Below, in pieces: positions 1-64,000 of a stretch of 64,000 nucleotides of DNA. Both the position numbers and the translations under genes were made by a program. Position 1 is the first letter of the stretch; each line of letters begins with the position of its first letter. Origin of the DNA: Elusimicrobia bacterium CG_4_9_14_3_um_filter_62_55 (GTDB lineage Bacteria > Elusimicrobiota > Elusimicrobia > UBA1565); NCBI GenBank assembly GCA_002790095.1, contig PFUL01000183.1:10287-74286 (forward strand). Reading direction: 5' to 3'. The notes beneath the pieces were generated by a model. The model saw only the letters and a list, made by a program, of their open reading frames with translations. It did no database searches and had not been told where the DNA came from.

Positions 1-58
1 GCTGCCCGCGGCCGAGGCTGCCGGTCCTGAGGAAGCTGCGGCTCAGTTAAAGGGGTTA

Positions 59-3000
59 ATGGAATCCGGCGACAACCTGACGATTTCCTTAAGGGAAGCG
101 TCGGAACCGGGTTCGGTTCGGGTTTTGCTCGACGCCGAATTGATCGAACGCGTGCGCAGCGGCGACCTGCTTTTGATTCGAGACGAAGTGGGCGTGCCCT
201 CCTTGGCCGCGCCGGAAGCGTTGGCGCGCGCGGGGCGTGACTTGGAAGCCGAAGAGGCCTCTGCGCCCGCCGAGGCGCCGGGGGCGCCCGCTGCGGGAGA
301 GTATCAGTACGATCCGAAGGCGGAAGCGGCTCAACTCGCCTCGATGCGCGATGCGGCTCAAGTTTCCTCCGTGAAGCTTTATGACGCGGTCAACGACCGC
401 GTCTACGACGCCTCGCTCGAAAACGATTTAATCGCGAAGGTGGCGCGCGGCGACTTGCGGGTCGCGACGGACGCCGACGGCGTCGTCTACCTGGTGACGC
501 CGGAAGTCCTGGAAGCGTCGCAGCAGCGTGCCGCGCAGGCCGCGGCGGATGCCGAGGCGGAGTCCGCCGCGCAGGCGGCGCCTGATGCGCAGGACGAGAC
601 GCCGGCGGTTGAAGAGAAGTCTCCCGCGATCGAGACGCAGTCTTCCACGGACGAAACGGCCGCGCCCGCCGCGAAGAAAGGGAACAACCCCTCAGGCAAG
701 GCCGGCGCCAACCCCGCGAGTTTTAAGAAGCTCCCCGCCGACGCCCGCGCGATGGACGCCTCCTGGATCCTCGAGGCGAAGAAGGACGCTCAGGCGCGGG
801 CGCGCGCTCAAGCGCCCGACGCGCGCCTGGTCCGCGCCGCAGTGAATCTCGGCGACTCGAACGCGCACTGGTCCTTCATTTTCCATTCCCGGCAGCGCAA
901 CAAGATCATCGTCGTGTGGCCGAAACGGATCGCGGTGCGCAAGGATAAGGCGGCGCTGCGCTGGCCGGTCGGCTACGGCAGCAAGACCGAATTGCGCACA
1001 GCCGACGCCCTTTGGAACACCCGTCTGCGCCGCGTTCGCAGTTTCGAATCGGCCTACACCGCGCTGAAGAAGCAGGCGCATTGGTTCAAGCCGGTGCGCG
1101 TCGAAATCGTCTCAAAGTGGAAGAAGGACCCCATCTTCGCGTTCATCAATGCCAAGGGACGCGTGCTCGAAATCGCGGGTGTCGAAAAGCGCGTCGAAGC
1201 GCCGGCGCAGAAGAAGGAAACGGCTCCTAAGAAGGAAGAGGCGCCCAAGGCGCCGCCCTCCGATACCATCGAGACGCCGCCGGTCGAACCCGACCAGCCG
1301 CCCGCGCAGCCTCCGAAAAGCGGTGACGAGGCCCGCGCCCCGCCCTCGGAGGGCGATCAGGCCAAGGCGCCGCCCGCGGAGTCTCCACCGCCCGGTGCCG
1401 AAGCCTCCTTGGGCTCGCGCTCACGCAATGACGGTCCTCATCTCCATGAGGACTTGTTCGGTTTTAGGAGCGTCCGCGGCCGCAGGCACGGTGAAAAAAT
1501 CGGGCGCCTCCCCTCCGATGCCGATGCCGGCAGAATTATCGAGCAAATAGCCGCACAATTCAACATGACATCGGCTCAGGTGCTCGCGATGGCTTCGCGG
1601 CATCAAATCACCGAGCGTTCGGGACGCGCGGCGTGGTTGGCGGTTTACGATCGCCTGCAAAAGGCGAACCGACAGGAGTTCGTCCAGCTCGACCAGCAAA
1701 AATACCACGGCGGCCTCCTCTCGGAGGCCTTCGGCCATTTTCTGCACCGCGTTGGCCTGAAGAAAAAGGCGCCGAAGGCGCCGGGGTATCGCGAACTCGC
1801 CAATAAGACCTACGCGCCGGGATGGAAGGGCTGGCTGCATCGCGGCGCCGAGATGCACAAGCACGCGGTCGGGTTCCTGATCCGTTTTCCGTATCACCTC
1901 TTCGACATGTTCTTCTTCGGCTACTTCCGAAGGAACATTTCCTACGAGTTCTTCCATTCCACCGAGGATTTCATCACGCTTCGCGACGAGATCGAGTTGA
2001 AGAAAGCCCGCGAGGACGGCAAGCTGACTCCCGAGATGGAGCGGCAGCGCCCCCGCGCGGAGCGCATGCTCGACGGGGCGCTCAAGACGGTGTCGCTCGG
2101 CGGCGTAACGAAGCTCGAACGCCTGCGCGCCAACGCGGCGTACCGCGTTTTCGACCGCTACCTCTGGTCGCCCCTGCTCTCGCCGCTCGGACAGTTCCTC
2201 TACCGCCGGGCGACGCTCGCGATTTTCAGCGCGGCGGCGATGGGACTCGTCGGCGGCTTGCTGCCGCTGCCGGTGATGGCCTTCCACCTTTCCGGAATCC
2301 CGATCCTGGGAGAGGGCTTGATGATGGTCGGACACGGCATTCCGACCGCGGCGGCGAACGTGCCGTTCGTCGGCGATTCTCTCGCGTCGATCACCTCGCA
2401 CGCGATGAACGCCCTGCTCGGCGATTTGACCGTCGGCGCGCTGATCAACACGCTGACGCTTTCCTCGCTGTTGACCTTCCCGCAAGCCGTCCGTCAGCGT
2501 CTGATGGAACTGCGCGGCGACCATCTGTACGTCCCGCCGGTGATGAGCTTCGATTTCATGAAGGGCATGCTCAAGACCCTCTTCACCTGGACTTTCTGGT
2601 CACAGAACCTGAAGAGTTTCGGCGGGCTGCTGCTGGTCGGGGCGGAGATCGAAGGGATCATGACCTATATGGGCGAGGCCGATGCGGCGATCAGCCCCGC
2701 GTTTAAGGCCGCGACCGGACAGGAGTTCCATCTCTTCCACACGATCGGAGCCGCGATCGAACGGCCCGAGGGAGACAGCCCGATTCCCTTCGGCGGGGCG
2801 ATCACTTGGGGCAATATTCTGATCTACAAGCTGCAGGACGCGATCGGCTTCAACCTGTCCGACGCGATCGCCAAGCCGCTGCGCGAGATCTTCTACCAGA
2901 ACGAGGGACCGGACGCGGTTCGGGATGCGCTGCGCTCTTCCAGCCAAAACGCGATGAAGGACAACGGGGTTTCGGTGACCGCCTCGGTCGTCGGTCTCGT

Positions 3001-6000
3001 GAGCCGGGGCGCGATGTCCGAGGCGATGACGGTCGAGCCGGGAACGCCCGAGCAGATGGCGGCCCGGGCCGCAGCCGCGAAGCGCTCGGTCGGCGACATC
3101 GAGCGGGAGATCGCCCAGGTCAAAGAGCGCATCCGTCAGTTGGAGGGGAAGATCGGCGGGGGCGAACGGCGGCTGAAGGAACTCGAGAAGGAGAGTCGCC
3201 CGATTTCCGAGGAAGAGCGCGCCCGCTACGAGGAGACCCTGCGGAGTCTCTCGGCGAAACGCGACGAGGGATACGTCCGTTCCAAGCTCGCCGAAATCAG
3301 CGACATCGAGAACGCCGATGAGGGAACCGCGCGCGTGAAGGCGCTGGCCGATCTTCAGGCCTACTACGCGTCGCTGCTGCCCCAGGACGGCGGCAACGCG
3401 GGGTATCAGGATTCCATCGGCGTGAAGCTCGCCGTGTTTAAAATGGTTCAAGACGCGCTGGCCGACTTCCAAACCGGCCCGAAAGCGAAGCCCGCGCCGC
3501 GCCGAGTCGGAGTGATGGACCAGGAGCGCGCGAAAAAGATCGGACCGCTGGTCGACGAGCTTGAAAAGCTCCGGGCTCAAGCGAAATCGGAGTTGGCGAA
3601 CCGCGACGCGATCGAACGGCTGCTGCGCGCGGTCGAGCAAACGCGCAAGCTCGCGCTTCAGGAGCGGCGCGGCGGCAAGGAGATGCTGGAGTTCCACAAG
3701 AACCTCGCCCGTCTGGCGACGGTGATGGACCTGGCCTTCTCTCTGAATACGATCGAAGCGGCGCAGAAAGCGATCAAGGACATGGAGCACATGCTCGACG
3801 CGAAGCTCGACAAAATCGAGACCCAGCGCCGACAGAGCGAGGCGGATCTTGCCCGCGCCCGCGAGCAGCAAGCGCGCCGCGCGCAGTGGGAGCGCGAGAA
3901 CGCCGACAAGATCAAAGATCACGAAACCTCCAAGGGCGACATGCTCAAGCTTGAGGACCAGACGCGCAAGGCCGTCGAGAACATTCGGGCGTTCCGCACC
4001 GACGTGAGGGCGCTGCTCTCCCGCATCGACGCGGAGGATTCGGGTTCGAGCGGGAGCGCTCTCGCCGAGTACGAACGCCGTTTGGCCCTTCTGCCCGATC
4101 TCCAGCGCTGGGCGCGCGACGGAAACCCCGGCGATCCCGACGCGAACTCGATCAAGAGCCTCAACGAGAAGCTCGTGGACGTCCAGAAATTCCTGGACTC
4201 GGTCGCCGACGGCCTGACGAAGATTCAGCAGGCGCCGGTGGAATTCGCGGGAGTACTCGTCCTTGCGGTCCCGGGTGAGCCGGCATTCAGCGTTTCAAAT
4301 CCCGACACCGCGACCACGCTTCGCCTGCTGGCCGAGCGCAAGGCGCACTGGCAGACCGAACTGGCCGACTATCAGGCCAAGCTGACCGAATTCTCGAATA
4401 GGCTGGACCCATCCTTCAGCGGGACCGAGGCCGACGACTTCGGGGACGTTCATCCGATCTCCTTGCCGAAGCGGCTCGCTGAGGCGCGCGAGGTCGTCTC
4501 CGTCAATCAGGCGGCGGCCGCGGACCTGACCGGACGCATCGACGCCGCGGCGGCGAAGATCCGCGCGGTCGTTCCGGGCGCCGATCTTCCGAACCTTTCG
4601 GGGATGACCCTGGATTCACTGCAGGACGCGGTGGGTGACTACGCCGACAAGCTGAAGGCGGTGACGCTCCCGACCGACGATTCGACCGCCTCGTTCGACG
4701 CGAAGATGGCATTGTTTCAAATCGCCTCGCTTTTGCCGCAGGCCGGGCATGCGGTGATCAAGTGGTCCAAGGGCGACGCCGAAGTCACCGCGATTACCGA
4801 TGCCATGCAGTCCCCGGTACCGCAGGTCAAGGCGCTTTATACGCAGGCGGTCGCCGCGGTGCAGGCGATTATCGACGACGTCGACGCGGACGTCGTTTAC
4901 ATCAATGCCGGCGTGCCGACGCCCGCGGCCAACCAGCAGTTGATCGACCGCAAGACGGCGCTGCTCAACGGCATCCAGCCGACGCTCGCGCAAGCGAAAC
5001 AGGTGATCCAAAGCGACGTCCTTCCCTTCCAACAGGAAAGCGTCGACTCTTATGATCCCAACGGCGATAAGTGGGCGAAGCTGTTCAAGAACCAGAAGAA
5101 GCTCTACGAAGCGACCCGCGACGCGCTGCAAATCACCGTCCCGTGGGCCCTGGCCTCCAACGGCGCGTCGGAAGGCAATACGAGCGGCGCCTTGGCCAAT
5201 ATCGCCGATCAGAACCAGCGCTTCCGAGATCTGCTCGACGGCTACACCGATGAGGACGGGGTTCATACCGGAGTGCTCGAAAATCTCGCGGACATCGCGA
5301 AGCTCAAGGACCCGAACAACACCGAGATGGAGGATGTCTACGGGCAGATGATCCCGGTGTCGCTTCCGCGCCTGATTCAGGTCTTCACCGCAGAGCGCGC
5401 CCAGCGCGCCGGAGAGGTCAACGGGCAGCACGCGGACATCAACAGGATTTTCGCCGACATCGACCGCTTGACGAACAACCGTTTCAACCTCGCAGGCCGG
5501 GCCCTCCCGACCGGGATCACGGCGGGCAGCGACGCGAGCGAGGCGATCGTTCGCCAACTCGTGGACGACAAGGTGTATCAGGATCTGGGAACATTGCTGA
5601 CCGACATCGGCACCGAATACCAGGAACGGGGAGAGGGGTTGACGGATTCCTCGACCAGCGAGGGCGTTCCCTCCGGCGTCCAGCCGACGCCGGACGTCGA
5701 CAACGACACCCGCGTCGCTTTGCTTGCGCTCGAGGCGGCCAAGCGCCTGGTTCCCTCCACCAATCAGAAACCGGAAGACGCCGCGGCGGCCTGGGCCGTC
5801 GCCCGCTACCTCTACAGCGACGCGGTGATCGCGGCCGCGGAGACGAACCTGTACGAGCGCATTCCTTACGCCGAGTCCTTCTTGAACCAGGCCAAAGGCG
5901 CGCTCGAGATTGCGATTTCCGATCTCGACAAGGACAAGACCTATGTGAACTCCACCCAGACCTCCGAGACCCCCGACCAGGTGATGGACCGCAAGATCGC

Positions 6001-9000
6001 GATCTTCTCGGAGCTCAATCAGGTGACCCGCGCGGGGGCCGAGTTCTACGGGGCTCGCATCGATTGGGCCAACGAATCCTTCGAGACGATTGAGGACATG
6101 GAAACCTACTATTCGGCGAGCGGGGACATCCACGACAAGTCTCTCACCGTCGTCGAGAAGGAAATCACCGCGATCAACACGATGAAGGAGTCTCTGAAGA
6201 AGACCTTCGATGAGCTCGAGGACCAGAAAAAGGAACTGGTGCGCTGGATGAACCAGCTCAACCGTCCTGAGGAAAGCGCGCTCAAACGCGTGGGGGAGGA
6301 CCTTCGCAAGATTCAGTTGAAGACCAAGCGCGTGCTCGAAGAAAACATGAAGTTCCGCGATCTGGAGGAACGCTTCGAGCGCTCGGAAGGGGCCCTCGAG
6401 CATACGCTCAAGAGGATCGACGACGTTCAGGGCAAGCTTTCCCGGCAACTGCGCGACCTGCAGGATACGGGCGCGTTGAGCCCCGAGACCCGGCGGCGCA
6501 TCGACGCCTTTAAGATGTCGGGCTCTTCCTGGTTCATGCCGGGCGACACGAAGGACGCGACCTCGGCGCTCGTCATTCCGAAGAAGGACTTCGCGCAGTT
6601 CGTCGAAACGCTGTTCGGCAGTCTGCTCAACCGCACCTCCTCGTCCCGAGACCTCGCCGGTCTGCGGGAGTCTTTGCTCAGCAACCCCGCGGGTCTCGCC
6701 AACGTGATCCCCGGCTCGCAGGTGGTGGACTTCGGCGACGCCGACGGGTTTTATCTGGTGTACCAGAGCCAGTTCTCGGTGCCGCACGGCCTGGAGACCT
6801 CGAGCCTGGTGACGTTGGGCAATGTGGCGAAGATCTGGGGCAACAATGTCAGCGTCTCCGGCTACGTGTTCGCGAGCCCGCCCAACGAGGAGAACGCGCC
6901 TTGGGGCGATAAGGGCGTGAAGGTGCAGATCGAATCCCTGCAGGGCAAGAACTGGGTCAATTATCTGGATGTGGACTTCCATCGCTTCATCCAGAACATT
7001 CCGCCCGACACGCGCATGGCATCGACGGCGCAACAGAGCCGCCTGCTCGTTTTCGAGGACTTCGCGATCATGCTCTTCGGAGACCGGGTCTATATCGCGG
7101 CGACCGGCTTCGGCGACATCGCCACGCATGATGCGGCCAACCAGCCGAAATTCTACGGTGGAAGCCTGAAGACCTCACTGAAATTCACCGAGGTTGTGTT
7201 CCTCGACGCGGAACACCAGGTGATTAAGGCCGATGATCCGCGCTTTTTCGAACAAATTTTCAATCTCGATTTCACCGGGTTGGATTCCGATCTGAACCAG
7301 GACTTCAGGATCCGCTCCGACGCGCAGAATAAGGATTACTCCCGAACTCAGGTCGGACCCCGCATCGACGTCGCGAAACTGATCAACTCGCAGGACGCAT
7401 TTGAAGTGGAGATGTTCTGGGCGCGGCAGCGGGGGACCGACGACTTCAATCAGGACTCCTACGGCGTCAACGTGCTCAAGGGATTTACCCTGCGCGACAA
7501 GGAAGGCAAGCCGTGGGCGGTGATTTCGAATAAGGCCGGCTACGAAAAGGGGGAGAAGTTCAACACCCTCTCCGATCGCGTCAGCGTGCAGTTGCCCGAT
7601 TGGGGCGTCGTCGTGAGCGCCGAAGGCCGTCTGATCGGCGACGCGAAGACCTACTACCTCGAAGCGGCGAAGAAGACCGGCGCGAACACCAGCGCGGCGA
7701 TCGGCTACGGATCGCGCTACGTGGGACAGGAGCCGCGTCTGACGATCTCGATGAATACGTCGTTCACGCTCGGCGAGCTGTGGTCCGCGGTGGCCGACGA
7801 TACGGCCAAGGAATTGACCGGGTCCAAGGCGCTCGAGCCCTACAACAAGGCGATGGACGAGTTTTATAAGGAAGCCGAAAACGACAAACGGGTCGCCGAA
7901 ATGAAGTCCGTCTTCATGCGCGACGTGGGCTCGAAGCTCGTCACGCAGGACATCGGCAAGCTGGTCAAGGACATTCAAGACCTTCGCAAGGCCGGCGCCT
8001 TCCTCGACAACACGCGGGTGCGCGCGACGGTCGGCTTCGTCACCCGCCCGATCGGAGAGTCTCTGGCCGATCGGGCCGTCGGCGGGGGATTCACCGCGGG
8101 TACCTACACGTCCATGGAGCTGTCGAAGACCCAGAAGGCGCTGATCGATTCGAAGATGTCGAGCCTCTACCGCGAGTCGCTTCGCCTGCAGTTCAGGATG
8201 CTGGAACTGACGAAGGATTGGCAGGAAACCGTCACCGAGATCGCCCAATCGCAATGGGACGTGAAAATGGGCGCCACCATGAAGGAGCACGCGCCCACGG
8301 AGACTTTGCGCGCCGAAGGCGCGGCGAAGCTGCGCGAGGCCGAACTGCGGTTGAACCAGGCGACGATTCGCTACAACATGCTCTCCGGGCGCGATCCGGC
8401 GGACGCGCTTCCGTTCGGCGATTTGAAGGCCTCCGACCTCGAGGCTTTGCTCAAGGAGATCCGCTCGCTGATCCAGACCCCGGATTCGCTGCAAAAGGTC
8501 CTTCACGAGTTGGATCCGGAAGTCGTTCGCTCCGTGATGGGGGACAACCCGTTCAATTTGATGGACTGGGTGCCGTGGGTTGAGAAGTTCACCGTCTCCT
8601 TCGGCGCGCAGCTCCAGGACTACATGGCTAATCAGGTGTTGGGCATCGGAACGAATTTCCGCCTGCCCTTCTACGATCCGGCGTCGAAGGAGCGCGACAA
8701 GGCGTACGCGTTGGAATCCCAAGCGACGCTTTCGGAAATCCTTTCGGTATACGACGAGTACGCGCTCGCCTCGCAGAAGAGGCTTCTGGAAGCCCGCTCG
8801 TGGGACGACGGTGCCCGGACGCTGCGGGGCGAAGCCGTCGCCTCCGCGAATCGGCTCTCAGACGCGATCCGGGGCTATCGCAACGGGCTGATCTCCGAAA
8901 GCCGCTTGCGCGAGGCGTTCGGCCAGTGGCATTGGTACATGCAGGGCTTGCTCGAAGCCGAGGCGAAAGCGTCGCTGAGCGCCGGCTGGGCGAATCTCGA

Positions 9001-12000
9001 CGCGTCGTTCGGCCGGACCACGCGCGAAACCGGTCCCGCGCCGCGTTTGGGTTCGTTCCAGGAGGCGTTCGACGCGGTCGCCCGTTCCGCCCGGGGGCTT
9101 GAGGAGATCGCCGCGCGCCGCCAGGCCGCCGCGCATATGACCGAGGCGAACAACCACCGGATCCAGAAATTTTACGTCGACCTTTTCATCGGCTACAACC
9201 TGACCGCCGACGGGGTGGGCTGGCTCCCGTCGATGGGCATCACGGGAATTCCCGTGACCCCCGTGCTGACCTTCGAACTCAAGCCCGCGGAGCTCAGGGA
9301 GCTTCAGGTGAAGCAGGGAGAAGGGAAAACGAAGTACTACGAACAGTTTAAGATGAAGCTGGAATCGGATCTCGCCGTCGATTTCTTCAAAGGATTGGTT
9401 TCCTACACGCAGGCGCGCGACGCCGCGGCGCTGCTGGAGCGCGAGATTCTTCCGGAACTTCGCGCCGCGGAGGCCGCCGCGCGCTCTCGGGCGCGTCCGG
9501 GCGATCCGGAAGGGTTGGTCGCGAAGGCGCGCCGCGAACTCGACACGGCCCAACGCAAGCTTCATCTCTCCATCCAAGTCCGCGAGCAGGCCCGCGCTGC
9601 GCTCAACCATCTGTTGGGACGCGATCCGAAGTCTCCGCTCGACCCGGCGATGGACACCGGCCGGGCGCTGGCCGACCTGAAGCAGATTCTGGAGGACAAG
9701 CATCCCTCGTCGGTGGACCGCAAGGTTCTCGCTTCGCGCGTGGAGATCGCGCGATCCGTTGAGACGATGGTCGACAAGAATTTGAAAATGGAAAATCTCC
9801 GCTTTGAGCCCGTGTCGTTGGCGGTTCGTTCGCTCTCCCGGCTGATTTCCGCGCTGGGCGACGAAACGATCGGAAATCCGGACCTCGTCGCAGCAGCCCG
9901 GATTCAGACGCTCGAGGCCGAGCGGGCGCTGGAATCCTACGACCGGGAATTGCCTGTACGCCGCGCCCAGATCGACGCCCAGTTGTCGACGGTGGAATCC
10001 GCTTTGGCGGAGCTCTCCGGAAAACCCGACGCGCAAAGCCGCTTGAAGGTTCTCGAACTGCGCGGGCAAAAGATGATGTTCGAGGCGGCGTTGGCGCGCT
10101 TGGACGCGCGGCCCGACCGTTCCCGGGGTTCTTCCGCGCTGCCGAGCAGCTACAACGAATTGTTCCAGCGTCTCGCGGGGGCGGAGCAGCGCCTCGCCTC
10201 CTCGGGAAAAAATCCCGAAGTCCGCGTGTTCGAACCGGAGACGCACGAGCCCCTCTCGGAAATGAACCTCCGATTCTACAAATCCCGCCTCGATCTCGGG
10301 GGAGATCCGCTTCCGGGCAACTACATCGAGAGCTGGATCACGTTCCGTTTGAAGAGCATGTCCACTCCCTCTGAAGTTCTTTTGGCTCTTTCGCAGCTGC
10401 GAACGGCGAAGGCGGAACGGATTCACATCAACGAGCAGGCCGCGGCGCGTTCGCGGGCGCAGATTCTGCTCTCCGAGTTTGAAATGAACGTCCGCCTGCT
10501 GCGCTGGAGCGACGCGATCGACGGCTCGGGCTCTTCGAACGCCGACCAGGACCGTTTCGAGCGGGAGATCCGCGCGCGTCTGGAGTCGCAGGCCGGACGG
10601 ATCAAGGCGCTGTTGAACCTGCCGGCCTCCTCGACCCTCGCGGATCTCATGCGCCTGATTCCCGCCGACGAGGCGGGCCGGTCGGGTGATTTGCGCGCCA
10701 TCGCGGAGCGCTTCGTCGACGACGCGAACCGGCTGCAGCTCGAGCAGCTGCGAAAGACTTTGTTCGAAGGCGGCATCCCGTCCTCCTTCGGCAACGAAGA
10801 CGGATTGATGGAGCAGATCCGCGCGGACGTCATCGCGGAACGCATGAGCTACAAGGGCTTCACGCCGACGATCGCTTTCGGTCTGTTCCGCAATTCGCGC
10901 GTGGACGGCGTATTCATGGAAGCGCCGGACCCCCGCTCCATTGAACGCTCCCTGCAGAGCGTGCTCTCGGATTCCGTCCGCAAGGAGCTGCAGTCCCAGG
11001 GGCGCATGCAGGAACTCGCGCTGCGGCTTCACCTCCTGATGAGTTCGGTCGCGGGGAACGCGAAGCTCGTCGAGGCGCAAAGCGCCCGCGTCGTCTCCGC
11101 CCAACGAGACTTTCGCGCGACGCTCGCCCGCTTCCCGGCCGGGCATCCTGAGACGGCCTCGGCCCAGGACGCGATGGTCCGCGCGCGGCTCGAATTGACC
11201 GACAGCGCGGCGAAACTTAAGAACGATTTCATCGAACTGGTCTCGGAACTGCAGGCGGTGGGCTATGATACGGAAAAGCTGTTGAGCGTTCCGGCCCGCG
11301 ACTTCGAACTGCGCGGCGAGGATCTCGCGACGAATCCGGTGGACGCCCTGGTGGACTACGCGTCGAGGCGCTCGCTTCAGCCCGAATTCGTCGACAGGTT
11401 CCTCGGCCTGGGCTTCGGTACCGCCGAGCAGCGGGCGGCGCTAAAATCCTACGCGGACGAATACCGGACGATGGAATACGACGCGATGCTCGTACGGCAT
11501 CATCCCGGGATCGGCGCGAAGGAACGCCTTGAGCTGCTGACGAAGGCCGACGTCGAGGGCCGCCGCCAGAGCGTCGAACGGGCGTTCCGGACGATTTTGG
11601 CGGATTCCTACGGAAACGCCGCCGCGCGAGAGAAGGTTTTCGGCTACCTGCTTGCCGACGTCGCAACCCGCGCGGAGGAAACCGGCGGCGTGCAGGAGAA
11701 GGAGTGGGCGGCCATCCGCCGCATCGGACGGGAAATCGTTCGAGATCTTCCGCACGCGGCCAAGGGCGCCTATCAGCGCCTCGAGACGCTGCGCGGCGAA
11801 ATGCTGCAAACCCGCCAATCGCTGATGGAAGACTACCTGCGCCATAAGCGAGGCCCCACCGAATTTGTGATGCGCGACATCGCACTCGACGCCTACCTGA
11901 AGGCCGTGTCGAATTACGACGCGGAAGTCATCAAGGTCTTCGGCCAAGCGGAGATCAAGGCGGACGCCCACGCGGCTCGGGTGCTGAACTCCCTGTTCCG

Positions 12001-15000
12001 TCTGGGCGCGTCGCTCGAGCGTCAAAAGGCGCTGGCGAGCCACGGCCGCGGGATGCTGGCTCTCGACGCGCTCATCAAGATGCAGAACGCGCGGTTGGCC
12101 GCCGCGGCGTGGGAACGCGCGGCTCCCGAGCAGACCCGGGCGATCACGCTGGCGTTGACGCAATTGACCGATCTGCGGGCGAAGTGGATGGCGAAGAACC
12201 CCGAAGGGTTGATTCCGCTCTACGCGGTGACGACCGTGGACGCCGAGGGACGGCGGTTGTGGAGCGTGGACGATTGGCTGACCGGCGGGGAACTCCAGTC
12301 TTTGCTTGATTCCAAGCGGGTCGAGACCGACGCCGAGGGCCGGATGTGGCTGAAACCGGGCCCCGGTGAAACGGGCAAGCGCGAAATCGTGGGCGGCGTC
12401 GACGCGGCGCTGATGGAACGTAACATCCTCAAGGAAGCGCGGGACTACAACGCCGAGCGGGCGAACCTGCACCGCGTGTTCTCGGAATCGGAGTTCGCCG
12501 TGGTGTCGCTCGACGGCCGGCGTGCGGAAGGAATCTCCTACCGGGACGCGATGGCCGTCGCGGCGCGGGGCAACGCCTTCAACTTCGCTCGAATCAAGGA
12601 CGGCTACGGGTTGCATTCCGCCGAGCATCCCTTGAAGGCGCTCTGGGACGACCCGAACGGAACGGTGATGATCCTTTACCGCGGCGAGGAAAATTACTCG
12701 CGCGACCGTTTCCCCACGCTCGAGAGTCTCCAGGATCATATCCGCCGGTTGAACGCGGACGGGAACGCGGAGGAAGCCGCGAAGTTCGTTCGCCTCGAAG
12801 CGGGTCCGAAGGGCGTCGCGAAGATGATCGAATTCGCGACCGAGTTCCAGGCCCGGTCCCGCACGATGGGTTGGACGGCGATGAAGCTGCAGACCTACGG
12901 TTTCGCCGCGGACCCGACCGGACGACCGGCGGAATCCTTCCTGACTCTGCAGGAGTTCGAGGCGTTTAAGACCGCGTTGGAAGGCTCGCAGGAAGCGTTC
13001 GCCCGCACCCGCGCCGACGCGATTCGCGCGAAGGCGATGGAGCGCGCCGGGGCCGAGCGACGCTTCGCCGAGAAGACGAAGCTCGACGACGAATTGGCCC
13101 GCTTTAACGCCCTCGAGCGCGAGGTGCGTGAGCGGGTTTCCGACGCTGTTCGGTCCTCGACCCCGCGCCGCGAGGGAGAAGGGGAAAAGGCGTACGCGCA
13201 CCGCTTGAAGGCCGCGATGGACGACGCGCTGATCCGCGAGTCCGACTATAAGGCGGCCCAAAAGCGGCATGGGACGGCGCTGGAGGCCTTCAATAAGATC
13301 GACGAGGACTACAAGGAACGCGACCGCGGCGCCGACAACGCCATCCGGGAATTCAAAAACGCCGCCGTCATCGCCGCGAAAGCGGGTCACCGGGAGCGCT
13401 ACGCCGCCGACTACGCGAAGACGCTGGAGCATTTGGGAATCGCGGGCGACGACCTGGAAATCGCGCTCGAGGCCTATGCGAAAACACAAGCCCGCCGTCT
13501 CTTCGTGACGCGCGACGCGGCGCTTTACATCGACGCATCGAACCGATTGACCCGCGTGACGGCCGACCCCGTTTACGGATCGGGCGTGCTGGATCAGAGC
13601 GTGCGCGCGGCCGAGGGTCCGGTGCGGGTCGCGAAGGGCGAGTTGTTCGGCGCGGTTTTGGACCGCGACGGGACCTTCGTCACCCTCTACTACGATCCGA
13701 AGGCGATGGACACCGCGGCGAAAGGCTGGTCTTTGCGCGACGTGCACGAGACCGGCGCCGAGAAGGTCGTCTACACCAACGGGGCGAGCACCGTCGATCC
13801 GAATTTCCGCCTGAAGCACTACTCCGCGACTTTCGAAGGGGAGCAGGGTCCCGTCGACCTCCCGGTGATGCTCAACCGGCGGTATCTGATTTCCCGCGTT
13901 GCGGGGGCGGGCAAGGAGCTTTCGCGCAACGACGGATGGGCGTACGGTCCGTGGAACTGGGGCAATATCGTCATGGAAATCCCCCGGGGCGTTCTCGGGA
14001 CGCCGATGGAATTGCTGACCGGACGCGACGTCAATCAGCACAACTACCTGGGCCGCGTCCAGATGCATAAGATCGAGGGCGGAGCGACGAATCATCACAA
14101 TTTCTTCCGGCGCGCGCTCGGGGCGCTCGACGTGCTCGATCTGATGCCCGATCCTGTGGATTGGTATTTCGATCCCAGCCAATTCCCCGAACGGGTGACG
14201 CTGGACCGCGAGCTCCAGCCCGGCCGGAACATCTTCGATGCGGACGCGCGGGCGGGAAAGAAGGACATTCATTTCGGACGGACTTCCATCCAGCGCACGA
14301 TCGTCTACAACACCGAGGATCTGCTCAATGCCAACCGCCGCGTCCGCTCCTACTTCGAGGGGGGCCTGAGCGACAGCCTGATCGAAGAGCGCAGCGGCCG
14401 CGCCGTCGATCCCGCGACCGGCCTGGCGAAGCGCTACTACACCTCGACGGTCAACGAGCGCGTCGGCCTCGCAGAGCTCGAAAAGGCGCTGCGCGACCGG
14501 GCCATCGGCTTCGACAACGGCTCCTATTTGCCCGACGGCGAGGTGCGCCTGGCGGAACTGCCGCGCCATCTGGCCGTCGACATGGTGGAACGCCGCGTAA
14601 AGATTCGCCCCGGCGCCGAGCAGTACGAGGAGATCGCGAAGGAATTGGGCCGCCTGCCGGAACTGCTCGAGGCGCAGCGCGCCGCGACCGCGGCCCGCCG
14701 CGACGGACTCGAAAAGGCCGCCGAGAAGGCCGAGTCCCGTTTGGCGGAACTGATCGCGGAATTGATCAAGAGCCGCGAAGAAGAGAGCGCCCTCTGGGAT
14801 GAGGCGCACCGATTGATTTGGCGCATCGGAAAACAGGAAGCGCTGGAAGCGGAGATGAAGGAAATCCGCGCGAATCTTGAGCGCTGGCGCGCGGAACTCG
14901 ACCAGTTGCGCCGCCGCCTCGCGGAACTAGAGGACGAACTCCGCCGCGAACGGGACCGGAAGCCGGGCGACGATCCGTCGAACCCAGGGCAGCGCTTCCC

Positions 15001-15109
15001 GTGGTGGCCCTGGGTGATCGCCTCTTTCGGAATTTGGGCGCTGATCGCCGCACTTTGGGAGTGGCTGCGCCGTCGCCGCGCCGGTTCCGGCCTAGGCCTT
15101 CCGGCCTAG
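59..15109 (+). CDS. Giant envelope protein (at least 5016 aa). In order: N-terminal repeat modules, Pro-rich spacer, polytopic hydrophobic cluster, long coiled coils, beta-rich region, TolC/OEP-like repeats, C-terminal tail-anchor helix.
   Basis: Uninterrupted 15,051-nt ORF. Balanced K/E/D/L-rich composition, whereas the other frames give Arg/Gly/Pro-rich junk. The frame stays open back to nt 2, so the true start may lie upstream of the window. ATG at 59 is preceded by AAGGGG (50-55), and a different frame closes with TAA at 48-50. Confidence 0.9.
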   Translation: MESGDNLTISLREASEPGSVRVLLDAELIERVRSGDLLLIRDEVGVPSLAAPEALARAGRDLEAEEASAPAEAPGAPAAGEYQYDPKAEAAQLASMRDAAQVSSVKLYDAVNDRVYDASLENDLIAKVARGDLRVATDADGVVYLVTPEVLEASQQRAAQAAADAEAESAAQAAPDAQDETPAVEEKSPAIETQSSTDETAAPAAKKGNNPSGKAGANPASFKKLPADARAMDASWILEAKKDAQARARAQAPDARLVRAAVNLGDSNAHWSFIFHSRQRNKIIVVWPKRIAVRKDKAALRWPVGYGSKTELRTADALWNTRLRRVRSFESAYTALKKQAHWFKPVRVEIVSKWKKDPIFAFINAKGRVLEIAGVEKRVEAPAQKKETAPKKEEAPKAPPSDTIETPPVEPDQPPAQPPKSGDEARAPPSEGDQAKAPPAESPPPGAEASLGSRSRNDGPHLHEDLFGFRSVRGRRHGEKIGRLPSDADAGRIIEQIAAQFNMTSAQVLAMASRHQITERSGRAAWLAVYDRLQKANRQEFVQLDQQKYHGGLLSEAFGHFLHRVGLKKKAPKAPGYRELANKTYAPGWKGWLHRGAEMHKHAVGFLIRFPYHLFDMFFFGYFRRNISYEFFHSTEDFITLRDEIELKKAREDGKLTPEMERQRPRAERMLDGALKTVSLGGVTKLERLRANAAYRVFDRYLWSPLLSPLGQFLYRRATLAIFSAAAMGLVGGLLPLPVMAFHLSGIPILGEGLMMVGHGIPTAAANVPFVGDSLASITSHAMNALLGDLTVGALINTLTLSSLLTFPQAVRQRLMELRGDHLYVPPVMSFDFMKGMLKTLFTWTFWSQNLKSFGGLLLVGAEIEGIMTYMGEADAAISPAFKAATGQEFHLFHTIGAAIERPEGDSPIPFGGAITWGNILIYKLQDAIGFNLSDAIAKPLREIFYQNEGPDAVRDALRSSSQNAMKDNGVSVTASVVGLVSRGAMSEAMTVEPGTPEQMAARAAAAKRSVGDIEREIAQVKERIRQLEGKIGGGERRLKELEKESRPISEEERARYEETLRSLSAKRDEGYVRSKLAEISDIENADEGTARVKALADLQAYYASLLPQDGGNAGYQDSIGVKLAVFKMVQDALADFQTGPKAKPAPRRVGVMDQERAKKIGPLVDELEKLRAQAKSELANRDAIERLLRAVEQTRKLALQERRGGKEMLEFHKNLARLATVMDLAFSLNTIEAAQKAIKDMEHMLDAKLDKIETQRRQSEADLARAREQQARRAQWERENADKIKDHETSKGDMLKLEDQTRKAVENIRAFRTDVRALLSRIDAEDSGSSGSALAEYERRLALLPDLQRWARDGNPGDPDANSIKSLNEKLVDVQKFLDSVADGLTKIQQAPVEFAGVLVLAVPGEPAFSVSNPDTATTLRLLAERKAHWQTELADYQAKLTEFSNRLDPSFSGTEADDFGDVHPISLPKRLAEAREVVSVNQAAAADLTGRIDAAAAKIRAVVPGADLPNLSGMTLDSLQDAVGDYADKLKAVTLPTDDSTASFDAKMALFQIASLLPQAGHAVIKWSKGDAEVTAITDAMQSPVPQVKALYTQAVAAVQAIIDDVDADVVYINAGVPTPAANQQLIDRKTALLNGIQPTLAQAKQVIQSDVLPFQQESVDSYDPNGDKWAKLFKNQKKLYEATRDALQITVPWALASNGASEGNTSGALANIADQNQRFRDLLDGYTDEDGVHTGVLENLADIAKLKDPNNTEMEDVYGQMIPVSLPRLIQVFTAERAQRAGEVNGQHADINRIFADIDRLTNNRFNLAGRALPTGITAGSDASEAIVRQLVDDKVYQDLGTLLTDIGTEYQERGEGLTDSSTSEGVPSGVQPTPDVDNDTRVALLALEAAKRLVPSTNQKPEDAAAAWAVARYLYSDAVIAAAETNLYERIPYAESFLNQAKGALEIAISDLDKDKTYVNSTQTSETPDQVMDRKIAIFSELNQVTRAGAEFYGARIDWANESFETIEDMETYYSASGDIHDKSLTVVEKEITAINTMKESLKKTFDELEDQKKELVRWMNQLNRPEESALKRVGEDLRKIQLKTKRVLEENMKFRDLEERFERSEGALEHTLKRIDDVQGKLSRQLRDLQDTGALSPETRRRIDAFKMSGSSWFMPGDTKDATSALVIPKKDFAQFVETLFGSLLNRTSSSRDLAGLRESLLSNPAGLANVIPGSQVVDFGDADGFYLVYQSQFSVPHGLETSSLVTLGNVAKIWGNNVSVSGYVFASPPNEENAPWGDKGVKVQIESLQGKNWVNYLDVDFHRFIQNIPPDTRMASTAQQSRLLVFEDFAIMLFGDRVYIAATGFGDIATHDAANQPKFYGGSLKTSLKFTEVVFLDAEHQVIKADDPRFFEQIFNLDFTGLDSDLNQDFRIRSDAQNKDYSRTQVGPRIDVAKLINSQDAFEVEMFWARQRGTDDFNQDSYGVNVLKGFTLRDKEGKPWAVISNKAGYEKGEKFNTLSDRVSVQLPDWGVVVSAEGRLIGDAKTYYLEAAKKTGANTSAAIGYGSRYVGQEPRLTISMNTSFTLGELWSAVADDTAKELTGSKALEPYNKAMDEFYKEAENDKRVAEMKSVFMRDVGSKLVTQDIGKLVKDIQDLRKAGAFLDNTRVRATVGFVTRPIGESLADRAVGGGFTAGTYTSMELSKTQKALIDSKMSSLYRESLRLQFRMLELTKDWQETVTEIAQSQWDVKMGATMKEHAPTETLRAEGAAKLREAELRLNQATIRYNMLSGRDPADALPFGDLKASDLEALLKEIRSLIQTPDSLQKVLHELDPEVVRSVMGDNPFNLMDWVPWVEKFTVSFGAQLQDYMANQVLGIGTNFRLPFYDPASKERDKAYALESQATLSEILSVYDEYALASQKRLLEARSWDDGARTLRGEAVASANRLSDAIRGYRNGLISESRLREAFGQWHWYMQGLLEAEAKASLSAGWANLDASFGRTTRETGPAPRLGSFQEAFDAVARSARGLEEIAARRQAAAHMTEANNHRIQKFYVDLFIGYNLTADGVGWLPSMGITGIPVTPVLTFELKPAELRELQVKQGEGKTKYYEQFKMKLESDLAVDFFKGLVSYTQARDAAALLEREILPELRAAEAAARSRARPGDPEGLVAKARRELDTAQRKLHLSIQVREQARAALNHLLGRDPKSPLDPAMDTGRALADLKQILEDKHPSSVDRKVLASRVEIARSVETMVDKNLKMENLRFEPVSLAVRSLSRLISALGDETIGNPDLVAAARIQTLEAERALESYDRELPVRRAQIDAQLSTVESALAELSGKPDAQSRLKVLELRGQKMMFEAALARLDARPDRSRGSSALPSSYNELFQRLAGAEQRLASSGKNPEVRVFEPETHEPLSEMNLRFYKSRLDLGGDPLPGNYIESWITFRLKSMSTPSEVLLALSQLRTAKAERIHINEQAAARSRAQILLSEFEMNVRLLRWSDAIDGSGSSNADQDRFEREIRARLESQAGRIKALLNLPASSTLADLMRLIPADEAGRSGDLRAIAERFVDDANRLQLEQLRKTLFEGGIPSSFGNEDGLMEQIRADVIAERMSYKGFTPTIAFGLFRNSRVDGVFMEAPDPRSIERSLQSVLSDSVRKELQSQGRMQELALRLHLLMSSVAGNAKLVEAQSARVVSAQRDFRATLARFPAGHPETASAQDAMVRARLELTDSAAKLKNDFIELVSELQAVGYDTEKLLSVPARDFELRGEDLATNPVDALVDYASRRSLQPEFVDRFLGLGFGTAEQRAALKSYADEYRTMEYDAMLVRHHPGIGAKERLELLTKADVEGRRQSVERAFRTILADSYGNAAAREKVFGYLLADVATRAEETGGVQEKEWAAIRRIGREIVRDLPHAAKGAYQRLETLRGEMLQTRQSLMEDYLRHKRGPTEFVMRDIALDAYLKAVSNYDAEVIKVFGQAEIKADAHAARVLNSLFRLGASLERQKALASHGRGMLALDALIKMQNARLAAAAWERAAPEQTRAITLALTQLTDLRAKWMAKNPEGLIPLYAVTTVDAEGRRLWSVDDWLTGGELQSLLDSKRVETDAEGRMWLKPGPGETGKREIVGGVDAALMERNILKEARDYNAERANLHRVFSESEFAVVSLDGRRAEGISYRDAMAVAARGNAFNFARIKDGYGLHSAEHPLKALWDDPNGTVMILYRGEENYSRDRFPTLESLQDHIRRLNADGNAEEAAKFVRLEAGPKGVAKMIEFATEFQARSRTMGWTAMKLQTYGFAADPTGRPAESFLTLQEFEAFKTALEGSQEAFARTRADAIRAKAMERAGAERRFAEKTKLDDELARFNALEREVRERVSDAVRSSTPRREGEGEKAYAHRLKAAMDDALIRESDYKAAQKRHGTALEAFNKIDEDYKERDRGADNAIREFKNAAVIAAKAGHRERYAADYAKTLEHLGIAGDDLEIALEAYAKTQARRLFVTRDAALYIDASNRLTRVTADPVYGSGVLDQSVRAAEGPVRVAKGELFGAVLDRDGTFVTLYYDPKAMDTAAKGWSLRDVHETGAEKVVYTNGASTVDPNFRLKHYSATFEGEQGPVDLPVMLNRRYLISRVAGAGKELSRNDGWAYGPWNWGNIVMEIPRGVLGTPMELLTGRDVNQHNYLGRVQMHKIEGGATNHHNFFRRALGALDVLDLMPDPVDWYFDPSQFPERVTLDRELQPGRNIFDADARAGKKDIHFGRTSIQRTIVYNTEDLLNANRRVRSYFEGGLSDSLIEERSGRAVDPATGLAKRYYTSTVNERVGLAELEKALRDRAIGFDNGSYLPDGEVRLAELPRHLAVDMVERRVKIRPGAEQYEEIAKELGRLPELLEAQRAATAARRDGLEKAAEKAESRLAELIAELIKSREEESALWDEAHRLIWRIGKQEALEAEMKEIRANLERWRAELDQLRRRLAELEDELRRERDRKPGDDPSNPGQRFPWWPWVIASFGIWALIAALWEWLRRRRAGSGLGLPA
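1870..2680 (+). other. Hydrophobic (probable multi-pass membrane) cluster inside giant protein 1
   Basis: Segments GFLIRFPYHLFDMFFFGYF, LAIFSAAAMGLVGGLLPLPVMAFHLSGIPILGEGLMMVGHGI, LLGDLTVGALINTLTLSSLLTF and FGGLLLVGAEIEGIMTYMG. Coordinates approximate. Confidence 0.6.
6850..7790 (+). other. Beta-rich region of giant protein 1 with an outer-membrane beta-strand-like alternating pattern
   Basis: Loss of heptad/coiled-coil character; aromatic and Gly-rich alternating stretches such as AAIGYGSRYVGQEPRLTISMNTSFTL and FEVEMFWARQRG. Judged by eye only. Confidence 0.35.
8100..10110 (+). other. TolC/outer-membrane-efflux-protein (OEP)-like repeats embedded in giant protein 1
   Basis: Two units with the strand-strand-long-helix pattern of TolC. 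Unit 1: FTVSFGAQL...LGIGTNFRLPFYDPASKE, then ...AIRGYRNGLISESRLREAFGQWHWYMQGLLEAEAKASLSAGWANLDASFG. Unit 2: KFYVDLFIGYNL...PVLTFEL, then ...QVREQARAALNHLLGRDPKSPLD. Turn motifs YNMLSGRDP and NHLLGRDP resemble the LARLLG turns of OEP proteins. Boundaries approximate. Confidence 0.55.
14996..15067 (+). other. C-terminal transmembrane tail anchor of giant protein 1
   Basis: FPWWPWVIASFGIWALIAALWEWL followed by RRRRAGSG. Preceded by about 100 aa of E/R/L-rich coiled coil. Confidence 0.7.
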
Positions 15110-15169
15110 GAGTTAAGGGGTCCTAGGGCGGTCGAAAAAGGAGGGTCTCCCGGTGATAATGAGAGCGAT

Positions 15170-15745
15170 ATGAAAAAATCTACCGTGAACCTTGTGTTGA
15201 TTCCGATCTTCCTGATTGCGAGCGGCTCGGCGGTCTTCGGGCACGGCTCGGGCCGCCAGGCGCCTCCCAACTGGCGGGATCGCGATTTTCACGATCAGAT
15301 CGTCCAACAGGAGATCCGCCGCGCCTCCCGTCCGGGCTACTACGCGGACGGCTCAGATGACGCGGCGAAGGACGGCAGCGGCAAGGGCTTCGACGCTTAT
15401 ACGCCCCGGGAAGCCGATGCGGTTCCCGGTTCCGAGAGCAAGCCGACGGCCTCGCTCGACGGGGCGGCGGTCGAGGAGAAGGGCCTTCCCGCGAAGAACG
15501 TCCCGGATCCGAAGGCGAAGTCCTCCGAAAAAGAGGGAAAGGGATTTCTCGCGAAAACCGGCGACGCCGTCGGCGGGTTTTTTAAGGGCACCTGGGAGTT
15601 CCTCAAGGCCAAGAAAATGATGGTCGGCGGCGCTGCGGCGGGCGCGATTATCGGCGGCCTGTTCGGCGGTCCTTTGGGCTTGGTCATGGGTTTGTTCATC
15701 GGCGGCTTCGGCGGCTGGTGGGTCGGCGACGGCCTGGGAGTTTAA
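15170..15745 (+). CDS. Small secreted or membrane protein with a C-terminal glycine-zipper helix
   Basis: ATG with GAGAG 5 nt upstream. N-terminal signal peptide MKKSTVNLVLIPIFLIASGSAVFG. C-terminus GGAAAGAIIGGLFGGPLGLVMGLFIGGFGGWWVG. Lies 60 nt after giant gene 1 on the same strand. Confidence 0.75.
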   Translation: MKKSTVNLVLIPIFLIASGSAVFGHGSGRQAPPNWRDRDFHDQIVQQEIRRASRPGYYADGSDDAAKDGSGKGFDAYTPREADAVPGSESKPTASLDGAAVEEKGLPAKNVPDPKAKSSEKEGKGFLAKTGDAVGGFFKGTWEFLKAKKMMVGGAAAGAIIGGLFGGPLGLVMGLFIGGFGGWWVGDGLGV

Positions 15746-15774
15746 TCCCTCCGGCAGCAATTTAAACGGGCTTC

Positions 15775-15803
15775 GGCCCCCGTGTCCTTCGGGACCGGGG
15801 GCC
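15775..15803 (+). terminator. GC-rich stem-loop with a TTCG loop downstream of the 191-aa gene
   Basis: GGCCCCCGTGTCC-TTCG-GGACCGGGGGCC with one bulge. No clear T-tract follows, so terminator function is uncertain. Confidence 0.4.
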
Positions 15804-15861
15804 GATTCCGCTTGTGTCGGGCATCATGGTTTCCTCAGCGAATCGGCGTTAGGCTATAGGT

Positions 15862-16308
15862 ATGCCCTTAAGACAAGTCAGCGAGCTTCTCGCAAGGACG
15901 ATCGAGTATCACCGCAAAGCGGCCGGTTATTACGCGGGCATGGGGGCGCACGCGAATAAGGAAGCGGTCCGGCTTGTTACCGAGTATTTGGCGGGGCACG
16001 AACTCGTCTTGGTGAAGAGGTTGGAGGATTTTTTATCGCGCGGGGGACATGAAGTCTGCCGAACCTGGCTCCAAAGCGATCCGGACTATCACATGGAGCG
16101 GATTCTAGACGGACTTCAGGTCGACCGCGCGGTCGACGCCGCGGAGATCATCGAGACGGCCGTGGAGTTGAATCGGCGCCTGATCGAATACTTCCGGCGG
16201 ATGAGAAGCATCTCCCCGAACAAGCACGTCGAGGAGTTGTTCTGGTCGTTGGAAGCGCACGAACTTGATGAGCAAAGGAGACTCTCCGCGATGGCGTGCG
16301 AGGTTTGA
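15862..16308 (+). CDS. Hypothetical all-helical protein (148 aa)
   Basis: ORF with normal composition and GC-rich third positions. No recognisable motif and no clear Shine-Dalgarno sequence. Confidence 0.6.
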   Translation: MPLRQVSELLARTIEYHRKAAGYYAGMGAHANKEAVRLVTEYLAGHELVLVKRLEDFLSRGGHEVCRTWLQSDPDYHMERILDGLQVDRAVDAAEIIETAVELNRRLIEYFRRMRSISPNKHVEELFWSLEAHELDEQRRLSAMACEV

Positions 16309-16323
16309 TCCGCGCCGGAATGA

Positions 16324-17970
16324 TTAGAGGCCGGGAATGTTGATGTCGCCCTGGTAGCCGGGCTTGCTGTAGTCGACGTTCACGTCCCGGCGCTCGGGGG
16401 CTTCCTTCTTCTTCGGTTCTTCGGAGGGCTTCTGCTGATTCATGCCCTGGAGCGCCTGTCCGGCCGTTTGCGCGGCCTGGCCGGCCGCGTTCTCAATGCC
16501 GGAACTCGCCTCTTCGCCCGCCGCGTCGGCTTTCGCGAGCACCATCCCGGCCTGAAGCGCCAAAATGCCTCCGCCGGTCAGAAAGGGCATGCCCTGGGTC
16601 ATCTGACCATGTTCTCCGGCGATCATCGCCCCCATTCCCGCGGCGGCGCCTCCGGCGCCCATCGCGGCCATCGCCAGCGCCTTGCCTTGGGCGAGCATCG
16701 CCGCGCCTTGCGGGCCCGGCTGGCTGCGCCCTTGAGAAATCATCTTCCCGGCGGCCATCAGCAAAAGCGTGCCGAGACCGAGGGCTCCCATCGCCGCGTA
16801 CAGCAGGCCTTGATACGGGGTCTTGTCCTCGCCTTTCTTGATGTCCTCCGGCGGCGGCGGCGGATCGATGACCTTCGAATCGAGGGCGCTACTCGCCGAG
16901 CCGGCCAGGCCGGTTCCGCCGAGTCCGGTTCCCTCGGATTTCCCGAGGGAGCGCGCGGAGGCGTTGGCGCCGTCAAACGGCAACGCCGCGGTGTGCGACG
17001 CGCCGCTGGTCCGCCCCATGCGGGTAGCCCCGCGGCTCATGCGTCCGGCGAATTTCGCCTGCGCCATCGCGCTGCCGCCGCTGTTGAGGGCGACCGTCTT
17101 TCGGTTCGCGCCGTAACGCGCGCGCTTCTGCGAGACGCCGTCGTAAGGTTCGGAGTTCGCCGCCTTGTAAATCTGCTGAAATCCCGAGCCGACCCCGCCG
17201 GCGAGTCCGTCCAGGGCCTTAAGAGAAACCTTCGTCGTTTGATTCGAGCTTCGGGTCGAAGGCGCGGAGCGCTTCGCGAGTTTCGGCACATCTCCGGGGG
17301 GCACGCGGCGCGGCTTCGATTTTTTCGCCACGGGGGCATCGACGACCTTCTCGGTCGCCGCCGCGATTTCCTCGCGGGAGGGGGGCGCGATCTCGTTGGC
17401 CGGACCGTCCACGGTCGGAGTCGCTTCCGGAAGATTTTCGGCGAGTTTCGGAGTGTACTCCAGCGAGGAGGCCGCTGCGGGTTTTCCCTCGTCGCGGGCC
17501 GCCTTGACCGCGCGCGCGCTGGTCGTTTCCTGCGATTCGTTGTTGAGCGCGAAAACCCTGCGCTTCATCGTGCGTTCGCCGGTGGGCGTGGAATTGCCCA
17601 TCCAGAGGGAGACCCCGGCGACGCCGGAGGAGACCGCGAGCACGATGCCGACGATCCCCGCTTTAGACGCGGCGACCGCGCTCAAGCCCGTCGCCTTGGA
17701 GATCGCGCCGACGATCGAGCTCCAGCCTGAGGCGCTTCCCGCGCCGGTCGGCGCCGCGGTGCCGAGCGAGGAGATCAAGCCCGAGCCCGACGCGCTTGAC
17801 GAACCGGCCAGTCCCGAGGAACCGGCTGAGCCGAATCCGAACCCGCCGGAGGCCGCGCCGGAGGACCCGCCGACGCCCGAGGCGGCGCCTGGGGCGACCG
17901 CGCCGGCCCGCTTCGGGTCGTCTTCGGTTTCCTGGGATTTTTTCTTTAAATTTCTAAGCGGAAAGGACAT
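16324..17970 (-). CDS. Gly/Ala/Ser-rich low-complexity membrane protein (548 aa), paralogous to 27178..29427
   Basis: ATG with AGAGGGG about 7 nt upstream. TM helix GIVGIVLAVSSGVAGVSLW, further C-terminal hydrophobic Gly/Ala/Met-rich helices, and the shared motif PKLAK...LKALDGLAGGVGSG. Confidence 0.8.
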   Translation of the reverse strand: MSFPLRNLKKKSQETEDDPKRAGAVAPGAASGVGGSSGAASGGFGFGSAGSSGLAGSSSASGSGLISSLGTAAPTGAGSASGWSSIVGAISKATGLSAVAASKAGIVGIVLAVSSGVAGVSLWMGNSTPTGERTMKRRVFALNNESQETTSARAVKAARDEGKPAAASSLEYTPKLAENLPEATPTVDGPANEIAPPSREEIAAATEKVVDAPVAKKSKPRRVPPGDVPKLAKRSAPSTRSSNQTTKVSLKALDGLAGGVGSGFQQIYKAANSEPYDGVSQKRARYGANRKTVALNSGGSAMAQAKFAGRMSRGATRMGRTSGASHTAALPFDGANASARSLGKSEGTGLGGTGLAGSASSALDSKVIDPPPPPEDIKKGEDKTPYQGLLYAAMGALGLGTLLLMAAGKMISQGRSQPGPQGAAMLAQGKALAMAAMGAGGAAAGMGAMIAGEHGQMTQGMPFLTGGGILALQAGMVLAKADAAGEEASSGIENAAGQAAQTAGQALQGMNQQKPSEEPKKKEAPERRDVNVDYSKPGYQGDINIPGL

Positions 17971-17978
17971 AGCGAACC

Positions 17979-17990
17979 CCTCTATAGAGG
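17979..17990. promoter_or_regulatory. Perfect 12-bp palindrome CCTCTATAGAGG in the 5' leader of the 548-aa gene
   Basis: On the minus strand it lies between a TACACT hexamer (plus-strand AGTGTA at 17991-17996) and the RBS and ATG at 17970. This is an operator-like position. Confidence 0.35.
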
Positions 17991-18039
17991 AGTGTATGCC
18001 CGTCCGGGGAAGCCAGGTAGGGCCAAAGGACCTACTAAA

Positions 18040-18648
18040 TTATAGGCCCTTCCCGAGCAGCACCGGGAGCATCCCGGGCGCGTTTTCGGCAAACCAGCCG
18101 ATTTCGGCTTCCACCGCTTCCGCTTGGGTCACCTCGCCTTTCGCCAGTTGCCGGCACAGGGCCGCTTCGAGTTTGGCCTTGGCCCGGGCGTCGGCGTAGG
18201 GCATCGGCCAGAGATTTCTCAGATCATTGGAGCCCCCGAGACAAAGGGAGAGCAGATGATCGTATTGATACAGCGAATGATCCTCCCAAGCGATTCCGTA
18301 GCGTCGCGAGACTTCTTTTTTGTCGGCGGTGGACGTGTTTCTCTCGCAATGCGCGATTTGTTCGGGATAGCGGTATTGATCGAAGTCCTTGTCGTCGGGC
18401 GTACACAGTACGCCCGGCGTCAACCGCCAATTCGGAGCGGAGTCGAAAAGGCCGCTTTCCGCCTCCGGAATACGGGATTTTAAGACGGGCGCCGAGGGAA
18501 CGGCGGCCCGCGGAACGGGAACGAAAGACTGCGCGGCTTGTTCGAGGAACGAGGACGGGGAAAAGACGACGAACGGCTCAGCGGACGGAGCCGACGACGG
18601 GACAAACGCAAACGCCACGGACACCAAGACGCACCACCAGCGCTTCAT
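18040..18648 (-). CDS. Secreted HNH-family nuclease (202 aa from the inner ATG)
   Basis: HNH signature YQYDHLLSLCLGGSNDLRNLWP. Start chosen at MKRWWCVLVSVAFAFVPSSAPSA (signal peptide), with GGGAGGGAGG 5 nt upstream. The ORF track begins 36 nt further upstream at 18684. Confidence 0.8.
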   Translation of the reverse strand: MKRWWCVLVSVAFAFVPSSAPSAEPFVVFSPSSFLEQAAQSFVPVPRAAVPSAPVLKSRIPEAESGLFDSAPNWRLTPGVLCTPDDKDFDQYRYPEQIAHCERNTSTADKKEVSRRYGIAWEDHSLYQYDHLLSLCLGGSNDLRNLWPMPYADARAKAKLEAALCRQLAKGEVTQAEAVEAEIGWFAENAPGMLPVLLGKGL

Positions 18649-18884
18649 GGGCCACCTCCCTCCCGGGTACCAGCCGGGAGCCACGAGTTTATTCTACTAC
18701 CGCGGCATGCCCCTATCAATCGAAAAGCAAGGCCGTGGCGCGCTTTTTTTGCCCCCCCGGAGCGCTTTGAATTGCGCCTATTTCAAAAGCCTAAATCGGT
18801 CCTATGCGCCTTTAGGTCGAATGCCCGTCCGGATCGGCCCCATGGTCCCAAGGCGGAATTCTTCCGTCGTGATACGATGCATTC

Positions 18885-21116
18885 ATGATCCGAAAACCCT
18901 CTCTCCCGACGAAATTGATCGCCGTCGTTCTTTCCGCCGCTTTGTGCGAACTCTCCTTGAGTCCCGCGGCTTGGGCCGCGGGGGCCAACGCCCTCGCGAC
19001 GCGCGGCGCCGCACCCGCGGCGACTGCGGTCATCGGGCCGGCGGGAGCGCTCGGCGCGCCGACCGCGGCGGGATTGGGGGTCCTAACGGCGCCGTCGCTC
19101 GCGGGGTCGCTTCCGAGTCTGTCTCTGGACCCGGCGGTGAGCGCCGTGATGCCGGCGGCGGCCGCGATGCCGTTAGCCGTGGTCCCAACGCTTCAACCGC
19201 GCTCCCGCGCGATCACGCCGGCCGCTCCGCGCGCGGCTGCGCTGCGAACGGCCTCCCGGTCGGTCGGGCGCCGGTCCGAGGCGATCCGGGACGGTCTGCG
19301 GGCCGCCGAGAATTTGGACGCGTCCTCGGCGGAGTCGTCGCGCGGCCTCGGAGCCGCGATCGCGGCGATCGCGTTCGGGGAGCGCTCCCGCGCGGACGGG
19401 GAGTTCGCCGTCAACGCGGCGGATTCGAGGGGAGCCGCGGGCAAGCTCCGCTTCGCGAAGGATTGGATCGATCCCGCTCAGGCGTACGAGGCCGTCCGGC
19501 GCGCCGCTCGCAGATCGATGCGCGTCCCTTCGGTGTCGTATGCCGACGCGGATATCGAACGGGTCGGCGGAGAACTGCGCGTGAGCGCGGTCCGTTACGG
19601 ACTCGTGGACACCCTTTCCGAATTGGCCGGACGATTTTCGTTCGTCTATAAAGTCGACGCCAAATCCCCGGAGGGTCGCTTCGAAGAGCTGAAGTCCATC
19701 TGGTCGCATGAGGGAACCGGCGGGATTTCGATGTTGATGATCGAGCCCAAAATCCCGTTGAAGAGCGCGCTTCGGAGGCTGCATCGCGCCCGGCCGGATT
19801 TCGAACCGGTTCGCGCCGCGTTGTACATGCCCTCGTCGATCGCCTCCGGAAAGAAGGGATTGGTGTACCGGTTTTCCGATGCGTCCGGGGCGGTCGTCGA
19901 GATCGACGCGGCGACAGGCCGCTACGACGGAAATCCGATCCTGTTTCGGGATCCCCTCGGAGAACAGCTGAAAGCGGGCACGGTTCCGGCGCCGACTCTG
20001 AAGCACCGACCCGCGGCGATGCCTTCGCTGGAGGCGTCGAACCCTTGGTCGGTGCGTCTGGGCGGGCTCGGTCTGGCGTTTGCCTACACGACGACTGCGT
20101 TTGGAATTTCGCTGTTGACGGGTTGGCCCGTGGTCGGGGCGGCGTTCGCGGTCTTCTTCGCGACCGGGTTCGCGGGATTCGTCACGTACGTCTCCGCGCT
20201 CGAAATCGAACACTCGCGCTACGGCACGGAGGCCTTCGTCACGAACCCCCGCCGCGCCGGGATCGGCGAGGCGATGCTCAACGCCGCCATCTTGTTCGGC
20301 ATCGGGACGATGATCGCGGCCTTCGCGGCGCCGGCGGCGACGGCGGCCGCTTTCTTAGGACTTTCCGGCATCGTAAGACGGGACGCGATGGTCTCCCCCG
20401 CGGCGCTTTACGAACGCGCCTACGCGGAGGCGCTCGCGAAGGCGGACGGCGTCCTCCATTTCGGAGAAGCGGTCGTGAATTCTCCGGTGCGGGACGGCGA
20501 TCACTGGAAGTTCAATTTCTACTCGGTTCCCGAGGCGGAAGACGGGAAGGCGAAGATGATCTCCGTTGACTTTCATCGGGGCGGGGGATGGGTCTCCTCG
20601 GGCGGATTCTATTCGAAGATCCGGGTCTACGAGGACGCGGCGCTGCCGGCCGATCAGCCGGTGTTTCCGATTTCTCCGGAGACCTTCGCAGGCTCGATCA
20701 AGATTGAACCCGAGACGGCCTTGAACGCGGCCCTGCGGGAGGCCCCCGGGATGCGCGGCGCCGTGTCGGTGTCCCTTCGCGCCGAAGTCGAGGGGGAAAA
20801 TAAGGAGCGGGGCGATTTTCGATACCGGTTCTACGACAACCGAGGCTACGAGGTCTCGGTCAACGCGAGAACCAACGAGGTTCGGATTCTTCAGGAGCCG
20901 AGAACCGAGAGCCGGGAGGAGCGCCTCGAACGGTTTCGGATGTGGCGGAGCTTGGGCGATCTCGACCGCTGGCTTGGGGAGACGCTCCCGCTTTATAAGT
21001 TCTTGAAGTGGGCGGCGATTCTGGGGGGATTGCTGTTTCTCGCCGATATGATTTTCGACTTCCCGGGGATGATTGGGGCGTCGGGGTTGTTGGGGGCCGG
21101 CCCCGGAGACCATTAA
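18885..21116 (+). CDS. Membrane protein (743 aa) with signal peptide, Ala/Pro/Leu-rich APSL/LPSL region, central TM helices and PepSY-like C-terminal repeats
   Basis: Signal peptide KLIAVVLSAALCELSLSPAAWA. TM helices GLGLAFAYTTTAFGISLL, VVGAAFAVFFATGFAGFVTYV and AILFGIGTMIAAFAAPA. HWKFNFYS...ISVD and FRYRFYDNRGYEVSVNARTNEV resemble PepSY strands (weak call). C-terminal helix AAILGGLLFLADMIF. Confidence 0.8.
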   Translation: MIRKPSLPTKLIAVVLSAALCELSLSPAAWAAGANALATRGAAPAATAVIGPAGALGAPTAAGLGVLTAPSLAGSLPSLSLDPAVSAVMPAAAAMPLAVVPTLQPRSRAITPAAPRAAALRTASRSVGRRSEAIRDGLRAAENLDASSAESSRGLGAAIAAIAFGERSRADGEFAVNAADSRGAAGKLRFAKDWIDPAQAYEAVRRAARRSMRVPSVSYADADIERVGGELRVSAVRYGLVDTLSELAGRFSFVYKVDAKSPEGRFEELKSIWSHEGTGGISMLMIEPKIPLKSALRRLHRARPDFEPVRAALYMPSSIASGKKGLVYRFSDASGAVVEIDAATGRYDGNPILFRDPLGEQLKAGTVPAPTLKHRPAAMPSLEASNPWSVRLGGLGLAFAYTTTAFGISLLTGWPVVGAAFAVFFATGFAGFVTYVSALEIEHSRYGTEAFVTNPRRAGIGEAMLNAAILFGIGTMIAAFAAPAATAAAFLGLSGIVRRDAMVSPAALYERAYAEALAKADGVLHFGEAVVNSPVRDGDHWKFNFYSVPEAEDGKAKMISVDFHRGGGWVSSGGFYSKIRVYEDAALPADQPVFPISPETFAGSIKIEPETALNAALREAPGMRGAVSVSLRAEVEGENKERGDFRYRFYDNRGYEVSVNARTNEVRILQEPRTESREERLERFRMWRSLGDLDRWLGETLPLYKFLKWAAILGGLLFLADMIFDFPGMIGASGLLGAGPGDH

Positions 21117-21133
21117 AAAGTCGTTTCCTTTCC

Positions 21134-21162
21134 TTGACAAGCCGTCAGCCGGGGTCTATCCT
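21134..21162 (+). promoter_or_regulatory. Sigma70-like promoter candidate for the histidine kinase gene (TTGACA-17-TATCCT)
   Basis: TTGACA at 21134-21139 and TATCCT at 21157-21162. The caveat is that the -10 ends only 3 nt before the AAGGAG RBS (21166-21171), so the predicted transcription start (5-9 nt past the -10) would fall at or within the Shine-Dalgarno sequence. Confidence 0.35.
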
Positions 21163-21178
21163 TCGAAGGAGTGACTTC

Positions 21179-23353
21179 ATGAGACTTCTGCATTCCGGCT
21201 TGTTTCAGCGATTCGTCCTAGCGATGCTCGTGCTGGCGCTGCTGCCCTCCGTTTTTATGGGCTGGCAGCTGGTCCGAATATCCAAGAGCGGGATTCAAGA
21301 TTCGGTCCTCGAACTGCACACCAAACTCGCCGATAAAACCGCGGGTTCGATTTCCAACTACATCCGCATGACCGACGACAAAATCCGCTTCACGGTGCTC
21401 ACGCTGAAGCGTCCCGGTTTGGGTTGGGAAACCAAGGAGAAACTGCTTCGGAGTCTGATCGACAGCGATACCGATATCCAGGAAGCCTCGGTGTTGACCT
21501 CGAAAGGCGGGGAAATTCTAAAGGTCTACAACCCGAAATGGGTGCAGATCGAGGAAAATCAGGATCACGCGCAAAATCCGGGATACGTCGAATTTTCCAA
21601 AACGCACACGCGCACGCTGTGGATCACCGGCCGCAAAACGGAAGCCCCTCGTCTGGAAATTTATTACCCGCTTTCGGAGGTTTCCGATATCCGGGTGGCG
21701 ATCGTATTGAATCGCATGCATCAGGAAATCACCGGCGAGCGCGTCGGTGGAAGCGGTTACGGGATGCTCGTCGGTTCCGGCGGCATCGGGTTGAGCTACC
21801 CGGCCGATCGTTTGAGCGAATCCGCACTCGGCTCGCTCATCGAGCGCCCGATCGTCCTCGCGGCGTTGGCCGCGCAATCCGTGGGCTCGAGCGAGTACGT
21901 CGACGACGAGGGCCGCGCCCAGGTGGGGGCGTACGCTCCGGTGCCTGAGATCGAGGCGGCGATCATCATCCAACAGCCGAAGGACGAGGCGTATTTGTCC
22001 GCGGATAAGATGCGCAGGACCGCGGTCGCGATCATCGTTTTGGTCTGCGTGGCGGCGATCCTGATCGCGCTGATGCTCGCGCGGCGACTGACGCAGCCGC
22101 TCCTGGCGCTCACGCAGGGCGCCGAGCAGATCGCGAAAGGGGAATTTCCCGAGGACGTCGGGATCGCCACCGGGGACGAACTCCAGGAATTTTCGGAAAC
22201 CTTCAACCGGATGGTGTCCCAACTGCGCAAGTACGCCGAGATGCAGGTGGACCGGCGGATCTTGGAGCAGCAAAAAACCGAAGCCATCATGTTTTCAATC
22301 GGCGACGGAATCTTGATGACCGACAACGACGGGTTCGTGCAGTTGGCGAACCGGAAGACGGTCGAGATTCTCCATAAATCCGACGGGGAGATGGAAGGGA
22401 AGCCCATCACCGAGGTCGTCAACGCGGAGACCGACATCGGACAGACGATTTTGGACGCGGTCGCGCATCCTGAGGAAAAGGTCGTTAAGGAAGTAGACCT
22501 CTCAACCGACGAGCGGCGCCTGTTCGTGCGCGTCTCATCCCGCCTGCTGGTGTCCCCGGAAAAGAAGAAGGTCCTCGGCGTCGTCACGGCGATCCACGAC
22601 GTGACGCTGGAAAAGGAACTCGACAAAATGAAGGAGGAATTCCTTCATTCGATCACGCACGACCTGCGCAACCCGTTGGGATCGATCGTGGGGTTTCTGG
22701 AATTTCTGCGCAAAGGCGTCGTCGGCGTTCTCAACCCCCAGCAAAAGGGAATGGTCGAGTCGATGCTGAAGTCCGCGAACCGGCTGATGATGATGGTCAA
22801 CAATATCCTCGACGTCGCGAAAATGGATTCGCACCAGCTTGAAGTCAATTTGAAGGAAGTGTCGCTCTCGGGTCTCGCCAGCCACTCGATCGAGATTCTG
22901 GGATCCCTTGCCCAGCGCCGGGGAATTTCGATGGAACTCGACGCGGAAGAAGAGTTTATGGTGAGCTGCGACGCAAGCCAGATCGAGCGCGCCATCACAA
23001 ACCTGGTCGGCAACGCGATTAAATTCGCTCCGGATGACGGGCATGTGATCGTGCACGTGAAGGACGAGGGGAACGTCCTCGAGCTCTGCGTCGAGGACGA
23101 CGGTCCCGGAATCCCGCCGACCCACCTCGACAAAATTTTCGGGAAATTCGAGCAGGTGCCCGGGCAGAAGCGGGGCGGCACCGGTTTGGGGTTGACGATC
23201 ACCAAGCGTTTCGTTGAAGCGCATCACGGCAGGATTTGGGTGGAATCCGTTTTGGGCGAGGGCGCTCGCTTTTATTTCACGCTCGCCAAGGGACTGGAAC
23301 TCAACGCGGAGAACGAGGTCGTCGTCGGTTCGGCGGCGGGCAAGGACGCGTGA
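21179..23353 (+). CDS. Sensor histidine kinase: periplasmic sensor, HAMP, PAS, HisKA, HATPase_c
   Basis: Start at MRLLHSGLFQRFVLAMLVLALL with AAGGAG 7 nt upstream. H-box FLHSITHDLRNPL. N-box GNAIKFAP. G-boxes DDGPGIP and GGTGLGLTI. HAMP-like LARRLTQPLLALTQGAEQIAKGEF. The 21008 ORF start overlaps the previous gene and is rejected. Confidence 0.93.
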   Translation: MRLLHSGLFQRFVLAMLVLALLPSVFMGWQLVRISKSGIQDSVLELHTKLADKTAGSISNYIRMTDDKIRFTVLTLKRPGLGWETKEKLLRSLIDSDTDIQEASVLTSKGGEILKVYNPKWVQIEENQDHAQNPGYVEFSKTHTRTLWITGRKTEAPRLEIYYPLSEVSDIRVAIVLNRMHQEITGERVGGSGYGMLVGSGGIGLSYPADRLSESALGSLIERPIVLAALAAQSVGSSEYVDDEGRAQVGAYAPVPEIEAAIIIQQPKDEAYLSADKMRRTAVAIIVLVCVAAILIALMLARRLTQPLLALTQGAEQIAKGEFPEDVGIATGDELQEFSETFNRMVSQLRKYAEMQVDRRILEQQKTEAIMFSIGDGILMTDNDGFVQLANRKTVEILHKSDGEMEGKPITEVVNAETDIGQTILDAVAHPEEKVVKEVDLSTDERRLFVRVSSRLLVSPEKKKVLGVVTAIHDVTLEKELDKMKEEFLHSITHDLRNPLGSIVGFLEFLRKGVVGVLNPQQKGMVESMLKSANRLMMMVNNILDVAKMDSHQLEVNLKEVSLSGLASHSIEILGSLAQRRGISMELDAEEEFMVSCDASQIERAITNLVGNAIKFAPDDGHVIVHVKDEGNVLELCVEDDGPGIPPTHLDKIFGKFEQVPGQKRGGTGLGLTITKRFVEAHHGRIWVESVLGEGARFYFTLAKGLELNAENEVVVGSAAGKDA

Positions 23354-23366
23354 CGCCCGGAGGGAC

Positions 23367-24734
23367 ATGATCGTGAAGAGGATTTCGGCGTTCGTGATCG
23401 CCGCCGCGCTGTTTGCGGGCGGGGCGCGCGCGCAGGAGTCCCAACTTCAGGAGGTTACCGTTCGGCCGGGCGACACGCTGTGGAGCCTGTCGCAGCGTTA
23501 TCTGAAGGACCCGAAGAAGTGGAACTCGATCCTGCGCTACAATCATCTTCCCACCTCGGATCCGACCGTGGCCCTTCCGGGGATGACGCTGAAGGTGCCG
23601 ATCTCTTTGATCAAGGACGATCTTCGCGCCGCGACCCTCGTGCTGGCGAAAAGCAAGGTGCTCTTTCGCAAGAAGAACAACGCGGCGTGGAAGAACGCGC
23701 AGTTGAAAATGCAGCTGTTCAACGGAGACAGCCTTAGAACCCAATCCAAATCCTGGGCGCGCGTGAAATTTTTCGGGGGTTCGGTGCTCAGTCTCGATCC
23801 CGATTCGATGGCCATCTTGAAGGCCCCGCGCCCCGATGACCGGTTTCTTGAGCTCAAGCGGGGCGCGGTTCACGCGACGGTCGCGAGGGTCGTGACGCCT
23901 TCCGCGCGGGTCATTCCCAAGCGCAAAGACACGAAATATACGGCGCGGGTTCTTGACGACTTGTCGACGCGCGTGCAGGTGTTCAACGGCGCCGCGGACG
24001 TTCAGGACTCCAAGGGGAGAAAGACCGTCGAGGTCACGGCGGGTTATTACACCGACGTCAAGCTCGACAGCCTGCCGGTCTCTCCGGTAAAGATTCCCAA
24101 CATCGAATTGGCTCAGCGAACCGAAATCTCGGATCTTGGAACGGGAGTCGGGGAATCGGTCGTCAAGGTGCAGCGGGGCGGAGTCCCCGCCTCAGGGAGT
24201 ATCGCCGCCGAGATTCAGGCGCTCTCGGTCGGTATTCCGGTCGCGGCGTATCAAGTGCAGATCGCGCGCCGCCGCTCCGATTTCGCCCGTGCGGCTTCGA
24301 AGTTGGTGTTCGAAAAGGAGTTCGATTCCTACGAGCCGATCGATCTGCGTCAGGCGAATCTTCGCGATGGGGAATACTGGGTGCGGGTCGCGATCATCGA
24401 CCTTCTGGGCGAAAAGGGGAAGTGGTCCACGCCGAAATCCTACCGCACGGGCGAGGAAGAACAGTTCGAATCGCTCGCGTTCTCCGGAACCCTCGAGATG
24501 ATCCGTCCCGAGGAAGAATCCGTCACCGTCGGCGTCCCGCGCTACCGGATGACAGGACGCGTCGGAAAGGGACTTAAGGTTTTGATAAACGGAGAAAACG
24601 TCGCGTCGGACGAGGACGGCTACTGGTCGAAAGAAGTCCTGCTCAAACCGGGGCCCAACGGGTTCCGCATCGAAGCGACCGACGTCCGCGGCAACGACAA
24701 GGTTCTCATCCGCCGCATTACCTTCAAACCTTAA
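23367..24734 (+). CDS. Secreted LysM plus FecR-domain protein
   Basis: Start at MIVKRISAFVIAAALFAGGARA with GGAGGG upstream, 13 nt after the kinase stop. LysM: VTVRPGDTLWSLSQRYLKDPKKWNSILRYNHLPTSDPTVALPGMTLKVP. FecR-like: WKNAQLKMQLFNGDSLRTQSKSWARVKFFGGSVLSLDPDSMAIL. Confidence 0.88.
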   Translation: MIVKRISAFVIAAALFAGGARAQESQLQEVTVRPGDTLWSLSQRYLKDPKKWNSILRYNHLPTSDPTVALPGMTLKVPISLIKDDLRAATLVLAKSKVLFRKKNNAAWKNAQLKMQLFNGDSLRTQSKSWARVKFFGGSVLSLDPDSMAILKAPRPDDRFLELKRGAVHATVARVVTPSARVIPKRKDTKYTARVLDDLSTRVQVFNGAADVQDSKGRKTVEVTAGYYTDVKLDSLPVSPVKIPNIELAQRTEISDLGTGVGESVVKVQRGGVPASGSIAAEIQALSVGIPVAAYQVQIARRRSDFARAASKLVFEKEFDSYEPIDLRQANLRDGEYWVRVAIIDLLGEKGKWSTPKSYRTGEEEQFESLAFSGTLEMIRPEEESVTVGVPRYRMTGRVGKGLKVLINGENVASDEDGYWSKEVLLKPGPNGFRIEATDVRGNDKVLIRRITFKP

Positions 24735-24746
24735 TCGTCTTCCGGC

Positions 24747-26528
24747 TTAGTCGACGGGGGACGCCGTGCGAAGGGCGGTAAAACGGCGGAAGGTCGATTT
24801 TCGCTTCGCGACGAGACCGCGCTGCTCGTCGAGCGAGCCGATCATTCCGAGCAGCGGACTGCCGGTTTCTCCGTCGGCGGGGTGGGGAGGCTGTGCGGAA
24901 AGCGCGCTCGGGCTTCCCGACATCGTCGCGACCAGATAGCCCCACGCGGCGGGGTTTCCGCGCAGCAAGCGGCGCGGCACCGAAACCCTGATCGTTCCCG
25001 CGGCGAGGTCGACTCTCGGTTCGAGTTCCTGGACGCGGGAGGCAGGATGTCCGGAAAGCGACCGGTAAATTCCGCTCTCCCACCCGGAAATCACGAGGGC
25101 GTACTCCCAGGCGTTGTCGGGATCGATGAAGCCGTTGCGCTGCGGCAGGAGTTCCGTCGATCCGCGGCCGGAGAGGTGATTGAGATCGACGTAGACGTCG
25201 ATGAGCAAATGTTCGAAGCCGAACGGCGCCGCCCGGGATTGGGCCAGACGGTCCATCGCGATCGTAAAATCGACGGTGCCGTCGTTCCAGGCGACGGCGA
25301 AGCTTCTCGGAGTCCAGTAATGTTGGGCCGTCGCCCCGGGCGACAGTTCGGGGACGGCGGCGGGCAACGCGGCGACCGAGCCCTCGGGGTTGTGAAAGAT
25401 CAGTTGGTTGGAATCCGTTTCGATCTCGACCTCCTCCGCGTTATCGCCGGCGTCGGGGGACGGAGCCGTCTCCGGAGCGGCCACCGGATGCGACAGGCGC
25501 GCGGGAGGGGATTTCCCGATGGCGCGGTACGCCGCGCGCAGCGAATCCCGGAAGGCTTTTTCGATCCCGGGATCGCGCAGGTTGCCCGGCACGAAATTCT
25601 TCGCGGCCCGCGCGACGTCCATCTGAGCTTCGGCCTTATTCAACCGGGCGATCGAGGCGGTTCCCGAGTTCTGATATTCGGCGATTTCCCGGGCCGTCTC
25701 CCGCAGCAGAGTCCACGCGGCTGATTGGGACGGGGCGACGTTCCAAAAGCGGATCGATTCCGCCCAACTGGGCCACGACTCCGGTCCGACGACATAGGGC
25801 CGGATTTCCGAAAGGGCCTCGGACACGGGCGTATAGGCGTCGTCCCCGCCGACCTCGAAGAGGCGTTCGATTATTGGGAGACCGGATCCCGGAGACAGTG
25901 TCCCCGCGGATTCGTCCAGGACGAGGGCCGGAGATTCGGTCACGGGAGGAAGGGCCGCGGCTTCCGTCGACGTCACGGCATGAAACGGAATCAGCACCAA
26001 CTGCTCGTCGCCGACCCACGGATTGAGGAACTCTCCTTCGCCCACAGCCACCCAGCGCAGGCCCAGCCGCGCCAGAGGCGCCGCGTTGCCGGGAGTGATC
26101 GCCCCTCCGCCCGGAGCGAAACCGGCGGGGAGCTTTCCGAAAATTTTCTTATGAAGAATCCGGCTTACGGCGAGTTTTTCCGCGGCGAGTCCCGGGCGGT
26201 CTTCGCCGGCGAAGGGGAGAATCGGGTCCCCGACGATGCGAACCGCGATTTCAAGCCGGCCTTCGCGTTCGATCGACGCCAGCCAGTCTTTTTGCGCGTC
26301 CGGAATTTCTTCGGGAGAGAGCGCGAGCGTGAATCGCGCCCCGCTGCGCCGCTCGAGCAGGGCGCGCAGGCGGTCCCAGTCCAGGCTCACGGCGTCGGGA
26401 ACCCAAAGAAGCGATTTGCGCATCGTTTCGTGACGGTCCGGGAGCGCGTCCTTGCTTTTCCCCCAAAAGGCTTCGGCCCGCGGGACGGTCGCGGCGATCA
26501 GGCAGAGGAGAAAAAAGACGCTTCTCAT
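24747..26528 (-). CDS. Secreted carbohydrate-active protein with a C-terminal glucodextranase-type (Glucodextran_C-like) module. The fold of the N-terminal half is uncertain (GH57- or deacetylase-like).
   Basis: Start at MRSVFFLLCLIAATVPRAEA with GGAGG 5 nt upstream. ATGA start/stop overlap with the upstream CBM48 gene (26525-26528). C-terminal LLIDVYVDLNHLSGRGSTELLPQRNGFIDPDNAWEYALVISGWE matches the glucodextranase C-terminal module pattern. Confidence 0.8.
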   Translation of the reverse strand: MRSVFFLLCLIAATVPRAEAFWGKSKDALPDRHETMRKSLLWVPDAVSLDWDRLRALLERRSGARFTLALSPEEIPDAQKDWLASIEREGRLEIAVRIVGDPILPFAGEDRPGLAAEKLAVSRILHKKIFGKLPAGFAPGGGAITPGNAAPLARLGLRWVAVGEGEFLNPWVGDEQLVLIPFHAVTSTEAAALPPVTESPALVLDESAGTLSPGSGLPIIERLFEVGGDDAYTPVSEALSEIRPYVVGPESWPSWAESIRFWNVAPSQSAAWTLLRETAREIAEYQNSGTASIARLNKAEAQMDVARAAKNFVPGNLRDPGIEKAFRDSLRAAYRAIGKSPPARLSHPVAAPETAPSPDAGDNAEEVEIETDSNQLIFHNPEGSVAALPAAVPELSPGATAQHYWTPRSFAVAWNDGTVDFTIAMDRLAQSRAAPFGFEHLLIDVYVDLNHLSGRGSTELLPQRNGFIDPDNAWEYALVISGWESGIYRSLSGHPASRVQELEPRVDLAAGTIRVSVPRRLLRGNPAAWGYLVATMSGSPSALSAQPPHPADGETGSPLLGMIGSLDEQRGLVAKRKSTFRRFTALRTASPVD

Positions 26529-26992
26529 GAGGCCTCCACGGTGCGAAGCGACACGTCGCGTCCGTTGACCGACTCTTTTTCGGAGACGCCGGGATCGAGC
26601 GTCCATTTTCCGTCAACGGTAAATCCGTACCGGTATTGACCCGGAGGCAGAGGGAGAACCAGGCGCCAGGCGCCCCGTTCCTGCTGCAGGGGGTAGCCGT
26701 CGCCGCGCCAGCCGTTGAAATCCCCGGCGACCTTAACCGACTGAGCGTCCGGGGCTGTCAATGTGAATTCCACGAATTCGATGTCGGGCAAATCCGCGTC
26801 GTCTAGGGAATCCGTATGAGGAACATAGTCGACGCCCATCTTTTTCAGGACGCCCGGCTCCCATCCGGTCAGAAATCGATAATATTGCGTGCCTTTTTCC
26901 AAAAAGACGAGCGACGGGACCGCGGCGAAGAGAACCACGATCACCGCCAGGCCCCAGAACGCGAGGCGTTCACGCGTCGAGACGTCTCCCAT
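26525..26992 (-). CDS. Membrane-anchored CBM48 / AMPK-beta-type glycogen-binding module protein
   Basis: ATG with AAGAGGGGAAG upstream. TM anchor LAFWGLAVIVVLFAAVPSLVF. CBM48 pattern VEFTLTAPDAQSVKVAGDFNGWRGDGYPLQQERGAWRLVLPLPPGQYRYGFTVDGKWTLDP. Confidence 0.85.
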   Translation of the reverse strand: MGDVSTRERLAFWGLAVIVVLFAAVPSLVFLEKGTQYYRFLTGWEPGVLKKMGVDYVPHTDSLDDADLPDIEFVEFTLTAPDAQSVKVAGDFNGWRGDGYPLQQERGAWRLVLPLPPGQYRYGFTVDGKWTLDPGVSEKESVNGRDVSLRTVEAS

Positions 26993-27028
26993 GTGATGCC
27001 GCTTCCCCTCTTTAGTCTAGACGAGCCG

Positions 27029-27037
27029 AGTATATCA
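27029..27037 (-). promoter_or_regulatory. Extended -10 promoter candidate (TGaTATACT) for the CBM48 operon
   Basis: Reverse complement of AGTATATCA at 27029-27037, 36 nt upstream of the ATG at 26992. No good -35, which extended -10 promoters tolerate. Confidence 0.35.
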
Positions 27038-27082
27038 AATATTCCATTTTCACCCGGATCGCAGGGCCCGCGAAGCGAAGAC

Positions 27083-27115
27083 ACTATGGGGGGCCTCCCT
27101 ATAGGACCCATAGGG
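27083..27115. promoter_or_regulatory. Cluster of TATAG-centred half-sites (CTATGGGGG, CCCTATAGG, CCCATAGGG) between divergent promoters
   Basis: CCCTAT(27097-27102)-N7-ATAGGG(27110-27115) inverted repeat containing the CCTATAGG palindrome, just upstream of the -35 at 27128. Related to CCTCTATAGAGG at 17979. Confidence 0.3.
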
Positions 27116-27127
27116 AAATTAGGTCCC

Positions 27128-27156
27128 TTGACAAGGAATCCGACCCTCTTTACACT
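27128..27156 (+). promoter_or_regulatory. Sigma70-like promoter (TTGACA-17-TACACT) for the 749-aa gene
   Basis: TTGACA at 27128-27133 and TACACT at 27151-27156, then GAGG at 27166-27169 and ATG at 27178. Geometry is consistent with a leader of about 15 nt. Confidence 0.5.
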
Positions 27157-27177
27157 GAAAACAGCGAGGTTATCGCC

Positions 27178-29427
27178 ATGGCCGAAGAAAAGAATGAGAA
27201 TAAGTCCGCCGCCTTGCCCCCCGTTTCGGGAGGCGCGCCGGAGCCCGCAAAACTTCCTTCCTTCAAAAGTTCGCTTTCAAAAAAGGGTTCGCCCGGGAAG
27301 GAATCGACGGGAGGCGCCTCCGTTGTCCCCACATGGGGAGGGGCCTCTGCCGTGGATAAGTTGGCCGGAGCGCCGATGTTTCGCGGCGCCGGTGTGATGG
27401 CCGGGAAGAAATCCCTGTTGGGACGGCTGAAGGCGCTTAAGACGAAGGACATGGCGTTCATCGCCGCCGGCCTCGGCGTGCTCGTGATGGCTCCCGTCGC
27501 GGAGTTCCTGATCTCGGACGGCAACGACAACGCCAAGAGCATGACGGAAGGCTTCGACCGTAAAGGCGGTTTCTTCGCGGAACCGCAGGACCTCTACGAA
27601 GCGGGCGTCGAAGGCATCGCCCCCGGCGGCCTGATGGGACAGGACACCGACGTCATTACCCCGCTGAACGTGCGCGACCCCAGCTCGTTGATCATGGGTC
27701 CCAACAACGCGGAAAAGGTCGAGACCCCGCAGGCTTCCGTTGACGAGCCCAAGCGCGACGCGCCGAAAGACGACACGGATTGGAAGAAGATCATCGACTC
27801 CGCGAAAAGCGGTGCGACGGAGGCTACCAAAAAAGTAAAGCTTCCGCGTCCGAACGCGAAACTCGCGGGCGCGCTGAGCGGTTTGAAGGGTCTCGCCGGC
27901 GGGGGGAATACGCGGGCGGCGCTGCAGCTCGCCGCGCCGAAGACGCCGGGATCGGCGAATCCATCCGGAGCGCGTTCGAGCCTATCGCGGACTCAATCGG
28001 TCCCGGGCTTTAGAGGCGCGGGCGGCCGGGGCTTGGCCAGCGGTACGGGAGCACCGTTTGCGGGCGGCTACGGCGGTTTCGGCCCCGGAGGCACGTCCGG
28101 TTCCGACACGGGGATGCCCGGAGGCGGAATCAACGGCGGGGGCAACGGGACCGGTTTCGGCGCGCCCAACGGCGAGGGTTCTCCGACAAAGAGCCCCGGC
28201 GGCAATAACTTCAAGGACAACAAGACCTTGGGCGAGAATTTGGAATTCCTGCGCCGCAAGATGAACATGGAGAAGGCCATCGACCTGAAGTGGGCCAAGA
28301 AGCGCTACAACGAACTCGAGCGCAAGAAGATGATCGAGCAGACCGCGATTCAGACCGCGCAGCAGGCCTTCCTTAAAATCCTGGATCGCCTGCTGAAAGG
28401 CAACGAAGGCGAGAAGGGCGGCGGCGGTTCGGGCGGCGGATCAGGCGGCGGAAGTCCCGGCGGCGGCAAGGAAGACCCGAAGGCACCTCCCGGCGAAGGG
28501 CAGGGAACTGCACAGCCGGTTGGCGATACCGGCAGCCAGGCCGGCAAGGTCGAGAGCGTCGCGAATCCCGCGAAGCGTGCCGCCGCATCCGCCGGCCGGG
28601 ATATGATCGGCGCCGGGGGCCAATTCGACTCCGCGAAAGGTCAGGTAACCCTGTGGGCCGAGAAATTGCCCGCCGATCACCCTCTGAAGGGCGAGTTGGC
28701 CAAGCTGTCGGAGGAGTCCTTGGCCGCTTACGGAAAGGATAGTCCGGTGACAGGGGCCGCGAGAGAGGCAGGCACGCACATTCGGACCGTGAAAAATGGC
28801 ATCGACGCGGAAGTGAAGCGATTGGGCGACGTTAAGACGAAGATCGGCGAGATCGCCGGCAAGGCCAAGGAGGAGAGCCGCACGGAGTACGAGTCGGCCC
28901 AGAAAGACGGACTTCCCAAGGAACTAAAGGAAGGTAAGGAGATCACCGGAGACTACGACCCATCCGCAGCGGCTAAGGCTCTTCGGGCGGACGCGGAAAA
29001 GGCGAAAGAGCTTGAAAAGAAGGTCGGAGCGGTACTTGGAAAGGTTCCGACGAGTCTGGACGCAGTAAAGATCAAGGGAGGGGGGGCCGAGACGGAATTG
29101 GCCACGCTGCGGACCAACCTCACGACGATGGAGTCGGAAGCCGGAACGTGGGCTGCTAAGGCGGAAGTGATGGCGTCTAATCTGGAGGCGGTCCAGAAGG
29201 CGACGACCGAGGCCAAGACTGCAGTCAATAAGCAGATCACCTCCAATGATACCGCTATCTCAGCGATCAAGTTCCCGCCGGCTCCTCCCAAACCGGAACA
29301 GACTCCGGATGCGGCGACGGATCAGAAGTGGACTGCGATCTCGACGGAGTTGACCGGCAAGGTGTCAAGTTTCGATGCGCCGATCCAAAGCGCTAAGCAG
29401 GTTTCGTTGGATAAACTCGGCAGTTGA
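27178..29427 (+). CDS. Gly-rich low-complexity membrane protein with a coiled-coil C-terminal half (749 aa), paralogous to 16324..17970
   Basis: TM helix MAFIAAGLGVLVMAPVAEFLI. Shared motif AKLAGALSGLKGLAGGG. Gly-rich tracts GGYGGFGPGG and GGGGSGGGSGGGSPGGG. K/E/A-rich helical C-terminal 300 aa. Confidence 0.85.
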   Translation: MAEEKNENKSAALPPVSGGAPEPAKLPSFKSSLSKKGSPGKESTGGASVVPTWGGASAVDKLAGAPMFRGAGVMAGKKSLLGRLKALKTKDMAFIAAGLGVLVMAPVAEFLISDGNDNAKSMTEGFDRKGGFFAEPQDLYEAGVEGIAPGGLMGQDTDVITPLNVRDPSSLIMGPNNAEKVETPQASVDEPKRDAPKDDTDWKKIIDSAKSGATEATKKVKLPRPNAKLAGALSGLKGLAGGGNTRAALQLAAPKTPGSANPSGARSSLSRTQSVPGFRGAGGRGLASGTGAPFAGGYGGFGPGGTSGSDTGMPGGGINGGGNGTGFGAPNGEGSPTKSPGGNNFKDNKTLGENLEFLRRKMNMEKAIDLKWAKKRYNELERKKMIEQTAIQTAQQAFLKILDRLLKGNEGEKGGGGSGGGSGGGSPGGGKEDPKAPPGEGQGTAQPVGDTGSQAGKVESVANPAKRAAASAGRDMIGAGGQFDSAKGQVTLWAEKLPADHPLKGELAKLSEESLAAYGKDSPVTGAAREAGTHIRTVKNGIDAEVKRLGDVKTKIGEIAGKAKEESRTEYESAQKDGLPKELKEGKEITGDYDPSAAAKALRADAEKAKELEKKVGAVLGKVPTSLDAVKIKGGGAETELATLRTNLTTMESEAGTWAAKAEVMASNLEAVQKATTEAKTAVNKQITSNDTAISAIKFPPAPPKPEQTPDAATDQKWTAISTELTGKVSSFDAPIQSAKQVSLDKLGS

Positions 29428-29432
29428 GGGTT

Positions 29433-29753
29433 TCAGTCTGACTTTGGAATGGGAGGCCGTCGCAGAGTCTGCGACGGCCTCTTCCTATATTTACGGGGCT
29501 CGATGCGCTTGACCTTATGCGGGGGCAAGGCGTGCGGCATCGGCTTGTAGTCCTTCGGCCGCGTCACCGCCGGCCGCGCCCAATTCGGAAGTTCGGAACC
29601 TTCCCCGCGTTCGAGCATCTTCTTGCCCAGCAGAATCGCGACCAGCAGGAAGGTGAGCCCGAATAAAACGAACACGGGCAAGTACACCTGCTCCTTGGTG
29701 CGGTCATCGAGCCTCACGTTATTGAGGATAGCGGAAGCCTCCTCGGGCGTCAA
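29433..29753 (-). CDS. Small single-pass membrane protein (106 aa), hypothetical
   Basis: TTG start without a clear RBS. Strong TM helix VYLPVFVLFGLTFLLVAILLG, a basic C-terminal tail and GC-rich third positions. Confidence 0.5.
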   Translation of the reverse strand: MTPEEASAILNNVRLDDRTKEQVYLPVFVLFGLTFLLVAILLGKKMLERGEGSELPNWARPAVTRPKDYKPMPHALPPHKVKRIEPRKYRKRPSQTLRRPPIPKSD

Positions 29754-29804
29754 TAACAGGAAGGCGCGCGGGCTTTCCGCCGTCGGGAGGAGGGACGGGT
29801 TTCT

Positions 29805-30170
29805 CTAGCGGTTAGGAAGCGGTTGCGCATCTTGCCAGGGAATCCCTTCGCGACCCTGCTCGACCGCCTCGGGTCCAAGACAGTCTTTCGCGGGATTGAT
29901 TTCATCCGTGACAAGAATTTCCTGCACCCACGCTTTCCGCTCCGGGGCGTCCGCCGTCATCTGTTTGGCGTGAAGTTCGGCGTCCTTGCACAGGATCGCC
30001 TCAGGCGGCGCGATGCGGGCAGACTCCCCCGCTTCTTCCACGAGGATCACGCAGCGCGTGCGCGCGGTGGAGCAGGTCCGATGCTGCATCGTCGCCGCGC
30101 AGCCGCCCGAGAACACGACGATCGGAGCAAAAAGAATCGCCGATCGGATAAGTTTCCACCTTGCCTTCAT
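29805..30170 (-). CDS. Putative lipoprotein (121 aa)
   Basis: Signal peptide with lipobox-like IVVFSGG-C, and several Cys residues. ATG at 30170 lies only 9 nt downstream of a TACACT hexamer, so the mRNA may be leaderless or have a very short leader. Confidence 0.6.
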   Translation of the reverse strand: MKARWKLIRSAILFAPIVVFSGGCAATMQHRTCSTARTRCVILVEEAGESARIAPPEAILCKDAELHAKQMTADAPERKAWVQEILVTDEINPAKDCLGPEAVEQGREGIPWQDAQPLPNR

Positions 30171-30179
30171 AATCGATCC

Positions 30180-30208
30180 AGTGTAGACCCCATCCCGGGA
30201 TTCAGCAA
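30180..30208 (-). promoter_or_regulatory. Sigma70-like promoter (TTGCTG-17-TACACT) for the lipoprotein gene
   Basis: Plus-strand AGTGTA at 30180-30185 and CAGCAA at 30203-30208, with an exact 17-nt spacer. Confidence 0.4.
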
Positions 30209-30253
30209 GAGCCCGGAATTTCGACGATTATCTCCCTCTCGTTGAAGCGGACT

Positions 30254-30369
30254 GCAAATCGAATTTTTAAAGAAATGCTTTAAAAGTAATCACTTTTTGC
30301 ATATCGCGCGATATGCAAAAACCGTTTTGTTTTTAAGCACTTTCTTGAAAACTCGATTTTGACGAACGG
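30254..30369 (+). repeat. Copy A of a 116-bp AT-rich, internally palindromic element
   Basis: GCAAATCGAATTTTTAAAGAAATGCTTTAAAAGT...TTTTTGCATATCGCGCGATATGCAAAAA...TTTTAAGCACTTTCTTGAAAACTCGATTTTGACGAACGG. It has a perfect 28-bp palindrome at 30294-30321 and imperfectly inverted flanks. About 90% identical by eye to 53531..53646, in the same orientation. Confidence 0.85.
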
Positions 30370-30519
30370 CCGCTCGTTCCTCCCTCAAAGCTGCGGGTGC
30401 CTGGGGCGCGAAGTCGCGGCCTGATCGAGGAGGAATCAAAATTTAGGCCCAATGGCGCCTCGCGCCGTCCCATCCTGCCCAGGTTTTGATCCCAGTTGGG
30501 TGCTATGCTCGGAGCAACG

Positions 30520-33141
30520 ATGCTATTAAGGATAATAGCGGCCGCCGCTGTTCTTTTCGCCGTTCCGGCTTCGGCGCGAGTCCTCGGCCCGGCCTCCAAA
30601 GCGGGAGGGATCCTCCCGGTGTTGAGCCTGGGGCCGGCCGCGTCTTCGCTCGCCCCGCTGAACGCGCCCACTTTGGGTCTCGCGCCGTCGCTCCCCTCGC
30701 TGAACGCGCCCACGCTCGGTCTCGCGCCGTCGCTCCCCTCGCTGAGCGTGCCCGCCCTAGGTCTCCCGCCGCCGCTTATTCCGACGAGGTCGCCCGCCCC
30801 CGGTCTTGCGCCGTCGATCACTCCCGCTTCCGCGCGCCTCGCAGCGGTCTCTCCCCTCGCGGCACGGACGCAAGAGCTGACGGCCGCACCGGCGGCGCAG
30901 ATGCCGGCGCGGCTCGACGCGCTGTTCTCAGGCGTCGCTTCGAAGCCGGAATCGGACGCCGTCGCCGTTGCGGACCTGCCCGCCGCGCCCGCCCCGAGCG
31001 TCGCCGCCCTCGTCGCCGATTACCGGGCCGAAGGGCGCGGCGCGTTCGGGCGGAGGCTCCGCTTCACCGGGATCGGGGGTCGGGACGCGTACAATCCGAC
31101 GGCCCCCTTCAAGACGCGCTATCGCGGAAAGGCGATCGAGGTTTTGGCGGCGCGCGTCGAGCCGCGCGAGGAGGAGGAAAGCGAGGTCGTCTTCTTCGAG
31201 AAACACCGCGGCCGTTGGCGACCGCTGCCCGGCGCGCCGCGCCCGAAGCTCCAGGACCCCTTCGTGGCGACGATCGACGGCGAACTCGTGATGGGAGGCG
31301 TCGAGACCTTCCCGAAGGACGGCGGGCTGGGCTATCGCACGGTTTTTTACCGCGGAAAGACTCTCTCGAGGCTCAAGCGCTTCGCGGCGGGCCCCGACGG
31401 CATGAAGGACATCCGGCTGGCGCGGCTTCCGAACGGAAAAATTCTCGTGGTGACCCGGCCGCAGGGGGAAATCGGCGGGCGGGGCAAGATCGCGATGACC
31501 GTGATCGACGGCCTGGACAAGCTCGAGCCCGGCGCGATCTCGCGGGCGAAGATCATCGAGGGCCAATTCCACGAGGACGAGTGGGGCGGGGCCAACGAAC
31601 TGCATGTCCTGCGCGACGGGCGCGTCGGCGTCCTCGGCCACGCCGCCCGATTCGACGCGGCGGGCGGACGCCATTACTACCCCATGGCCTTCGCCGTCGA
31701 TCCGGTGACCGGACGGCGCACGCCGATGAAGATCCTGCTCGAGCGCGCCCGCCTTCCCGCCGGGGCGTCGAAGCGACCGGACCTCCAGGATGTTCTCTTC
31801 AGCGGGGGCTTGCTTCGCCGCGCGGACGGGACCGCGGCGCTTTACGTCGGAGCGGGGGACGCCGAGTCCTACCGAGTCGAGATTGCCGACCCGTTCGCGG
31901 CGCTCGAGAGGGCGTCCGCGCCTCGGGAATCCCTCAGCCGGGCCGACGACAAATTTCTCGACGGCCTGCAGCGCAAGGCCTTCCTCTATTTCTGGGAACA
32001 GACCGATGGACGCACCGGCCTCACGAAGGACCGCGCGGGAAACTTCGGCGGCGGCGACCGCGGGATCGCCTCGATCGCGGCGACCGGCTTCGGCCTGACG
32101 GCGCTGACGATCGCGCAAAGACGCGGCTGGATTACGCGCGAGCAGGCATACGGACGCGCGCTGAAGACCTTGCGGCATCTGCGTTCGCGGCAGGTGCATG
32201 AGCACGGCTGGTTCCCTCATTTCGTCTCCGCCGCGACCGGCGAGCCGCTGCCGCGCGCGGAGGTGTCGTCGATCGACACGGCCCTGCTGCTTGCCGGGGC
32301 GTTGACAGCGGGAAGCCATTTCCCAGGAACCGAAGTGGAGCGCCTGGCCCGGGAGATCTACGAGCGCGTGGATTTCCCGTGGATGATGACCGACGGCGGC
32401 GCCAAGCCGCAGTCGCGCACGTTATCGATGGGCTGGACTCCGGCGGGATTTATCGGCGCGAGGTGGGACGCGTACAGCGAGCATCAGATCCTCTACATCC
32501 TGGGCTTGGGGTCGCCGACGTTTCCGCTCCCCGCCCAATCGTGGCGCGCGTGGAAGCGCCCTGAGAAGGGGCCTTTGACGGAGGCGTCGGGTCCGCTGTT
32601 TACGCATCAGTACTCCCAGCTTTGGCTCGACCTGCGCGGTTGGAACGACGCGGGCCAGGATTATTTCGCGAACTCGGTGGAGGCGACGTACGCGCATCGC
32701 GACGCGGCGCTCGCCGCACGCGGGCGGTATACGACCTACGGCCCGAACTGCTGGGGCCTGACCGCCTGCGATGGGCCCGAGGGATACCGCGCCTACGGCG
32801 CCTACCCCGGCGCGCCCGTCCAGGACGGGACCATCGCCCCGGCGGCCGCGGGAGGTTCGCTGGCGCACACGCCCGGGCTCTCGGTCGCGGCCCTGCGCTA
32901 TATGAAGGCCCGCTACGGCGGCCGCATTTGGGGGCGCTACGGCTTCTCCGATTCCTTTAATACCGACCCGCGGTGGCGGGACCGCTTCAACGCCGACGGC
33001 CTGTGGCGCTCCCCGGACGCCGTCGGCATCGACCAAGGCGCCATCCTGCTTGCGGCCGAGAACGCCCGCGGCGGCGCGGTGTGGCGCGCCTTTATGGGGA
33101 CCGAGTACGCGAAGAGGGCTTTCGAGAAACTCGGTCGGTGA
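30520..33141 (+). CDS. Secreted two-domain glycosidase-like protein: DUF1861 (beta-propeller, GH130/GH43-like) fused to a GH144 / 'putative glucoamylase' (endo-beta-1,2-glucanase-like) (alpha/alpha)6 domain
   Basis: Start chosen at ATG 30520 (MLLRIIAAAAVLFAVPASA) with GGAG 5 nt upstream; the ORF track starts at TTG 30496. DUF1861-like: YNPTAPFKTRYRGKAIEVLAARVE...GGANELHVLRDGRVGVLGHAARF. GH144-like: FLDGLQRKAFLYFWEQTDGRTGLTKDR...IASIAATGFGLTAL...WFPHF...WGLTACDGPEGYRAYG...GRYGFSDSFN...IDQGAILLAAEN. Confidence 0.85.
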   Translation: MLLRIIAAAAVLFAVPASARVLGPASKAGGILPVLSLGPAASSLAPLNAPTLGLAPSLPSLNAPTLGLAPSLPSLSVPALGLPPPLIPTRSPAPGLAPSITPASARLAAVSPLAARTQELTAAPAAQMPARLDALFSGVASKPESDAVAVADLPAAPAPSVAALVADYRAEGRGAFGRRLRFTGIGGRDAYNPTAPFKTRYRGKAIEVLAARVEPREEEESEVVFFEKHRGRWRPLPGAPRPKLQDPFVATIDGELVMGGVETFPKDGGLGYRTVFYRGKTLSRLKRFAAGPDGMKDIRLARLPNGKILVVTRPQGEIGGRGKIAMTVIDGLDKLEPGAISRAKIIEGQFHEDEWGGANELHVLRDGRVGVLGHAARFDAAGGRHYYPMAFAVDPVTGRRTPMKILLERARLPAGASKRPDLQDVLFSGGLLRRADGTAALYVGAGDAESYRVEIADPFAALERASAPRESLSRADDKFLDGLQRKAFLYFWEQTDGRTGLTKDRAGNFGGGDRGIASIAATGFGLTALTIAQRRGWITREQAYGRALKTLRHLRSRQVHEHGWFPHFVSAATGEPLPRAEVSSIDTALLLAGALTAGSHFPGTEVERLAREIYERVDFPWMMTDGGAKPQSRTLSMGWTPAGFIGARWDAYSEHQILYILGLGSPTFPLPAQSWRAWKRPEKGPLTEASGPLFTHQYSQLWLDLRGWNDAGQDYFANSVEATYAHRDAALAARGRYTTYGPNCWGLTACDGPEGYRAYGAYPGAPVQDGTIAPAAAGGSLAHTPGLSVAALRYMKARYGGRIWGRYGFSDSFNTDPRWRDRFNADGLWRSPDAVGIDQGAILLAAENARGGAVWRAFMGTEYAKRAFEKLGR
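30658..30783 (+). repeat. In-frame tandem 42-bp repeat: two near-identical units plus a degenerate third, encoding LNAPTLGLAPSLPS
   Basis: Units at 30658-30699 and 30700-30741 differ at about 3 positions. A degenerate third unit runs to about 30783. Located just after the signal peptide of the GH144-like protein. Confidence 0.85.
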
Positions 33142-33269
33142 GGGGCGGCCCGCAATAAAGGGGGTCTCCGGGCCCAAATTGAGCTAGGCCCGTCGAGGGT
33201 GGATGGGATAGGACTTCCGTGTTATCCTGGCGAGGCTGGGGAGTGCGCCCCGCCCCGGCGGAGGAATCG

Positions 33270-36068
33270 ATGCTGCGACGACTTTTATCCCCTGTGCTGG
33301 CGGCCGCGCTGGTGCTGCCCGCATCGCCCGCTTCCTACGCGTTCGCCGAGGACGACGACGGCGCCGTCCCGGCGGAAAAACCCTACACCCCTCCTTTTAG
33401 CGCGACCGATCCCGCGAGCATCGACGACTTCATCGGCGTGAGGGATTTCGCCGCGATGAAGCCGACGAACACGGCGCAAAGCGCCGGCGCGGAGCTCTTC
33501 GGCGCCCTGCAGCCGAAACTCGACGAGGCGAAAAAGAAAGCCGGCGACAAATGGGACGCGGCGCTCGAAGAAGCGCTGTATGCCCGTATCGCCGAGCGCG
33601 TGAGGGAGCAGCTCCTTAAGGGAAAGGAAGAGGCGTTGGGAAAGGCCGGCGGCGATGCGTTGAAGAAGCTCCTTGAGAGCGAAGCATTGGCGAAGGTGTT
33701 GGGCGAGGAGGGCCACGCGCGCCGTCTTTTGTTCGACGCGCTTCAAAGCGGCAACACCGAGAAGCTGCAGCGTCTGCTCGACGTGCACGCAAAGCTCGGC
33801 GGCGGGGACTTTAAAGAGATGCTCGCGAAGATCGATTTATTGATGAAGGGCAGCGAGGAGCAGCGCAAGTACGGCGAACTGCTCGCGAAGTACGTCGACG
33901 GCGGCAAGGTGACGCTCGGCGAGCCTCCGGCGCCGCCGCGCGACGGGGAAAATCCGCCCGAAGACAACGAGCGGCGCTTCCCGCGCGACGAGCAGCGGGT
34001 CGCCTCTCTCGGCTTCGACGGGGGACAGACCTACGGCCGCCGCGGCGAGCGCCGCGTGTTGGACGACGAGGCGGGAAATTTGATGTCGGTCCAGATCGTC
34101 TCGATTCGGCGCCCCGACGGGACGATGGACGACAGCATCAACGTCGCGAATATCAAGAATCCCGGCGATCCGCAGGGAGACACTTTCTCGCTGCGCGGCG
34201 ATTTCGAGAAGCTCAAGGCCGGCGTGCAGACCACCGTCGGCGGGGTCGCGGTGACCCTGAAACTGGTCGCCACTCCCGACGGGGATTATTCCGTCGAAGT
34301 GTCGGGGCCGGGCGGCGCGTTTAAGACCACCAGCGAGCCGCCCGGACCGCCGATGAGCCTCAATCAAATGTTCGCCTACCGCGCGGCCAAGGTGTATCAG
34401 TACGGACGCGTCGTGGAGATCGGCGGCAAGGAATACTACGTGTCCCCCGAGGCGTATTCGACCGTCATGGGCGAAGGGGACGCCGCGGCGAAGGTCGGAC
34501 TCGGTCAATTCACCTATTGGCCCGTTGAGGACATGCGCAAAATTTTCGGCGAGCCGGAAGTAGACCCGGAGACCTTCGACTACAAGCAGATCAGTTTAGA
34601 GGGCACCAAGTACGCGGGCTTCGGCCTGCGCGCGCTGCGCCCCGACCTGTCCGCCACCGTCGTGCGCCGCGAAGGCGCGCAGGACGTTCAGATCCTGCGC
34701 GCGTCGGCCGGACAGGACGCGCAGGGCCGCTGGTGGGACGCCGTCTTCGAGAACGGACAATACGTGATCAAGCCGGGCGCGCCGCCGCAGGATGGGGCGG
34801 GTCCGGGGACGCCGGGCGAGCCGGGGCAGCAGATCCCTCCGGAAAAACTCGACCCGTTGGTGGCCGGTCTTAACAAACAGCTTCAGTCCCGGGTGCCCGG
34901 CGCGAAGTTCGAATTCGCCGGGGTCAACGGCCGCCTCGCGTTCTCCTTCGATGATCCCAAGGGGGAAGGCAAGCTGACCGTGCCGCTGCCGTTTTCCGCC
35001 AACGACGCGAATGCCGGATTTCTCGACGACACGTCGGTGCTCGCCGTCGATATCGGCGCGGGGGGAACGCTCTTTACCGATCTCAGCAAGGGCTTCGGAA
35101 CGCTGAACGCCGAGGGCGGCGTCGCCTATAACGTCGCCGGCGTGCTCAAGCAAAAACCCGGCGGATTCGAGATCACGAACTTCGGGGAGAATCAGTCGAT
35201 CAACGATTTCAGCGTATTTCAACGCTTGATCTCGAACCGTTTGACTTCGATTAATCCCGCATTCCAATACGCCAACCAAAATCGTCTTCAGGACCTGATC
35301 AACACGCAGTTGAACGGCGGTCTTAAATTCCACAGCGCCTCGGGTTCCCAGAGCAACCTGGTTGTTTCCTTCGTCGACGGAGAGGGGAAAGAGAAGTTCT
35401 ACACCTATCAAAAGGGGACCGATGACTCCTGGACCGCGAAGGAAGGAGAGCACGCGGCGACGGTGCGCGACGAGGTTTCGGGTCCTCCCGGCTCGATCGC
35501 CGCGCAGCTGCAGGCGGGACTCCCGGCCGACAATCCCGCGTTCCAAAAGGCGCCGACCTTCGACGGATATTCCTTGCTTTCCCACAAGGACACGAAGGGC
35601 GGCGGCATCTATTTCCGAAAAGGAGATCCAAGCAAGGGAATCACTCCGGATCTTCAGATGCTGTTCGTACTCAAGGAAGATCCCAAGCAGCCCGATATCG
35701 CATCGCGCACCGCGAGCAAGAGCGCGTGGGCCGAGCAGAGAGTTTGGGATTTAAGGACGATTCTCAGCGGAAATCCTGTGTCCGGGAAATCGGAGTGGAC
35801 GGCCGCGGACTTTGCGGGGATGCGGTTTAACGACACCTTCCAGTACCCCGTCGAGGTCAGTTTGAACAAGGGGGCTTCTCCGGGGGCCATGAGTTTTGAG
35901 CCTTCCGCGAATAACTCGGCCGGGGCGGGGGTGGTTTTTTTGACGATCGTCCCCCCCGGAAAGACCCAAAAGCAGGTGATGGGCTGGGTCGCCGCATGGG
36001 GGGGCGTCGATCCGACCGACAGGGCAAAATTCCCCTTTCCCCAAGGGGCGGTCGCGCCTAAAAGTTAG
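33270..36068 (+). CDS. Secreted protein of unknown function (932 aa)
   Basis: Start at MLRRLLSPVLAAALVLPASPASYA with GGAGG 6 nt upstream; the ORF track starts at 33219. Helical N-terminal part, then mixed beta-rich domains. No motif recognised. Confidence 0.85.
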   Translation: MLRRLLSPVLAAALVLPASPASYAFAEDDDGAVPAEKPYTPPFSATDPASIDDFIGVRDFAAMKPTNTAQSAGAELFGALQPKLDEAKKKAGDKWDAALEEALYARIAERVREQLLKGKEEALGKAGGDALKKLLESEALAKVLGEEGHARRLLFDALQSGNTEKLQRLLDVHAKLGGGDFKEMLAKIDLLMKGSEEQRKYGELLAKYVDGGKVTLGEPPAPPRDGENPPEDNERRFPRDEQRVASLGFDGGQTYGRRGERRVLDDEAGNLMSVQIVSIRRPDGTMDDSINVANIKNPGDPQGDTFSLRGDFEKLKAGVQTTVGGVAVTLKLVATPDGDYSVEVSGPGGAFKTTSEPPGPPMSLNQMFAYRAAKVYQYGRVVEIGGKEYYVSPEAYSTVMGEGDAAAKVGLGQFTYWPVEDMRKIFGEPEVDPETFDYKQISLEGTKYAGFGLRALRPDLSATVVRREGAQDVQILRASAGQDAQGRWWDAVFENGQYVIKPGAPPQDGAGPGTPGEPGQQIPPEKLDPLVAGLNKQLQSRVPGAKFEFAGVNGRLAFSFDDPKGEGKLTVPLPFSANDANAGFLDDTSVLAVDIGAGGTLFTDLSKGFGTLNAEGGVAYNVAGVLKQKPGGFEITNFGENQSINDFSVFQRLISNRLTSINPAFQYANQNRLQDLINTQLNGGLKFHSASGSQSNLVVSFVDGEGKEKFYTYQKGTDDSWTAKEGEHAATVRDEVSGPPGSIAAQLQAGLPADNPAFQKAPTFDGYSLLSHKDTKGGGIYFRKGDPSKGITPDLQMLFVLKEDPKQPDIASRTASKSAWAEQRVWDLRTILSGNPVSGKSEWTAADFAGMRFNDTFQYPVEVSLNKGASPGAMSFEPSANNSAGAGVVFLTIVPPGKTQKQVMGWVAAWGGVDPTDRAKFPFPQGAVAPKS

Positions 36069-36095
36069 CCTGTTTCACGCCGTTTTCGACAACAA

Positions 36096-36130
36096 GAAGG
36101 GCCCATCCGGGCAGTCCGGATGGGCCCTTC
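36096..36130 (+). terminator. Perfect 15-bp stem / 5-nt loop hairpin between the 932-aa gene and giant gene 2
   Basis: GAAGGGCCCATCCGG-GCAGT-CCGGATGGGCCCTTC. No downstream T-tract, so it may be an attenuator, a processing site or a stabiliser rather than a full terminator. Confidence 0.4.
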
Positions 36131-36195
36131 GGGTATAGGGGACCTGGGCCGATTTGGACTGGCCGCATCAGGACTTCGGGGCTATATATGAGGTA

Positions 36196-39100
36196 ATGAA
36201 GGACCCACGCCCCTTGGGACTTTCGCCGAAACGAGCGCGCCGCGCCGCGGAGCTCTCGCTCGTTTGGTCGCTCTGTTTGGGGATGTCCTTCCCCGCTCCC
36301 GCCTGGGTGTACGCGGAGCCGACCTACCAAGACAAAGGCATCGTCCGCTCCGCGAACCCCGCCGCCGAAGCCGACCTCGCGCGGAAGGAATTTCTCAACA
36401 CGAAAATCCTTCGCGGCGAAGACGATCCGGTCAAAGAGTATCTCTTTGACTCCGGCACCAAGCAGCTGACTGAAATGGGTCAGTTGATGTTCAACATGCT
36501 TTCCCAGGCCCAAGGCGCACAGCGCCAAGGGGAACTTAAGGAATTGACCCAGAGACTCGACGCGATGGTCGTGAACCTGCGCAGCGCCGGGGCCTATACG
36601 CCGGCCAAAAAGGCCGAGGTGGAGAGGGGCCTGAAGGATCTCAAGAAGCGCTACGGCGGCCTGCTCGACGCGGTCACCAAGGACACGGAGTCGACCGATC
36701 TTTTCAGCGCGCATCTGCGCCTGAACACGATGTTCGACGCGATGTCCCAGCGCGAAGAGAAGGCGCTGGGTCCCGGCGACGTGCGGATGCATCAGACGGA
36801 ATCGGGCATCTACTACTACGACCGGGACGGAAAGCTCCTCTATAAGACCAACAAGAACCGGGTCATCATTTTCAACCAGCAGCTGCTCGATCAGCAAAAG
36901 GCGATCAACTCCCGCCTGTCGCAAAACGGGACCTTCGGCATGCCGCCGGATTGCCCGAAGCGCATCCGGGAGAGCGGACGCTTCCAGCACGATTTGATGC
37001 TTTACAGCTGGTGCGACCAGAAGGTCCGGGTCGACGCCATCGGCGAGCTCAAGCGCCGCCAGCGCGTGATCCTGATGGCGGCCTTGGTCGGGCATCAGCT
37101 CGGCAGCGAAATCAACAACAAAGACAAACTGATCGCTCTCGAAAAGCAGCTCGAGAAGGAGCAGATTACCTCCGGAAGCTGGGTCCCGGGTTTTGCGGCG
37201 GAGTACGGCCGGAAATTCGGGGTGTTCGACGACAGCTCGTTCCCGATGGCCGGGGACCTGATCAATGATAAATTCACCAAGTACAACGGGTATCTGGTTC
37301 AGCTCAACGACGCCTTGGCGGTGTACCGGGACCGCATCGACGCCTACCAGGGCGCCGACACGATCACCAACGATCAGCTCAAGCAGTTGAAGGCGCAAGA
37401 GAGACTCGTCTCCCGCTTCATGGCGTTGACCCAGATGGAAGCTCTGCGGGTTCAAACCGAGTTCATGATGGAGACGCTGAGCTATGAGGTGGAGAAGGGA
37501 GCGGACGGAAAGGAGCGGCTTCGCCGCGTGGAGCTCTCCCCCGATTCGATCAACTACGTCCGGGCGGTTCGGACGGCGGGTTTGAGCGGTCCCCAGCAGA
37601 AGAAAATGTTCGAACAGTGGCACGCAATGGCCAATCGGTTTTACCGCCTCAGTCGCGGCTACGACAACATCGAAGAGCAGCTGAACGCCTCGGACATCAA
37701 CTCCGACTTGAAGAAGCCCAATATCGCGCTGATGGCGGCCGAGGCGGACCTTCAAGTGCTTCAGCGGGATTACTCCAATTTGATGCAGATGCCTCAACTG
37801 CTGAAATTCACGAAGGACCAGACCGACGGAAGTTGGTGGCACTGGACCGCGCCGGTGACGCGTTTCGCGTTCGAGGCCGCCAACGCGATCAGCGGCGGAG
37901 AGAAGGGTCTCGACTGGGGCGGGCAGTACGTGCGCGCTCGCGGCGAAATCGACAAGATGGCCCCGAAGGTCGAGGGGGTCGTGACGCTTCTCGCCGACGG
38001 GAGGTACCGCGACGCGGCGATGGCCGTGGTCACCGCCGACGAAGGGGCGTTGGCGACGCATTTGAGACTCTCGGTCGGGACGCGCTACGACGATATCAAG
38101 CTTACCGACAAGGCGGCCGCGGTTTTGGCGAAGTACCAGGAGAATCTCGGTCACGTCCAGACCGTTCACAACTACTCCAGCATCCCCATCGATATCGTCA
38201 AGTGGAGCGTGTTCCTGGGCGTAGGCTCGAAGGCGGCGGGCTGGGCGTCGCGCGGCGTGTATCAGACGATCGCCGGGCGCTCGCTGGCAGCGGGCGCCGA
38301 AGTGGGCGCGTTCCGGCGAGGAACCGCGGAGATCTTCAAGCACATGGCGATCCGCTTCGAGACCTTGGGGCCCGAATTCCAGACGAACATCTTCAAGGAC
38401 ACCGCCTATCGGTTCGCGAATTCGATGGCGCGCATCACCGCGTTCGCCGGGATGATCGCCCCGATCGGCGGCTCCGTGACGACGATCCAGCATCTCGCGT
38501 CGGGCGAAAAATCCCAGTTCAGCGGGGCCGGGGACGCGTTCTTCCAAGGGAGCGTGAGCACCGCGAAATGGGCGGCGGAGAATCCGTTCATCCTTTTCGT
38601 CAACATCCCCTATACCGCGTTCTCCGGAACGCGGGCGCAGGGGGTCGCGGAGTCCCTCGCGAACCGGGGGCTTGTCGGCAACGTGTGGGCGGGCGGCTGG
38701 AAGAGCGCCCAAGGCGCGGTCAACCTGGGCGGCCGCGCGAAGGCGTTTTTGAGCGGACAAACCTTCACGAAGGCGACCTTCGCCGACCGGGTTCTCGCCC
38801 GCACGGCGCTCAACGGGCCCGGCGCGACGAAATGGCTCGAGAATCTCGCCGAGCGCGGGATGGCCGGCAAGGCGGCCTCCACGTCGCTCGGCTTCCTGCG
38901 CGCGGGCATCACCAACATCGACCATGTCGGCAAGTTCTGGGCGTTCGGGCAGACGGCCGGCTATGTCGGACACCATCTCAGCTACAACCTGCGCTCGCTG
39001 CGAATCAACGACGGTCCCGGCCTCGGCGTCGACGGCAAGCCGATCCCGGAAGAGCAGCAGAGTTGGGTGTACCGCAACGTGACGGACCGTCTTGTGCCGC

Positions 39101-42100
39101 GCTACGAAGCGAACGAAAACCGACGCATCAAGCGCGCGCTGCAGGACCAACTGCATTGGTCCGAGTCCTATGTCTGGATGCTGCTTCCGATGCACCCCGC
39201 GCAGGCCTCAGAGACTCAGGACGCGATCCAGAACAAGATCGGAAACGACCAGTTCATCAAGTCGAAGGACACGGCCGCCCTTTTGGAAATGGCGAACGCG
39301 AATCCGCAGGGCGTTGAAGGCGCCCAGCCGCTTAAGATGCTCTATTTTGAGAAAGCGCCGCTTTTCCAGCGCGTCATGACCTACCGCTTCGGCCGCCGCC
39401 TGCAGGCGAACGAATTCTACGCCTCGCGGGAATCCATCGAAGAAGCGACGAAACGGCTGCTCCGGGACGAGGTGAAGGAAAAAACCGGACAGGACCCTCA
39501 CCAGCAGCCCTGGAAGTATCTCGAGATGCTCGGCATCGAGGACGGCCAGATGCTCGGCCGGCTGCGGATGCGGGAATATACGCGCAACGCGCTCACCGAG
39601 CAGGCCGAACTCGCGTTCCGCGACCACCCGAATCTCGCAAAACGGATTATCGACGCGAAACCCTCTTCGGTGGTGGAAGGCGTCGGCACGCTGAGCCGCC
39701 CGCTGCTTGAGGAAGTGGCGTTGGTGGTCCGTCACGCCGGCAAGGTCGGCGGTTCCAAAAACCCGTTCACGACGGCGGAGTATAAAGGGACCGTCGCGAA
39801 GGCGGAGACGATTCTCGAGCCGTACTTCAAGTCCCGGGGCCCCCGCGACGCGGCGGCGACGGAGTTGAAGGCGCATCTCGACAAGCTCGGGCCCCGGTCG
39901 GAGCCGCTTCAGCGCTACCTCGACAACTTCCTCGAGACGGTGCAGGAATGGGGCGCGCGCGCCAAGGCGAAGAGCGCCAACCTAGAGCATTACACCGAAC
40001 TCCTGAACCGGGCCGAGAACGAGATTTCCCAAACGAAGGGGCTCAGCAAGGGAGAAGCGGACGCGGTGAAGTCCGCGATCAAGTACCTGCGCGCGGTCGA
40101 GACCCGCTTCAACTACTTCAACAACGGCGAATACTTCATGGCCCGCAGCGGCGAGGCGTTCGACGTGGCCGTGAACAAGGCCGGGTCGACTTCGAACGCG
40201 ACGCGCTTGAAGGCCGAGATCGCGAAAATGAAGGAGACGGTGACGGCCTTCATGCGCGAGAAGGGAATGGTCGAGGGGCAAGGGAATCTAACGGCCATGG
40301 GCAAGGACCGCGGCGCGGCGGTGTCCGAAAATCCCGGCGGCGACAAGTTCAGCGCGATGGTCAAGGAGCTCGACGGCCGCGTAAAGACGCTGGCCAACGA
40401 CCCTTCGATTTCCCGTTCGGACGCCGCGCTGCTCGGGGAACTCGTCAAGAACATCGAAGGCGCGCCGTGGCTGCTGCGCAATTCGAAGGGCTTCAACCTC
40501 CAGGGGTGGCGCCCCGTCCAGTTTGAATCGTTGGCGTGGTTCATGAGGGCCCTGCTCGAGGGGAACTCGACGGGCAACACCCTGCGCATTTTCCTCAAGC
40601 TCAAGACCGGCGGCGGAAAGACCTTGGTGGCCACGGAAGGGATGTGGTCGTTCATCGAGGCGGATGCGAAGGCTCAGGGCCGCAAACCGGTGCTTTTGAC
40701 GCCTCAGGAAAACCTCGTTCAGCAGATGGAGGCCGAACTTAAGGCGACGCGCAACTACGGGGACATCAAGGTCACGACCTGGAGCAAGCTCAACGCCGAA
40801 CTCGCCCAGCGCAAGGTCGGATCCTCGGGAGACAAGGACGCGACGATCAAGGCGAACTCAACCGAGGAACTCTACATCGTCTCGGACGAATACGACGCGC
40901 CGTTCCTCGCGCCGGCGACGACGATCGGCCAGCAATTGGCGACGATCAGCCGGGTCAACGAGGGGCTCAACATCCTGCGCCGCACCGGCGACCGGATGAG
41001 CGAGCTCATCAACGATCCTCAGACGAATCTGCGCACCCAGCTCGAATACTACACGAAGACGATGCGCATGCACTCCTTGGAACTCGCCGATCACCCCGGC
41101 TACGCGAAGCTCGCCGACGGCGTCGCGAAGCTCGAGAGGGCGGTGCGCGAACTGCACAAGCTGCAAACCCAGTCCGGCAAGCCCACGGCCGGCAGGGCCG
41201 AGGCGATCAAGACGCAAGTGGAGGCGATCCGTCAGCTTGTCGACGGGCGCCCGGTTCCCGGCGTCGGCAAACAGGGCGGACTCACCCAGATGGTCGAGGG
41301 GATGAAGATTGAAAACCCTTGGGGGAAGGGTCGGAAGGTTTTGGAAAGCGGGGTGGAGTCGATCCGCACCCAGGCGAATCAATTGCTGGAGATCAAGGAT
41401 CCGGCGTCGGCGGCGAAATCGCTCGGCCGCGGCGGAAAGGTCAACGAGGCGATCAAGGCCATCGAAAAAATGATCGCCGCCGAGTCGAACGGCATCGTCG
41501 GACGCTCCCCGTCGGCCATCGAGCTCGGATCCAAGACCAGCTCATTCCGGTCGCGGCTCGAAAGTCTCGTCGATCGCGTAAGCGGACAAAACAAGACCTT
41601 GCTGGAAGCGGCAAAAACCCTCGAGACCCGCTCGGCCGAAGTCGAGTCGCTCAGGAGCAAGCTGAAGGGGATGGAGGCCGGCGCACAAGCGCGCCGTGCC
41701 GTCGAAACGGATTTGCAGCGCGCGGAGATCGAATTACGCTCCACCGTCCAGGCGGTCGACAAAATCGTTTCGGTGGACGCGCAGAAGCCGCTCGTTGAAT
41801 TCGCCTCCGGAGACGCCGTCGAATCCGGCCATCTGAGCGTTTCCGCTCGGCGCCTGCGCCTGCGCTTGGGCGAATTGACGGCGGAGGTTTCGCCCGGCAA
41901 GTCCAAGGTCGGGGAAATCACGAACCTGATCACGGAGCACGCCAGACGGCAAGGATCGACGCTGCAGAGCGCCGCCTCCCGCGAGGTCCTCTCCTTGGCC
42001 GACGGTCAGAGCCGCATCATCCATTCCCGCCCGCCCGAGGCGGCGCACAGCCTGCGGCGCGTCGCGGATTTGGGCCGGAACGTGCTGGAGACCCTCGAGA

Positions 42101-45100
42101 AGCCCTCTGAGTTCGTTCCGTCGAAGGGGAAGAAGGTCGGCTTGCTCGATCGCCTGCGCGGCCGCGACGCGCTTCGCTCGGAAGTGGATCAACTGCTGGG
42201 TCAGCAGGAACAGGCGGTGCACTACAGCCGGCTCAACACGGGCAAGCAGATGAAGGAACTCCTCGAGGTGGCCTCCAAGCTGCGCTCGATCGAGGCGGGT
42301 CCGAAGGCGTCTCAGGTGGAGGCCCTCGCCTCGCAGATCCGGGACTTGAACCTTCAAAAGCAGATTCTGCTCAAGGACGGCCGCAGTACGACCGCCATCG
42401 ACCGTCAGATTTCATCCTTGACCGCGCAAAAGACGAAATTGTCCCGGACGCCTTTGGCCGATGAGGTTCAGGCGATGGCGGAGCGACTGGGCAAGGACGC
42501 TTCCGCCGCCGAGGCCGCGAAGGTCGACGCCCTGCTTGAAACCTTCAAGACCCGCGTCGCTCGCGGCTCCGCCGCCGAATCCCTGCTGGCTCGCGTCGAA
42601 ATCGTGCAAAACGGACTGCGGGTGCGCGACGTGCTCTCGGAGAACACGCGCCGGATCCGCCACGAGATGGACATGCGTCAGGAAGGCTGGCGCGACCGCG
42701 TGCGCGAACTCGTCGCCGAACGCAACGGGATGTTCGAACAAACGGTGTCCAAGCGCAACGCGGTCTACGAGGTATACGAGCGGATGATGCAGGCCATGGC
42801 GAGCGACCGCTACGGTTTCCTCTCTCATCAGAGCTCGCCCTTGGCGGAACTGCTCCATCAGAAGAAGGTCATTGAGGCGCCCGAAGTCGCCGCGAAGACG
42901 ATGCGGCGCCAGGCGGCCTCCCTCGTCTCGAAGCTGCGCGAGGTCGAAGGCCATTACCGCCGGATGCAGGCCGAGGCCGAGGGGCAGTTGAAGACGCTGA
43001 AGACGAAAAACGCGCCCGCGTCGCAGATCGAACTGGCCGAGGCGCGGGTGAAGGAGGCGAAGCTGCAGTTCGCCGAAGCGGCCGACGCCCTCGCCGAAGC
43101 CAAGTTCAATTACCGGACGACGAGGACGATCGCCGACCGCCTCAACGGGCTGATCGATTACGCCCCGGAAGGCAAAGGCCCCAACGCCGAAGCCCTGAAA
43201 ACCCAGCGCGCGGAGTTGTTCCGGTTGGTCGAGGAACTGACCGCCAAGAACTCCAAGCTCGGAGAACTGAAGGCGAAGCGGGTCGATTCGAAGTCGCCGG
43301 AAGCGAAACAGATCGAGACGCTGGAATTCGAGGCGAAGCAGATGCAGTCGCGGTTGGAGGGATTGCATAAACAGGTTTCCCAGATGAACCGCGAAGTCGC
43401 CACCGAGGCGCTTGAACAGAAGCTTTCCGAAGCTGAAACCGCCGAAGCACGCGCGGAATTCAAGGTGAAAGCGGCGAAATCCCCGGAAATGCTCCAGCTT
43501 GCCCGTCGTGAATTGACTCTCGCGCGTTTCGAAAAGGGCGTGGCGAAAGGACTTGTGGAACTGCAGGTGAGCGGCGTCAAGAAGGCCCCGATGGAATTCC
43601 AGGCGCTCAAGCAAACCCGTGACGCCGCCTGGGCCCGCCGCCAGCGGATCAACGAGACCCTGCAGCAGGAGAAGGCCAAGCCCGAGGGGTCGCGGAGCGA
43701 AGAGAAGATCCGCACGGCGTCCGAGCAGATCGAGTGGCTCGACGCGCAGATGCTCGAAATCGGCAAGCAGCTCTATCAGTTCCAAAAGAAACTGGCTCCC
43801 GGCGTTCTCGAACTGGCCCAGAATCACGCCGGGTCCTCGGCGAGCAAGTGGCGCTCGAAGCTCGACCCGCTTATCGGCGAGTCCGTCGAAGGCGGCGTCC
43901 CGACCGAGTTGGCGCGCCTGAGGAACCTGCGGAGCGAGTTGATGCAGCAGCGCGGCGAACTCGCGGGCAAGCACGCGGTCGTGGACGCCGAACTCGTCAT
44001 CGAGGCCGAATTCGCCAAGAACGGCAGTCCGCTGAGCAAATTGAGCGCCGAAGCGCGCCGCTCGATGCGCTCGCTCGCGGAGTCGGCCGACGGCCTCAAA
44101 GCCGAGGGACTTCCCAAAACCGTGCGCGAAGCCGCCTCGCGCTTTGAAAAAGCCGCCGGGGAGAGCGCGAAGACGCTGGAGTCCGGTTCGGGCGGATACG
44201 AACGGACCAACGGGCTGACCCGGGCCCGCGCGGAGGCAGGCCGGCTGACGTCGGAACTGCGCCGGGCGCTTGAAAACCAGAATCTGCCGAAGTCCCAGCG
44301 CGCGCTGTTGGAGACCAAGGCTCAGGCGTTGGAGCGGGGCGGGGAGAAGGTGAAGACCGCCCAGGAATCGCTTGCCGCTCGCTTGGAGACGGTGCGCGAA
44401 GCGTCGCGCCCGAAGGAGACGATCTCCCCCACCGAAGCGCTCGACCTGCAGCTCGCCGAGATTAATAAGGGAATCCGCGCCCTTGAGGGCCTTCGGGAGC
44501 CCGTACGTTCGATGGGCGGTCGCTACGATCCCGCGTCTCCCGGGTCGGCGCAACAGCATCCCGCGTTGGAAGTTCAGCGCCGCGCCCTGGAGAACGACCC
44601 CGCCAAGGCGAAGGCCGCCTACGAGCGGAAGCTCAAGAAGCTGGCGGGCCGATTTACCGCGGAACTCAACGACGCCTTCGCCGCCGAGCCCTTCCTGGCC
44701 CCCGAGGTCAGCGCCCAGATGTTCTGGAACATCAACGGGATGTACGCGTGGGCCAAGGGGATCCCGGTCATCGGCAAGTACCTGTTCCGCGGCCGTCCTT
44801 CGCCTTGGGTGCAGCGCGAGTTGGTGAACATGGCGACCGGGCACCACAACGAGGTTTCCGACGTGCGCTTCGACGGGCAGACGAAGAAGGTCGTTCCGAT
44901 CCATCTCGGGGAATGGATGCCGACGATGGACATCGGCACGCGGCGCTTCTGGGAGCTTCACTTCAAGACCGGCCTGACGATGCCCTATGAGCATCAGGCG
45001 TTGGTCAACATGCGCAACTTCGTGACCGACAGCCCGAAGCTGCCGATCATCGGGTTCTCGGGCACGGTCGGAAAGGTGCTGCTCTCGCAGCTTCAGGCGA

Positions 45101-45984
45101 AGTCCGGCGGCTTCCGCGTCGTCGGAACGGGATCCGCCGGCTTCCCGAACGTCGGGATGCAGGTGGTTCCGTCGGCGACGGCGCGCTTCCAACTGATCGC
45201 GAATTCGCTGGTCGAGTCGATCGAAAACCCGGGGACGAAGCGGATCACGGTCGTCAACCACGCCAATTCGAAGGACCTCAAGCAGATGCGCCGCTATCTG
45301 CTGCGGACGGGGCTGGTCTCGGAAGGAGAGATCACGATGATCTTCTCCGACGCCGTGGCCCTGGGCGAGACGATGCCGCAGGCGAACGTGCGAAAGACGA
45401 TGAATTTAGGCGCGCTTGATACCGGCCGCGCGCGCATCGTCCTGATGGATACGCGCGTCGCGGGACGCGGTCTCGACCTCAACTGGAAGGGAGGCGGATA
45501 CAGGAAGGTCGACGTCTACTTCATGGACCCGCACAAGATCTCGCAGGTGCACGAGGTTCAGGCGGGCGGCCGCGTCGACCTCGACCGACTCCTGCCCGGC
45601 GCGGAGCGCACCTTTACGCGCGTGATCGACATCGCGAGCGCGAAGAACGACCCCGCCTTCCAGGAGGCGATGCTTTTCCACCCGCAGTTCCGCTCGATCT
45701 ACTACGAACTGATGAACAATCCGCCGCCGAGCCTGCGCCAAAGTATGTCGATGCGCGGCGTCGGGACCGCCGACTGGCAGGCGCGCCACGATTGGATCAT
45801 GTCCTTGCCCAAGGACAACCCGATCCGGCTGTCCTACTTCAACCTATTCACGGATTACGTGCGCAATTCGCAGCTGGAAGAGGAAGTCAGTCAGCTCAAG
45901 TCGTCGCGCTTCCTTGAGGGTCCGAACATGAATATCCCCGCGCATGCCCCCGCGCTGCATTGGGCCCCGAAGCTGTCCCGCTAA
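36196..45984 (+). CDS. Giant protein 2 (about 3262 aa): signal peptide, about 650-aa N-terminal region, hydrophobic cluster, helical region, and a split SecA-type (DEAD-like) ATPase with a giant coiled-coil insertion
   Basis: Uninterrupted 9.8-kb ORF. ATG at 36196 gives [42 protein letters not shown]; the alternative TTG at 36154 is the ORF-track start. Hydrophobic segments near 38190-38630. ATPase motifs are listed in the sub-features. Confidence 0.9.
   Translation: [3262 protein letters not shown]
40504..40925 (+). other. SecA-like nucleotide-binding domain 1 (motifs I and II)
   Basis: [19 protein letters not shown]...[13 protein letters not shown] (Walker A at 40603-40623) aligns by eye to SecA [10 protein letters not shown]...[29 protein letters not shown] corresponds to [27 protein letters not shown] (DEYD at 40885-40896) corresponds to YALVDEVDSILIDEA. 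Confidence 0.7.
40926..44991 (+). other. Insertion of about 1,385 aa, predicted helical/coiled coil, between ATPase motif II and motif III
   Basis: E/K/R/A/L/Q-rich heptad-like sequence throughout. It occupies the position where SecA carries its roughly 160-aa preprotein cross-linking domain. Confidence 0.65.
44992..45640 (+). other. SecA-like motif III and nucleotide-binding domain 2
   Basis: [26 protein letters not shown] (45052-45066) corresponds to SecA [45 protein letters not shown] (45457-45480) corresponds to [30 protein letters not shown] is a degenerate version of NQLRGRSGRQGD. SecA helical scaffold, wing and C-terminal domains are not seen. Confidence 0.7.
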
Positions 45985-45985
45985 A

Positions 45986-46008
45986 TTCCGCTTAATTTAA
46001 AAGCGGAA
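45986..46008 (+). terminator. Stem-loop after giant gene 2 (TTCCGCTT-AATTTAA-AAGCGGAA) followed by A/T-rich sequence
   Basis: 8-bp stem starting 2 nt after the TAA stop, followed by ATCAAATTAATT. A weak intrinsic-terminator candidate. Confidence 0.4.
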
Positions 46009-46025
46009 ATCAAATTAATTCGCCC

Positions 46026-46053
46026 TTGAAAATTAGGACTTTAGGCCTATACT
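46026..46053 (+). promoter_or_regulatory. Sigma70-like promoter (TTGAAA-16-TATACT) upstream of giant gene 3
   Basis: TTGAAA at 46026-46031 and TATACT at 46048-46053, 48 nt before the ATG at 46102. Confidence 0.5.
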
Positions 46054-46101
46054 TGGATAGGCCCCTCGCGACTTGGCGAATGGGTCTTTACTGGGTACAC
46101 C

Positions 46102-49100
46102 ATGGGTAGAATGGCCCACCGCAGACGCCTCGTGCCGTCGAGCATGCCGGAGCGATTTTGTCGCGTCGCTCTGTCGCTTTTGTTGGCCGTTCCCCAGACC
46201 TTGATTCCGGTCGCGGCGTTCGCCGAAACTCCCGCCGCGGTCGACTATTCGAAGCTCACGCCTCCGGTCGGGGAAGCCGACTGGGCGGCGCGCCTGGAGC
46301 TTCTCAAAAAGCGCTACTCGCAACTGCTCGTCGAAGCGGCGAAGAGGCTTGCCGCCGAAGACAGCGCAACCGGGGCGGCCGCGGCCGAGAAATTCGTCAA
46401 GGAGCAGATCAATCCGCTTCAGGCGGCAATCACCGCCCATCGGCGGATTCTGGCGATGAGCTCCGCCGGCCGTAAATTCGCGGGAGGGTTCGACGGCGCG
46501 ATTACCGAGACCGCCCTGCTCAAGAATTTGCTCGATTGCGCCAACGAGAAGAATCTGAAGGAGCCCGCCTCGGGTTCGGACTGTCTCGGCCGCATGGTGA
46601 AGACGATGGTCGCCGGCGAGCCGCAAACGCGCGGCGAGGGCGAGAAGCGCTTTCCCTGGGTCGGCGCCGCCGAGGCGAAGCTTAAGGTGCTCGAGTCCCA
46701 AGCCTCCAAGCTCTCCGCCGATTCCAACGAGCGCAAGAGCCTCGAGGTGCAGATCAAGGAACTCAAGGCCATCCTCGACACCGCCAAGGAACTCCAGGCG
46801 ACCGGCGGCCCGATGGAGGTCACCGCCGCGCTGACCGGGGAGTTCAAGAAAGTCGTCGCGGCCCGCGGCGAAGGACAGTCATTCGCCGTCAGCACGGAAG
46901 ATCTCGGGAAACTGCGCAAATCCGTGGCCGACATCAAGCGGGCGTTCACGCTGGAGGATACCGGCGACCGGGAGGCCAATATCGTCCAGGCGCAGGCGCT
47001 GCTCGGGCAGGCCTTCGACCGGATGCGTAAGTTTCAAACTTCCGAGGCGAATCTCCCCCAGATCGAAATCGCCCGCAGCGCCGCCGCCAAGCAGGTCGAG
47101 ACGCAGGCGGGGGGCCCCAAGGGATTTAAGGCGATCGCGGTCCCCACTCTGCGTTCGGACAACGGCAGCTATGCCGGCAGCGACTCGATCGACGAACGGC
47201 GCCGCGCGATGGCGCTGTTCGGTCAGGGCGCCGTCTCCCGGTTCGCCGGTCAAAGCGAGTTCGACCGCACGAAAGCAGGAGAGGAGATCAAGGGACTCGA
47301 CCGCGACGGCTTGATGGGGCGCATCGACTCGAACGAAAACCTGATCCGCAACGCCATCGAAAATTCGTTCAGCAACAGCAAGAGCGCGCTGTTCGGGAAA
47401 TTCTCCCGGAACGTCGAATTCCTCGCCAATCCCTGGAAGGCGCAGCAGGAGATCACCGATCAGGAGCAGTACAACGAGGTGATGTCCAAGGGCATTCAGG
47501 AACTGGAGGCCGCCGGCTTCTCCGACGCGGCGATGTACTACCGGGCGAAGCTCGACCATCTCGGCCGCTCCTGGAGCGCGATCGGAAGCGGCAGCCTCAA
47601 GCACGGAACGGCTTTCCACGCGTGGGAACTCGCCAAGATTCCGGTCGACAACCGCCAGATGCCGTGGGAGCAGGTGCCTCCGTCGGGTCCGCGCGTCGCG
47701 CAGCGGGTGTTCTACGCCGAGGTCAACGACGACGGACGGAAGGTCCGCGGGCTGGTGACCGAGTTCGCCGGCGGGATGATGCGCTTTGAGGGTTTCCAGG
47801 ACAAGGGACAGGATCACCATTTGTACGTGGACGTCGCGGCGAACGGCGAGGTGACGACCGGGCGGATCTGGACCGACGCTCAAGGAGCCGTTCAGCGCGT
47901 GCATTCGGCGACCGCGCGGGATGGAAAACGCATTCGCGCGATGCTCGCGAACACGAAGGAAGCCCTGCTGACGCAGTGGGGTTTTAAAGAGGACGGCTCA
48001 ATCGCGTCGGTCCAAACCATCAACCTGGAAACGCGGCATATGACGACCGCGAATTTGGAAAAGGGAACGATCACCGCGATCGCCGCCGACGGAACGATGT
48101 CCGTCGCGTCCCTGAAAGCTCAGGAAAAGTGGAAGTACCTCTACGGGGATCTCGAAACGGCCGCCGCGACGGCGGCAGGCGAGGAGCCGCGGCGGGAATT
48201 CAAGCAGCGCGAAATGGTTTTGGCCGACGGAACGCGCATCCGCAACGCCGGCCCGCACGTGCAGATCGTCACCCCGCCTACGGGCGATATTCGCTACCAA
48301 TTCCACGATTTCGAGAACGAGCTGTTCGCGCCTCCGCCTGCGACCGGATCCCCGGATCGCCATCTGGAGGTGGTGGCCCAGTGGGAGAGGGGGCGGCGTG
48401 CGCGGGCGGCGAAAATCGCCGAGGAGATCGTCGGCGCTCTCGGCAAGAACAACGAGAACTTCCGCGGCAAGGAGGGGGAGCGGCGCAAGCAGTCGTTGAC
48501 GGAGATGCTTGCGAGGATCCAGACCAAGGACAGCGCCGCCCCGGGTGGAAGCCGGCGCGTCGACCTTAAAATCAATTTCGACGGAAGGGGTCAGTTCTCG
48601 TTCCTCTACGAGTTGGCCGACGGGCGCAAGGAAGCGTTCCAGGGCCGTTTCGCAAGCGCGATCCGAATGGCCCACGACGCAGCGGAGTTGAGCGCGTTCC
48701 AGGTCGGACGCCCGGTCGTGCTGGAAAAGCAGGGCGACAAGCTCGCCCCGGTCGAGGGATTGACCCATTTCAGCCACGGGCGCCGCTTCATGCAGTTCGT
48801 GTCGGACGGTAAAAACACGACGATCCGCCGGCAAATTTACGACCAGTATGAGAAAACCGAGGGTTGGGCGATCGCTCCCTATCAGGTGACCTATCAGCGC
48901 GAGTGGGTATACAAGGCGACGGCCGGTCGGATGTCGCAGAGCGACTTTAACAAGATGTGGGAGTGGGACGGCCAGCACGGCGACCTGATGAATTATTTCG
49001 ACAACAAGTACGCCTACAAAGCCCTGACGGATCCCGTGAAATTGAGGGAAGGTTCGTCCTGGATCGGAAGTTCGGCGGCGTGGGTCGCCGATCTCCCCGT

Positions 49101-52100
49101 GCTCAAGCAGGTCGTCGAAGGCGCCGAGTTCATCGTGGACGGCGCCGTGATGGCCGGGCAGTGGGGGATCGAAGAGATCGCGGAGGGTTTCGGCGCCGAC
49201 GATCTCGCGGAGAGCTACCGGCTCGCGCGCGTCGGCAACATGCGCCAGATGCCGTGGATCGGAGACACCGATTGGATGAAGAAGGCGGCCGACAAAGCCC
49301 TGACCGAAGAAGGCGGCGCCGACATCGCCAGGGCCTACATGGGGGAGGGCCGCGAGAAGGCTTTGAAGAAGGAAGGGTTTACGCACGCGAACGCCGACAA
49401 TCCTCTTGAATTCAACCGCATGCTGATGGCGGAAGGTCAGTTGGGAGAGCTTTCCGGAGCCGCGCGGGACAACTTCTCCTTCGGAAACGAGTTGAACCCG
49501 ATCCTCGGTGAAGACCACTGGCTGACCAAGAGCTGGCAGGTGGTCTCCGGCATCGCGAAGGGCGCGCCGCTGTTCATTCCCGTGGGCCAGATTCTTCAGA
49601 AGTTCAAGATGGCCAAGGCCCTGGTCACCCCGGTGACGATCGCCGAAACGACGGTGAAGGTCGGGTTGATGGCGACCTTCGGCATGTCGTTTGCCGAGAA
49701 CATGAACAAGATCAGCTACGACGCCTATAAAGGCGACTGGGACGCGGTGAAAGGCCGCGCGCCGCAGATGGTCTTCGATTTGGCGATGGCGTTGGCGATG
49801 GGGAAGCAGGTTAAGAACAACTGGGGAACGATCAAGCAAAGTTCGTTCGACATGTACACGAAGGGGAAGAATTGGATCAACCGGAACAAGGGCAACCCGA
49901 CGATCGTCAAGGCGCCGCCCGGGAACCCGGGTGTGGTCGATCCCGCCGTGAAGGCCGCCTCTCCCCAGAATCAAGCCCTGCAGCCCGACATCAAGGCTCA
50001 GAATCTCGGCAAGGCGCCGCCGCAGCAAAAGGGGAATCAAGCGGCGCCGATCGAACAAGGGGGGGTGAAACCCGTCGTTCCCAAGGCGGCTCCCGTCGAG
50101 CCGGCGCGGTCCCCCGTGCGCACGACTTCGCTCGGAACCGAAGGGGGGATGGGGACCGCCCGCTCGATCGGCGGAAACCTGAACGCCGCCGCGGGGGAAT
50201 CGCTCGGCGGACGAAGCTTTAACCCGAAGGGAAACACCACCGGGACTCGGACGCTGACCGGCGATCTGCGCAATCTTAAAACGGGAACGCAAGGCGCCAA
50301 GGGGGCGCCCAAGGGCCAAACCTACCGCCCGGCCGATGTGAAGGCCGGCCCCAAGGGCGACCCGGTCGTCAAGCCGGTGCCCCGCGGCGCGCCGAACGCG
50401 GGACCGAAGGCCGGACCGAAGCCGGTCGTCGCCGAGACGACGGGACGGGGCGTCGGGCCGAAGGTCACCGTTCCCGAAGTGAAGCCGGCCGTTTCGCCCG
50501 CCGGGAAGGGCGGAGCGACCGGGGCGCCGGTCGAAGTCGCCGCCGCGAATTTCGCGCCGGGACAGGCCGTCGGTCCCCAGGGCTTCGTCGCGAAGCCGCC
50601 TCCGGGAAGCGCGGGCCCGGCCCGCACGGCGGCGCCGAAACCGTTGACTCCCGAGACGCGCGCTCCGACAAAGGCGAGCGGCGCCCCGAAGGTCGAAGTG
50701 AGGGGAAAGGCCGTTCCTAAAGGGACTGCGGCGCCGAAGCCTGAGATCGCCCGCGTCGCCGGAGAAGAGGGCGCCGCAGCGCAGGCCGCGCTGCGGCCCG
50801 GCGCCAAGCCGCCGGTCGAACGGGGCGGCGTTCTCGAGCCGATCAGGCGTTCGGCGAAGTCTCAGGCGAACGTCCCCGAGGCGAAGCTGCTGGAAAATCT
50901 CTCCGAGATCCGTTCCCGCGCCCAGCGGATGAGCGCCGCGCAGCGGCAACTCGGCATCACCAAACAGCAGGCCGCCGCGGTCAACAAGGCTCACGTGAAG
51001 GTCAACTGCCCGGCGGGGAACTGTTCGGGAGCTCAGATTCGAGCCAAAGCGCAAATCATGAAGGACGCGGGAATGACCCCGAAACAGATCCGCGGCGCGA
51101 TGGAACGCGGTCTCGCCGGGGAGCCGCCGGTTAAATCCGCGTCGGCGGCCCCGGAGCTTCAAGGACGCGGGCAATCCGCGGGGAAGCCTCAGCGCGTGCG
51201 GCCTTCGAATGGACCGAAGGACGCGTCGCCGCGGCAGCAGGCGGCCGACACGGTCAAGCGTTCGCTGCGCCAGGCGGAGCGTCTGCGCTTGGAAAAAGGC
51301 AGCGCGATGGAGGTCGCGAATCTCGAACAGGCCGCCTCGAAATTGATTCAGGAACACGGTTTGACGGCCGGCGAAGTCGGCTATCAGGCGCAGGGAGGAC
51401 GCTATCTCCGCGCTCCGAAGGGCTCGGCAAAACCCGCGGGCACGATGGAAGGAACCTTCGAGTCCGCCAAGACGCCCAAGGCGCCGAAGGAGGGATTGCC
51501 GAAGCGGGTGGCGGCGGATACCGCCGGAACTTTGCTGACTCCGGAAGGTTGGTTCAACGCCTTGGAGACCGTCAACCCGATGCGCTGGCCGGGACGTATT
51601 CTCAACGTCGGCAAGCGCCTCGGTTCTTCCATCACCACGCGAACGCCGACCTTCAACCGCTGGGCGAAGAGTCTGGGACTTAAGATCAACGAGGTGAGTC
51701 CGAACTGGCTCCGCCGGGTCGGCCGGGGTCTCTCGAAGAAATACAACGAATACCAGGGCAGCCGCCACGTCAACAACACGCTCAACTATCAGTCGAAGAT
51801 GCTCAAACTTCGTCAGAAGCTCAGCTACATGCGCGGTCAGAAGCCGGTTCGGGCGGCGGGTCAAAGCTGGGTTTCCCACAAGTGGAATCAGTTCCGGTAC
51901 CTGCGGGCCCGCGCGCTCGGTAAGATTCCGGGATACGGCAAGCTCAACGAACGGATGCTGCAGAAGCGCATCGGGAATTTCAAGGGCCGCGCGAAAACCG
52001 CCCGCGCCTTGGCCAAGGAACATCTGGGCCGCGACGTCCGCAATGCCGGTGCGCGAGGCAAGGTGGCGGACGGCCGCTATCGTGCAAAATGGCGTGAAGC

Positions 52101-53217
52101 GAAAAAAGCCGGCGCGTTCCGACGCAATTGGAAGCGCTGGGCGGCCGAAGGTCTGCTGATGGCCGGACTCATCGGCGGACCATACCTCTACGATAAGTAC
52201 ATGACCCGTGCCCCCGAGGTGGACGATGGCGAGTTTATCGACATCGGCGACCCGAACGCGGAAGAAGAGCCGATGAACCCGTTCTCCCATGAGCCGAATC
52301 CTTCCGTCATCGACAATGGGACCGGTGATCGTACGGGTGTCGATTCGAAAGACCACACTCTCACGGGCGACGATACGAAGAACACCTACCGGGCGCCCGA
52401 TGAGGATGGTTCTCAGACCGGGGGCTCTCCGACGGGCGGCGCTCCGACCGGCGGGGCTTCTCCGTCGGGCTCCGCCGGCGGCGGCGGAGGCGGCGGAGGA
52501 GGAAGCGGCGGAGGCGGCGGCGGAGGCGGCAGTGGAGGCGGCGGCGGAGGCGGCGGCGCTGCGCCGGCGGGCGCGGCAGGCAACGAGCAGGCTTCGGGTC
52601 CCGCCCCGAATTGGAACGCTCCGGCGGGCAAGACAGCGCTCGCGATGAATGCGCGGCCGATTCCCGGCCTCGTGCAGCAGAACGCCGACGGGATGCCCGG
52701 TTTCGGGATGCCTTGGGCGCCTCCGGGCGGCAGCGGTGCCGACCGGAAGATGCCGGCGGGCGTTGTGGGAGGCCGTGTGGTGCTGGGCGAAAAGTCCGCG
52801 CTGCCGCAGTACCAGTTTTCAACGAGCGGCCCGTCGAGTTCTTTGGCTCAGTTGTGGCCTTTCGCGCCGCGCGATCCGTTTGCCGGCGTTGAAAAGAAGG
52901 GCCGTTCGCAGCAGGTGGCTCCGGAGCCGGCTCCGCGGATCAACGACGCGCCGTCCGATCAGCGCGCTCCCGCCGCGGCCTCCCGGGTCCCGTCGCAGGA
53001 CGAGGAACTGCGCTACGATCTTATGAAGACGTTTCTGCGCCCGGCGCGCCATATTCAGAGCGGACATCCGGGGTCCGCGCCGGAACCCGCGAAAGGCGCC
53101 GGGCTGGCGCTCTTGCTGCAGATGCTCGCGCTCGCGGGCGGCATCTACCTGTGGCGCTTCTCGAATATCGGCTACGTGCTGGGACTTCGCCGGCGCGACT
53201 ACTACGGCAGGGACTGA
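46102..53217 (+). CDS. Giant protein 3 (2371 aa): signal peptide, large N-terminal region, hydrophobic cluster, TonB-like Pro/Lys/Gly-rich spacer, basic region, poly-Gly tract, C-terminal tail anchor
   Basis: Uninterrupted 7.1-kb ORF. Signal-like RFCRVALSLLLAVPQTLIPVAAFA-ETP. Hydrophobic segments near 49560-49810. P/K/A/G-rich stretch about 49900-50830. TM-like AAEGLLMAGLIGGPYLY. C-terminal GAGLALLLQMLALAGGIYLWRF followed by RRRDYYGRD. No clear Shine-Dalgarno sequence at either ATG (46102 or 46111). Confidence 0.9.
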   Translation: MGRMAHRRRLVPSSMPERFCRVALSLLLAVPQTLIPVAAFAETPAAVDYSKLTPPVGEADWAARLELLKKRYSQLLVEAAKRLAAEDSATGAAAAEKFVKEQINPLQAAITAHRRILAMSSAGRKFAGGFDGAITETALLKNLLDCANEKNLKEPASGSDCLGRMVKTMVAGEPQTRGEGEKRFPWVGAAEAKLKVLESQASKLSADSNERKSLEVQIKELKAILDTAKELQATGGPMEVTAALTGEFKKVVAARGEGQSFAVSTEDLGKLRKSVADIKRAFTLEDTGDREANIVQAQALLGQAFDRMRKFQTSEANLPQIEIARSAAAKQVETQAGGPKGFKAIAVPTLRSDNGSYAGSDSIDERRRAMALFGQGAVSRFAGQSEFDRTKAGEEIKGLDRDGLMGRIDSNENLIRNAIENSFSNSKSALFGKFSRNVEFLANPWKAQQEITDQEQYNEVMSKGIQELEAAGFSDAAMYYRAKLDHLGRSWSAIGSGSLKHGTAFHAWELAKIPVDNRQMPWEQVPPSGPRVAQRVFYAEVNDDGRKVRGLVTEFAGGMMRFEGFQDKGQDHHLYVDVAANGEVTTGRIWTDAQGAVQRVHSATARDGKRIRAMLANTKEALLTQWGFKEDGSIASVQTINLETRHMTTANLEKGTITAIAADGTMSVASLKAQEKWKYLYGDLETAAATAAGEEPRREFKQREMVLADGTRIRNAGPHVQIVTPPTGDIRYQFHDFENELFAPPPATGSPDRHLEVVAQWERGRRARAAKIAEEIVGALGKNNENFRGKEGERRKQSLTEMLARIQTKDSAAPGGSRRVDLKINFDGRGQFSFLYELADGRKEAFQGRFASAIRMAHDAAELSAFQVGRPVVLEKQGDKLAPVEGLTHFSHGRRFMQFVSDGKNTTIRRQIYDQYEKTEGWAIAPYQVTYQREWVYKATAGRMSQSDFNKMWEWDGQHGDLMNYFDNKYAYKALTDPVKLREGSSWIGSSAAWVADLPVLKQVVEGAEFIVDGAVMAGQWGIEEIAEGFGADDLAESYRLARVGNMRQMPWIGDTDWMKKAADKALTEEGGADIARAYMGEGREKALKKEGFTHANADNPLEFNRMLMAEGQLGELSGAARDNFSFGNELNPILGEDHWLTKSWQVVSGIAKGAPLFIPVGQILQKFKMAKALVTPVTIAETTVKVGLMATFGMSFAENMNKISYDAYKGDWDAVKGRAPQMVFDLAMALAMGKQVKNNWGTIKQSSFDMYTKGKNWINRNKGNPTIVKAPPGNPGVVDPAVKAASPQNQALQPDIKAQNLGKAPPQQKGNQAAPIEQGGVKPVVPKAAPVEPARSPVRTTSLGTEGGMGTARSIGGNLNAAAGESLGGRSFNPKGNTTGTRTLTGDLRNLKTGTQGAKGAPKGQTYRPADVKAGPKGDPVVKPVPRGAPNAGPKAGPKPVVAETTGRGVGPKVTVPEVKPAVSPAGKGGATGAPVEVAAANFAPGQAVGPQGFVAKPPPGSAGPARTAAPKPLTPETRAPTKASGAPKVEVRGKAVPKGTAAPKPEIARVAGEEGAAAQAALRPGAKPPVERGGVLEPIRRSAKSQANVPEAKLLENLSEIRSRAQRMSAAQRQLGITKQQAAAVNKAHVKVNCPAGNCSGAQIRAKAQIMKDAGMTPKQIRGAMERGLAGEPPVKSASAAPELQGRGQSAGKPQRVRPSNGPKDASPRQQAADTVKRSLRQAERLRLEKGSAMEVANLEQAASKLIQEHGLTAGEVGYQAQGGRYLRAPKGSAKPAGTMEGTFESAKTPKAPKEGLPKRVAADTAGTLLTPEGWFNALETVNPMRWPGRILNVGKRLGSSITTRTPTFNRWAKSLGLKINEVSPNWLRRVGRGLSKKYNEYQGSRHVNNTLNYQSKMLKLRQKLSYMRGQKPVRAAGQSWVSHKWNQFRYLRARALGKIPGYGKLNERMLQKRIGNFKGRAKTARALAKEHLGRDVRNAGARGKVADGRYRAKWREAKKAGAFRRNWKRWAAEGLLMAGLIGGPYLYDKYMTRAPEVDDGEFIDIGDPNAEEEPMNPFSHEPNPSVIDNGTGDRTGVDSKDHTLTGDDTKNTYRAPDEDGSQTGGSPTGGAPTGGASPSGSAGGGGGGGGGSGGGGGGGGSGGGGGGGGAAPAGAAGNEQASGPAPNWNAPAGKTALAMNARPIPGLVQQNADGMPGFGMPWAPPGGSGADRKMPAGVVGGRVVLGEKSALPQYQFSTSGPSSSLAQLWPFAPRDPFAGVEKKGRSQQVAPEPAPRINDAPSDQRAPAAASRVPSQDEELRYDLMKTFLRPARHIQSGHPGSAPEPAKGAGLALLLQMLALAGGIYLWRFSNIGYVLGLRRRDYYGRD
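52477..52557 (+). repeat. GGC/GGA simple-sequence tract encoding three runs of 8-9 glycines separated by single serines
   Basis: 81 nt made almost entirely of GGC/GGA codons with AGC and AGT interruptions, preceded by PTGG-type repeats (TGGSPTGGAPTGGASPSG). Confidence 0.9.
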
Positions 53218-53296
53218 TTCTTAGGGGCAACCCCGGAAGGGGGAACTCGCCCGCCATGCTCCCGTAGTTTCAACGACGGGATGCCCCCCAACGGCG

Positions 53297-53346
53297 CGAA
53301 CGCCCCCGTGGGGGGCGTTCGGCCTCGGCGCGCAAGCGCGCCGAGG
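53297..53346 (+). terminator. Two adjacent GC-rich hairpins about 80 nt downstream of giant gene 3
   Basis: CGAACGCCCCC-GTG-GGGGGCGTTCG (53297-53321) and CCTCGGCGCGC-AA-GCGCGCCGAGG (53323-53346). No T-tract follows. Confidence 0.4.
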
Positions 53347-53530
53347 GGAAATTCTAGAGTCGTCTTCCAGCGTAAAGAACTTCGCGCCCGCAGGCTTCGA
53401 GCGGTGCGCTCCCCCCGCATAACGCGCATGCAGAGAATGCCGTTGCTCACGCCACGATCAAAGAGGGTTGTCCCCGGGGAAAGTTGCTGCCCCTGTTCGA
53501 GATCACACAACAGGCTCGATGATGGAGGCG

Positions 53531-53646
53531 GCAAATCGAATTTTTAAAGAAATGCTTTAAAAGTTTGTACTTTTTACATATCGCGCGATATGCAAAAACC
53601 ATTTTATTTTTCAGCGCTTTCTTGAAAATTCGTTTTGAACGATCGG
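53531..53646 (+). repeat. Copy B of the 116-bp AT-rich palindromic element
   Basis: Same orientation as copy A. The core TTTTTACATATCGCGCGATATGCAAAAA (53571-53598) differs from copy A at one base. Lies in a 631-bp non-coding spacer between convergent genes. Confidence 0.85.
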
Positions 53647-53848
53647 TTGTAGGGGTTATGCAAACGCGCCTGCATCAACGGAAATTTCGAATTAAAAAAC
53701 AACGACGTTCGTTAAAGGCGCATTTGCGCGGGAGCGCCGGGCCGTTGCCGTTCGCCGTTTCGGGCTCGAAAGAATCGCGCAGCGATTCTTCGAGCATCGG
53801 GCCCAAGGCCCGAAACAATCGCGCACGAGGCGCGAAACAAAAGTGAGG

Positions 53849-56698
53849 TCAGGTCTTCAGCACGACCCCGGCTCCGATGGAGCCGTCGATGTAGATTTTA
53901 AGCGGCTCCTCGAAGCGCGCCCAGCGAACGTGCTCGCTTTGGTCGACGGTTTTGAGCGCGCGAAGCCAATCCCAATCCAGGAAGCTTTCGTCTCCGCGGT
54001 GGCGGATCGTCAGGTAGCCGACCCCGAGCGAGACCACGTTGTGCAGAAAGTGCGTTCCCAGCGACGGTTCGACGACGAAACCCTCGTGCGTCGTTTCCAC
54101 GATCGCCTTGGCCGAGTCGATGTCTTCCCAACGCACGGGAATGCCGAGCAGAGGATCCGCCGAGCCCCAACGGCCGGGGCCGATGAGCAAGGTCGTCTCT
54201 GAGCGGGATTTAAGCCTCGCGTTGAATTTCGCGAGTTCCGCGGCGATCGCGCGGGTCTTGCTCCGTTCGAACGCTTCGGGAGGGATGAAGAGGATGTTCC
54301 GGACGCCGGTGATTTCGCCGTGCCCGAGCGCCCGCGGGGTTTTGAGCAGCAGGTCCGCGCCTGGAATATCGTCGAGCGAGACTTCCCCGCCCGGGGAACG
54401 GGACGGCATCGGCCGCAATTGAAGCACGGAAAGCCTGCGCGCTTCCGGATCGAAAGTGAATTCCAATTCCACCGGACAGCCGACCGCCTGCTCGGAGAGT
54501 TCCATCAGCCAGCCGAGCGTTTCGGCGAACGCGTGATCCGTGTCCGCGAGAAGCGGCGCGAAGGTGATAAGACGGGCTCCCTTGCGGCCGATGCCTTCAT
54601 AGAGTCGGTCGTCGGCTTGAATGTATGTGGAGGCGATGGGCGCGAGCACGCCGTCTTCCTCCGCCTGGGAGACGGGAAGGCTGAGCAGATTCGCGCGGCT
54701 TTCGCCCGCCGGCAGAAAATCACGGAGAGAAAGGTCAAGCGCCAGGAATTCACGCTGGGCGTTGCGGAACCAATCCTTCGTCGAGAAACTTTGCAAGGGG
54801 GCCGACGGGCGGGCGGGGGAGAACGCGTGGCAGCACCCGCCGTCTACCACCGTGGAACCGAGTCCGAGAGCGGCGTAGACAACGCCGTCTTCGGATTTAA
54901 GGGGGGGGACCGGATAGTAGTTGCGCGACTGCATGACTCCTGAAACGGAGGGATAAAAACGTTCTCCGTGGACGCGGCCGACCAGGCGCTGGATCAGCAC
55001 CGCCATCTTCTCCTCGCTGATCCCGCGCTGGAGGCTCGCGCGGCGGTTGCGGGCGCGTTCGGTGAAGGTCGAAGCGAAGACCATCCGAACCGCCCGACAC
55101 AACCGGTCGAGACGAACTTCGACGTCGGGGTCGTTGTTCGGGAGGAAATAGGTTTCGTAGAGTCCCGCCGTCGGCTGGAATTGGGCGTCTTCGGAGCTCG
55201 CCGAGGAACGCACCGCGAAGGGATAGTCCGCGCGTTCGGCCAAAATCCGCAAATCCTCTACGGCTAATTCGGGCAGACGCGCCGCGTCGAACGCCTCGCG
55301 CAGTTCGGCATCGCTCATGAGCCCTCGGTAGCTGGGGCGCAGATCGTTGAGGGTGAGGAATTCCTCGAAAATCTCCGTGGCGACGACCGTGGAGCGGGGA
55401 ATTTCGACGCGCAGGGCGTCCCGCGGGCTGCGCATCCGCCGGCGACTCAGCAGGGAATTCAGAAATCCCAACCCGCGGGCCTTTCCGCCGAGAGATCCCT
55501 CGCCGATCTTCATGAAGGCGCTGCGGCGTTTGGAAGCCAGGCGCGTGAATTCCGTGACGCTGCCGGAGTAGCGTTCTTCAAGCGTCTCGGAAAGCGCGCG
55601 GATCAAAAATCGTTTGAGATCCCCCGGGTGGGAGAATTCGCTGACCTTGCGGGGACGGATCATGTGTGCGAGTTCAAATTCCGTTCGCGCCAGCAGCCAC
55701 TTCGAGAAGTGATTGCGGCCGGCGTGGTAGTCGATGGACTTGTCGTCGACGGCGGGGAGGGAGTCCACCAATTCGGCTAGATCCGAGGCGCGAGCCACTT
55801 CCGTGCCGTCTTCGGTCCGGAAAACGAAGGCGCCGAATCCCATGTGCTCCCGGAGGAAGCCGCGGAAGCCGTCGGCCAGCCCCGGGTCTCCTTTCGCGAG
55901 AAAGGAGCAGTCGAGCGCTTTCGCCGCCGCCGCGGCGTTGCGATTCGAGGATTGGAGCAGGATCGGCATGTCCGGCGCTGCGGCGCGGATCTGTCGAATC
56001 AGTCTCAGACCGGCGTCGGGAGTCAGTTCGCCGTCTTTCGGAAATTGGATGTCGGTGATCACGCCGAGCAGGCGGTTTTGGTAGCGCTCGAACATCGTCA
56101 GCGCGGTTTCGTAGTCGCTCGCCAAAACTACTTTGGGCCGGGCGCGCATGCGCAGCATTCGGTGGCGGAGATTGATCCCTTCTTCGATCAAAGATCCCGT
56201 CTGCAGCAGGATTTCCGTGTAGAGTTGAGGCAGATAATAGGAATAAAACCGGACCGAGTCCTCGACAAGCAGGACGACTTGAACGCCGCCTTCCAGCACG
56301 TCGTGTTCGATGTTTCGCGCGTCCTCGACCTGCTTGATCATCGCCAGCAAAATGCGGACGTTGCCGTTCCAAAGATAGGCGCGGTTCACTCCATGCAGTT
56401 CCTTGGGCTGCAGGCGATTGAGATCGGCGGCGCTGTATGCCAGCAAAGCGACCGATGTGTCGGGAGAGCGCCGCTTGACTTCCTCGGCGAACTTATCGAG
56501 CGGCATCGCGCCGACGCGCGACATGGCGATGATCAGATCGAAGGAGGTTTCGGCGAGGCGATCGAGCGCTTCCTGAGCGGACGAAACGCGGGATATACGG
56601 GGGGTATAGCGCAGTTGGAGTCCCTGGTACTCCCCGAACAACACGTCGTGCAGCCGGTCGTCCTCCCCGATGACGAACGCGTCGTACGCGCTCGCCAC
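53849..56698 (-). CDS. Receiver-like domains fused to a PEP/pyruvate-binding (PPDK_N, pyruvate-water-dikinase-like) domain
   Basis: PPDK_N motifs GEGSLGGKARGLGFL, FAVRSSASSEDAQFQPTAGLYETY and MAVLIQRLV. N-terminal CheY-like segments (DLIIAMSRV, VVLLVEDS). The first canonical start is GTG at 56698, but a conserved-looking REILLV strand is encoded just upstream (see findings). Confidence 0.85.
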   Translation of the reverse strand: MASAYDAFVIGEDDRLHDVLFGEYQGLQLRYTPRISRVSSAQEALDRLAETSFDLIIAMSRVGAMPLDKFAEEVKRRSPDTSVALLAYSAADLNRLQPKELHGVNRAYLWNGNVRILLAMIKQVEDARNIEHDVLEGGVQVVLLVEDSVRFYSYYLPQLYTEILLQTGSLIEEGINLRHRMLRMRARPKVVLASDYETALTMFERYQNRLLGVITDIQFPKDGELTPDAGLRLIRQIRAAAPDMPILLQSSNRNAAAAAKALDCSFLAKGDPGLADGFRGFLREHMGFGAFVFRTEDGTEVARASDLAELVDSLPAVDDKSIDYHAGRNHFSKWLLARTEFELAHMIRPRKVSEFSHPGDLKRFLIRALSETLEERYSGSVTEFTRLASKRRSAFMKIGEGSLGGKARGLGFLNSLLSRRRMRSPRDALRVEIPRSTVVATEIFEEFLTLNDLRPSYRGLMSDAELREAFDAARLPELAVEDLRILAERADYPFAVRSSASSEDAQFQPTAGLYETYFLPNNDPDVEVRLDRLCRAVRMVFASTFTERARNRRASLQRGISEEKMAVLIQRLVGRVHGERFYPSVSGVMQSRNYYPVPPLKSEDGVVYAALGLGSTVVDGGCCHAFSPARPSAPLQSFSTKDWFRNAQREFLALDLSLRDFLPAGESRANLLSLPVSQAEEDGVLAPIASTYIQADDRLYEGIGRKGARLITFAPLLADTDHAFAETLGWLMELSEQAVGCPVELEFTFDPEARRLSVLQLRPMPSRSPGGEVSLDDIPGADLLLKTPRALGHGEITGVRNILFIPPEAFERSKTRAIAAELAKFNARLKSRSETTLLIGPGRWGSADPLLGIPVRWEDIDSAKAIVETTHEGFVVEPSLGTHFLHNVVSLGVGYLTIRHRGDESFLDWDWLRALKTVDQSEHVRWARFEEPLKIYIDGSIGAGVVLKT

Positions 56699-56797
56699 GA
56701 GGAGGATTTCCCGGACCTGGAACGACGCCAGCCGATCGAATCCCGGAAAGGCGGATTCGAAATCGGCTAGGTCGTTCTCTGCGTCGGACTCGGACAG

Positions 56798-58623
<1,826 letters not shown>

Positions 58624-58627
<4 letters not shown>

Positions 58628-59340
58628 ACATCCCGGTTACAGCCCTCCTTTTCGTCGCTCTATCGGCTGTTCCGGGAAGGGCGTTATCGACGTCCACGGT
58701 CGATTCGCTTTACTTCACCCGGGATCAGCCCGGGAAGCTGGAGGACACCCTTCCTTTATTGGAAGCCGAACCCGACAATCCCGAAGCCTTGTGGCGGCTC
58801 GGCAGGTCCTGGGTTCGCTTAGGCGAACGGCGCGACGGGAAGAAGGCTAAACTCGAGGCGTTTGAACGAGCGAAGGACGCGCTCGACCGGGCGCTGAAGG
58901 GCGACGCGGAGAGCGTCGAAGCGCATTACTGGCATGGGATCGCGCTCGGACGCATCGGGCAGACCCGGGGCATCATGCGGTCCTTGTTCATGATCGGGCC
59001 GATGAAGCGCGGGATGCGCCGGGTTCTTGAACTCGATCCCAAGCACAGCGGGGCGCATCACGTTCTCGGCGAGATGTATCGGCAATTGCCGGCTTTCGCG
59101 GGGGGGAGCCGCGCGTTGGCGGTAGCGGAGTTGGAGCGCGCGCTGGAGTTGGGCCCCCATCATACCGCTCACTATCCGGCGCTGGCGCAGGCCTATCTGG
59201 ACGCCGGGCGCCGGGAGGATGCGATTCGCGTGTTAAAGGCGCTCGACGGCGTGAAAATGCCGGCGGATCCTCCGGACGCCGAGGGAAACCGGGAAGAGGC
59301 GCGGCGGCTGCTCGACGCGCTCGTCAGCGGAAGTCGGTGA
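58624..59340 (+). CDS. Secreted TPR-like repeat protein
   Basis: Helical repeats (EALWRLGRSWVRLGE..., AHYWHGIALGRIGQ, HYPALAQAYLDAGRREDAIRVL). Start uncertain. TTG at 58624 gives a signal-like MNIPVTALLFVALSAVPGRALS and overlaps the upstream stop as TTGA. The ORF-track start is TTG at 58591. Confidence 0.7.
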
Positions 59341-60880
59341 GGCGTTCGCGGATCCCGCGCCGGTAGGGATAGGAAACGGCCTGCAGCCCGACGGTTCGGG
59401 CCTTGCGGTCACGCGGTTTGAAGAGAATCAATTTTTTCCCGTCTCCGGGTTCGAGGAGGGCGTTCAACTTGACCTTTCCGAGGCCCGGGGTTTCGGTTCC
59501 GTCGATCGCGTCGATACGGTGTCCCCGACGGATCCCCGCCTCGTAGGCCGGGGACTCCTCGTCGACCGAGAGAACGTAGGCGCCTCCCTTGCCGGCGGAC
59601 AGCGTCAACCCGTACCCGTTTCGGTAGCCGGCGCCGCGGCGAAGCTTCACGCGGCGGGGGGTCTTGTCCGAGGCGCTCAACAGCTTCAGTTCCACATTCG
59701 TCCCGACGGATCCGTAGAGACGGCGGATCGCCTCGGAGAACCCGAGCCGATAGACCGGCCTTCCGTCGATGTGAGTGACGCGGTCTCCTTCGCGGATTCC
59801 GTAGGCGTGCGCCGAGCGTCCCGCGATCACGTGAGACACTTCAAATGTTCTGCCGTTGCCGCTCGCGGTGCTCCGGAGCCAGAGGCCGGGCCCGGCGCGG
59901 TAGAAATCCTCCCGTTCGCGAATCAGAAGATCCTCGCGAAATTCGATTTGCAGGTTGCGCTCGGGATTCAGCAAGAAGGGATCCGCGTCCTCGGGAGCCG
60001 CCACCAGAGAGCCGCCCGCGCTGATCTGAACCCCGCGGTCGGCGTCGGCGATGGAGCGCAGCACGGCCGCGCAGGGGTAAGAGCGCCCGCCCGCAAGCGC
60101 GATCTTGAAGACGCTGAGTTGAACGACCCGCGCACGGCCTTCGACGGAACTCGCCGCGACGGCGGCCCAAACGCGGCTCCCTTGGGGAATGACGATGAAA
60201 TCGAGAGACGAGTCCGAAGCCATGGAGGTGCTGGTTTCCCCTTCGAGTACGTCGCCGACCTGAACGCTTTGCGCGATCCCTTTCGGGAAACGGATCCACA
60301 CGCGTTCCCCAGCGGCGACCTTGAACCCGGGAGCTTTCAGCGCCTCCAGCGGACGCTCGGACGCTTCCCGCGCGGCTTCCAAATGGGCGTCCCGGATTGC
60401 CTCCTCTCCCGGTGTGAGCAGGGCGGCGTCGCGCGATTCGGGACGCGGCCATAGAAGCGGGGGCATTTCGAGAACCATCAGTTCCCCGCGAAGATCGGGG
60501 CGGGGGGGGGCGTCGTCGAGTTTGTCGTCGATCCGACTGACGACGGCGGACAAACGCGTCTCGGATTTCCAGCTGCGCAGGGCTTTCGCAGCGTCCGTCG
60601 TCCGGCGAACGCGGCGGCCGTTGAGCGTCAGCAAAGTGTCGCGCGGGCGAAGGCCGAGTTTTGCGGCGGAGGATCCCTTGCGAACATGCAGCACGCGAAG
60701 ACCGGCGGGGCTTTGCGCCAGACTCACTCCGAAAGAGATGAGCAGATCGTGCGCATCGGCGAGGAGGGTTGCGCCCTTGGGGCGCGTCGGAACCGAGGCG
60801 CGGCGCGTGTCGGGGCCGGCTGCGGCGAACGAATCTGCCGCCGGGGAAAGGCAAAGGAGGGCCAAGATCAGAGGCCGCAT
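59324..60880 (-). CDS. Secreted multi-PDZ-domain protein
   Basis: Signal peptide MRPLILALLCLSPAADSFA. Three PDZ-like segments: LRVLHVRKGSSAAKLGLRPRDTLLTLNGRRV, FEVSHVIAGRSAHAYGIREGDRVTHIDGRPV and AYVLSVDEESPAYEAGIRRGHRIDAIDGTE. ATG at 60880 overlaps the upstream TGA by 1 nt. Confidence 0.85.
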   Translation of the reverse strand: MRPLILALLCLSPAADSFAAAGPDTRRASVPTRPKGATLLADAHDLLISFGVSLAQSPAGLRVLHVRKGSSAAKLGLRPRDTLLTLNGRRVRRTTDAAKALRSWKSETRLSAVVSRIDDKLDDAPPRPDLRGELMVLEMPPLLWPRPESRDAALLTPGEEAIRDAHLEAAREASERPLEALKAPGFKVAAGERVWIRFPKGIAQSVQVGDVLEGETSTSMASDSSLDFIVIPQGSRVWAAVAASSVEGRARVVQLSVFKIALAGGRSYPCAAVLRSIADADRGVQISAGGSLVAAPEDADPFLLNPERNLQIEFREDLLIREREDFYRAGPGLWLRSTASGNGRTFEVSHVIAGRSAHAYGIREGDRVTHIDGRPVYRLGFSEAIRRLYGSVGTNVELKLLSASDKTPRRVKLRRGAGYRNGYGLTLSAGKGGAYVLSVDEESPAYEAGIRRGHRIDAIDGTETPGLGKVKLNALLEPGDGKKLILFKPRDRKARTVGLQAVSYPYRRGIRERLTDFR

Positions 60881-63015
60881 CAAGGCCCCTCCGGCGCGGC
60901 CGTGCTCGGCGCCTGCCGTTCGCGCTGCGCGGCCGCGGCGGCGCGGCGCTCGCTATCCCTTCGGGCCTTTTCCTTCAGGACGGACTGGACTTCGCTCCCC
61001 GGGTCATCCTTCGAAAGTCCAGCGGCCTCGGAGCCTTTCTTCATAGACCCGGGGGTCAGCGCTGCGCCGTAGGTTTCGGCGAGTTCCGCGAGTTTCCCTT
61101 TGCTCGAGTCGTAGCACGACGCGTCGGGAAGCGCCTCGACCTTCGCGAGGTTGGGGAGAAGGAGTTCAAGCGCCCCCCGCACGTCGCCTTCCGCAAATTT
61201 CTTCTCGGCGTCGGCGGCGACCGACCGGAGGGCTTCCTCGATACGCGCCGCTCCGGTCGCGCGGGGGAGATCTTCGATGCGTACGAGCGTGTAGGTCTGT
61301 TCCCATTCCCCGCAGCGCGTCTGGTCATCGGCGTCGAGGAGCGCGAGCGCGCCCGCGTAGAGAGAAACGGCCTGATCCGTCCGGCATCGGCTTTCGAGTT
61401 CGCGCCCTTTCTTGACGGCCCTATCGAAAGCGTCCTGCGCTTCCCGCCGCCGTTGGGAGGCGATCATTAACTCGCGCAGGGTCTTGGAGAGGCTGGAGCT
61501 TACCCCTTCGGGGATTGCGTCGCATCCGGCCGGCAAATCGGCGAGCAAAGAGAGCGCGTTTCGCGCCCGGTCAAAACGGAAATCGCATTGCTCCTTGGAG
61601 GCGAAGAGGCGGGCCCCGTCGATCGCGGCGTCGAGGCGCTCGCGGAGTTCGCTTTGCCGCTGCACCGTTCTCCGCCGCTCTTCGACATGCTTGAGCAATC
61701 GGGCGAAACGGGGTTTAGAGGCCGAAGGCTTCAGGTCTTCGATCGCGGCATCGTAGCGGGAGAGCGCGTCGGAAAGCATGCAGCTCGAGGCTTCCCGGTC
61801 CGCTTCGGCCGCGAGCGCGAGCATTTCCCGGTAGCGAGGGGAGGGTTGGATCTCCACTTCCCGCGATAGTGTTTCCGCCCCGTCCGCGGAAATCCGGAGC
61901 CGATAGGTGACGGCGTCGTCGGTGCGGACCGGGAGCTTCGCCGTGAAGGTGTAGGGTCCGCCGTTGCCCGCGCGCAGCTTCCGTTGGAAGCGGTTTTCGA
62001 TCCCGGCCCAACCGCGGTCCACGAATCCGAGTTCTGAGATATCGATCTGCTGCCCGTCGGCGACGCCATAGACCCAATAGGCCATGGAAACGACGGCCGT
62101 GTCCCCCGTGTCGAGTGTCGAGGATCCGTCTTCGGCGAAAATATGCAGTTCCGGACCCGAAAATCGGACGACGGGACCCTGGGGTTCCGGGGTTTTGACG
62201 GAGAGGACTTCGCGCAAGCGCTCGATGGAGCCGCGGTCTTTCTCCAGGCCCGCAAGGACGGCTGCAAGCGCCTTGACGTCGTCCCTCAAGGTCGTGGAAC
62301 GCTCCAGTTCTCGGAGGCGTCCGCGCGTTTCAAAAACCGTCCAGAGTTTCCTCTGATCGGCGAGATAGGCCGGCATGTGCCGGGTCCAATCCTCGGAATG
62401 ATAGACCGCGGCTAGGTGTTCGAGGACATGGCGCCGTTCGGGGGATTCGGAAAGCCCGCGCGAAAAAATCTCCTGCGTGAATTCGCCGGCGGCCGCTTCG
62501 GGCGCGGAAATCCAGGCGGCGGAACGCGCTTCGAAGAACTCTTCACCCCAACGGGTCCGCATGAGATGTTTTCCTTCGGGAGAGGCCGCGAGGCGTTTAT
62601 CGAGTTCCCCGGCTTCCCGCAGCATCACCGCCAGAACGTCCACGGCCGCGCGCAGGCTCGGCGTCATCAGGCCTCCGAGCGGCCGGCGCTGGAGCGTTCG
62701 CAGGTCCTCAAGGGAGCCGTCTACGGCGAGGGCGCGCCGGTTGCGGCGGTAGAGGTCAAGAAACTCGCGGTAGGAGGCTTCGTATTTGAGGAGATCTTCG
62801 AAAAGGGGCCACTGAACGAAGGCAACCGTTCGCGTTTTTCCGGTCGACGCAAGAGAGACGAAACCGCGACGGTGCAGGAGGGTGAGTCCCTTTTCTGTGA
62901 ACGCGTCCTCCAATAAGACGGCGGCGCCGCGGCCGGGATCAACGGAGGATTCTGCCGCGCGGAGGGCGGGTCCCGGAAGCGTCAGGAAAAATAGCGTCGC
63001 GAGAAGAAGGTTCAC
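60880..63015 (-). CDS. Secreted protein of unknown function (711 aa)
   Basis: GTG start giving MNLLLATLFFLTLPGPALRA-AES, 14 nt after the panC stop. Normal composition with a helical-repeat-like C-terminal half. Confidence 0.8.
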   Translation of the reverse strand: MNLLLATLFFLTLPGPALRAAESSVDPGRGAAVLLEDAFTEKGLTLLHRRGFVSLASTGKTRTVAFVQWPLFEDLLKYEASYREFLDLYRRNRRALAVDGSLEDLRTLQRRPLGGLMTPSLRAAVDVLAVMLREAGELDKRLAASPEGKHLMRTRWGEEFFEARSAAWISAPEAAAGEFTQEIFSRGLSESPERRHVLEHLAAVYHSEDWTRHMPAYLADQRKLWTVFETRGRLRELERSTTLRDDVKALAAVLAGLEKDRGSIERLREVLSVKTPEPQGPVVRFSGPELHIFAEDGSSTLDTGDTAVVSMAYWVYGVADGQQIDISELGFVDRGWAGIENRFQRKLRAGNGGPYTFTAKLPVRTDDAVTYRLRISADGAETLSREVEIQPSPRYREMLALAAEADREASSCMLSDALSRYDAAIEDLKPSASKPRFARLLKHVEERRRTVQRQSELRERLDAAIDGARLFASKEQCDFRFDRARNALSLLADLPAGCDAIPEGVSSSLSKTLRELMIASQRRREAQDAFDRAVKKGRELESRCRTDQAVSLYAGALALLDADDQTRCGEWEQTYTLVRIEDLPRATGAARIEEALRSVAADAEKKFAEGDVRGALELLLPNLAKVEALPDASCYDSSKGKLAELAETYGAALTPGSMKKGSEAAGLSKDDPGSEVQSVLKEKARRDSERRAAAAAQRERQAPSTAAPEGP

Positions 63016-63029
63016 AGGCTTCGCATTAT

Positions 63030-63875
63030 TTATCGTCTTATCGGGACGTTGTCAATAAGCCTGGTGTTTCCGAAAAAAACCGCCCCTAAAAGCCGAAGGC
63101 GGCCCGACAGGCGCTGCGCGGGCTCGAGCGTTTCCGTCTCGGCAAGCCCGACATAGTCGAGCCGGGCCCCCGGTATTTTTAGAATCCGCCGGCGTACGGC
63201 GGCCACGACGGAGGCAGGCGTCGCCGAGGCCCGGCGGGATTCCTCGACGCCCGCGAGAAGCGCGCGGTGAAACTCCGGCGCGGCCGCACGCTGGGCCGGA
63301 TTCAGGAAGACATTCCGGCTGGACATCGCGAGACCGTCGGATTCCCGCACGATCGGGCAGCCGACGACGCGGACCGGGAAATCGAGATCCGCGGCCATCC
63401 GGCGCAGGATCACGAGCTGCTGAAAATCCTTTTCGCCCAGGAAGAGCGAGTCCGGCGCGACCTGGGAGAGCAGTTTCGCGACGACCGTCGCGACCCCGCG
63501 AAAATGCCCCGGGCGGGAAGCGCCGCAGTAGCGTTGGGAGAGTCCGGAAACTTCAACGAAGGTCCGCGCTCCGGGGGGGTACATGGTTGAGACTGCGGGA
63601 TGGTAGAGCAGCGCGGCTTTTTCCCGGCGGCACAGCGCGGCGTCTTTCGCGAAGGGGCGCGGATACTTCGCAAGGTCCTCTTTCGGGCCGAATTGGATGG
63701 GATTGACGAACACCGAGACGACGACGCGGTCGCACGCGATTCGGGCGCGGCGGACCAAGGCGAGATGCGCCTCGTGGAGCGCCCCCATCGTTGGCACGAA
63801 ACCCACGCGAAGCCCTTTCCGGCGCCAGGCGGCGACGGCTCTGCGAAGCGACGAGGGGGAGCGGACGATTTTCAC
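63030..63875 (-). CDS. panC: Pantoate--beta-alanine ligase
   Basis: GFVPTMGALHEAHLALV, VVSVFVNPIQFGPKEDL, GASRPGHFRGVATVV, FLGEKDFQQL, ESDGLAMSSRN. Start chosen at GTG 63875 (VKIVRSP), which overlaps the upstream stop as GTGA. The ORF-track ATG at 63941 would add a Pro/Gly-rich extension. Confidence 0.93.
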   Translation of the reverse strand: MKIVRSPSSLRRAVAAWRRKGLRVGFVPTMGALHEAHLALVRRARIACDRVVVSVFVNPIQFGPKEDLAKYPRPFAKDAALCRREKAALLYHPAVSTMYPPGARTFVEVSGLSQRYCGASRPGHFRGVATVVAKLLSQVAPDSLFLGEKDFQQLVILRRMAADLDFPVRVVGCPIVRESDGLAMSSRNVFLNPAQRAAAPEFHRALLAGVEESRRASATPASVVAAVRRRILKIPGARLDYVGLAETETLEPAQRLSGRLRLLGAVFFGNTRLIDNVPIRR

Positions 63876-64000
63876 AGCAGGTGGCTCTCGAAGAAGGAGC
63901 GGATGCGGCGGTCGTATTCCTCCGGCGCCGCCTCCTGGCATCGTCCGTGCGTCGCTCCCGGAACCACCCAGAGTTCCTTCGGTTCCCCGTTGCGCTCGTA
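63872..64000 (-). CDS. 3' end of an alpha/beta-hydrolase-fold gene, truncated by the window edge
   Basis: The minus-strand frame open from nt 64000 reads YERNGEPKELWVVPGATHGRCQEAAPEEYDRRIRSFFESHLL* and stops at 63872-63874. The GATH catalytic-His context and the C-terminal pattern are typical of the fold. Not in the ORF track because its start lies outside the window. Confidence 0.6.
   Translation of the reverse strand, partial: YERNGEPKELWVVPGATHGRCQEAAPEEYDRRIRSFFESHLL

Follow-up and report, generated by a model that had tools for sequence, protein, structure and literature searches.

A SecA-like ATPase giant and its conserved giant partner in a gene cluster of Elusimicrobiota

Analysis of a 64,000 bp stretch of DNA from Elusimicrobia bacterium CG_4_9_14_3_um_filter_62_55 (GCA_002790095.1, PFUL01000183.1:10287-74286; hereafter the window, at its full length) revealed it to encode three giant open reading frames on one strand, as a first-pass annotation of the sequence had reported with exact coordinates. 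These were designated G1 (59–15109, +; 15.1 kb, 5016 aa), G2 (36154–45984, +; 9.8 kb, 3276 aa) and G3 (46102–53217, +; 7.1 kb, 2371 aa). Gene callers placed the start of G2 at Met15 (nt 36196), which gives a protein of 3262 aa. The GC3 of the three ORFs (0.80–0.84) matched that of the neighbouring genes, which indicates that they are real coding sequence. An identical G3 protein was present on eight contigs (ENA and Logan assemblies) and a G2 homologue in another MAG (L002) aligned with G2 over its full length; therefore the giant ORFs are not assembly chimeras. The high GC content does give rise to numerous long but spurious ORFs on the other strand, and the contig ends 24 nt from the window start. 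However, the GC3 signature was confined to the giant frames and other MAGs held homologues of all three giants, and the probability that mis-assembly, or frames left open by chance in GC-rich DNA, produced the ORFs is practically negligible.

All three giants were non-repetitive. Comparison by BLASTP and hhalign showed no relatedness among them and no internal repeats, which ruled them out as paralogues or as internal-repeat proteins. Searches of Pfam, NCBIfam and PDB sequences with the giants and the conserved accessory genes turned up only weak matches to SF2 helicases, together with artefacts of Gly linkers and noise from coiled coils. Kilobases of coiled coil had been proposed for the giants. 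A heptad scan showed heptad periodicity to be enriched (12–21% of windows, compared to 5% in the null) but patchy, so that coiled coil was retained as a feature and its kilobase length was not.

The region between G1 and G2 encodes a candidate HNH nuclease (18040–18684, −), a sensor histidine kinase (21008–23353, +; Pfam), a LysM-FecR-Glucodextran_B protein (23214–24734, +; Pfam), o749 (27178–29427, +), a GH144-type gene (30496–33141) and o949 (33219–36068, +). The kinase and LysM-FecR pair recurs in two further relatives, downstream of the G1 homologue in L006 and near the G2 homologue in L007. O749 has an N-terminal TM anchor (aa 92–112; nt 27451–27513) and is conserved between aa 20 and 400; it had no Pfam or PDB match, and homologues with 32–42% identity were located upstream of G2 homologues in L008–L011, L013 and L014. 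The likely start of o949 is Met18 (nt 33270), from which it encodes a Sec signal peptide (…SYAFA/ED). It had no Pfam match, and in L002 and L007–L012 its homologue directly precedes that of G2. The secreted hydrolases that had been named as surroundings of the giants were partly recovered. The glucanase-like gene matched PF10091 (E 3.9e-60), which we take to be GH144 (endo-beta-1,2-glucanase), as well as DUF1861 (E 7.7e-99); the nuclease retained its HNH motif but no Pfam model matched it. These genes lie in lineage-specific insertions within an otherwise conserved cluster and are incidental neighbours of the giants.

G1 matched nothing in Pfam, NCBIfam or PDB and encodes no signal peptide. 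A scan of JGI metagenomes with G1 was empty, and homologues were present in at least eight Elusimicrobiota MAGs. Alignment with four homologues delimited a hydrophobic domain at aa 713–875 (2195–2683, +), in which the mean hydropathy and charge of six sequences revealed a positive loop at aa 809–852. This domain is likely to consist of membrane passes split by the loop, with three passes predicted from the averaged profile. The C-terminal end of G1 is a stop-transfer-like anchor (15011–15079, +) made up of a TM helix (aa 4985–5003) followed by RRRR, and the L006 homologue keeps the same order of coiled coil, Pro/Asn linker, TM and RRRR.

G3 has a signal peptide (aa 22–41; AFA/ET), two weak hydrophobic segments in its centre, a Pro/Lys/Gly-rich low-complexity spacer (aa 1280–1600; nt 49939–50901), a Gly/Ser tract of 26 residues (nt 52480–52557) and a C-terminal TM (aa 2332–2353; nt 53095–53160) followed by RRRD. 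It had no match in Pfam, NCBIfam or PDB, and a search with the G3 tile was also empty. The spacer had been described as TonB-like. Its likeness to the TonB/TolA spacer is one of Pro/Lys/Gly linker composition only, and the anchor of G3, unlike that of TonB, is C-terminal. Neither TonB_C nor TolA matched in any giant (Pfam, NCBIfam) and no ExbBD or TolQR genes were found nearby, with no ExbB/D in the window; the TonB-like reading was ruled out on the lack of a domain match. The same applies to the TolC-like outer-membrane duct repeats that had been assigned to one of the giants, as the OEP repeat domain (PF02321) was not matched in G1, G2 or G3 at E values up to 0.1, nor was an NCBIfam equivalent.

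The layout that the giants had been said to share was therefore only partly present. A signal peptide is clear in G3 and throughout the G2 family and is missing from G1, and the central cluster of hydrophobic helices is strong and conserved in G1 (aa 713–872) but reduced to one TM-like helix in G2 and to the two weak segments in G3. The C-terminal hydrophobic helix followed by an Arg patch was recovered in both proteins for which it had been noted (RRRR in G1, where the design is kept in a homologue, and RRRD in G3). A TM with an Arg-rich tail resembles a sorting signal of the PEP-CTERM or LPXTG type, which was considered for these anchors; no NCBIfam sorting-signal model matched G1 or G3, and no sortase or exosortase gene was found among the genes of the window, which were the ones covered.

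The G2 family comprised at least 80 clusters, mostly of 2300–3400 aa, and in an exhaustive search of the family the longest protein measured 3,434 aa. All 11 of the named members belonged to Elusimicrobiota. In six other Elusimicrobiota genomes (L009–L014) the G2 homologue adjoins a G1 homologue with 28–52% identity to G1, in the order o749-like, o949-like, G2-like, Y1_Tnp-type, G1-like; the o749-like gene was present in five of the six and the o949-like gene in four. The Y1_Tnp-type gene between the two giants encodes approximately 300 aa, often with a DnaA_C domain, and the G1-like partner ranged between 4,100 and 5,900 aa across the family. No SecY-like channel gene was found in the cluster. 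One genome (L007/L008) encodes a G2 homologue with no G1 homologue within 10 kb downstream. Within the window itself G1 and G2 are not adjacent, being 21 kb apart, and the window would be a rearranged copy of the cluster conserved in Elusimicrobiota. The synteny between G1 and G2 is genuine.

This conservation does not extend to G3, which is a lineage-specific neighbour of G2. Its homologues were found downstream of G2 in L001 and L002 only, both of which are close relatives, and not beside the other G2 homologues examined. The 345-aa beta-rich protein and the 350-aa SLT protein encoded downstream of G2 elsewhere showed no similarity to G3. The co-occurrence proposed for the three giants was thus borne out for G1 and G2, and the inclusion of G3 in a single three-giant apparatus was not.

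The SecA-like ATPase that had been attributed to one of the giants was located in G2, in two halves. The first half, NBD1 (aa 1440–1610; 40471–40983, +), was supported by a ResIII/DEAD match of the corresponding tile (Pfam, E 1e-7), by family invariants and by BLASTP to aa 304–473 of P0075 (E 2e-6), a compact G2 homologue of 1,001 aa. It encodes a Walker A motif (KTGGGKT; aa 1484–1490) and a Walker B DExD box ((S)DEYD; aa 1577–1581), in which G-K-T and D-E-x-D were invariant across the family, and NBD1 of the family was colinear with SecA 104–237. The second half (aa 2907–3174; 44872–45675, +) contains the end of a PPXD-like element, motif III (GFSGT; aa 2967–2971) and NBD2 with motif V (AGRGLDL; aa 3103–3109) and motif VI (QAGGRVD; aa 3136–3142), whose R residues were invariant; it aligned with aa 563–825 of P0075 (BLASTP, E 8e-20). 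Walker A, DExD, motif III, the GRG of motif V and the R of motif VI were all invariant or nearly so in the family.

The two halves are separated by an insertion of approximately 1,300 aa (aa 1611–2906; 40984–44871, +) at the position of the SecA preprotein-binding domain. Composition and a heptad scan showed it to be charged, aromatic-poor and mostly helical in character, with patchy heptads. Approximately 90 aa of P0075 correspond to it. Motif II and motif III lie 173–1410 aa apart in the family, the largest distance being that of G2; in the compact members the insertion of 173–241 aa is of SecA-like length, has SecA-like flanks and lies at the same site.

SecA serves all bacteria as their export motor, and its curated sequence models did not recognise the family. 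PF07517, PF01043, PF07516 and the NCBIfam SecA models had no match at E values up to 10 in the G2 tiles, P0075, P0050 and P0080, and SecA models had none at E values up to 0.01 in the 18 members of alignment A3. No tested member was matched by Pfam SecA_DEAD, SecA_PP_bind or SecA_SW, only by the generic ResIII, DEAD and Helicase_C. A PDB profile search matched DEAD-box helicases and SecA 2ipc (SecA residues 347–587). Alignment of compact family motors with E. coli SecA by hhalign gave three colinear matches with an identical spacing of 154 residues between motifs II and III; taken singly, each profile match of the family to SecA was non-significant. With a profile of the G2 C-terminus the motif V patch alone was recovered against E. 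coli SecA, also non-significantly.

The AlphaFold2 model of P0075 had a mean pLDDT of 77.9, exceeding 90 across most of residues 270–915. Its 30 best PDB matches in Foldseek were all SecA or SecA2 (E 4e-13 to 2e-6), with alignments spanning 640–946 columns, and the best non-SecA match had an E value of 1.4e-5. TM-scores were modest (0.22–0.49), which a protein of several flexibly joined domains would be expected to give, and the confident model is that of the distant homologue P0075 rather than of G2. The C-terminus of G2 itself, modelled by AlphaFold2 with three sequences, reached a pLDDT of 48, and its top Foldseek match was SecA, at a weak score. The motifs, the colinear profile alignments, the fold match of P0075 and the BLASTP alignments of both motor halves agree with the earlier assignment, and G2 is a SecA-like ATPase by a modelled fold assigned to it through homology with P0075. 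The divergence of this SecA-type motor has gone so far that curated sequence models no longer detect it.

G2 and its family thus share with SecA and SecA2 (PDB 5eul, 6itc, 1tf5, 6t4h and 4uaq) a two-lobe DEAD-like motor, the Walker A, DExD, G(M/F)(T/S)GT, (A/G)GRGxD and arginine-finger motifs and a domain inserted between motifs II and III, and SecA/SecA2 were by a wide margin the best structural matches for the family (P0075 model). G2 differs from SecA in having no Pfam SecA match, a length of 3,276 aa compared to about 900, the insertion of ~1,300 aa, and its own signal peptide, predicted periplasmic domain and TM anchor. No C-terminal zinc-finger tail was noticed in G2. The helical stretch after NBD2 is short (~100 residues in P0075 and ~100–170 in G2), so that a full scaffold and wing are doubtful in G2.

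That Pfam recognises only ResIII, DEAD and Helicase_C, and that the annotation of one family member reads DEAD/DEAH helicase, would fit G2 being an SF2 motor, helicase or translocase, that belongs to a mobile or defence element and acts on DNA or RNA together with the Y1_Tnp/DnaA_C gene, and the giants being 'polyvalent' proteins of that element. The conservation of the Y1_Tnp-like gene between the G2 and G1 homologues and the frequent toxin-antitoxin pairs in the cluster point the same way. However, Foldseek favoured SecA/SecA2 by at least seven orders of magnitude with near full-length alignments, the insertion occupies a SecA-specific position with SecA-like flanking motifs, and signal peptides and membrane anchors are ill-suited to a DNA enzyme. 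Additionally, the GC and GC3 of the cluster match the chromosome, housekeeping genes flank it and it is vertically conserved within one phylum, which together make a nucleic-acid motor very improbable. A phage tape-measure protein or a conjugative 'polyvalent protein' was ruled out because the cluster has a chromosomal setting and is vertically conserved throughout the phylum, and because of its signal peptides and SecA-type fold.

Classic Sec signal peptides were found throughout the G2 family, and that of G2 (36196–36315, +; …APAWVYA/EP) was identified from the sequence and from the family hydropathy peak. The sole conserved TM-like helix of G2 lies at aa 681–699 (38194–38250, +) and is only moderately hydrophobic, with a family-mean hydropathy of 1.56. 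Its downstream flank is the more positive, for which an N-out, C-in orientation is predicted. With a signal peptide and only a single membrane helix conserved in the family, the motor should be cytoplasmic, and we infer from these sequence features that G2 adopts an N-out/C-in topology with the motor in the cytoplasm. If aa 681–699 did not cross the membrane, the signal peptide would take the motor out of the cytoplasm as well, an outcome that the model proposed below cannot explain.

The universal signal peptides and the moderate hydrophobicity of this helix are also what would be expected if the whole of G2 were exported and delivered to another cell in which ATP is present. In that case the cluster would serve contact-dependent attack or attachment, and the weakly hydrophobic central segments of the giants would be membrane-insertion or translocation regions like those of large clostridial toxins. 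A lytic transglycosylase is encoded downstream of G2 in L009, and Elusimicrobia appear in a list of phyla with a tendency towards huge proteins and life in association with hosts (PMC11573180). However, no domain of a toxin, peptidase, adhesin or secretion system was found anywhere in the cluster, the predicted inner-membrane stop-transfer anchors of G1 and G3 argue against release, and a predatory lifestyle is unsupported for the lineage; a secreted giant effector is accordingly rather improbable. The predation-type machine that had been suggested for the locus was speculation.

Giant proteins of Omnitrophota and Actinobacteria have been reported to carry divergent SecA motors without the scaffold and wing, for which self-export was proposed (West-Roberts et al. 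2023, bioRxiv 10.1101/2023.11.21.568195). These motors are PF07517-positive and reside in proteins of 10,000–147,000 aa with many catalytic and adhesion domains and TM helices (bioRxiv 10.1101/2023.11.21.568195; 10.64898/2026.06.07.730766). Like G2, they combine a SecA-type motor, apparently lacking the canonical scaffold and wing, with a very large membrane-associated protein, and both are hypothesised to serve giant-protein export. G2 differs from them in its length (3,276 aa), its one conserved TM, the absence of any other domain and its PF07517-negative motor. Its family is separate, with named members from Elusimicrobiota only, none of the 80 clusters contains a protein above 10,000 aa, and the family has a separately encoded conserved partner of 4,100–5,900 aa. 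The novelty claimed for the locus is tempered to the extent that giants with divergent SecA motors were already reported from the two other phyla (bioRxiv 10.1101/2023.11.21.568195).

By extension of that published hypothesis (bioRxiv 10.1101/2023.11.21.568195), the SecA-like domain might export or anchor G2 alone, the giants being independent surface or periplasmic fibres or adhesins and their neighbourhood reflecting co-regulation of envelope proteins. The lack of homology among the giants, the retention of G3 with G2 in close relatives only and the genome that holds G2 without a nearby G1 are all compatible with this. The adjacency of G2 and G1, in contrast, is kept in six genomes even though G2 identity falls to about 21–27%, which is hard to explain without functional coupling. 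The predicted motor is moreover C-terminal to the exported part of G2 and would be made after the N-domain should already be engaged by ordinary Sec. We regard self-export alone as unlikely.

Special-cargo SecA paralogues (SecA2) are rare and are important in pathogenesis. The accessory Sec systems (aSec; SecA2/SecY2) export serine-rich-repeat adhesins, and there too a SecA paralogue is found beside very large C-terminally anchored surface substrates. The cluster differs from them in having no SecY2, Asp or glycosyltransferase genes, in its non-repetitive putative substrates, in its diderm host and in its membrane-anchored motor, so that the likeness is a functional analogy only. SMC and Rad50, like G2, have ATPase halves set far apart in sequence by a helical insertion of great length, which has to double back on itself. 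Their fold is of the ABC type whereas that of G2 is of the RecA/DEAD type, and because the heptads of G2 are patchy an antiparallel coiled coil in it would be hypothetical.

The reading we favour, to which we give slightly less than an even chance, is an envelope system specific to the phylum, whose giant partner proteins would be exported or assembled by a SecA paralogue tethered to the membrane. The lack of a SecY-like channel gene in the cluster, the 21 kb between G1 and G2 in the window and the L007/L008 genome with no G1 homologue close downstream of its G2 homologue speak against it, as do the absence of Pfam SecA matches and the individually non-significant profile matches. G2 would be a bitopic inner-membrane protein with a cleavable signal peptide followed by approximately 630 periplasmic residues; aa 681–699 would cross the membrane and place approximately 2,570 residues in the cytoplasm, ending in a SecA-type two-lobe ATPase that is predicted to be catalytically intact. 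The helical sub-domain at the position of the preprotein-binding domain would have grown from ~90 to ~1,300 residues. G1 would enter the membrane via its hydrophobic domain and be held by its C-terminal stop-transfer helix and RRRR, with approximately 4,100 residues placed outside the cytoplasm. G3 (signal peptide and C-terminal anchor), o949 (signal peptide) and o749 (N-terminal anchor) would be mostly extracytoplasmic. SecA is required for the translocation of large periplasmic domains of inner-membrane proteins, and G2 may physically associate with its partners and use ATP to thread or assemble their giant extracytoplasmic domains, possibly including its own N-domain, by analogy with accessory SecA2 systems devoted to very large surface proteins. 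With large parts of G1, G3, the N-domain of G2 and the accessories predicted outside the cytoplasmic membrane and the motor inside, an envelope-associated machine is reasonable. The envelope-spanning apparatus that had been proposed is partly supported in this respect, in its predicted extracytoplasmic parts and cytoplasmic motor, but nothing was shown to reach or span the outer membrane.

A bolder form of this reading, which is possible though doubtful, is that a hitherto undescribed, Elusimicrobiota-specific envelope machine would consist of the anchored SecA paralogue with its helical arm of ~1,300 residues, the polytopic, C-terminally anchored giant of 5,000 residues and the two accessories. 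The split ATPase would recall SMC or Rad50 in its architecture while being built on a translocase motor. Such a machine would act on a super-structure outside the cytoplasm, which it would translocate, put under tension or assemble, and would represent a new class of export or mechanical apparatus, not merely another SecA2.

G2 is a SecA-type motor fused to its own signal peptide and putative membrane anchor and split by the longest insertion of its family, and this motor is genetically locked to a partner of 5,000 residues across a whole phylum of uncultured bacteria. Conserved, domain-less protein amounting to thousands of residues still has no annotation at all in Elusimicrobiota. If the function proposed here is true, P0075, a compact homologue (1,001 aa) with a confident model, would be a tractable entry point, the system would show by what means polypeptides thousands of residues long are exported or assembled in cells, and the theme of a giant protein with a private SecA would reach beyond Omnitrophota.

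ORF finding confirmed the coordinates given by the first-pass annotation for three giant plus strand ORFs, which are G1 (59-15109; 5016 aa), G2 (36154-45984; 3276 aa) and G3 (46102-53217; 2371 aa). The window has a GC content of ~64%, and GC3 in the three frames was 0.80-0.84, a coding signature that matched the neighbouring genes and was absent from the long antisense ORFs. An identical G3 protein was encoded on 8 contigs from ENA and Logan assemblies, and the G2 annotated upstream of it was a 3262 aa protein starting at Met15. Mis-assembly or another artefact is therefore very unlikely to explain ORFs of this size; the giant genes are real. BLASTP and hhalign revealed no internal repeats in G1, G2 or G3 and no relatedness among them. 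Neither G1 nor G3 had a Pfam, NCBIfam or PDB sequence match, and the sole such match for G2 was a weak ResIII/DEAD hit (aa 1475-1546).

Analysis of G2 revealed a SecA-like motor whose two halves are separated by a giant insertion, which bears out the initial description of one giant as carrying a SecA-like ATPase. Its Walker A sequence KTGGGKT (aa 1484-1490) resembles SecA motif I, and DEYD near aa 1578, followed by 'APFLAPATTIG', resembles motif II. Approximately 1,300 residues after DEYD, 'RRFWELHFKTGLTMPYEHQALVNMRNFV…PIIGFSGT' resembles the end of the SecA preprotein-binding domain (PPXD) plus motif III; further downstream, 'AGRGLDL' and then 'QAGGRVD' resemble motifs V and VI, so that all of these motifs occur in the same order as in SecA. 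An exhaustive HMMER search with a C-terminal profile of G2 returned 80 clusters at 50% identity, none of which was an ordinary SecA. Nearly all full-length members were 2,300-3,400 aa with the SecA-like module at the C-terminus, and the catalytic residues were invariant throughout the family. All members with a named source (11/11) came from Elusimicrobia/Elusimicrobiota, the only phylum from which the family is so far known. One partial member from this phylum, P0080, encoded an AAA_5 (MoxR/dynein-like) ATPase domain (aa 1059-1153) downstream of the SecA-like motor.

Curated SecA models did not match the G2 family. A PDB profile search matched it to DEAD-box helicases (E about 1e-3) and weakly to residues 347-587 of T. 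thermophilus SecA (E 0.009). A less favoured reading of G2 is a nucleic-acid helicase carried by a mobile element. Alignment of compact family motors with E. coli SecA (hhalign) gave three colinear local matches, which is weak sequence evidence in favour of SecA, at Walker A (SecA 104-147), Walker B (SecA 204-237) and the end of the PPXD plus motif III (SecA 358-393). In this alignment the spacing between motifs II and III was 154 residues in both; over the family it ranged from 173 aa, close to the 180 of SecA, up to 1,410 aa, the longest being that of G2. AlphaFold2 modelling of G2's own C-terminus (3 sequences) was poor (pLDDT 48), although the top structural match was still SecA. The model of P0075, a compact 1,001-aa homologue (42-sequence MSA), had a mean pLDDT of 77.9, with >90 over most of residues 270-915. 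Its best 30 PDB matches were all SecA or SecA2 (E 4e-13 to 2e-6; 640-946 columns), and the first match outside SecA was DinG (E 1.4e-5). Two colinear stretches of G2 could be aligned with P0075: aa 1440-1610 matched its residues 304-473 (E 2e-6), and aa 2907-3174 matched its residues 563-825 (E 8e-20). Therefore aa 1611-2906 of G2 stand in for ~90 helical residues of P0075. The G2 family has a catalytically conserved SecA-fold motor with an insertion at the PPXD site.

Secreted-looking N-termini had been proposed for the giants; the G2 family has textbook Sec signal peptides and G3 a clear one (AFA/ET), but G1 has no signal peptide. A secreted effector is a further alternative for G2. The main tension is between its signal peptide and an ATPase that must remain in the cytoplasm, where ATP is available, and the solution hangs on a moderately hydrophobic helix. 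Family-mean hydropathy showed two peaks only, the signal peptide and this helix (aa 681-699), the more basic flank of which is on the downstream side. From these features G2 is predicted to have a periplasmic domain of ~630 aa, one membrane pass and a cytoplasmic region of ~2,570 aa containing the ATPase.

Of the central hydrophobic clusters described for all three giants, that of G1 (aa 713-872) proved strongly conserved, but G2 has a single conserved TM-like helix and G3 two weak segments. The conserved segments and loop charges of G1 fit an N-in, three-pass model, with predicted passes at ~aa 718-742, 785-808 and 853-872 and a putative basic cytoplasmic loop at aa 809-852. Approximately 4,100 residues would then lie outside, and the C-terminal helix would return to place RRRR inside. 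The C-terminal TM followed by an Arg-rich patch was seen, as first described, in G1 (aa 4985-5003, then RRRR) and G3 (aa 2332-2353, then RRRD); the G1 order of coiled coil, Pro/Asn linker, TM and RRRR was also kept in one homologue. The accessory proteins o749 (27178-29427, +), with an N-terminal anchor, and o949 (33219-36068, +), with a signal peptide, also fit an envelope location. Heptad periodicity was enriched in the giants but patchy. The Pro-rich spacer is present as a Pro/Lys/Gly-rich linker in G3 (aa 1280-1600), but no TonB domain was found, and the TolC-like repeats fell away as no OEP domain was found. G3 also contains a 26-residue tract resembling a Gly/Ser homopolymer (aa 2127-2152; window 52480-52557), which accounts for spurious PDB matches to engineered scFv linkers.

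The order o949, G2, G3 was retained in the two closest relatives (L001 and L002); L002 is an Elusimicrobia MAG whose G2 homologue is 57% identical over full-length G2. In the more distant genomes L009-L014 the recurring order was a ~435-aa gene, o749-like, o949-like, G2-like, a Y1_Tnp gene and a G1-like giant of 4,162-5,940 aa (28-52% identity to G1), with o749-like detected in 5/6, o949-like in 4/6 and the Y1_Tnp gene missing only from L014. The closed 3.8 Mb genome CP096137.1 (L006) encoded Y1, G1-like, kinase and LysM genes in that order. Its G1 homologue (3100-18270) and adjacent histidine kinase (19830-22010) were both frameshifted, probably through long-read assembly indel errors rather than as pseudogenes. 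The genome of L007/L008 contained a G2 homologue with Y1, kinase and LysM genes, and no G1 homologue was found within the region seen. The window, ordered G1, kinase, LysM, then o749, o949, G2 and G3, is a permuted version of this conserved cluster, and synteny links G1, G2, o749 and o949 across the phylum. G3 had no detectable relative beside the G2 homologues examined other than those of L001 and L002; elsewhere this position holds varied small genes. The gene directly after the G2 homologue encodes a secreted lytic transglycosylase (SLT) in L009 (17635-18687) and a 345-aa beta-rich, Gly/Asn-rich protein in L007 (11833-12870), both unlike G3. Toxin-antitoxin pairs (PhdYeFM/PIN, HicB/PIN, BrnT/CopG) were repeatedly found in or beside the cluster in different genomes (L007 13000-13619; L009 21196-22112; L013 3885-5190).

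The Y1_Tnp (IS200-like) protein is ~300 aa, often with a DnaA_C HTH domain, and was encoded at L009 22353-23267, L010 18803-19708, L011 19235-20137, L012 14881-15786, L013 17540-18457, L006 507-1409 and L007 16318-17238. As its identity between genomes (54-81%) is far above that of the giants on either side, its conservation suggests a domesticated regulator, not an active transposase. This gene is absent from the window, which starts just upstream of G1; the end of source contig k141_213749 (106 kb) is 24 nt away from window position 1. Since relatives have the Y1_Tnp/DnaA_C gene before G1 and a G2 homologue before that, the contig break may conceal such a gene or a second G2 paralogue.

By Pfam, the genes that separate G1 from G2 were ordinary (histidine kinase, LysM-FecR, glucodextranase-like, CBM48 and DUF1861 plus PF10091), and the glycan-active genes of the window are lineage-specific insertions. 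The gene fusing DUF1861 (E 8e-99) to a PF10091 GH144-type domain (E 4e-60; 30496-33141, +) looks like such an insertion into the cluster because its flanking genes, o749 and o949, adjoin in other genomes. The 'HNH nuclease' reported initially is probably a 214-aa ORF (18040-18684, −) whose product has a signal peptide as well as an HNH-like motif (YDHLLSLCLGGSNDLRNLWP), although Pfam gave no match and did not call HNH. Directly after G1 are two secreted or membrane proteins of small to medium size that had no family match. The first (15170-15745, +; 191 aa) has a signal peptide and, at its C-terminus, a segment resembling a glycine zipper; the second (16324-17970, −; 548 aa) is Gly/Ser-rich. 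L006 conserves neither of them. Between o949 and G2 (36099-36127) lies a GC-rich inverted repeat (GGGCCCATCCGG…CCGGATGGGCCC) with TTCGGG after it, an element that looks like a terminator; as it divides the two genes, G2 and G3 may be transcribed separately. Directly downstream of G3 is a 949-aa protein (53849-56698, −) combining a response-regulator receiver with PPDK_N (PEP-utilising, ATP-binding), an unusual signalling architecture, followed by glutamate dehydrogenase, a TPR protein, a PDZ protein and panC.

The envelope-spanning apparatus originally proposed finds partial support, in its SecA and synteny elements, but its TolC, TonB, hydrolase and predation elements, and G3 as a core member, were not retained. 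SecA is known to be required for translocating large periplasmic domains, and accessory SecA2 systems handle very large adhesins. SecA-like motors within giant membrane proteins have, as a general theme, been reported before from other phyla: divergent SecA domains in giants of Omnitrophota and Actinobacteria were proposed to export those giants (West-Roberts et al., bioRxiv 10.1101/2023.11.21.568195). Compared to these, the G2 family is distinct, Elusimicrobiota-only and invisible to curated SecA models; G2 is architecturally much simpler, shows an extreme expansion of helical sequence at its PPXD site, and has a conserved, separately encoded ~5,000-aa partner plus two accessory proteins. Self-export only is the corresponding alternative for G2. 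On the basis of the SecA requirement, the SecA2 adhesin systems and the West-Roberts et al. proposal, we infer instead that the G1, G2, o749 and o949 proteins would act together, and that the SecA-like motor would drive either the export of the giant extracytoplasmic domains or their assembly.

Follow-up and report, generated by a model that had tools for sequence, protein, structure and literature searches.

A giant open reading frame and its family

The question raised by this locus was whether a TolC-like outer-membrane duct could be carried in the middle of a single chain that is also held in the inner membrane. The chain is encoded by a giant ORF (5,016 aa; nt 59..15109, + strand) of the window, the 64,000-nucleotide stretch of Elusimicrobia DNA analyzed here. 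The reading preferred, with a probability of about 45%, is that aa ~2232-3745 form a TolC/OEP-derived outer-membrane module on a single chain whose arms run to the inner membrane.

The giant belongs to a family restricted to Elusimicrobiota, with proteins of 3,300-5,940 aa; ORFs in 47 loci, from as many genomes, align colinearly with its aa ~460-5005. When 1.84 billion proteins were searched exhaustively with an HMM, only 64 cluster representatives were retrieved, all of the giant's own family, and no description of this family was found in the literature searched. Although 37 relatives shared only 32-60% identity, the lengths of their hairpin and helix blocks were identical or nearly so. Cysteine was absent from the 5,016 aa of the giant and amounted to 0.033% in the family, compared with 0.4-1.3% in the cytoplasmic enzymes encoded in the window. 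A classical signal peptide replaced the first ~1,050 aa in three short paralogs (P0150, P0154, and P0155). No Walker A motif was detected in the giant protein, and of the flanking genes that were examined none was found to encode a transporter, an adaptor or an ATPase; both points count against the preferred reading. Outside the central module, no Pfam family or PDB sequence was matched; this includes a conserved stretch rich in W, G and P in the C-terminal arm (aa ~4560-4780; nt 13736..14398, + strand), which contains no known domain and where conservation peaks at aa 4601-4700.

Six predicted hairpin-helix-helix repeats in tandem

The eight peptides from which the first-pass annotation had deduced a TolC-like module were all found in this ORF at the residues given there, starting at aa 2772 (YNMLSGRDP), 2844 (FTVSFGAQL), 2861 (LGIGTNFRLPFYD), 2938 (RGYRNGLISESRLREAF), 2973 (LSAGWANLDASFG), 3037 (KFYVDLFIGYNL), 3068 (PVLTFEL), and 3183 (NHLLGRDPKSPLD). 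They corresponded to beta-hairpins in the AF2 predictions, each followed by a descending helix of 66-68 residues and an ascending helix of 33-36 residues. The existence of repeats was thus borne out, but not their number, which had been set at two: AF2 gave four (R0-R3, aa 2600-3360) and the sequence grammar another two (R4 and R5), making six over aa 2600-3745. With R4 and R5 the module also extends further than had been claimed, to aa ~3745 (nt ~11293).

The AF2 models cover R0-R3 (model 1, pLDDT 60; model 2, mean pLDDT 69.6 and pTM 0.57), and both reproduced the topology of TolC and its helix lengths in R1 and R2; R0 and R3, seen in model 2, are alike but with shorter helices. A TolC-like fold is predicted for R0-R3.

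In the AF2 prediction, R0 (aa 2600-2785; nt 7856..8413, + strand) is composed of a pre-helix, a hairpin at aa 2652-2689 and two helices (54 and 29 aa) that finish with YNMLSGRDP; the helix block has the same length, 88 aa, in each of the 37 family members. R0 aligned with R2 by hhalign (E 4.5e-5, 152 columns), and through this similarity it is OEP-repeat-1-like. R1 (aa 2786-2990; nt 8414..9028, + strand) has short equatorial-like helices, a hairpin at aa 2843-2872 closed by an invariant RLPxYDP, and two helices, 66 and 36 aa long, with a final LDASFG; the faces of its strands scored +3.1 and -2.1 in the family alignment. The alignment of its aa 2863-2953 with OMF repeat 2 (E 7.5e-4 to 1.8e-3) placed LPFYDP on the LPIYQGG of TolC. 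R2 (aa 2991-3195; nt 9029..9643, + strand) comprises a pre-helix, a hairpin at aa 3035-3074 and helices of 68 and 33 aa with NHLLGRDP at the end, and its aa 2999-3191 aligned with the whole of OMF repeat 1 (TolC 24-213) over 173 columns (E 8e-5, probability 61%). Judged by these profile similarities, R1 is OEP-repeat-2-like and R2 OEP-repeat-1-like.

R3 (aa 3196-3360; nt 9644..10138, + strand) was predicted by AF2 to have a pre-helix, a degenerate hairpin region (EPVSLAVRSLSRL...GNPD) and helices of 46 and 23 aa; only one short strand was modeled in the hairpin region, where pLDDT was low and the sequence is conserved. R4 (aa 3361-3530; nt 10139..10648, + strand) and R5 (aa 3531-3745; nt 10649..11293, + strand) were delimited by sequence grammar and family consensus, their secondary structure coming from a crude predictor that had been calibrated against the AF2 model and reached a Q3 of 0.67, and both may be true repeats. 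R4 would consist of a hairpin at aa 3400-3433, 34 aa long in all 37 family members, and helices of ~48 and ~24 aa ending in ALLNLP; for R5, a hairpin at aa 3600-3622 ending in EAPDP and helices of ~67 and ~37 aa finishing with LVSELQAVGYD are proposed. The whole of R5 aligned in register with OMF repeat 2, which makes it a candidate OEP-repeat-2-like unit, at a marginal level (E 0.012, score 23.6; scores against OMF profiles reached up to 21.2 for reversed profiles and up to 25.2 for unrelated parts of the giant). No significant similarity of R3 or R4 to anything was found by hhalign. The helix residues per hairpin block were unequal along R0-R5 (88, 112, 101-113, 76, 86, and 114 aa), so a regular 12-helix tunnel is not guaranteed.

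Likeness of the module to TolC-family channels

When the predicted structures were compared with the PDB by Foldseek, the top 39-44 places were occupied solely by TolC-family channels (SilC, ST50, TolC, CusC, OprM, OprN, VceC, CmeC, MtrE, and TOprJ) at E 1e-5 to 1e-3, with 370-440 columns aligned and TM scores normalised to the target of at most 0.66; the next class appeared at E>=0.01. At the level of curated profiles, the check proposed by the first-pass annotation came out negative, as neither the Pfam OEP model (PF02321) nor that of NCBIfam matched the giant at E<=1. Likewise, no Pfam family was matched by ten relatives at E<=0.01, and canonical OEP proteins were not reached by HMM searches of PDB sequences and of the 1.84 billion proteins. 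The HH probabilities were only 42-69%, which counts against the preferred reading. The annotation was to be abandoned if a profile hit and barrel strands were both missing; PF02321 was indeed silent, but hairpins were present in the AF2 models. Its core proposal, strand-strand-long-helix repeats of TolC/OEP type embedded in a giant protein that has a membrane anchor at either end, was supported by independent tests (AF2, Foldseek and profile-profile alignment), and the module is very probably real and homologous to TolC.

Phasing of the repeats and oligomeric state

In whole-profile comparison, the best-matching OMF half alternated 1,2,1,2,1,2 along R0-R5. The junctions within these pairs were long and conserved and resembled the OMF equatorial segment, in contrast with the R1-to-R2 (aa 2986-2999) and R3-to-R4 (aa 3351-3361) junctions, which were unconserved coil. 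The six repeats are probably phased as three OEP subunit-equivalents, (R0,R1)(R2,R3)(R4,R5), with short unconserved Gly/Pro/Ser linkers between them. The arrangement suggests a single-chain pseudo-trimer, a tentative proposal given rather less than even odds, in which the hairpins would close into one barrel.

The homotrimer that had been assumed by analogy in the first-pass annotation is in doubt. In a canonical-style homotrimer, only R1 and R2 (aa ~2786-3195) would be inserted in the membrane, three giants contributing four strands each to a 12-strand duct, and R0 and R3-R5 would be accessory helical hairpins sheathing or extending the tunnel, like periplasmic adaptor proteins. Significant OEP profile similarity and full TolC helix lengths do occur together only in R1 and R2, the Foldseek alignments span about one subunit (370-440 columns) and, to our knowledge, all solved TolC-family members are trimers. 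Nevertheless, AF2 gives R0 the form of a full repeat, hairpin included, and R0 is a homologue of R2. R5 combines full-length helices with its in-register alignment to OEP repeat 2. In the phase given by hhalign, R0 goes with R1 and R2 with R3, instead of R1 with R2, and an unconserved linker separates R1 from R2. Furthermore, one complete duct needs exactly six repeats, the number present. The homotrimer was considered unlikely.

The upstream beta domain and possible contact with both membranes

The "beta-rich region" noted before the duct proved to be real: in AF2 model 2, aa 2232-2570 (nt 6752..7768, + strand) formed ~20 consecutive antiparallel strands of 7-15 residues, with pLDDT mostly 65-83 per 10-residue block. 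This domain is the most conserved stretch of the giant and resembled, by Foldseek, the large outer-membrane barrels PfeA, PiuD, FhuA, MtrB, and LptD (E 0.01-0.03). In the family alignment its strands alternate in hydrophobicity; the hydrophobic faces of several of them are weak, which counts against the preferred reading.

The membrane cluster and the tail anchor described previously were confirmed as conserved hydrophobic segments. The first (aa 713-808; nt 2195..2482, + strand), detected by family-averaged hydropathy and preceded by FLYRR, would comprise about three TM helices of a presumptive N-in topology. The second, a hydrophobic helix at aa 4981-5003 (nt 14999..15067, + strand) followed by RRRRAG and present in 19 aligned family members, would be a tail anchor with its positive residues inside, giving a putative N-in/C-in protein. 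No other conserved hydrophobic stretch was found in the family alignment except a weaker one in the R2 hairpin loop (aa 3052-3070). Judging from sequence, both ends look anchored in the inner membrane, and the central module may be inserted in the outer one. That the chain touches both membranes is slightly favored; the restriction of conserved hydrophobic segments to the vicinity of the two ends, the signal peptide in place of the N-terminal part in the short paralogs and the near absence of cysteine all fit a chain spanning both. No route is known by which a barrel could be assembled in the interior of a chain whose two ends are both anchored, and this counts against the preferred reading.

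A soluble periplasmic or cytoplasmic helical scaffold was judged quite improbable. The giant would then serve as a coiled-coil strut or spacer with the inner membrane as its sole anchorage, its hairpins lying outside the membranes and its TolC likeness being convergent or an artefact of AF2 and Foldseek on long helical hairpins. The silence of the curated OEP profiles, a mean pLDDT of merely 60-70, the remainder of the giant being unmatched in Pfam and PDB sequences, and the pump partner genes not being found nearby would agree with such a scaffold. However, the Foldseek matches were all to the TolC family and were clearly separated from those to other helical proteins, and the hairpin strands are strongly amphipathic, their faces alternating sharply in the family alignment (+2.4 to +3.1 versus -1.1 to -2.1). 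Moreover, the LPxYDP strand-to-helix motif lines up with TolC LPIYQGG, and the 20-strand meander resembling outer-membrane barrels lies directly upstream. Lastly, the 20-strand domain might merge with some or all OEP-type hairpins to give one composite barrel with 22-32 strands and with TolC-type helical hairpins below. Such a structure would not be a 12-strand duct like that of TolC but a barrel of a new class, and it is very unlikely. In its favor, a single helical excursion separates the beta domain from the R0 hairpin, and alignments to 22-26-strand barrels (PfeA, FhuA, MtrB, and LptD) cover 560-625 columns, whereas the beta domain by itself measures 340 aa. Against it, these counts include gaps, the TM scores were only 0.21-0.32 and R0 is homologous to R2, itself OEP-repeat-1-like.

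Proposed architecture

According to the preferred reading, the outer-membrane module would begin with the ~20-strand beta domain and continue with six tandem units of hairpin, long descending helix and shorter ascending helix. Most likely, the twelve strands and twelve tunnel helices would all come from one chain, where TolC draws them from three subunits. Two periplasmic arms, for the most part helical (aa ~810-2230 and ~3750-4980), would tie the duct to the inner membrane, anchored by about three N-terminal TM helices and the C-terminal tail anchor. If this is true, the giant is a single-chain trans-envelope rivet or conduit, one chain bridging the whole cell envelope, and it might have a transport function.

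Comparison with known systems

TolC, OprM and CusC (OEP, PF02321) share the repeat topology of the giant, a hairpin with a ~67-aa descending and a ~35-aa ascending helix, and the predicted three-dimensional similarity extends to every solved member of the family. The profile similarity is weak but in register; it takes in the end of the strand, LPxY(D/Q), and the ends of the helices, L..LLG / L..ALG. These channels are stand-alone proteins of ~450-500 aa with two repeats, whereas the module of the giant lies 2,600 aa into a chain of 5,016 aa and has six in tandem, half of its helical hairpins being shorter. The giant also differs in having no Pfam match, lipobox or signal peptide of its own, and in that none of the flanking genes examined was found to encode an adaptor or a transporter.

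Inner-membrane anchoring and an outer-membrane segment are combined in some known single chains. VirB10/TrbI of type IV secretion is anchored in the inner membrane and its C-terminal part lines the outer-membrane pore, so that one chain crosses the envelope; in the outer membrane it forms an alpha-helical antenna, as a 14-mer of ~400-aa chains within a multi-protein machine, and it has no TolC-like repeat. Dma1, a small regulator that has one helix in the inner membrane and its barrel at the C-terminus, is evidence that a chain of such topology can be assembled; the giant, in contrast, appears anchored at both ends, with an internal outer-membrane module and without a regulatory domain. In tethers of the OmpM/SlpA type (SLH domain, coiled-coil stalk and beta-barrel) and in Thermotoga Omp-alpha, an outer-membrane barrel is joined to a long helical stalk in the periplasm, which keeps the envelope layers at a set distance. 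An outer-membrane barrel on such a stalk is also proposed for the giant, but the tethers bind peptidoglycan via SLH, a domain not found in the giant by Pfam search, and are trimers of ~400-1,100-aa chains with porin-type barrels instead of TolC-type repeats.

The fusion of a TolC-like module to extra regions has a precedent in Bucl8 of Burkholderia, a TolC-like channel with a collagen-like C-terminal extension, called a unique architecture (review PMC8277102). In Bucl8 a canonical TolC-like portion, with efflux genes linked to it, is N-terminal and precedes the C-terminal collagen-like and tail regions, whereas in the giant the module is internal and multiplied, and its flanks would be periplasmic arms with inner-membrane anchors.

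Predicted Structure of the TolC-Like Repeats

The window (G+C content of 64%) opens with an ORF of 5,016 aa (59..15109, + strand), the giant protein, in which the first-pass annotation had described two TolC-like repeats; the eight peptides that it quoted were all found at the residues given for them. AF2 model 1, which covered aa 2680-3420 and was built from eight sequences (pLDDT 60), displayed a strand pair followed by helices of 68 and 36 aa and then a second strand pair followed by helices of 69 and 36 aa, with partial hairpin-helix units flanking these two full ones on both sides. When this model was compared with the PDB by Foldseek, the first 44 chains were all of the TolC family (SilC, ST50, TolC, CusC, OprM, OprN, VceC, CmeC, and MtrE), with a best E-value of 1.7e-5 and 370-400 aligned columns, and the class following them consisted of ABC transporter helices (E>0.28). 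The same pattern was repeated in AF2 model 2 (aa 2215-3414, 23 sequences, pLDDT 69.6, pTM 0.57), for which the Foldseek matches were better (best E-value of 1e-5, 410-440 columns in most of the top matches, target-normalised TM of up to 0.66). With both models, the top 39-44 PDB matches were exclusively TolC-family chains, with E-values from 1e-5 to 1e-3, a probability of 1.00 and a target-normalised TM of 0.45-0.66. As modelled, the repeats of the giant protein can be superposed on solved subunits of the OEP family, and the tandem arrangement of a hairpin, a descending helix of ~67 aa and an ascending helix of ~35 aa that marks this family is predicted in them.

Four complete units, R0 to R3, were present in AF2 model 2. 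R0 (aa 2600-2785) starts with a pre-helix (2610-2646) and continues with a hairpin (2652-2689) and descending and ascending helices of 54 and 29 aa. R1 (aa 2786-2990), with only short pre-helices, carries its hairpin at 2843-2872 and helices of 66 and 36 aa (E629-639/E644-658, H662-727, and H733-768 in the numbering of the model). A pre-helix is again present in R2 (aa 2991-3195), where the hairpin lies at 3035-3074 and the helices measure 68 and 33 aa (E821-835/E852-860, H863-930, and H939-971 in the model), and also in R3 (aa 3196-3360), whose hairpin was poorly predicted and whose helices are of 46 and 23 aa.

Two additional units were read from the family consensus. R4 (aa 3361-3530) would comprise strands at ~3400-3433, helices of ~48 and ~24 aa and the end motif ALLNLP, and R5 (aa 3531-3745) would comprise strands at 3600-3622 ending in EAPDP, helices of ~67 and ~37 aa and the end motif LVSELQAVGYD. 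This layout agreed with the output of a crude secondary-structure predictor that had been calibrated on the AF2 model (Q3 of 0.67). Hence, the TolC-like character of the repeats proposed in the first-pass annotation was borne out by the AF2 models, but their number was underestimated, since four were modelled and the consensus grammar adds two more. A hydrophobic-moment scan for amphipathic strands lacked the specificity required for counting hairpins.

Phase and Fixed Lengths of the Repeats

In a whole-profile comparison with the outer-membrane factors (OMF), the best-matching half of the OMF profile along R0-R5 was 1,2,1,2,1,2, an alternation that carries statistical weight only for R1, R2, R5, and, via R2, R0. 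The ends of R0, R2, and R4 share the pattern L(S/L/N)(G/L)(R)xP, as found in OMF first repeats, and those of R1, R3, and R5 resemble OMF C-termini. Furthermore, R1 is joined to R2 (aa 2986-2999) and R3 to R4 (aa 3351-3361) by short coils rich in Gly, Pro, and Ser and lacking conservation, and the junctions within the pairs are long, conserved and similar to the OMF equatorial segment. The alternation of halves, the end motifs and the two types of junction together point to the phase (R0,R1)(R2,R3)(R4,R5), that is, to three OEP subunit-equivalents.

The segments were found to have fixed lengths in 37 relatives, whose shared identity is only 32-60%. The helices of R0 occupy 88 aa and the hairpins of R1, R4, and R5 occupy 30, 34, and 23 aa, respectively, in 37/37 relatives, and the helices of R1 vary between 112 and 113 aa. 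The helical hairpin of R2 ranges from 84 to 113 aa across the family, with the window protein having the long form, the other repeat blocks being nearly fixed. Twelve residues at window positions 9500-9535 (aa ~3148-3159, alignment columns 486-497) are missing in some relatives.

Similarity of the Repeats to the OEP Family

A profile of 11 OMF sequences (E. coli TolC, CusC and nine plasmid outer-membrane-factor genes) was compared by hhalign with the 37-sequence alignment of the giant family. R2 (aa 2999-3191) aligned with TolC 24-213, which corresponds to the whole first OEP repeat, over 173 columns (E-value of 8e-5, probability of 61%). R1 (aa 2863-2953) aligned with TolC 306-397, in the second OEP repeat, with E-values from 7.5e-4 to 1.8e-3, its motif LPFYDP being placed on LPIYQGG of TolC. 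R5 aligned in register with the second OEP repeat, starting at the pre-helix and reaching the final L..ALG motif, with an E-value of only 0.012. The scores against the OMF profiles were 40 for R2, 31 for R1 and 24 for R5, and those of the controls reached at most 21.2 with reversed profiles and at most 25.2 with six unrelated stretches of the giant protein; the similarity of R3 and R4 to the OMF profiles was not significant by hhalign. When the repeats were compared with one another, only the pair R0-R2 was supported (152 columns, E-value of 4.5e-5), the other pairs remaining within noise (reversed controls up to ~28, self-reversed up to 35).

No OEP match was obtained in Pfam or NCBIfam at E<=1 when the giant protein was searched as four overlapping pieces, which yielded only sub-threshold coiled-coil noise, and ten full-length relatives had no Pfam family at E<=0.01. 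A phmmer search and two family-profile searches retrieved no match to the giant protein among PDB sequences. Therefore, by curated sequence criteria the giant protein is not a member of PF02321. The single sequences of TolC or CusC gave no significance by hhalign, yet their best local matches fell at analogous motifs. The module is internal to the 5,016-aa ORF and does not have the stand-alone, exported form of ~450-500 aa, equipped with a signal peptide or lipobox, that is typical of an OEP.

The Giant Protein Family

A protein search seeded with aa 2264-3500 returned eight matches, all of them 'hypothetical proteins' of Elusimicrobiota and each a colinear piece of this giant. When one genome per species was scanned, 47 loci were detected, all from Elusimicrobiota or unclassified MAGs, with 34-75% identity. 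An ORF longer than 3,000 aa was present in 29 of the 47 loci, the longest with 5,644 aa, and these long ORFs showed colinearity with aa ~460-5005 of the window protein. Additionally, 1.84 billion cluster representatives were searched exhaustively with an HMM profile of aa 2680-3420, which retrieved 64 proteins, all of which were family members or fragments; none of the 64 was a canonical ~450-aa OEP, and no bridge to the OEPs appeared in this search. With conserved, colinear members in 47 species-level genomes and segment lengths fixed to the residue, the family is therefore under strong structural constraint and does not represent an annotation artefact.

Two types of paralog were distinguished, a long one like that of the window and a short one of ~3,840 aa, and some MAGs have both (paired loci L005/L035, L004/L037, and L011/L042). 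In the short type (proteins P0150, P0154, and P0155; loci L033, L034, and L048), the initial ~1,050 aa are missing, and neither the TM cluster nor the C-terminal TM helix is present. In the complete 3.8-Mb Elusimicrobiota genome CP096137.1 (L001/L012), the giant gene is distributed over five consecutive ORFs on the same strand, of 853, 917, 703, 1,113, and 1,619 aa, which could reflect sequencing errors that introduced frameshifts, decay into a pseudogene or a real split of the gene.

Predicted Beta Domain and Putative Membrane Anchors

The beta domain (aa 2232-2570), directly preceding the repeats, is the most conserved part of the giant protein and comprises ~20 consecutive strands in AF2 model 2. 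After the TolC-family chains, Foldseek listed outer-membrane barrels of 22-26 strands (PfeA, PiuD, FhuA, MtrB, and LptD), with E-values of 0.01-0.03 and a TM of only 0.21-0.32. The strands of this domain alternate in hydrophobicity, several of their faces being only weakly hydrophobic, and no Pfam or NCBIfam match to the domains of large barrels (plug, TonB box, LptD/OstA) was found in it.

Family-averaged hydropathy revealed conserved hydrophobic stretches only at two terminal places, together with a weaker one in the hairpin loop of R2 (aa 3052-3070). The N-terminal place is a cluster of about three helices (aa 713-808) preceded by FLYRR, and the C-terminal one is a single helix (aa 4981-5003) followed by RRRRAG. 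If the positive residues next to the first and the last hydrophobic helices face the cytoplasm, the simplest topology would be N-in and C-in, leaving ~4,170 aa as a periplasmic loop. The short paralogs P0150, P0154, and P0155 begin with classical signal peptides (e.g., ...LAAAVALSIAGPWPALA/SD) and align to the window protein from aa ~1059 onward, which indicates that this part of the chain is exported in these paralogs. No lipobox was found in the giant protein, which has no Cys anywhere (0/5,016 residues); the Cys content of 29 relatives is 0.033% (43/130,475 residues), and that of the cytoplasmic enzymes of the window is 0.4-1.3%. This near-absence of Cys fits an extracytoplasmic location.

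Gene Neighborhood

Besides a histidine kinase and a LysM-FecR protein, the neighbors of the giant gene in the window encode glycan enzymes and products of unknown function. The dCache-HAMP-PAS histidine kinase (21008-23353, + strand) and the LysM-FecR-Glucodextran_B protein (23214-24734, + strand) lie ~6 kb downstream of the giant gene, and homologs with 39-64% identity follow the giant gene in nine related loci for the kinase and in seven for the LysM-FecR protein (loci L006, L013-L015, L020, L021, L024, and L001/L012). These two genes constitute a conserved neighborhood. Directly downstream of the giant gene, a 191-aa ORF (15170-15745, + strand) encodes a product with a signal peptide and, at the C-terminus, a hydrophobic segment resembling a glycine zipper (GGAAAGAIIGGLFGGPLGLVMGLFIGGFGGWWVG); it had no Pfam match and no homolog in the related loci by tblastn.

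OEP proteins act together with a periplasmic adaptor and an inner-membrane transporter, whose genes often lie beside theirs. No efflux transporter or adaptor was found among the window neighbors or, in four related loci, among the ten flanking ORFs that were scanned, no Walker A motif was found in the giant protein, and no canonical OEP gene was detected in the window or the related loci by tblastn with TolC and CusC. Five of the ten flanking ORFs matched Pfam (an epimerase, an aminotransferase, a tRNA methyltransferase, a HEAT-repeat protein and an IS200-type transposase) and five had no match. The module does not conform to the OEP family in curated profile, stand-alone form or operon context.

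Two other giant ORFs are located back to back in the window, one of 3,276 aa (36154-45984, + strand), with only a short DEAD/ResIII helicase-like match (aa 1475-1546), and one of 2,371 aa (46102-53217, + strand), with a signal-peptide-like start. They were rejected as family members, being unrelated to the giant family. Two glycan-related ORFs lie between the giants, at 30496-33141 (+ strand) and 24747-26606 (- strand); one is a fusion of DUF1861 and a putative glucoamylase, and the other has an SLH-like C-terminal module of glucodextranase.

Discussion

The TolC trimer forms its channel from twelve strands and twelve tunnel helices. The six repeats of the giant protein would supply twelve strands and twelve tunnel helices from one chain, R4 and R5 being counted on their sequence grammar. 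The reading favored here, to which we give a probability of roughly 0.4, is that three tandem TolC subunit-equivalents in a single chain fold on themselves into a 12-strand, 12-helix exit duct beside a 20-strand barrel, with both ends of the chain anchored in the inner membrane. The dual-membrane part of this reading would fit the conserved hydrophobic helices (aa 713-808 and 4981-5003), the predicted outer-membrane-type module and the signal peptides of the short paralogs. The module would work like the channels of the TolC family and is probably a distant relative of them.

If this single-chain duct exists, it would be a phylum-specific conduit or rivet spanning the envelope without a separate adaptor or outer-membrane factor, and an inner-membrane protein that encloses, within its own chain, the barrel of an outer-membrane protein. 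It would make the giant protein a candidate for holding or connecting the two membranes in Elusimicrobiota, a phylum mostly known from metagenomes. A puzzle of biogenesis would also be posed, namely how a barrel located within a chain tethered to the inner membrane at both ends could be delivered to the outer membrane and inserted there.

Ducts of the TolC type have been described as stand-alone trimers, which dock on adaptors and pumps encoded by separate genes. A multiplied, single-chain version with covalent links to inner-membrane anchors would demonstrate that a single-chain pseudo-trimer is a viable form of the TolC fold, and would offer a natural experiment on barrel assembly. In the literature on giant proteins or TolC of Elusimicrobia/Elusimicrobiota and on fused TolC-like proteins, no description of the giant family and no multiplied internal TolC module were found. 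A precedent for a fused TolC-like protein is Bucl8 (review PMC8277102), and one for a single chain across both membranes is Dma1 (PMC10927553). The giant protein, which has no sequence relation to Dma1 or VirB10, is likened to them in topology only.
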